The position numbers were made by a program, and so were the translations under genes. A model generated the notes under the pieces. That model was not told where the DNA came from. It saw only the letters and a program-made list of their open reading frames with translations, and searched no databases. A stretch of 18,567 nt of DNA from an uncultured Deinococcales bacterium (GTDB lineage: Bacteria; Deinococcota; Deinococci; Deinococcales; JAAFIG01). Shown piece after piece: positions 1 through 18,567 of the stretch (the stretch's first letter is position 1; every line of letters starts with the position of its first letter). Location of the stretch: assembly GCA_964247135.1 (NCBI GenBank), contig CAXTTL010000080.1, positions 1-18,567 of the forward strand, read 5' to 3'.

Positions 1-1
1 C

Positions 2-253
2 ATTGCCCGTTCGCTCGGTGTGGCGGTAGCCTTCTTGATCTCGAGTGGTGATTTTGACGTGCCCAAAACCTGGCTCACTCGGGTTTTGGTAGCGCTGATC
101 GGTTTGGCGCTGGTGTTTGGCGTCTATTTCGCTTCGGGTTTAATTCCTGAATCGGTGCGTCATTTGGCTTGGGTTTCGTACTTGCGGTATTTGATTGTGG
201 CGTTGTTCGCCGTCGAGGGATTCCCAAGATTGACCTCTCGATTTGTGCTTTAA
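2..253 (+). CDS. 3' end of an integral membrane protein, possibly the C-terminal TM region of a PAP2-family phosphatase; truncated by the window edge
   Basis: Frame is open from base 2 (IARSLGVAVAF...) to TAA at 251-253 and encodes hydrophobic helices. The product guess rests only on recalled similarity of the LRY..VAL..VEG.P tail. Confidence 0.6.
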   Translation: MARSLGVAVAFLISSGDFDVPKTWLTRVLVALIGLALVFGVYFASGLIPESVRHLAWVSYLRYLIVALFAVEGFPRLTSRFVL

Positions 254-293
254 AGACGTTCTCGAGCAGGTTTTTAAATCCCGAAAGAATTGA

Positions 294-331
294 CTTGACG
301 AATTCCGACTGAATCAGTAGGATTAGTCAAG
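294..331 (+). promoter_or_regulatory. Sigma70-type promoter overlapped by an imperfect palindromic operator (Rrf2/IscR-like)
   Basis: TTGACG (295-300), 17-bp spacer, TAGGAT (318-323). The palindrome CTTGAC-GAATTCCGACTGA-A-TCAGTAGGATTA-GTCAAG spans 294-331. Confidence 0.65.
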
Positions 332-370
332 TTTCTCGGGTCAAACTCGAGCATCATCCTTGGAGGAATC

Positions 371-1438
371 ATGCACAAAACCATCATTCTTGCGCTCAGC
401 TCGAGCGTCATTGCCCTCTCGGCGCTCGTTGCCACCTCGAGCCGAGCCGCCACCCAAAGCCTGACCGTGTACTCGGGGCGATCATCGGGACTGGTTGACC
501 CGATTGTTCAACAGTTCAAAAAAGACACTGGCATCGACGTCAAAATTCGTTACGCCACCGACGCCGCACTGTTCGCCACGCTCGAGGAGGAGGGCGCACG
601 CAGCCCTGCCGACGTGTATTGGGTGAACACGGCGGGAACGCTGGTCAATGCCGCCAAAAAGGGTTTGTTCGCCAAACTCCCAGCCAGTATTTTAAAACGC
701 CCAGCCGAGTTTGTCCCCAAAAGCGGACTCTGGACGCCGCTCTCGGCACGTTTTCGCGTGGTCGCCTTCAACCCAAAAACTGTCAAAGATTCCGAACTGC
801 CACAAACCGCGCTCGAGATGCCCAAGCTGACAAAATTTAAGGGGCGCATCGGTTGGACGCCCGTCTACTCGAGCTTCCAAGATTTTATCACCGCCATGCG
901 CAGCGTCGCCGGTGAAGGCAAAACCAAAACCTGGCTGAATGACATGAAAAAACTCGAACCCAAAGCCTACCCGAACAACACCGCCATGCTCGAGGCGATG
1001 CAGGCTGGCGAAATTGATGTGGCGCTGACCAACCATTACTACATCCAAAAAATCATTGCTGGCGTGCGCGAGGGCGAATTTGAAGGGAAAGTCGAGGAGA
1101 AAGAAAAGCCAACGACGCCCAAGCCAGACGTGATCGGCACGCATTACTTCAAGGCGGGCGATGTTGGCAACCTCGAGTTGGTGACGGGGGCGGGTATTCT
1201 CAAAACCAGCAAGAACGCTGCCGTTGCCGCAAAATTCCTCGAGTATTTGCTCAGCACCAAAACCCAGCAACTCACGACCAAAACGATTCTCGAGTATCCG
1301 GTGGTGAACGGTTTCGCGCTGCCAAAGACCTTGCTGCCATTGTCTGAGGCGATCAAACGCAGTCCAAAGATCGATTTTGAAAAATTGGTTGACATTGACA
1401 ACACCCTAAAACTCCTGCGAAACGTGGGTTTGCTGTAA
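371..1438 (+). CDS. Fe(III) ABC transporter substrate-binding protein (FbpA/FutA/AfuA family)
   Basis: Signal peptide; motifs LTVYSGR, EEGARSPADVY, NHYY (tyrosine iron ligands) and EYP; SD GGAGG at 362-366. Confidence 0.9.
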   Translation: MHKTIILALSSSVIALSALVATSSRAATQSLTVYSGRSSGLVDPIVQQFKKDTGIDVKIRYATDAALFATLEEEGARSPADVYWVNTAGTLVNAAKKGLFAKLPASILKRPAEFVPKSGLWTPLSARFRVVAFNPKTVKDSELPQTALEMPKLTKFKGRIGWTPVYSSFQDFITAMRSVAGEGKTKTWLNDMKKLEPKAYPNNTAMLEAMQAGEIDVALTNHYYIQKIIAGVREGEFEGKVEEKEKPTTPKPDVIGTHYFKAGDVGNLELVTGAGILKTSKNAAVAAKFLEYLLSTKTQQLTTKTILEYPVVNGFALPKTLLPLSEAIKRSPKIDFEKLVDIDNTLKLLRNVGLL

Positions 1439-1458
1439 CACTCGAGTTTCCAACTCAC

Positions 1459-1489
1459 AAAATCCTCCAAGTCAAACTGGGGGATTTTT
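1459..1489 (+). terminator. Intrinsic terminator after the iron-binding protein gene
   Basis: Stem AAAATCCTCCA / TGGGGGATTTT with an 8-nt loop, ending in a T run. Confidence 0.6.
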
Positions 1490-1531
1490 CTGATTGTGGC
1501 TCGAGCGGGAACGTTTCTGCCGTTTCTCTCG

Positions 1532-1546
1532 TAGAATAAGCCTATG
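1532..1546 (+). promoter_or_regulatory. -10 box for leaderless transcription of nfeD
   Basis: TAGAAT (1532-1537), 6 nt, then ATG at 1544; no SD sequence. Confidence 0.6.
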
Positions 1547-2857
1547 AAACCCAAACCGATTTTTCTGCTGATCTTGACCGTGCTGGGTCTGTTTGGCTTT
1601 GCCAGAAGTGCGCCCAACACCATTCCTGGCGTCATCATCAAAATTGAGGGCGAGATTGACCCCAACCTGGCAGGCTTCCTCGAGCGTCAACTTGAAGATG
1701 CCGCCAAACAAAACCGTCCACTCGTGGTGCTCGACATTGACACGCCAGGAGGTCGGGTGGACAGCGCCATCAAAATGTCGGACGACATCATCAACTCGAG
1801 TGTGCCGACCATTGCGGTCGTCACAAACGCTTTCAGCGCCGGCGCACTGATTGCCATGAGCGCCGAACAGGTGGTGATGCTACCAGGTTCAGAAATTGGC
1901 GCGGCACTGCCGATCTCGAGCGACGGCACGGCGATTCCTGGGGCGGTTGGCGAGAAAATAAACAGCGCCTTCCGCACCAAATTTCGCAGCGTCGCCACGA
2001 CGCGGGGACGCAACCCAGACGCCGCCGAGGGCATGGTCAACCCCAACAAGGTGATTCCTGGGTTAAAAGACAAAGGCGAGATTTTGACGCTCACCTCGAG
2101 CGACGCGGTGAAAAACAAGATCGCCAACTTTGAAGCCCGGAACATCACAGAGGCGGTGCAAGTCGCGGGATTCTCGAACATCAAACTCGAGACAGTGCTG
2201 CTCTCCCCCGCCGAACAGGTCGGCGCATTTTTATCGCAACCAATTGTGGCGGGCATTTTGCTGGCAATCGGCGTGATCGGTATTTTGATCGAACTGCTGC
2301 ATCCTGGCGTGGCGCTGCCTGGCATTGTCGGCGGCATCAGCTTGCTGGCGTATTTTGCCGGATCGTGCTTAAGCGGCAACGGCTCGAGCGTGGCGTTGTT
2401 GCTGCTGCTGGCAGGTTTGGGCTTGATTGTTGCCGAAATTTTGTTCGTGCCTGGTTCAACTGTCGTCGGGCTGCTCGGCGTCGCCAGCATTCTGGGCAGT
2501 GTGTATTTGCAGTACGGTGACAAATTCTGGCAGGTTGCCAGCGTCGGTTCGATCATTGGCGGGTTGGGATTGGCTTTAATCATTTGGTTTTTACCAAAAT
2601 CTTCGTTTGCCAGACGTTTGTCCCTGCAAACCACCCTCACCGAGGGCAGCGCCAACTGGAACGCCAACGACGCCCCTAAACTCGAGGGACGGTTTGGGAT
2701 TGCCCTCTCGGATTTGCGTCCGAGCGGTGTGGCAGACATTGAAGGCGAACGCGTTGACGTGGTTTCAAACGGCGAATTTATCACGCTGGGCACGAAACTC
2801 GAGGTTGTTAAAGTTGAAGGCAGACGCGTGCTGGTCAAAGCTTTGAAGACTACATGA
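1544..2857 (+). CDS. nfeD: NfeD-family membrane-bound serine protease (long form, YqeZ-like)
   Basis: Signal peptide; ClpP-like domain (IDTPGGRVD, AFSAGALIA, EIGAALP, EKINS); multi-TM region; C-terminal OB-like domain (SDLRPSG...RVDVVSNGEFI...VVKVEGRRVLV); adjacent to floA. Confidence 0.9.
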   Translation: MKPKPIFLLILTVLGLFGFARSAPNTIPGVIIKIEGEIDPNLAGFLERQLEDAAKQNRPLVVLDIDTPGGRVDSAIKMSDDIINSSVPTIAVVTNAFSAGALIAMSAEQVVMLPGSEIGAALPISSDGTAIPGAVGEKINSAFRTKFRSVATTRGRNPDAAEGMVNPNKVIPGLKDKGEILTLTSSDAVKNKIANFEARNITEAVQVAGFSNIKLETVLLSPAEQVGAFLSQPIVAGILLAIGVIGILIELLHPGVALPGIVGGISLLAYFAGSCLSGNGSSVALLLLLAGLGLIVAEILFVPGSTVVGLLGVASILGSVYLQYGDKFWQVASVGSIIGGLGLALIIWFLPKSSFARRLSLQTTLTEGSANWNANDAPKLEGRFGIALSDLRPSGVADIEGERVDVVSNGEFITLGTKLEVVKVEGRRVLVKALKTT

Positions 2858-2911
2858 TCGAAATGGCTCGAGAACGCGTAAACTGAAAGCGATTTTCAAG
2901 GAGGCTCTATT

Positions 2912-3886
2912 GTGGAAGCATTAATCGTACCGGCTGTAATCATCATCGTTTTATTTATCTTTTTTTTCCAAATTATTCCAACCGGTTTGTGGATTCAAGC
3001 GCTGACCTCAGATGTGCCTGTTAACCCTTTGTCACTGATCGGAATGCGCCTTCGTCGCATCCCACCAAACCGAATTATTCAACCGCTGATCGCGGCACGA
3101 AAAGCAGGTTTGTCGGATTTAACCCAAAATCAACTCGAGGCGCACCTGATGGCTCGAGGTGACGTGGACAAGGTGGTCAGCGCCCTGATTGAGGCGAAAA
3201 AAGCCAACATTCCACTCAATTTTGATCAAGCCAGCGGCATCGATCTGGCTGGTCGTGACGTGCTCGAGGGTGTGCGGGCGTTCGTCAAGCCCAAAGTGAT
3301 TCAAACGCCAATGGTGCAGGGCGTGGCGCAGGACGGCATTCAACTTCTGGCGACCGCCAGGATTACGGTCCGCGTCAAGATTGATCGTCTGGTCGGCGGT
3401 GCCGGCGAGGAAACCATCATTGCCCGCGTCGGTGAAGGCATCGTCTCGAGCATCGGTAGCGCCTTAACCCACAACGAGGTGCTCGAGTACCCCGATAAAA
3501 TCTCCAAGACCGTGCTGGCAAAAGGGCTTGATGCGGGTACGGCGTTCGAGATTCTTTCGATTGATATTTCCGAGGTCGATGTCGGTAAGAACATCGGCGC
3601 CCAGTTGCGCACCGATCAAGCCGAAGCCGACAAGCGCATCGCCCAAGCCAAAGCCGAGGAACGCCGCGCGATGGCGGTGGCGCTCGAGCAAGAAAACGTG
3701 GCTCGGGTGCAGGAAATGCGCTCCAAAGTGGTCGAAGCCGAGGCGCAAGTGCCGCTTGCGCTGGCGGAGGCATTCAAGAACGGCAAGCTTGGCGTGATGG
3801 ATTATTACAACATGCAAAACCTGCAAGCCGACACGGGAATGCGCGGCGCGATTTCAGAAAGTGCCAAACGAGACTCGAGCAAGTAA
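2912..3886 (+). CDS. floA: Flotillin-like protein FloA (YqfA family)
   Basis: Motifs [56 protein letters not shown] and [19 protein letters not shown] start with SD AAGGAGG at 2898-2904. Confidence 0.95.
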
Positions 3887-3887
3887 C

Positions 3888-4154
3888 ATGAGATACATCT
3901 TTGCCACCGTACTTGGAATTCTTGACGTTCTGATTCAAGGTCCGCTCGATGCCGTGTTTGGATTTTTCGGCTGGGGTCCGAGCCTCAGCCGAAACGTGAT
4001 CGAAGACATCGCGCAAGATCGCCAAGACGCCAATTGGAGACGCGAATTTCTGGCGCAAAAGCAACTCGAGAAAAACAATCGCAATCCTTTTCTCAATCAA
4101 CACAACACCAAAGCCATGATGTGGGGACGCTCGAGTGTCAAAAAGAAGCAATGA
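3888..4154 (+). CDS. Small hypothetical protein (88 aa) with a hydrophobic N-terminus
   Basis: ATG lies 1 nt after the floA stop, suggesting translational coupling. The ORF-track start at 3861 lies inside floA. Confidence 0.55.
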   Translation: MRYIFATVLGILDVLIQGPLDAVFGFFGWGPSLSRNVIEDIAQDRQDANWRREFLAQKQLEKNNRNPFLNQHNTKAMMWGRSSVKKKQ

Positions 4155-4277
4155 TTCACCTCTGGATCACTTTTACCCAACTGATACGAGATGCGCCAGG
4201 GGTTGCCTTTGATACTCGGGTTGATGACCCCAAGTTGATTGGGGCGAAACCCTCAAAACCAATGGAGGAAAACATCT

Positions 4278-5069
4278 ATGCCTAGCACCGGAAGTGGAAT
4301 GCTCAGTTTAATTCTGACGTACCTGATTTCGCACCCGCTTGTGTTGATCGCGCTGCTCGGTTTTGTTTACAATTTGTTGCGTCCGAAACCGGTGAAATCA
4401 AATCCTGGACAGCAAAAAGCGGCACAAGAAATGGAATTGCAACGCAAACGCCTTCTCGAGGAACAATCGCGGCAAAGGGCGGCGCTCGATGACACCGAAA
4501 TTTTTAGAAAAACCGCACCAAAGTCTTTGGGCATGAACGACGAAGACCTCGACGATGACGGTTTGTTCACCACGGGAAGACCGGTTGTCGTCAAATCGCA
4601 AACCTCGAGCAGCAACCCAAATCAGCAAATGACGGATTTTCAAGCCGATATTCTGGCGGCGCTCGGCATGAAACCCGACCAGGGCAGCAGCCCGCAAGAC
4701 ACGCTGCGCAAGCAACTGGCGCAAAAAATGGGACGGAATGCCGGTTCAACCCAAACCAGTCAACAACCCATCGTCAAAAAACTGACCGCACAACAACAAA
4801 TTATTGCCGCTCGAGAAGCCGAAAATCCGACCGCGCGGGATTCCAGTGGCACGATCACCTCGAGCCTGAAATCGGAAATGACTTCCAAAAGCACCAACAA
4901 CATTGTGGACTCGAATGCCGCCGTCAGAAACACGAGTATGCAAATGAGTCTGAACCGAACTCCGATTCCAATCAGGTCAAACTCGAGTTCGTTTGGCGGC
5001 ACCAACGACGTGGTGCGCGGCATGATCTGGTCTGAAATTCTTGGCAAACCAAAATCCAGCCGCCGATGA
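4278..5069 (+). CDS. YqfB-like membrane-anchored, largely disordered protein
   Basis: SD GGAGG at 4264-4268; N-terminal TM helix; low-complexity middle; C-terminal GMIWSEILGKPKS motif of the kind seen in floA-associated YqfB-type proteins. Confidence 0.75.
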   Translation: MPSTGSGMLSLILTYLISHPLVLIALLGFVYNLLRPKPVKSNPGQQKAAQEMELQRKRLLEEQSRQRAALDDTEIFRKTAPKSLGMNDEDLDDDGLFTTGRPVVVKSQTSSSNPNQQMTDFQADILAALGMKPDQGSSPQDTLRKQLAQKMGRNAGSTQTSQQPIVKKLTAQQQIIAAREAENPTARDSSGTITSSLKSEMTSKSTNNIVDSNAAVRNTSMQMSLNRTPIPIRSNSSSFGGTNDVVRGMIWSEILGKPKSSRR

Positions 5070-5202
5070 AGACAATGTTTTTGATCAACTTCAATAGCTC
5101 GAGTTGCCTAGACCGAATAAGCCTTAGACCGCTTTCGGTTTTGGGTTTCTCGAGTTAATCTTTAAGGGAACAAAAATTGCTTTTGCGATACGAAAGGACA
5201 CG

Positions 5203-7431
5203 ATCACGTCAACTGCACCCATCACAGCCAGCATCCGCATTCGCAGCAGCGAAGAAGCCATCCAATTGTTCGGTGAGAACGACAAAAACTTAAAACGCCT
5301 GCGCGAAAAGCTTGGGGCAAAAATCATTGCCCGTGGCGACGCGATCAAACTCGAGGGAACGCCAGAAGATATTCGCGTTGCCGAAAGCCTGATTCGAGAT
5401 TTATTGTCCGTGGTGCGCCAAGGCGGCGAATTCAGCCTTGACGAGATCGACCGTGGCGCGGTGATCTCGAGCAACGGTGGCAGCATGTTTGAAGACACGA
5501 ACATGGAAAACAAAGATTTGGAGCTTCCAAAGCGCCTGCGACCAAAAACCAAAGGGCAAAAAGCCTACATTGAAGCGATCAACTCTTCGGATATTACTTT
5601 TGGTATCGGTCCGGCGGGCACGGGCAAATGTGTCTCTGGAGACACGCTGGTTTTAACGCAATGCGGCATTGTCCCAATCTCAAGCCTGGCTCAAGGTGTT
5701 GCATTCGAGGAACAACGCCGCAAACCAACACGGATTTTTGGTTTGGATGGACGCGAATGGGCAACGCATGTCTATAACGGCGGAGTTCAAAAGACAATTC
5801 GTTTACAAACACGACATGGTTTTTCAATTGAAGGAACGGCTGAGCATCCCCTTTTAACCTTGAACAGCAATGGCGAACCCGAATGGATTCGCATGGATCA
5901 AGTCAAGGAAGGCACGGTGCTTGCGTTGACTCGAGATTCAGGATTTTGGGGAGACGAAACTCGAGTTCAGCACGAATACACCCGTTTGGAGAACGACAAG
6001 AGTTCAAAAAACATTGAACTGACCGAAATTGACTCAGAATTTGCTTATTTTATGGGTCTGATCGTTGGCGATGGTTGCACCACCAGACGCGGTTACATTT
6101 TGTTTTCCAGTTACGATGAAGAACTCAGAACAACTTTTAAAACAATAGCGTCTCGATTTGGGCTTCATGTGACCAAACACGGTTCAAGCCTCAGATTAAA
6201 CAGCACGCAACTCTCGAGTTTACTCATGCACCTTGGCATCGGCACAGCCAAAGCACATTTGAAAACCATGCCAGATTGTATCTTACGTGCTCCTCGAGAA
6301 ATCAACATTGCCTTTATTCAAGGTTTGTTTGACACCGATGGTCATGCTTCAAAACGTGATGGCTACCCAAGTCTGTGCAGCAGCAGCCATGAATTGATTC
6401 AAGCGGTTCAAATTGTTTTGTTGAACTTGGGCTTGGTCAGCATGGTGTGGCGCAAAAAAACCACCCATTTGGATACCTACATCCTCGAGTTGCGTGGCTC
6501 GGATGCCAAACGCTTTTACGAAATTGTTGGATTCCGCTTACTGCGCAAGCAAGAGCGTGCTTCACAACTCAAAGCAGTTCAAAATACCAATATTGATGTG
6601 ATCCCAAACCTCGCCTCGAGCATAAACGAAGCGGTCAAAGCCCAGCCGTTGACCCATAACATCCACAAGTGGATTTACGATTACCGAATTGGTCGGCGCA
6701 AGCCAAGTTACCAAAAACTCGAGCAAATCCTTGAGGTCTGTCGTGCTCCAAATCATGCTCGAGAACGGCTCGAGTGGTTGGCTACCCGCCAGTTGCTGTG
6801 GTCTGAGGTCAAAGAAATAAGTTATTCGAGCGCTCAGGTTTACGACTTGACTGTGCCCGGCACTCACAGTTTTACCGCCAACGGATTTGTCAGTCACAAT
6901 TCTTATCTCGCCGTGGCAATGGCGGTGGCGGCATTCAAAGCCAAACGCGTCAAGCGCATTATCCTGACCCGTCCAGCCGTCGAAGCGGGCGAGCGCCTCG
7001 GATTTTTGCCAGGCGATTTGCAAGCCAAAATCGACCCGTACTTGCGTCCACTTTATGACGCACTGTTTGACATGATTGACGCGGAGCGCTTTGAAAGCTA
7101 TCTCTCGAGCGGTGCAATTGAGGTCGCGCCACTCGCGTTCATGAGAGGAAGGACCTTGAATGATGCGTTTATCATCCTCGACGAGGCGCAAAATACCACC
7201 CCAGAGCAAATGAAAATGTTTTTAACCCGCATGGGTTTCTCGAGCAAGGTTGTGGTCACTGGCGATGTCACGCAGGTCGATTTGCCAAAAAGCGTGACCA
7301 GTGGTTTGGAACAAGCCAAACGCTATTTGCAAGGCATTGACGGCATCAATTTCGTGTACTTCACCGAGTCCGATGTCGTGCGTCATCCTTTGGTTGGGCG
7401 CATTATTCACGCTTACGAAGAACATTCTTAA
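5203..7431 (+). CDS. phoH: PhoH-family ATPase precursor containing an intein; start codon uncertain (non-canonical ATC at 5203 proposed, ORF track uses TTG at 5266)
   Basis: N-terminal KH-like region ([12 protein letters not shown]...IIARGD); [16 protein letters not shown] once the intein is removed; [65 protein letters not shown]. Confidence 0.93.
5629..6900 (+). mobile_element. Class 1 intein (424 aa) with a LAGLIDADG homing endonuclease domain
   Basis: Starts [10 protein letters not shown] (Cys1); block [18 protein letters not shown] motifs FMGLIVGDG and [10 protein letters not shown]; block [17 protein letters not shown]; ends VSHN with Ser as the +1 residue. Confidence 0.95.
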
Positions 7432-7450
7432 CATTATTAAACGTTTCATG

Positions 7451-7492
7451 CTCGAGGTTTATCGTGCCAGACGCGATAAACCTCGAGTTTTT
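7451..7492 (+). terminator. Intrinsic terminator after phoH
   Basis: Perfect 14-bp stem CTCGAGGTTTATCG / CGATAAACCTCGAG followed by TTTTT. Confidence 0.75.
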
Positions 7493-7544
7493 GGTTTTCT
7501 TGCGCCTGGCGCGTGACTTTGCGTTGTTTGAGGCTTTCATCGCG

Positions 7545-7550
7545 TATAAT
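7545..7550 (+). promoter_or_regulatory. Candidate -10 box for the 7664 gene
   Basis: Perfect TATAAT about 113 nt upstream of the ATG; no well-spaced -35. Confidence 0.4.
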
Positions 7551-7663
7551 TCCTTCAGTCGGTTTGATATTGGTTGTTGCACATCATCAGGCGTTTTGGA
7601 AATTCAATCCAAAAATTCTGAACTCAAAATTCTAAACACGAGCGAGATTGGGGGCTGTACAAC

Positions 7664-8827
7664 ATGGACAAAAGTTTGACAGAGGCTGGGATTGATTTAA
7701 ATGACATCGAAAGTCGTCTTGACGGTCAGGGAAAAACGCTGGTCATTACCGCAAGCGAATTGGTTTACGCCGATGAGTCTGGCTTGCAACGCGCACCGCT
7801 ACGTCAAGTCACCAAGGTCGCCATCGATAAGACGGGTTCGCTCGGCATTCGCAGCGCCACCAGTGACTTGATCACGGGCAACATTCGCGGTTTTGACCTG
7901 ACCAGCTTAAAGTTTTTTCTCGAGGGAGCTAAATCTTCAATCGCCAAAGCCAAAGCCTTGGCAAAAGCACCGACCATCGTCGAATCTTTACCAGTAACGC
8001 CTGATCCCGTTATTCCAGCGCTCGCACCCCGAACTGACACCGGCACACTCGGCGACGATGCTTGGGGACACGACCCCGCGCATCGTCAACCGACCTTTGA
8101 CACCTGGTCTACCCTCAAGCCAGCCGACATGCAAACCAAAAGCTCGAGTGACATGCACAAATCTTTCGAGATTGCCCCAGATGATGACCAGCCAGTGAAA
8201 TCCTCGGACGACAAGTTGGAATGGGCGGAAGAAGCGGCAACGGCGCCCACCACCATCTTGAACCCAACAATGGATGCAACGCAAAGCCAGGCTTCACACC
8301 AACCTCCGCTCAGTTCAACCGATGTTCATTCGGAAGTCCACGAGTGGAACGAAACCTTCAAGGGTTCTGCAACAGCCCTCGAAACACCGCCCTCAAACGC
8401 CGTCAGCGCCCAAGGCTCGGCAGATTGGAGTGGCGATATCTTAGAGGCTTCAACGTCGTTGCAGACTCCGGCAGCCCATCAAATGCCAGACAACTCGAGT
8501 CAAGCCATCAGCGTCAGCAAAGACCCAACGCCGACCATTGACCGTCCTGTGCGGATTTCCAGCCTGCCCAATCTCGCGCCCGTCTCGAGGTGGCTCAAAG
8601 GCTTGTCGCCCGTTGTAGGTTTGCTCGGCGTGGCATCGGCGGCGTTGCAATTTCCGACCGATTCTACAAAATGGGGTGAAAATCCCTTGCAGTTGGTGAG
8701 CGCCGCCTCGAGCCTGGTGATCGGCGTGGTGCTCGCCTTACTGGCTTACGGCGTGGCTGAGTTCTTCACCGCGTGGGCTGGCACGGCTGCCGATGTGCGT
8801 GCCATCAAACGAGAGCGTTTAGAATAA
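7664..8827 (+). CDS. Hypothetical membrane protein: N-terminal globular (possibly PH-like) domain, long Pro/Ser/Thr/Asp-rich linker, two C-terminal TM helices
   Basis: 387-aa ORF with clear domain partitioning and a G-rich SD-like run upstream; ends at a terminator shared with the convergent folE. Confidence 0.8.
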   Translation: MDKSLTEAGIDLNDIESRLDGQGKTLVITASELVYADESGLQRAPLRQVTKVAIDKTGSLGIRSATSDLITGNIRGFDLTSLKFFLEGAKSSIAKAKALAKAPTIVESLPVTPDPVIPALAPRTDTGTLGDDAWGHDPAHRQPTFDTWSTLKPADMQTKSSSDMHKSFEIAPDDDQPVKSSDDKLEWAEEAATAPTTILNPTMDATQSQASHQPPLSSTDVHSEVHEWNETFKGSATALETPPSNAVSAQGSADWSGDILEASTSLQTPAAHQMPDNSSQAISVSKDPTPTIDRPVRISSLPNLAPVSRWLKGLSPVVGLLGVASAALQFPTDSTKWGENPLQLVSAASSLVIGVVLALLAYGVAEFFTAWAGTAADVRAIKRERLE

Positions 8828-8854
8828 AAAAGAGCCGTGTCGATACACGGCTCT
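8826..8854 (-). terminator. Intrinsic terminator of folE, possibly bidirectional
   Basis: Stem AGAGCCGTGT-cgat-ACACGGCTCT preceded by an A run, which is the U tail on the - strand. Confidence 0.8.
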
Positions 8855-8897
8855 GAAAACTCGAGAACAGAATGACCTGCGGTTGAACGGGTTTCGA

Positions 8898-9533
8898 TCA
8901 GCGGCGATTGAACGGGTTTTGAATGCTTTCCATGAATTCTTTGCGGGTTTTGGAATCCTCACGGAAAATGCCGAGCATACTGGTCGTGACGGTGCTCGAT
9001 TGCTGCTTTTCGACGCCGCGCATTGCCATGCACAAATGCTGCCCCTCGAGCACCACACCAACCCCTTGCGGCTCGAGGATTTCCATGATCGCATCGGCAA
9101 TCTGGGTGGTGATGCGCTCCTGAACTTGCAATCGACGTGCGAACAGATCGGTGATGCGGGCGAACTTGCTTAAACCCAAAATCTTGGCGTTTGGAATGTA
9201 ACCGATATGCGCACGACCAAAAAACGGCAGCATGTGATGCTCGCACATCGAATAAAATTCGATGTCTTTAACGATCACCATCTGCGAACCCTCGGCTTGA
9301 AACACCGCATCGTTCGAGACTTCCTCGAGGGTTTTGCGGTAGCCGCTGGTGATAAACTCCCAGGCTTTGGCAACTCGAGTCGGGGTTTTTAAAAGTCCTT
9401 CACGGTCTGGGTCTTCACCGATTGCCTCGAGCCAATCGTGCGTGACGGTGGTGAGTCGTTCTTTGCGGACTGCCGCCAGGCTTTCCTGGGCAATCAATTT
9501 GCCAATTTCTGAGTTTTCGTCTACGTGCATCAT
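8898..9533 (-). CDS. folE: GTP cyclohydrolase I
   Basis: Motifs [39 protein letters not shown]...[10 protein letters not shown] and [17 protein letters not shown] at 9540-9545 places the start at 9533. Confidence 0.97.
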
Positions 9534-9568
9534 GGTGTACCTCCTGGTTTCTCGAGCAAATCGCCCGT

Positions 9569-10285
9569 TTACAAATTCCAAGCGCCCGCAACCTCGAGCG
9601 TCTGTCCGGTGATGTAATCGCTGGATTCTGATAGGTAAAACAAAACTGCCTGCGCCACCTCGAGCGTCGTACCGAGGCGTTTCATCGGGATTTGCTCGAG
9701 CGGTTGCGAGATACTGTTTTCAATCACGCCAGGCGCGACCACGTTGGCGGTGATGCCGTGTTCGGCTTCGGATTTGGCAATGGCTTTGGTCAGCAGCAAG
9801 ACACCCGTCTTGGCGATCACATACGGTGTGATGGTGGCTCGAGAAACCAGGTTTTGCGCCCCCGCAAACCCAATGTTGACAATGCGCCCAAATTTTTGAT
9901 CTCGCATGATTGGGATGGCGGCGCGACAGGTGTAAAACGTCGCGTTGAGGTTCGTGTTCATCATCGAATGCCATTCAGCAATCTCGAGGTCGGCAACTGG
10001 TTTTCGGATGTAATCGCCAACGTTGTTGACCAATACGCCCAAACCGCCCAAAGCATTCGCGGCATCTTGCACCAATTTTTCTGCCTCGAGCGGCTGGGTG
10101 ACATCGGCTTGCAAGGCAATGGCTTTGACCCCAAGGCTCTCAAGCTCGAGTTTGAAAGCTTCGGCTTCGATTCTGGAATTTCGGTAATGAATCGCAATGT
10201 CATAACCGTTCCGCGCCAACTCGAGCGCAATGCCGCGCCCGATCCCTTTGGCAGAACCCGTGACGAGCGCCGTTTTGAGCTTCAT
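9569..10285 (-). CDS. tmpR: SDR-family pteridine reductase, TmpR-like (bifunctional dihydropteridine/dihydrofolate reductase)
   Basis: [26 protein letters not shown] (YxxxK), ANVVAPGV and the C-terminal LEVAGAWNL closely match the recalled Thermus TmpR; ATGA overlap with the NUDIX stop; adjacent to folE. Confidence 0.8.
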
Positions 10286-10737
10286 GCTTGACCTGGGAAG
10301 TGGTGGATTTTGCACCACTCGAGCAGCCGCAGTGTATAAACATTGACAGGATACGCGAATGCTTCCTCGAGCGTGACCCAAGCGAATTCCGCGATTTCTT
10401 CATTCATGATTACAAAGTCTTCTTTGCACCGCGCCACAAACTCGAGGCTGACAAAGTGCATTGGTTTATGGAATTTCGGGTCTTCAATGATTTCGGAATT
10501 GAAAGCAAATTGCAAATCAAAAATCTCGAGTCCGACTTCTTCAAGCATCTCGCGCTTGAGGGCGGTTTCGATGGTTTCACCGTAATCGATTTTGCCGCCA
10601 GGCACGCCCCAAAGCCCGCTCCATTTGTGGGTGCGAACAATCAGGACTTGATTTTTGGGGTTGGCGATCAGCGCCGCCACCGCTGGCAACGGATACATCT
10701 TGTTGGTTGTTGGTGTCACGTCTTGTCCCTTGAACAT
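10282..10737 (-). CDS. NUDIX hydrolase (start could alternatively be the ATG at 10698)
   Basis: Nudix box PGGKIDYGETIETALKREMLEEVGL; translationally coupled to tmpR. Confidence 0.9.
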   Translation of the reverse strand: MFKGQDVTPTTNKMYPLPAVAALIANPKNQVLIVRTHKWSGLWGVPGGKIDYGETIETALKREMLEEVGLEIFDLQFAFNSEIIEDPKFHKPMHFVSLEFVARCKEDFVIMNEEIAEFAWVTLEEAFAYPVNVYTLRLLEWCKIHHFPGQA

Positions 10738-10956
10738 GAATTTTTGAATCGGGCGACTTCGAGTTGATTGGTGCTGGCAATCAACTTGGTAAGTATGCTT
10801 TAGACAGAATCAAAAGCCTGTGATGCGGGATACATCTGAACTGCGTTAATGGCTTATTTCGTAAGCCAAACTGCGATTTGAAACGAGTTAAAAGTGTGCC
10901 ATACTGCTAAATGAGCAACACTCGAGGATGGGGTGGAGACAACAGAATAAGCTCGA

Positions 10957-10998
10957 GAAAAGGGAGGACACAAAAATGTGTCCTCCTGAATTTTTTTT
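10957..10998. terminator. Hairpin with U tails on both strands (candidate bidirectional terminator)
   Basis: Stem GGAGGACACA-aaaa-TGTGTCCTCC (10963-10986), with an A run before it and a T8 run after it. Confidence 0.7.
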
Positions 10999-11016
10999 GA
11001 TTTTTGAGGCTCGAGG

Positions 11017-12375
11017 TTATGCGGTTTTGGGTGTGATCCACGCTTGAACTGTTTCTCGAGTGTCGGAATACGCATCGAATTTTGCTTCCTCAAGCATCCA
11101 ATCTGGAAGGATTTCGAGATCATGTAAAAGGTTGAGCGCGAATCTGCGACATATCAAACATGGATTTTGTTCATATTCCAAGATCAATGGCTCTAACGCT
11201 TCTGAAATACGGTTTTTTTCGTATACGTCACGAATACAATAGCCAACAGCATGAAGCTGTTCAGAGTCTTTGATTTCCAGTGAGACACGGACTATTTTCT
11301 CCGCATCACCCAGAAGATAATTCTGCTCGAACAATCCAACAGCTTCATAACGCAAATCTTGATCTTCGATCAGTTCCAGAGCCAAAGCACGCACTCGAGA
11401 GTCCTGAAAACGCTGTAAGGCAATAACCGAATGCAAACGAATATCGGGATGTTCATGACGAACCAAAAGCAATAAATGCTTGATACTGAACGGGAATTTT
11501 TGCTTGTAAAACGCATACAAATAACTGCGAATCAATTCAGGGTCGGTTTCTTGAATCAAGTCTCGAGCCGCTTGTTTGATTTGAGTTTTTGTTGCTCGTT
11601 GTGACCAGTAACCAATTCCACCACGATAAGGGTTTCGCCGTTGAACCATGTTTTGGAAAGCTCCGTAGGTTGGAGGTGCTGGCTTTTGCCTTGTTTGAGA
11701 AGCAACTGTCTTCTTGGCAAAGAATTTACTGCGTCTTACAAGAACCCGAACATCTTTGTTCACAGCACTTAATTCCTTAACATATTTTTCGAGGTTTGCT
11801 TCACCAAATTGCTTTCCGAACGAATTTAAATACCAATCATCGAGACGAAATTTACGGCTTCTACTGGCAACTTTTCCGTAATGTTCAAGAACAAAAGTCA
11901 AACCAGTTAAGCCATCAAGTTCAATAATTGCATCGTCATGACCAAAAAATTCGTGGCTGTTCTTCTCGTTCGAGACAAAACTTTCATACAACAAATCTCG
12001 AGCTTTTTGACTGCCACGTTTGGCAAACACAAGCAAAAAATCTGTAAATTGATCCTCGAGATGAAGATCAGGTTTATCAGGCAGGATTATGTGGGGTGTT
12101 GCTGGAAATGTTTCAAGAATCGCGTCTTGGAAAAAATCTTCGTCGTGACACAAGTCAATAGCTTCCATCAAATACGGAACGCGACTGCCTTCACATTGCG
12201 CGTCGTATCGGGTATCTTTTAAACAAGTCTCGAGAACAATTTGCTTATACGGCGTTGGATCATGCTTTTTCAAACACAAAATAGCCCGTCCCAAACCTTG
12301 CTCGAGCGCTCGTCTAAATTCTTCGGGGGTCAGTGGTTCTTTGGCGGCACGGATTTCTGGTCGTGCTTGGGGCAT
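11017..12375 (-). CDS. Hypothetical 452-aa, probably helical-repeat (HEAT-like) protein with a C-terminal CxxC
   Basis: Long ORF, visibly more AT-rich than the housekeeping genes; SD AAAGGAG at 12381-12387; motifs YDAQCEGSR and NPCLICRR. Confidence 0.8.
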   Translation of the reverse strand: MPQARPEIRAAKEPLTPEEFRRALEQGLGRAILCLKKHDPTPYKQIVLETCLKDTRYDAQCEGSRVPYLMEAIDLCHDEDFFQDAILETFPATPHIILPDKPDLHLEDQFTDFLLVFAKRGSQKARDLLYESFVSNEKNSHEFFGHDDAIIELDGLTGLTFVLEHYGKVASRSRKFRLDDWYLNSFGKQFGEANLEKYVKELSAVNKDVRVLVRRSKFFAKKTVASQTRQKPAPPTYGAFQNMVQRRNPYRGGIGYWSQRATKTQIKQAARDLIQETDPELIRSYLYAFYKQKFPFSIKHLLLLVRHEHPDIRLHSVIALQRFQDSRVRALALELIEDQDLRYEAVGLFEQNYLLGDAEKIVRVSLEIKDSEQLHAVGYCIRDVYEKNRISEALEPLILEYEQNPCLICRRFALNLLHDLEILPDWMLEEAKFDAYSDTRETVQAWITPKTA

Positions 12376-12497
12376 TGGTGCTCCTTTGTTGTAAGGGCGA
12401 AATGTTGAAAACCAATGCAGTCAGGTAAATCATAGAACCACCTCCAAGCTCGAGTTTAACGTCTTGGGCTTACAAACGCATACGCACTTTGGCAGAT

Positions 12498-13364
12498 TCA
12501 AAAAAAGATTGAAGGATGTTTTCCCTGCAACACGGCTCTGGCTCGAGCTTCACGGCGCACTTGCAAGACCACCACGGTTAACCCGCACAGCAGCACGAAC
12601 CACAAGAATAATTTTGGAACACCCAACACCAAACACAACCCAAGCACCGCCAATTGGGTGCTCAACTCGAGGTTCGCCAGCACTAGCAAGCTGTCGGCTT
12701 CATGATATTCAATTCTGGCGATGGAGCGAAGGTCAGTTCTGGGATATTGACGGTATACGGCTTCAAAACGGCTTTCCGAAAAACTTCTGATCGCCAAATC
12801 TTGCGGTTTGAAAAATCCTGCGTACACACGCTCGAGAAACTTTAAAATGCTTTGGTTTTCTTGGCTGGTGTCTGGACTGGCTCGAAATGGTTCGTTGCGC
12901 TCGAGACGGTAGAGGTATTCCCAGTTGAAATCAAAACTGAGCAGCAGTGTGAAGGTGAAAAACGCCAGAATTGCCATAAGCCAGGCACCAGTAATTGCGC
13001 CCAGACCTGCGAACAAGGCGGCATTCACCACCGTATCGCCTTCGGTATCTAAATAACGTCCAATCTCTGAAATCATGCCGGAGGCTCGAGCGAGTTGACC
13101 GTCGGCGTTATCGAGAACGGTTTTGATCTGAATCAGGATGGCAGGCAGCAGCAATTCACCTCGAGCAATCAAAAAGCCACAAAACACGCCCAAGCAAGTG
13201 TGAAACACCACCAACCAAGTGGGCTGAACTTTTAACGGCAGCAACAACTGCACCACCAAATGCGCGATGGGACGAAAAAAATACTCGCTCGAGAATTCGA
13301 TTCTGGGGCGTGGTTTGAGCGAACGTTGATACACGCTTTTGGAATCGTTGGCGGGTTGGTTCAT
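12498..13364 (-). CDS. CDP-alcohol phosphatidyltransferase family protein
   Basis: Signature DNADGQLAR-x7-GRYLDTEGD and TM helices. Start taken at ATG 13364, 9 nt after a TACAAT -10-like box (13374-13379). Confidence 0.88.
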   Translation of the reverse strand: MNQPANDSKSVYQRSLKPRPRIEFSSEYFFRPIAHLVVQLLLPLKVQPTWLVVFHTCLGVFCGFLIARGELLLPAILIQIKTVLDNADGQLARASGMISEIGRYLDTEGDTVVNAALFAGLGAITGAWLMAILAFFTFTLLLSFDFNWEYLYRLERNEPFRASPDTSQENQSILKFLERVYAGFFKPQDLAIRSFSESRFEAVYRQYPRTDLRSIARIEYHEADSLLVLANLELSTQLAVLGLCLVLGVPKLFLWFVLLCGLTVVVLQVRREARARAVLQGKHPSIFF

Positions 13365-13399
13365 GGGTATGAGATTGTACTGCATCAAGCTTATGGGAA

Positions 13400-13432
13400 G
13401 TGAGATGCAAACTGCAACTTGGGTCGCTCGAG
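13400..13432. repeat. 33-bp direct repeat, copy 1
   Basis: GTGAGATGCAAACTGCAACTTGGGTCGCTCGAG; 30/33 identical to 14061-14093. Confidence 0.85.
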
Positions 13433-13434
13433 GT

Positions 13435-13782
13435 TTACAAACCTTGAATCAACCGAAGTCCATCTTCAACGCGCCGCAACATTTCTGCTGGCAAGACACC
13501 AATGCGAGACTCGAGAAAATCCCGATCTATCGTCACCACCTGCGTCACATTCACCACACTGTCCTGCTCGAGTCCAGCACTAAAAGCTGGAATCAGTACA
13601 TTACCTGGCAGGTCTGCAAGTACCAGATTGGTTGTGATTGAAACGGCAAGCACAGTTGCCAATCTCGAGCGGTTAAATCGGTTGATCTGAATTATCAATA
13701 CTGGACGGTGAAACCCTGGTTCGCTACCGACAGATTCGCGCAGATTAGCCCACCAGATTTCACCACGAGAGATTTCATTCAT
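13435..13782 (-). CDS. mazF: PemK/MazF-family type II toxin (endoribonuclease)
   Basis: RGEIWWANL..VGSEPGFHRPVLIIQ...ITTNL...GLEQDSVVNVTQVVTIDR; 8-bp overlap with the antitoxin stop. Confidence 0.93.
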   Translation of the reverse strand: MNEISRGEIWWANLRESVGSEPGFHRPVLIIQINRFNRSRLATVLAVSITTNLVLADLPGNVLIPAFSAGLEQDSVVNVTQVVTIDRDFLESRIGVLPAEMLRRVEDGLRLIQGL

Positions 13783-14008
13783 GACGCTCGAGGGTCGCAC
13801 GTTGCAATCGTTTCAAACCTGATTCGAGGCGTGTATCCACCCGATCAGCAACACGGTTTATGGCTTCGGTCAGTGGGTCAATCTGGTTTGCCTCGAGAAA
13901 CACTTCGAGCGCTTGGGCATAAACTGCACTTCGGGTCAGACCGCGTTCTTTTGCAAAGCGTTCGGCGGCTTCAAAGACTTCGTTGGGCAGTGAAATGGCG
14001 GTTTTCAT
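13775..14008 (-). CDS. Ribbon-helix-helix antitoxin (ChpI/CopG-like), cognate to the MazF toxin
   Basis: MKTAISLPNEVFEAAERFAKERGLTRSAVYAQALEVFL; lies directly upstream of and overlaps the toxin gene. Confidence 0.9.
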   Translation of the reverse strand: MKTAISLPNEVFEAAERFAKERGLTRSAVYAQALEVFLEANQIDPLTEAINRVADRVDTRLESGLKRLQRATLERHE

Positions 14009-14052
14009 AGCTTGAGTATACCAGGCGTTATACCCGATTTCAACGGTATACT
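14006..14052 (-). promoter_or_regulatory. Leaderless promoter of the TA operon with candidate autorepression boxes
   Basis: TTGAAA (14038-14043), 17-bp spacer, TATACT (14015-14020, preceded by TGG), 6 nt, then ATG. GTATACC / GTTATACC / GGTATAC boxes at 14016, 14027 and 14045. Confidence 0.75.
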
Positions 14053-14060
14053 CGAGTGGG

Positions 14061-14093
14061 GTGAGATGCAAACTGCATCTTGGGTTGATCGAG
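14061..14093. repeat. 33-bp direct repeat, copy 2, with internal palindrome AGATGCA-AAC-TGCATCT
   Basis: GTGAGATGCAAACTGCATCTTGGGTTGATCGAG; 30/33 identical to 13400-13432. Confidence 0.85.
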
Positions 14094-14139
14094 ATTCAAA
14101 TGAAGAGTACTCAATCTCGACTAAATTCATTTAGAAATC

Positions 14140-14709
14140 TTAAGTATGGAATTCGTTCACAGGGATAAACTGACACCCCGTTATTCCAGAAGTCTCGAGG
14201 CTAGATTTCAGAGATTGATGGATTAACACAAAGCAATTAAATTCTGCTATTCGCAGTAAGGGTCGTTGCATATCCATAATCTCTTGTTTTAGTTCTAATT
14301 TTTTAATTTCTGTAATGAACTCAGCATCTTCTGTATCAAAAACAAGTTCTGAACTTTTAAGGTCAATTGATTCATGTTTTTCGAGCAGATGAAATGCCAA
14401 GTAATTTAAATCCAGTTGGACTCTGGACTTGAGATCAAACACGTCTGATGGAATAATTTCAGAATTTACTCCGTGCTGCTCGAGAATATCAAGCATTCGT
14501 TGCGAATACATATCGATACCACTTCCGCAATTGTAATTGTCAAATTTTGGTCCTGAACCATCGATCAAAAATTTGAATCTTTGCGGCTTTTTGGTTAAAG
14601 GCTCTGCCAGCCACCAATGAGGCTCACAGTCACGTAATAATGGTTCTGATCTTGCGAGAAGGGTCTTGTTGCGCCAGCTTCTTAATTCTGCTCGAAATAC
14701 AAAGTACAT
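14140..14709 (-). CDS. Imm11/DUF1629-like immunity-type protein (orphan)
   Basis: Pattern YSQRMLDILE..EIIP...NYLAFHLLEKHESIDLKSS...IKKLEL...PLLRI...VLIHQSLKSSLETSGITGCQFIPV resembles the Imm11 family; AT-rich; SD GAGG before ATG 14709. Confidence 0.65.
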   Translation of the reverse strand: MYFVFRAELRSWRNKTLLARSEPLLRDCEPHWWLAEPLTKKPQRFKFLIDGSGPKFDNYNCGSGIDMYSQRMLDILEQHGVNSEIIPSDVFDLKSRVQLDLNYLAFHLLEKHESIDLKSSELVFDTEDAEFITEIKKLELKQEIMDMQRPLLRIAEFNCFVLIHQSLKSSLETSGITGCQFIPVNEFHT

Positions 14710-14790
14710 ACTAACCTCGTGAAAAAAGTATACGTTTAAAGTCATTTGTTTGAAGCAAGCGAGATACGGAAATTACCTTCATCTCGAGCC

Positions 14791-14821
14791 AAAAAAAGCG
14801 TGAAGGGTTTCCCCTTCACGC
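14791..14821 (-). terminator. Intrinsic terminator of groESL
   Basis: 10-bp stem GCGTGAAGGG / CCCTTCACGC with a GAAA loop and a U7 tail on the - strand. Confidence 0.9.
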
Positions 14822-14844
14822 CGTACCCCGAAGTTTTTCGAGGT

Positions 14845-16542
<1,698 letters not shown>

Positions 16543-16573
16543 TTAAATTCTAAGCTGCGAAGCTCGAGAAGGT

Positions 16574-16873
16574 TTAACCGATGACTGCGAGGATGTCACG
16601 TTCGGAAAGAATGGTGTAATCCACGCCTTCGACGTTGACTTCGGTGCCACCGTATTTGGCAAAGTACACCACGTCGCCAACTTTGACTTCGACAGCAACT
16701 TTGCTGCCACTGTCCAAAGTACGTCCTGATCCAACAGCCACAACTTTGCCGCGTTGGCTTTTTTCTTTGGCGGTGTCGGGAATGAACAACCCGCCTTTGG
16801 TCTTCTGTTCAGTTTCTTCGACGACTTCGATCACGATGCGATCACCAAGGGGCTTTAATGCGTGCTTCGCCAT
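16574..16873 (-). CDS. groS: Co-chaperonin GroES
   Basis: [41 protein letters not shown] at 16878-16883. Confidence 0.99.
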
Positions 16874-16904
16874 AATTCCTCCTAAAAGAATATTGGTATT
16901 GGTT

Positions 16905-16931
16905 TTGGCAGTCTCGAGTCTCGAGTGCCAA
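16905..16931 (-). promoter_or_regulatory. CIRCE element (HrcA operator)
   Basis: TTGGCACTC-N9-GACTGCCAA on the - strand versus consensus TTAGCACTC-N9-GAGTGCTAA; lies between the promoter and groES. Confidence 0.88.
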
Positions 16932-16941
16932 TTCGCTTCAG

Positions 16942-16971
16942 AGTATACGTTGCTTGTCAGCTTTGAGTCAA
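16942..16971 (-). promoter_or_regulatory. Sigma70-type groESL promoter
   Basis: TTGACT (16966-16971), 18-bp spacer, TATACT (16942-16947). Confidence 0.8.
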
Positions 16972-16987
16972 GCTGATGCGCAGCAGA

Positions 16988-17008
16988 TATGAGTGTAATG
17001 TGCTCAAG
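16988..17008. promoter_or_regulatory. HAIR-like element (HspR operator)
   Basis: TATGAGT-N7-GCTCAAG versus consensus CTTGAGT-N7-ACTCAAG (11/14 match), just upstream of the -35. Confidence 0.6.
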
Positions 17009-17102
17009 TTGACGGCTCGAGCGACAAACTAAACTCGGAGGGCAGCGGTTATGAAAAAACCACTCTCTAGGCTTCTCGAGTCTCAGGTTAATTCCCTAAA
17101 AA

Positions 17103-18566
17103 CTATTCCCAAGCAGGGTTGAGTCTCCCCTTTTCATCCCTCGAGTACGGCGTCCACGCCAACGCGAAGAGTTGCAAACTGACATCGGTGGCTTTGGGCT
17201 TCACCGAAATTTGCTCGAGTTGTTCATTCGCATCCACGCCGTTTACCGCGTCAAGTTCGGCTTGCAATTGGGCTTGAAGCTCATTCAATTGCGCTTGCAC
17301 CGCCTCAACGGTATCGGCGGCTCGAGAGACATCCTGCCCCTCACGGTAAGCTTTGCCTGCGGTTTTCATTGCGCCAGCCGCTTTGGAAACCACATTGGTT
17401 TTGCGCCCGCCACCCAGCAACGCGCCCAAAATGCCCATGCCGACATTGACCACCGTCTCGAGTTGTGCCTGTTTGGCTTGCGCCGCTTGCACATCTTGCG
17501 CAGCTTGGGCTTTGCGCAGTCGTTCCTCGAGCATGTTCAATTTGTTCTGATAATTGCCTTTGATCTCTTCGGCTTGAGAGTCACGCAATTCTCGAGCCAC
17601 GGTTTGAAGCCGAATGCGGAAATCCTGTTCGGTTTCATCAGGATTCGAGAACACCTCGAGTTTGCTCGAGTAGTGCAGCGTTAACGCCTGATTGCCTTGC
17701 AGCCATTTGCCAAAGTCTTTGCTCCACTTGTCAAAGTTTTTCACGTTGCCCGCCGAGCTTGGCGCGTCGGCAAAATCGGCACCATCGACGGGATCGGTCA
17801 GCAAGGAATTGACATCAATCTCGAGGTGCGTGGCTTCATCCCAGGTGACAGGAACGGGATTGTCGGTGATTTCAGCAAGGAGTTGAATGGTTTTGTTCGT
17901 GTCGATTTTGTACTTTGTGCTGGCGTAACGCACGTCTGCCGCACCGAGCGCCATCGGGTAGTAAATCACGCCCGATTCGGCACTGGCTGGAATGAAAAAT
18001 TGTTTGACTTGCGGTGGCAAAACAGGGCGGCTCGAGGTGGCGGGTTTGACGGTGGGTGATGTTAAAACCGTAGGGGCGCTGCTTGCTGCGCCCTCCGCTG
18101 CATTCGATTTCTTTTCTGCCATCAAGGTTTTGATCTGATCGTTGGTGACAGGACCCGCCAGATACGACATCGTCCAACGGGTTTGAAAGGTAATCGGACC
18201 CGATTCGTGAACGTTGTGCATCAAAAACACGCGCTTCCCGAGGCTCGAGAGGGTGCGGTTCAAATCCCCACTCGCGCCAGAACCTTGCAATGCCTCGAGC
18301 ACACGGGCTTTGTCGTTGTCGGTTTGAAGCCTGCCGACAAACCATGTGCCAGCATTCGAGAGTCCTTTGTAATCCAGATCGACTGGATTTTGGGTGCTCA
18401 AAACCAGCCCAAGTCCGAAAGCTCGAGCTTGCTTTAAAAGCGTCAGCATTGGGGTTTTGCTGGGCGGGTTGCCGTTCGGTGGGAAGAATCCGAAGATTTC
18501 GTCCATGTATAGCACAGCGCGGAGGCTCGAGGTTCCTGGTTGCGAACGCATCCAGCCGAGCATCTG
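17103..18566 (-). CDS. C-terminal part of a HerA/DUF87-like P-loop ATPase with a coiled-coil tail; 5' end lies outside the window
   Basis: Walker B LYMDE and KQARAFGLGLVLSTQNPVDLDYK (HerA/FtsK-type arginine finger and sensor region); frame is open to the window edge. Confidence 0.8.
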   Translation of the reverse strand, partial: QMLGWMRSQPGTSSLRAVLYMDEIFGFFPPNGNPPSKTPMLTLLKQARAFGLGLVLSTQNPVDLDYKGLSNAGTWFVGRLQTDNDKARVLEALQGSGASGDLNRTLSSLGKRVFLMHNVHESGPITFQTRWTMSYLAGPVTNDQIKTLMAEKKSNAAEGAASSAPTVLTSPTVKPATSSRPVLPPQVKQFFIPASAESGVIYYPMALGAADVRYASTKYKIDTNKTIQLLAEITDNPVPVTWDEATHLEIDVNSLLTDPVDGADFADAPSSAGNVKNFDKWSKDFGKWLQGNQALTLHYSSKLEVFSNPDETEQDFRIRLQTVARELRDSQAEEIKGNYQNKLNMLEERLRKAQAAQDVQAAQAKQAQLETVVNVGMGILGALLGGGRKTNVVSKAAGAMKTAGKAYREGQDVSRAADTVEAVQAQLNELQAQLQAELDAVNGVDANEQLEQISVKPKATDVSLQLFALAWTPYSRDEKGRLNPAWE

Positions 18567-18567
18567 G

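Follow-up and report, generated by a model that had tools for sequence, protein, structure and literature searches.

The hexamer CTCGAG belongs, with near certainty, to the HIP class of highly iterated palindromes in the genome of an uncultured Deinococcales bacterium and in the family to which it belongs. In the window, i.e., the whole stretch of 18,567 nt analysed here, it occurs 134 times (7.2 per kb), the outermost copies lying at 40-45 and 18526-18531, compared to an average of 3.86 and at most 13 copies in 200 dinucleotide-preserving shuffles. The hand count of about 134 given in the initial annotation was accurate, and the effect exceeds what was described there. The source genome (386 contigs, averaging 13 kb) contains 33,925 copies in 5.09 Mb, that is, 6.7 per kb (6,663 per Mb) or about one site per 150 bp overall, amounting to 4% of the bases. 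The whole-genome enrichment is 24.7-fold over the zero-order composition and 58-60-fold over a masked Markov background, and the count is 27 times the mean of the 18 one-letter neighbours. The excess thus surpasses the minimum of about 15-fold expected of a HIP and, as is also expected, no other hexamer of the genome is as common as CTCGAG. Every contig longer than 5 kb (297 out of 297) carries the motif, at 2.6-10.5 sites per kb (median 6.8), its observed-to-expected ratio (O/E) is 21-28 in all well-populated local GC classes, and only two out of 1,476 windows of 3 kb hold three copies or fewer, the few stretches free of it being mostly low-GC islands. In the literature, we found no prior description of CTCGAG hyper-abundance in Deinococcota. 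Representative sites of the window are collected in Table 1; the in-frame sites of its GroEL gene alternate between CTCGAG, CTCGAA and TTGGAA from genus to genus in a codon alignment of 17 genomes. GroEL also confirms the affiliation with Deinococcota that the initial annotation had supposed.

Table 1. CTCGAG sites and site-bearing features of the 18,567-nt window
Feature	Position	Strand	Basis
Dispersed bare hexamer CTCGAG, n=134	40..18531		Count versus shuffles; genome-wide flank analysis
PhoH-like ATPase gene split by a LAGLIDADG intein, 13 CTCGAG	5266..7431	+	Pfam PhoH, LAGLIDADG_3, Intein_splicing
DNA outside listed ORFs, 4 CTCGAG (13427, 13510, 13567, 13664)	13389..13774		Site count
GroEL gene, 9 CTCGAG, all Leu-Glu codon pairs	14845..16500	-	Pfam Cpn60_TCP1; site count
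DNA outside listed ORFs, 4 CTCGAG (16913, 16920, 17016, 17075; the first two 7 bp apart)	16877..17102		Site count
486-aa ORF, 14 CTCGAG (9.6 per kb), the window's richest gene by site number	17103..18563	-	ORF list, site count; Pfam search without match

Could such an abundance be a by-product of codon, dipeptide or tetranucleotide usage, or an artefact of the contig or its assembly? The probability of this is negligible. Certainly, 44% of the copies in the window are in-frame Leu-Glu pairs, and high-GC relatives reach an enrichment index of 3-5, probably via their choice of Leu and Glu codons alone. Nevertheless, as the initial annotation had stated, the motif is read in all three frames and is common between genes: within the ORFs of the window, frames 0, 1 and 2 contain 59, 21 and 27 copies, and 27 more lie outside the listed ORFs, where the density is 10.2 per kb, compared to 6.7 per kb inside. 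Genome-wide, the three frames hold 15,348, 3,343 and 5,633 copies versus 2,669, 203 and 492 in 10 synonymous shuffles, so that an excess of 5.8-, 16- and 11-fold outlives the shuffling of synonymous codons in each frame and Leu-Glu codon-pair bias is, as had been argued, insufficient to explain it. The motif is densest in intergenic DNA, with 9.66 copies per kb in 1,422 short gaps versus 6.63 per kb in coding DNA, and codon usage does not account for its dispersion through both, as is characteristic of a HIP. Furthermore, Glu-Leu, composed of the same amino acids, has an O/E of 1.00, the reversed word GAGCTC occurs 0 times in the source genome, and the excess persists after controlling for the tetramer TCGA, which outside the motif is found 20,685 times against 19,779 expected (O/E 1.05). 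Nor is the enrichment limited to one contig, an outcome that the initial annotation had regarded as fatal to its proposal, since the 297 contigs mentioned above and 19 out of 19 independent assemblies of the family are enriched. The shuffles, the intergenic density, the TCGA count and the 19 assemblies together refute an origin in codon usage, TCGA frequency or artefact. Indeed, it is the hyper-abundance of CTCGAG, which encodes 78% of the Leu-Glu pairs of the genome, that has made Leu-Glu the most over-represented dipeptide (O/E 2.35), and its presence in all frames comes at the expense of protein sequence, offering a case of a DNA motif that reshapes protein composition.

Genome-wide, the bases flanking CTCGAG continue the palindrome no more often than chance predicts; the repeated unit is therefore the bare hexamer and not part of a longer repeat. 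One-mismatch forms had been described as frequent too, which holds only in part: they reach up to 3.2 times the masked-background expectation (0.7-3.2, versus the 58-60 of CTCGAG), but the motif itself outnumbers them 15- to 25-fold. In the window, TTCGAG is found 17 times, CTCGAA seven, CTCGAT six and ATCGAG three. Among the one-letter deviants, the genomic O/E runs from 1.4 to 2.0 for the first position, from 0.8 to 3.2 for the second and from 1.3 to 2.1 for the third.

The motif is conserved as DNA, even though its individual positions are not permanent. Over 221 kb aligned at 85% identity, a genome of the same genus keeps 70-82% of the CTCGAG sites versus 43-46% of all hexamers, and in strict intergenic gaps 39 out of 48 sites are kept, compared to 46%. 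Synonymous third positions are conserved at 93.0, 91.6, 94.3 and 88.6% inside the motif versus 64.6, 67.7, 70.7 and 58.4% outside, i.e., they evolve 3.6-5.1 times more slowly than the same codon positions elsewhere. This is the conservation beyond background, both within and between ORFs, that characterizes HIPs (Xu et al. 2018), and with it, the initial description of CTCGAG as HIP1-like (dispersed, in all frames, intergenic, independent of codon usage and hyperconserved between species) is borne out. Within the genus, 323 and 230 sites are unshared, and between genera only 51 out of 189 (27% of those of the source genome) are shared by position; the density stays constant while single positions turn over, and a motif common to the genera of a family combined with site turnover is what is expected of uptake sequences. 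Neighbouring copies repel each other, the pair correlation g(d) being 0.35 at 6-18 bp and reaching 1 near 70 bp (an exclusion of about 60 bp), and no periodicity appears in the spacing up to 1.5 kb, the range covered on contigs with a mean length of 13 kb. The scaled strength S is 2.2-3.0 by loss rates and 2.7-3.3 by the equilibrium ratio, two estimates that agree. From this, we infer a weak, position-independent, cell-wide directional pressure for the whole duplex hexamer, with S of about 2-3 per site, which would act as selection or as biased conversion; conservation together with turnover is compatible with both organism-level selection and biased conversion.

One candidate for the source of this pressure is chromosome organisation, with CTCGAG providing the binding sites of an abundant nucleoid-structuring protein and its density being selected accordingly, although we deem it quite improbable. 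A six-base site would be unusually small for an architectural protein, no periodicity appears up to 1.5 kb, and a role specific to the chromosome does not predict the equal density found in spacer-sampled DNA (see below). On the other hand, the exclusion under about 60 bp might reflect the footprint of a bound protein, and conservation at the DNA level in and between genes is the signature that led Xu et al. 2018 (PMC5861425) to infer selection on HIP1, for which they propose a nucleoid-structuring function.

The hyper-abundance is ancestral to the family of the source genome (f1), since all 19 of its genomes, from five genera, contain 4.3-6.8 copies per kb, these genomes being metagenome bins that are 57-94% complete. 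Across the families of the order, the enrichment index is 15-27 in f1, 5-12 in f2, 6.5-9.4 in part of f5, 3-5 in f4 and 0.2 in f3, and one family of the order strongly avoids the site, with a density of just 0.013-0.3 per kb. This gradient from extreme through intermediate enrichment to avoidance provides a natural comparative series to find the genes responsible, and the genera with intermediate enrichment possibly offer culturable organisms for experiments. GAGCTC is also scarce beyond the source genome (25 or fewer copies in 16 of the 19 f1 genomes), but a SacI-like restriction-modification (R-M) pair was found in only seven of the 19, and a scarcity reaching beyond the carriers of that pair fits a gene pool shared across the family.

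The CRISPR spacers suggest that the motif extends to mobile DNA. The 112 unique spacers from nine genomes contain 28 copies of CTCGAG where 0.9 were expected, which yields an index of 28 versus 27 in the host, so the targeted DNA shares the motif. Only three of the 112 spacers match the assembly of the source genome and one matches a housekeeping gene; moreover, the spacer pool mirrors the GGCC avoidance of each spacer's own host, and part of the spacers may derive not from viruses but from the accessory DNA of relatives.

What would exert a cell-wide pressure for an exact duplex hexamer? Such a pressure implies a protein that reads CTCGAG, and the reading that we prefer, with a probability of about 40%, is that the motif is a tag of kin DNA, read during DNA uptake, recombination or repair. 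A putative protein would recognise CTCGAG on DNA entering the cell or under repair, and the motif, as an "own-kind" tag, would raise the odds that this DNA is taken up, recombined or spared; tagged DNA being favoured, CTCGAG would spread by molecular drive. An origin of this kind would be akin to that of uptake sequences, or to the current proposal for HIP1, and unlike the creation of sites by a conserved methyltransferase with short-patch repair; out of the two options raised initially, a DNA-binding, uptake or recombination function is the better bet. That the density of the motif serves as a methylation-independent label, whose reader is an uptake receptor, a recombination factor or a Chi-like palindromic nuclease switch, is a more tentative proposal; here, molecular drive would have carried the motif through the chromosomes and mobile elements of the family, with the proteome rewritten in its wake. 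Our analysis identified no candidate for the protein that reads CTCGAG. The uptake channel ComEC is present in 18 of the 19 f1 genomes, but since 10 of 14 control genomes have a match as well, its presence says little. Counting against an uptake tag, a 6-mer discriminates poorly and, to our knowledge, DNA uptake in Thermus and Deinococcus shows no preference for particular sequences.

A protective self-label would explain the spacers in a different manner. A nuclease or defence system, Chi-like but independent of orientation, would spare CTCGAG-dense DNA and degrade motif-poor DNA, and because of this both chromosomes and successful mobile elements would need the motif. The host-like density of the spacer pool, the fact that so few spacers match the chromosome assembly, a pressure that is position-independent and saturates at short range, and the rarity of motif-free stretches, mostly low-GC islands, all point in that direction. 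However, no candidate gene was found, the spacers may stem from accessory DNA of relatives instead of elements under this selection, and atypical, motif-poor contigs may have been dropped when the metagenome bin was made. We know of no self-label system of this type, and hold it to be unlikely.

Methylation followed by repair is a somewhat stronger competitor of the kin tag, yet still a doubtful one. In it, a methyltransferase for CTCGAG or TCGA, as suggested by the initial annotation, would mark the sites, and methyl-dependent mismatch or short-patch repair would convert near-sites and protect the existing ones. Six-base palindromes are classic targets of R-M-type proteins, the f1 family is rich in R-M systems, and a cell-wide repair bias would imprint mobile DNA too, as the spacers suggest. 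Each cyanobacterial HIP genome has a matching methyltransferase in the account of PMC4390886, and methylated CTCGAG has been detected in genomes from a hot-spring metagenome (10.64898/2026.06.24.734251), although the passages on it state no link to Deinococcota. Against it, no support was found for the proposed co-occurrence with a specific methyltransferase or Vsr-like gene. In five genomes from four of the five f1 genera, no methyltransferase orthologue common to the genera was found in PF01555, PF00145, PF02086, PF07669 or PF02384: one (the closed genome G011) lacks a PF01555 enzyme and another (G008) a C5 enzyme, the PF07669 and PF02384 matches are divergent type I, type IIG or MmeI-like enzymes, and the two D12-class enzymes are both patchy mobile cassettes. 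The sole orphan methyltransferase of the source genome has clear orthologues in only three of 18 relatives, and none in G011. Vsr was found in none of the 19 f1 genomes, and DUF559 Vsr-like proteins, present in 15 of the 19, are unspecific, as 23 of 36 genomes of the site-avoiding family have them as well. Furthermore, the deamination products CTTGAG and TTCGAG are not depleted (O/E 1.4-2.0), and the unshared sites show no m5C-type hotspot, as their transitions fall about equally on each position of the half-site (89, 88 and 71). All 18 neighbours are at least 15 times rarer than CTCGAG, a uniform rarity that a repair bias at one position is unable to produce; the deviants lack an outer-position bias, and TCGA alone is not enriched. 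Distinct, non-orthologous CTCGAG methyltransferases may nonetheless act in each genome, a comparison of orthologues being no measure of specificity.

Should the own-kind label prove true, it would extend such systems beyond cyanobacteria for the first time, and would do so with no methyltransferase dedicated to it. On the practical side, f1 genomes will give abnormal results in XhoI and TaqI digests, in k-mer binning and with codon-pair models. CTCGAG is also identical to the target of XhoI-type R-M systems. Restricted sites are expected to be avoided in the host genome, and in one family of the order this one is; in f1, by contrast, it is about 25-fold enriched rather than under-represented, and the XhoI-family nuclease PF04555 was found in 0 of the 19 f1 genomes, with a model that was equally silent in all 14 control genomes. 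The uptake sequences of Neisseria (DUS) and Pasteurellaceae (USS) are family-wide, occur in all frames, constrain proteins, are fairly evenly spaced and are subject to weak drive and turnover, and their uptake bias has been demonstrated experimentally. CTCGAG resembles them in being family-wide, in all frames, constraining for proteins, fairly evenly spaced and turned over by position under a probable weak drive, but they are non-palindromic, 9-12 bp long and found about once per kb, while CTCGAG is palindromic, has only 6 bp and recurs 6.7 times per kb.

HIP1 has defied explanation for three decades, nearly all work on it being confined to cyanobacteria. Like CTCGAG, HIP1 (GCGATCGC) is a short GC-rich palindrome dispersed within and between genes, 15-300-fold over-represented according to PMC5861425, PMC4390886 and PMC6604393 (CTCGAG, about 25-60-fold); for both, codon usage is insufficient, conservation between species exceeds the background, and an occurrence inside a CRISPR repeat is found. 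They differ in length (8 versus 6 bp), in phylum, in the matching methyltransferase of HIP1 carriers, of which no shared counterpart was found among CTCGAG carriers, and in the deviants, biased to the outermost positions for HIPs (Elhai 2015, PMC4390886) but not for CTCGAG. HIP1 is also described as periodic at 10-90 kb (Xu et al. 2018, PMC5861425) and as raising transformation in a methylation-dependent way, with a proposed role as uptake signal (PMC13756078; 10.1101/2024.09.10.611283). A further likeness is GGCGCC in Calothrix PCC 7103, another bare palindromic hexamer, which far exceeds every other 6-mer in over-representation, in an organism that, as here, often avoids other palindromes (Elhai 2015, PMC4390886). 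As far as that source describes it, GGCGCC is in marked excess only in Calothrix (PCC 7103, plus 19 kb of strain D253), where it has candidate GrCGyC methyltransferases, whereas CTCGAG is fixed throughout its family (19 of 19 genomes, five genera), with weaker forms across the order. With 6,663 sites per Mb, its density exceeds that of the cyanobacterial HIPs (about 500-2,500 per Mb; PMC4390886) three- to thirteenfold, and it provides an independent, contrasting second system in which to ask what makes HIP-class motifs.

CTCGAG occurs exactly 134 times in the window, for which the initial annotation had given about 134 copies, whereas 200 dinucleotide-preserving shuffles averaged 3.86 and never gave more than 13. 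The enrichment is not limited to this contig. The host assembly, G000 (5,091,702 bases, 386 contigs, 52.7% GC, the window being contig C80), holds 33,925 copies, that is, 6.66 per kb or 4.0% of all bases, and all 297 contigs above 5 kb carry the motif, at 2.6-10.5 sites per kb (median 6.8). It ranks first among hexamers, the next-ranked words all overlap it, and on both strands it is counted 67,850 times, whereas the top-ranking word unrelated to it reaches 11,958. The excess is 24.7-fold over base composition and 58-60-fold over first- and second-order Markov expectation with a motif-masked background; relative to local composition it is flat, at 21-28-fold over the well-populated GC classes, and 2 of 1,476 3-kb windows have three sites or fewer.

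What, then, is the repeated unit? The flanks are nearly information-free (G at -1 and C at +1, just 39%) and the extension of the palindrome past the hexamer is at chance level in coding and non-coding DNA alike, so the unit is the bare hexamer, and a longer repeat or the apex of a hairpin or terminator is excluded. The same applies to an enrichment driven by TCGA, since outside CTCGAG this tetramer is found 20,685 times for 19,779 expected. The 18 one-letter variants reach 0.7-3.2 times expectation and are at least 15 times rarer than CTCGAG; among them the transition neighbours (CCCGAG/CTCGGG, TTCGAG/CTCGAA and CTTGAG/CTCAAG) rank first, as would be expected if so large a pool of motifs gave rise to mutational satellites. 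The CTCGAG count divided by the mean of these 18 neighbours provides a composition-free index, which is 27 in G000 (33,925/1,245).

The initial annotation had also held that the motif is read in all three frames and is common between genes, beyond what Leu-Glu codon-pair bias alone can give, and this is borne out: the window has 59, 21 and 27 sites in the three frames and another 27 outside the listed ORFs. Genome-wide, the 3,434 genes delimited by a purpose-made conservative caller cover 72% of the genome, the non-called DNA retaining some genes, and contain 15,348, 3,343 and 5,633 sites in frames 0, 1 and 2, far above the 2,669, 203 and 492 of ten within-gene synonymous-codon shuffles and the 1,069, 115 and 275 of five codon-order shuffles. 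The 1,422 short intervals (20-300 bp) that separate called genes carry 9.66 sites per kb at 46% GC, vs 6.63 per kb in coding DNA. Both types of shuffle rule out codon or dipeptide usage as the cause, and codon usage or artefact is refuted as an explanation of the motif. The proteins of G000 are themselves reshaped by it: Leu-Glu exceeds expectation more than any other dipeptide (O/E 2.35; Glu-Leu, 1.00), 78% of its 19,588 occurrences in called genes being spelled CTCGAG, and Ser-Ser, the frame-2 reading of the motif, comes next (O/E 1.63).

This raises the question of what is conserved, the DNA or the protein. In an alignment of 221 kb of a genome of the same genus, G005, to G000 (85.1% identity), 1,260 sites are common, 323 are found just in G000 and 230 just in G005. 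Retention of CTCGAG is 82%, 70% and 81% in frames 0, 1 and 2 (46% for other hexamers in each frame), 78.5% vs 43% in non-called DNA, and 39/48 vs 1,852/4,022 in strict intergenic gaps. As the cleanest control, a given synonymous codon position was compared within the motif and elsewhere: the third base is conserved in 93.0% vs 64.6% of cases for CTC, 91.6% vs 67.7% for GAG, 94.3% vs 70.7% for TCG and 88.6% vs 58.4% for CGA. Synonymous divergence is thus 3.6-5.1 times lower inside the motif (4.7-6.5 times after Jukes-Cantor correction), so the constraint acts on DNA, not on protein. The pressure is directional, operates at the DNA level on the whole hexamer and is independent of position. Between genera, in 36.5 kb aligned to the closed genome G011 (72% identity), 51 of 189 G000 sites are common, vs 17.5% of all hexamers, and Leu-Glu positions of GroEL switch among CTCGAG, CTCGAA and TTGGAA; density is therefore held while individual sites turn over. 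Under a simple fixation-bias model, which treats selection and biased conversion alike, the scaled coefficient S comes out at 2.2-3.0 from the slower loss and at ln(15.5 to 27) = 2.7-3.3 from the equilibrium motif:neighbour ratio; both estimates concur in a pressure per site that would be weak, and selection and biased conversion fit the data equally.

The GroEL sequence of G000, about 80% identical to those of Deinococcus, Meiothermus and Calidithermus (the closest matches, at 95-100%, being metagenome proteins), places the organism in Deinococcota. An order-wide comparison of 151 genomes uses rounded genome sizes for the relatives and, given their non-independence, is descriptive. In the host's own family, f1, all 19 genomes from five genera have 4.3-6.8 CTCGAG per kb; these are metagenome bins, 57-94% complete and one of them closed (G011), and binning may drop atypical DNA. 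Densities in the other families are 0.29-2.6 per kb in f2 (37 genomes), 0.7-2.9 in f4 (23), 0.63-3.4 in f5 (36) and 0.013-0.3 in f3 (36), a family that by size and GC is putatively Deinococcus-like and that strongly avoids the site (37-1,193 copies per genome). The index, computed for relatives on samples of 20-350 kb, is 24 in G005 and 15.5 in G011 (60% GC) within f1; 12.3 at only 47% GC in one f2 genome (G126) and 4.7-5.9 in three other f2 lineages; 6.5-9.4 in the f5 genera g13, g22 and g24; 3.3-5.2 in f4; and 0.2 in an f3 genome (G020). Leu-Glu over-representation tracks this order (2.1-2.4 in f1, 1.2-1.6 elsewhere, 0.97 in f3). From these gradients, the trait is extreme and fixed in f1, weaker in several lineages outside it and reversed in f3, and the pressure is older than the five genera of f1. 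The avoidance in f3, the opposite of what is seen in f1, suggests that a CTCGAG-specific restriction circulates there.

Is the pressure confined to the chromosome? G000 has a CRISPR array (see table) whose 37-nt repeat itself contains CTCGAG, and related arrays are present in 12 other genomes of the family; in the part of PMC6604393 available, HIP1, the highly iterated palindrome of cyanobacteria, lies inside the Synechocystis CRISPR1 repeat, which is echoed here. A set of 112 unique spacers, each with a full repeat on either side and drawn from nine genomes and all five genera, contains 28 CTCGAG in 3,336 positions (8.4 per kb, index 28), where 0.9 would be expected by composition (Poisson P about 8e-32) and 22 at host density, and their offsets are spread along the spacer length. 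Matches of at least 24 nt in the G000 assembly exist for 3 of the 112, one strong and two marginal. The strong one (35 of 37 nt, 100% identity) lies outside any prophage, with housekeeping genes around it, and its spacer is either self-targeting or taken from a relative's chromosome. These few chromosomal matches indicate that most of the captured DNA does not stem from the core chromosome of close relatives, although in CTCGAG content it resembles the host; the pressure reaches mobile DNA. This speaks for a cell-wide process, or for an advantage to whatever DNA resides in these cells, rather than for a function limited to the chromosome. As for the targets, the spacers had no match in phage or plasmid records, four spacer stretches had no exact match in viral contigs nor two in metagenome contigs, and the PF03354 terminase was found in none of the 19 genomes of the family; among the matches listed, the densest viral contigs with three close CTCGAG have 58-70% GC, unlike f1. 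The GGCC content could not separate the spacer pool from host DNA, since the pool reflects the GGCC pattern of the respective hosts: avoidance of GGCC is confined to genus g1, and wherever a spacer contains GGCC its host is not an avoider.

Features of the host genome G000 referred to in the text, with coordinates where available
Contig	Position	Strand	Feature
C80 (window)	40-45		First CTCGAG
C80 (window)	18526-18531		Last CTCGAG
C80 (window)	5266-7431	+	PhoH-like ATPase gene split by an intein that carries a LAGLIDADG homing-endonuclease domain
C221	7026-8137		CRISPR array
C9	start of contig		CRISPR array, listed jointly with C221
C221	7702-7736		Spacer with the strong self-match
C25	927-961		Its match, inside an AhpC/TSA-family (peroxiredoxin-family) gene
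C14	~35,000-38,000		NgoPII-like R-M pair; G005 (C6) has a Dam-class methyltransferase in its place, next to orthologous flanking genes
C13	4758-14536		CTCGAG-free stretch
C70	14168-16418		CTCGAG-free stretch
C20	7986-9673		CTCGAG-free stretch
C36			Orphan N6/N4 methyltransferase (PF01555), nuclease neighbour absent
			Dam-class methyltransferase adjoining a SacI-like nuclease
			Two C5 methyltransferases, one adjoining an NgoPII-like and one an Eco29kI-like nuclease
			N6/N4 methyltransferases adjoining NotI-like and MvaI/BcnI-like nucleases
			Two MmeI-like enzymes and a type I subunit

The assembly of G000, 84% complete, encodes the methyltransferases and R-M pairs of the table. Several palindromes are avoided to an extreme degree: the 5.09 Mb contain 0 GAGCTC, 1 GGGCCC, 3 CGGCCG, 4 AGGCCT, 5 CGTACG, 7 GGATCC, 11 CCGCGG, 0 GCGGCCGC and 380 GGCC, CCSGG has an O/E of 0.07, and the window lacks GAGCTC, GGCC, CCGCGG, CGGCCG, GGGCCC and GGATCC altogether. 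Five avoided sites match R-M pairs of G000 (SacI-like, NgoPII-like, Eco29kI-like, NotI-like and BcnI-like), the palindromes concerned being GAGCTC, GGCC, CCGCGG, CGGCCG and CCSGG. The NgoPII-like position on C14 looks like a variable defence-island site.

The initial annotation had proposed, as one option, a methyltransferase for CTCGAG or TCGA plus biased repair as the cause, and for this part the analysis found no support. The METHYLTRANSFERASE and repair hypothesis, in which a methylation-coupled drive makes or keeps CTCGAG, is unlikely: the rarity of all 18 neighbours could not arise from a repair bias acting on a single cytosine, there is no depletion of deamination products, and the sites that G000 and G005 do not share differ mainly by transitions, spread about evenly over the half-site (89, 88 and 71 at its three positions), with no methyl-cytosine hotspot among them. 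Furthermore, the candidate methyltransferases are patchy or divergent across the family and Vsr is found in 0 of its 19 genomes, although non-orthologous enzymes could have the same specificity. The orphan PF01555 enzyme, with clear orthologues in 3 of 18 relatives and none found in G011, is too patchy to be the family-wide factor. A search of five genomes from four of the five genera returned no PF01555 enzyme in G011 and no C5 enzyme in G008; the PF07669/PF02384 proteins are either long and type IIG-like or type I subunits, with 25-32% mutual identity (68% for one pair), the matches of about 500 aa being rejected as divergent type I subunits. The SacI-linked Dam-class (D12) enzyme is not a hidden CTCGAG system either: it is patchy (7 of 19 genomes), and its presence, at 71-72% identity, in three f3 genomes with GAGCTC counts among the lowest of that family fits a GAGCTC specificity and horizontal mobility. 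A second D12 enzyme, missing from the G000 assembly and found in three genomes with differing surroundings, was set aside as a mobile cassette. Small stand-alone DUF559 proteins, whose fold resembles the Vsr endonuclease, occur in several copies (as many as 11 matches) in 15 of the 19 genomes and rare in f2, f4 and f5; their copy number is no correlate of CTCGAG, since they are also common in the site-avoiding f3 (23 of 36 genomes). The two DUF559-rich families are those with the strongest palindrome biases. In all, the gene inventory leaves the methylation and repair model unsupported. An XhoI-family nuclease, XhoI having CTCGAG as its target, was found in 0 of the 19 genomes with a model that was also silent in 14 of 14 control genomes. 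As a separate rival, it is quite doubtful that CTCGAG is a protective self-label read by a nuclease.

The placement of the sites bears on further possibilities. CTCGAG sites repel one another at short range (pair correlation 0.35 at 6-18 bp, 0.8-0.9 to about 60 bp and 1.0 from about 70 bp), and up to 1.5 kb their spacing in G000 has no periodicity, helical or other; that they are binding sites of a nucleoid protein is very improbable. Pairs exactly 6 bp apart never occur in G000, because such spacing creates GAGCTC; those 8 bp apart are rare (11, vs 87 at 7 bp and 115 at 9 bp), and GAGNNCTC has an O/E of 0.28. There is a spike of sites starting exactly 2 bases past the stop codon (170 near the 3,434 called genes), with 14.5 CTCGAG per kb in the first 20 bp and variable bases between stop and motif. 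Stretches of at least 1.3 kb free of CTCGAG number 32 in G000, mostly at 27-45% GC, and are probably recently acquired islands.

A pressure of this kind, reading the whole hexamer in DNA, older than the family's genera and extending to mobile DNA, points to a predicted protein that would recognise duplex CTCGAG. The reading to which the analysis commits, with a probability of roughly 40%, is that CTCGAG acts as an own-kind tag in DNA uptake, recombination or repair, and that it would spread by molecular drive. This tentative proposal is supported by the persistence of one motif across the whole family despite site turnover, by the saturation at short spacing and by ComEC, kept in 18 of the 19 genomes. 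GAGCTC counts of 25 or fewer in 16 of the 19 genomes, though the SacI-like system is present in just 7, suggest a shared gene pool, which also supports such a tag, as does the recent work that, in the part available (PMC13756078), ties HIP1 to methylation-dependent transformation.

A full-text search, covering main texts outside the subscription journals, turned up neither an over-representation of CTCGAG nor, for Deinococcota, any HIP. The closest known systems, in the available parts of PMC4390886 and PMC5861425, are HIP1 and GGCGCC, the alternate hexamer HIP of Calothrix. Descriptively, CTCGAG is itself a HIP. Nevertheless, it differs from the cyanobacterial HIPs in phylum and length, in the absence of a bias to outer positions among its one-letter deviants, in being fixed in a whole family, in that no common methyltransferase was found there, and in its density, 6,663 per Mb compared with about 500-2,500 for HIPs (PMC4390886, as far as available).
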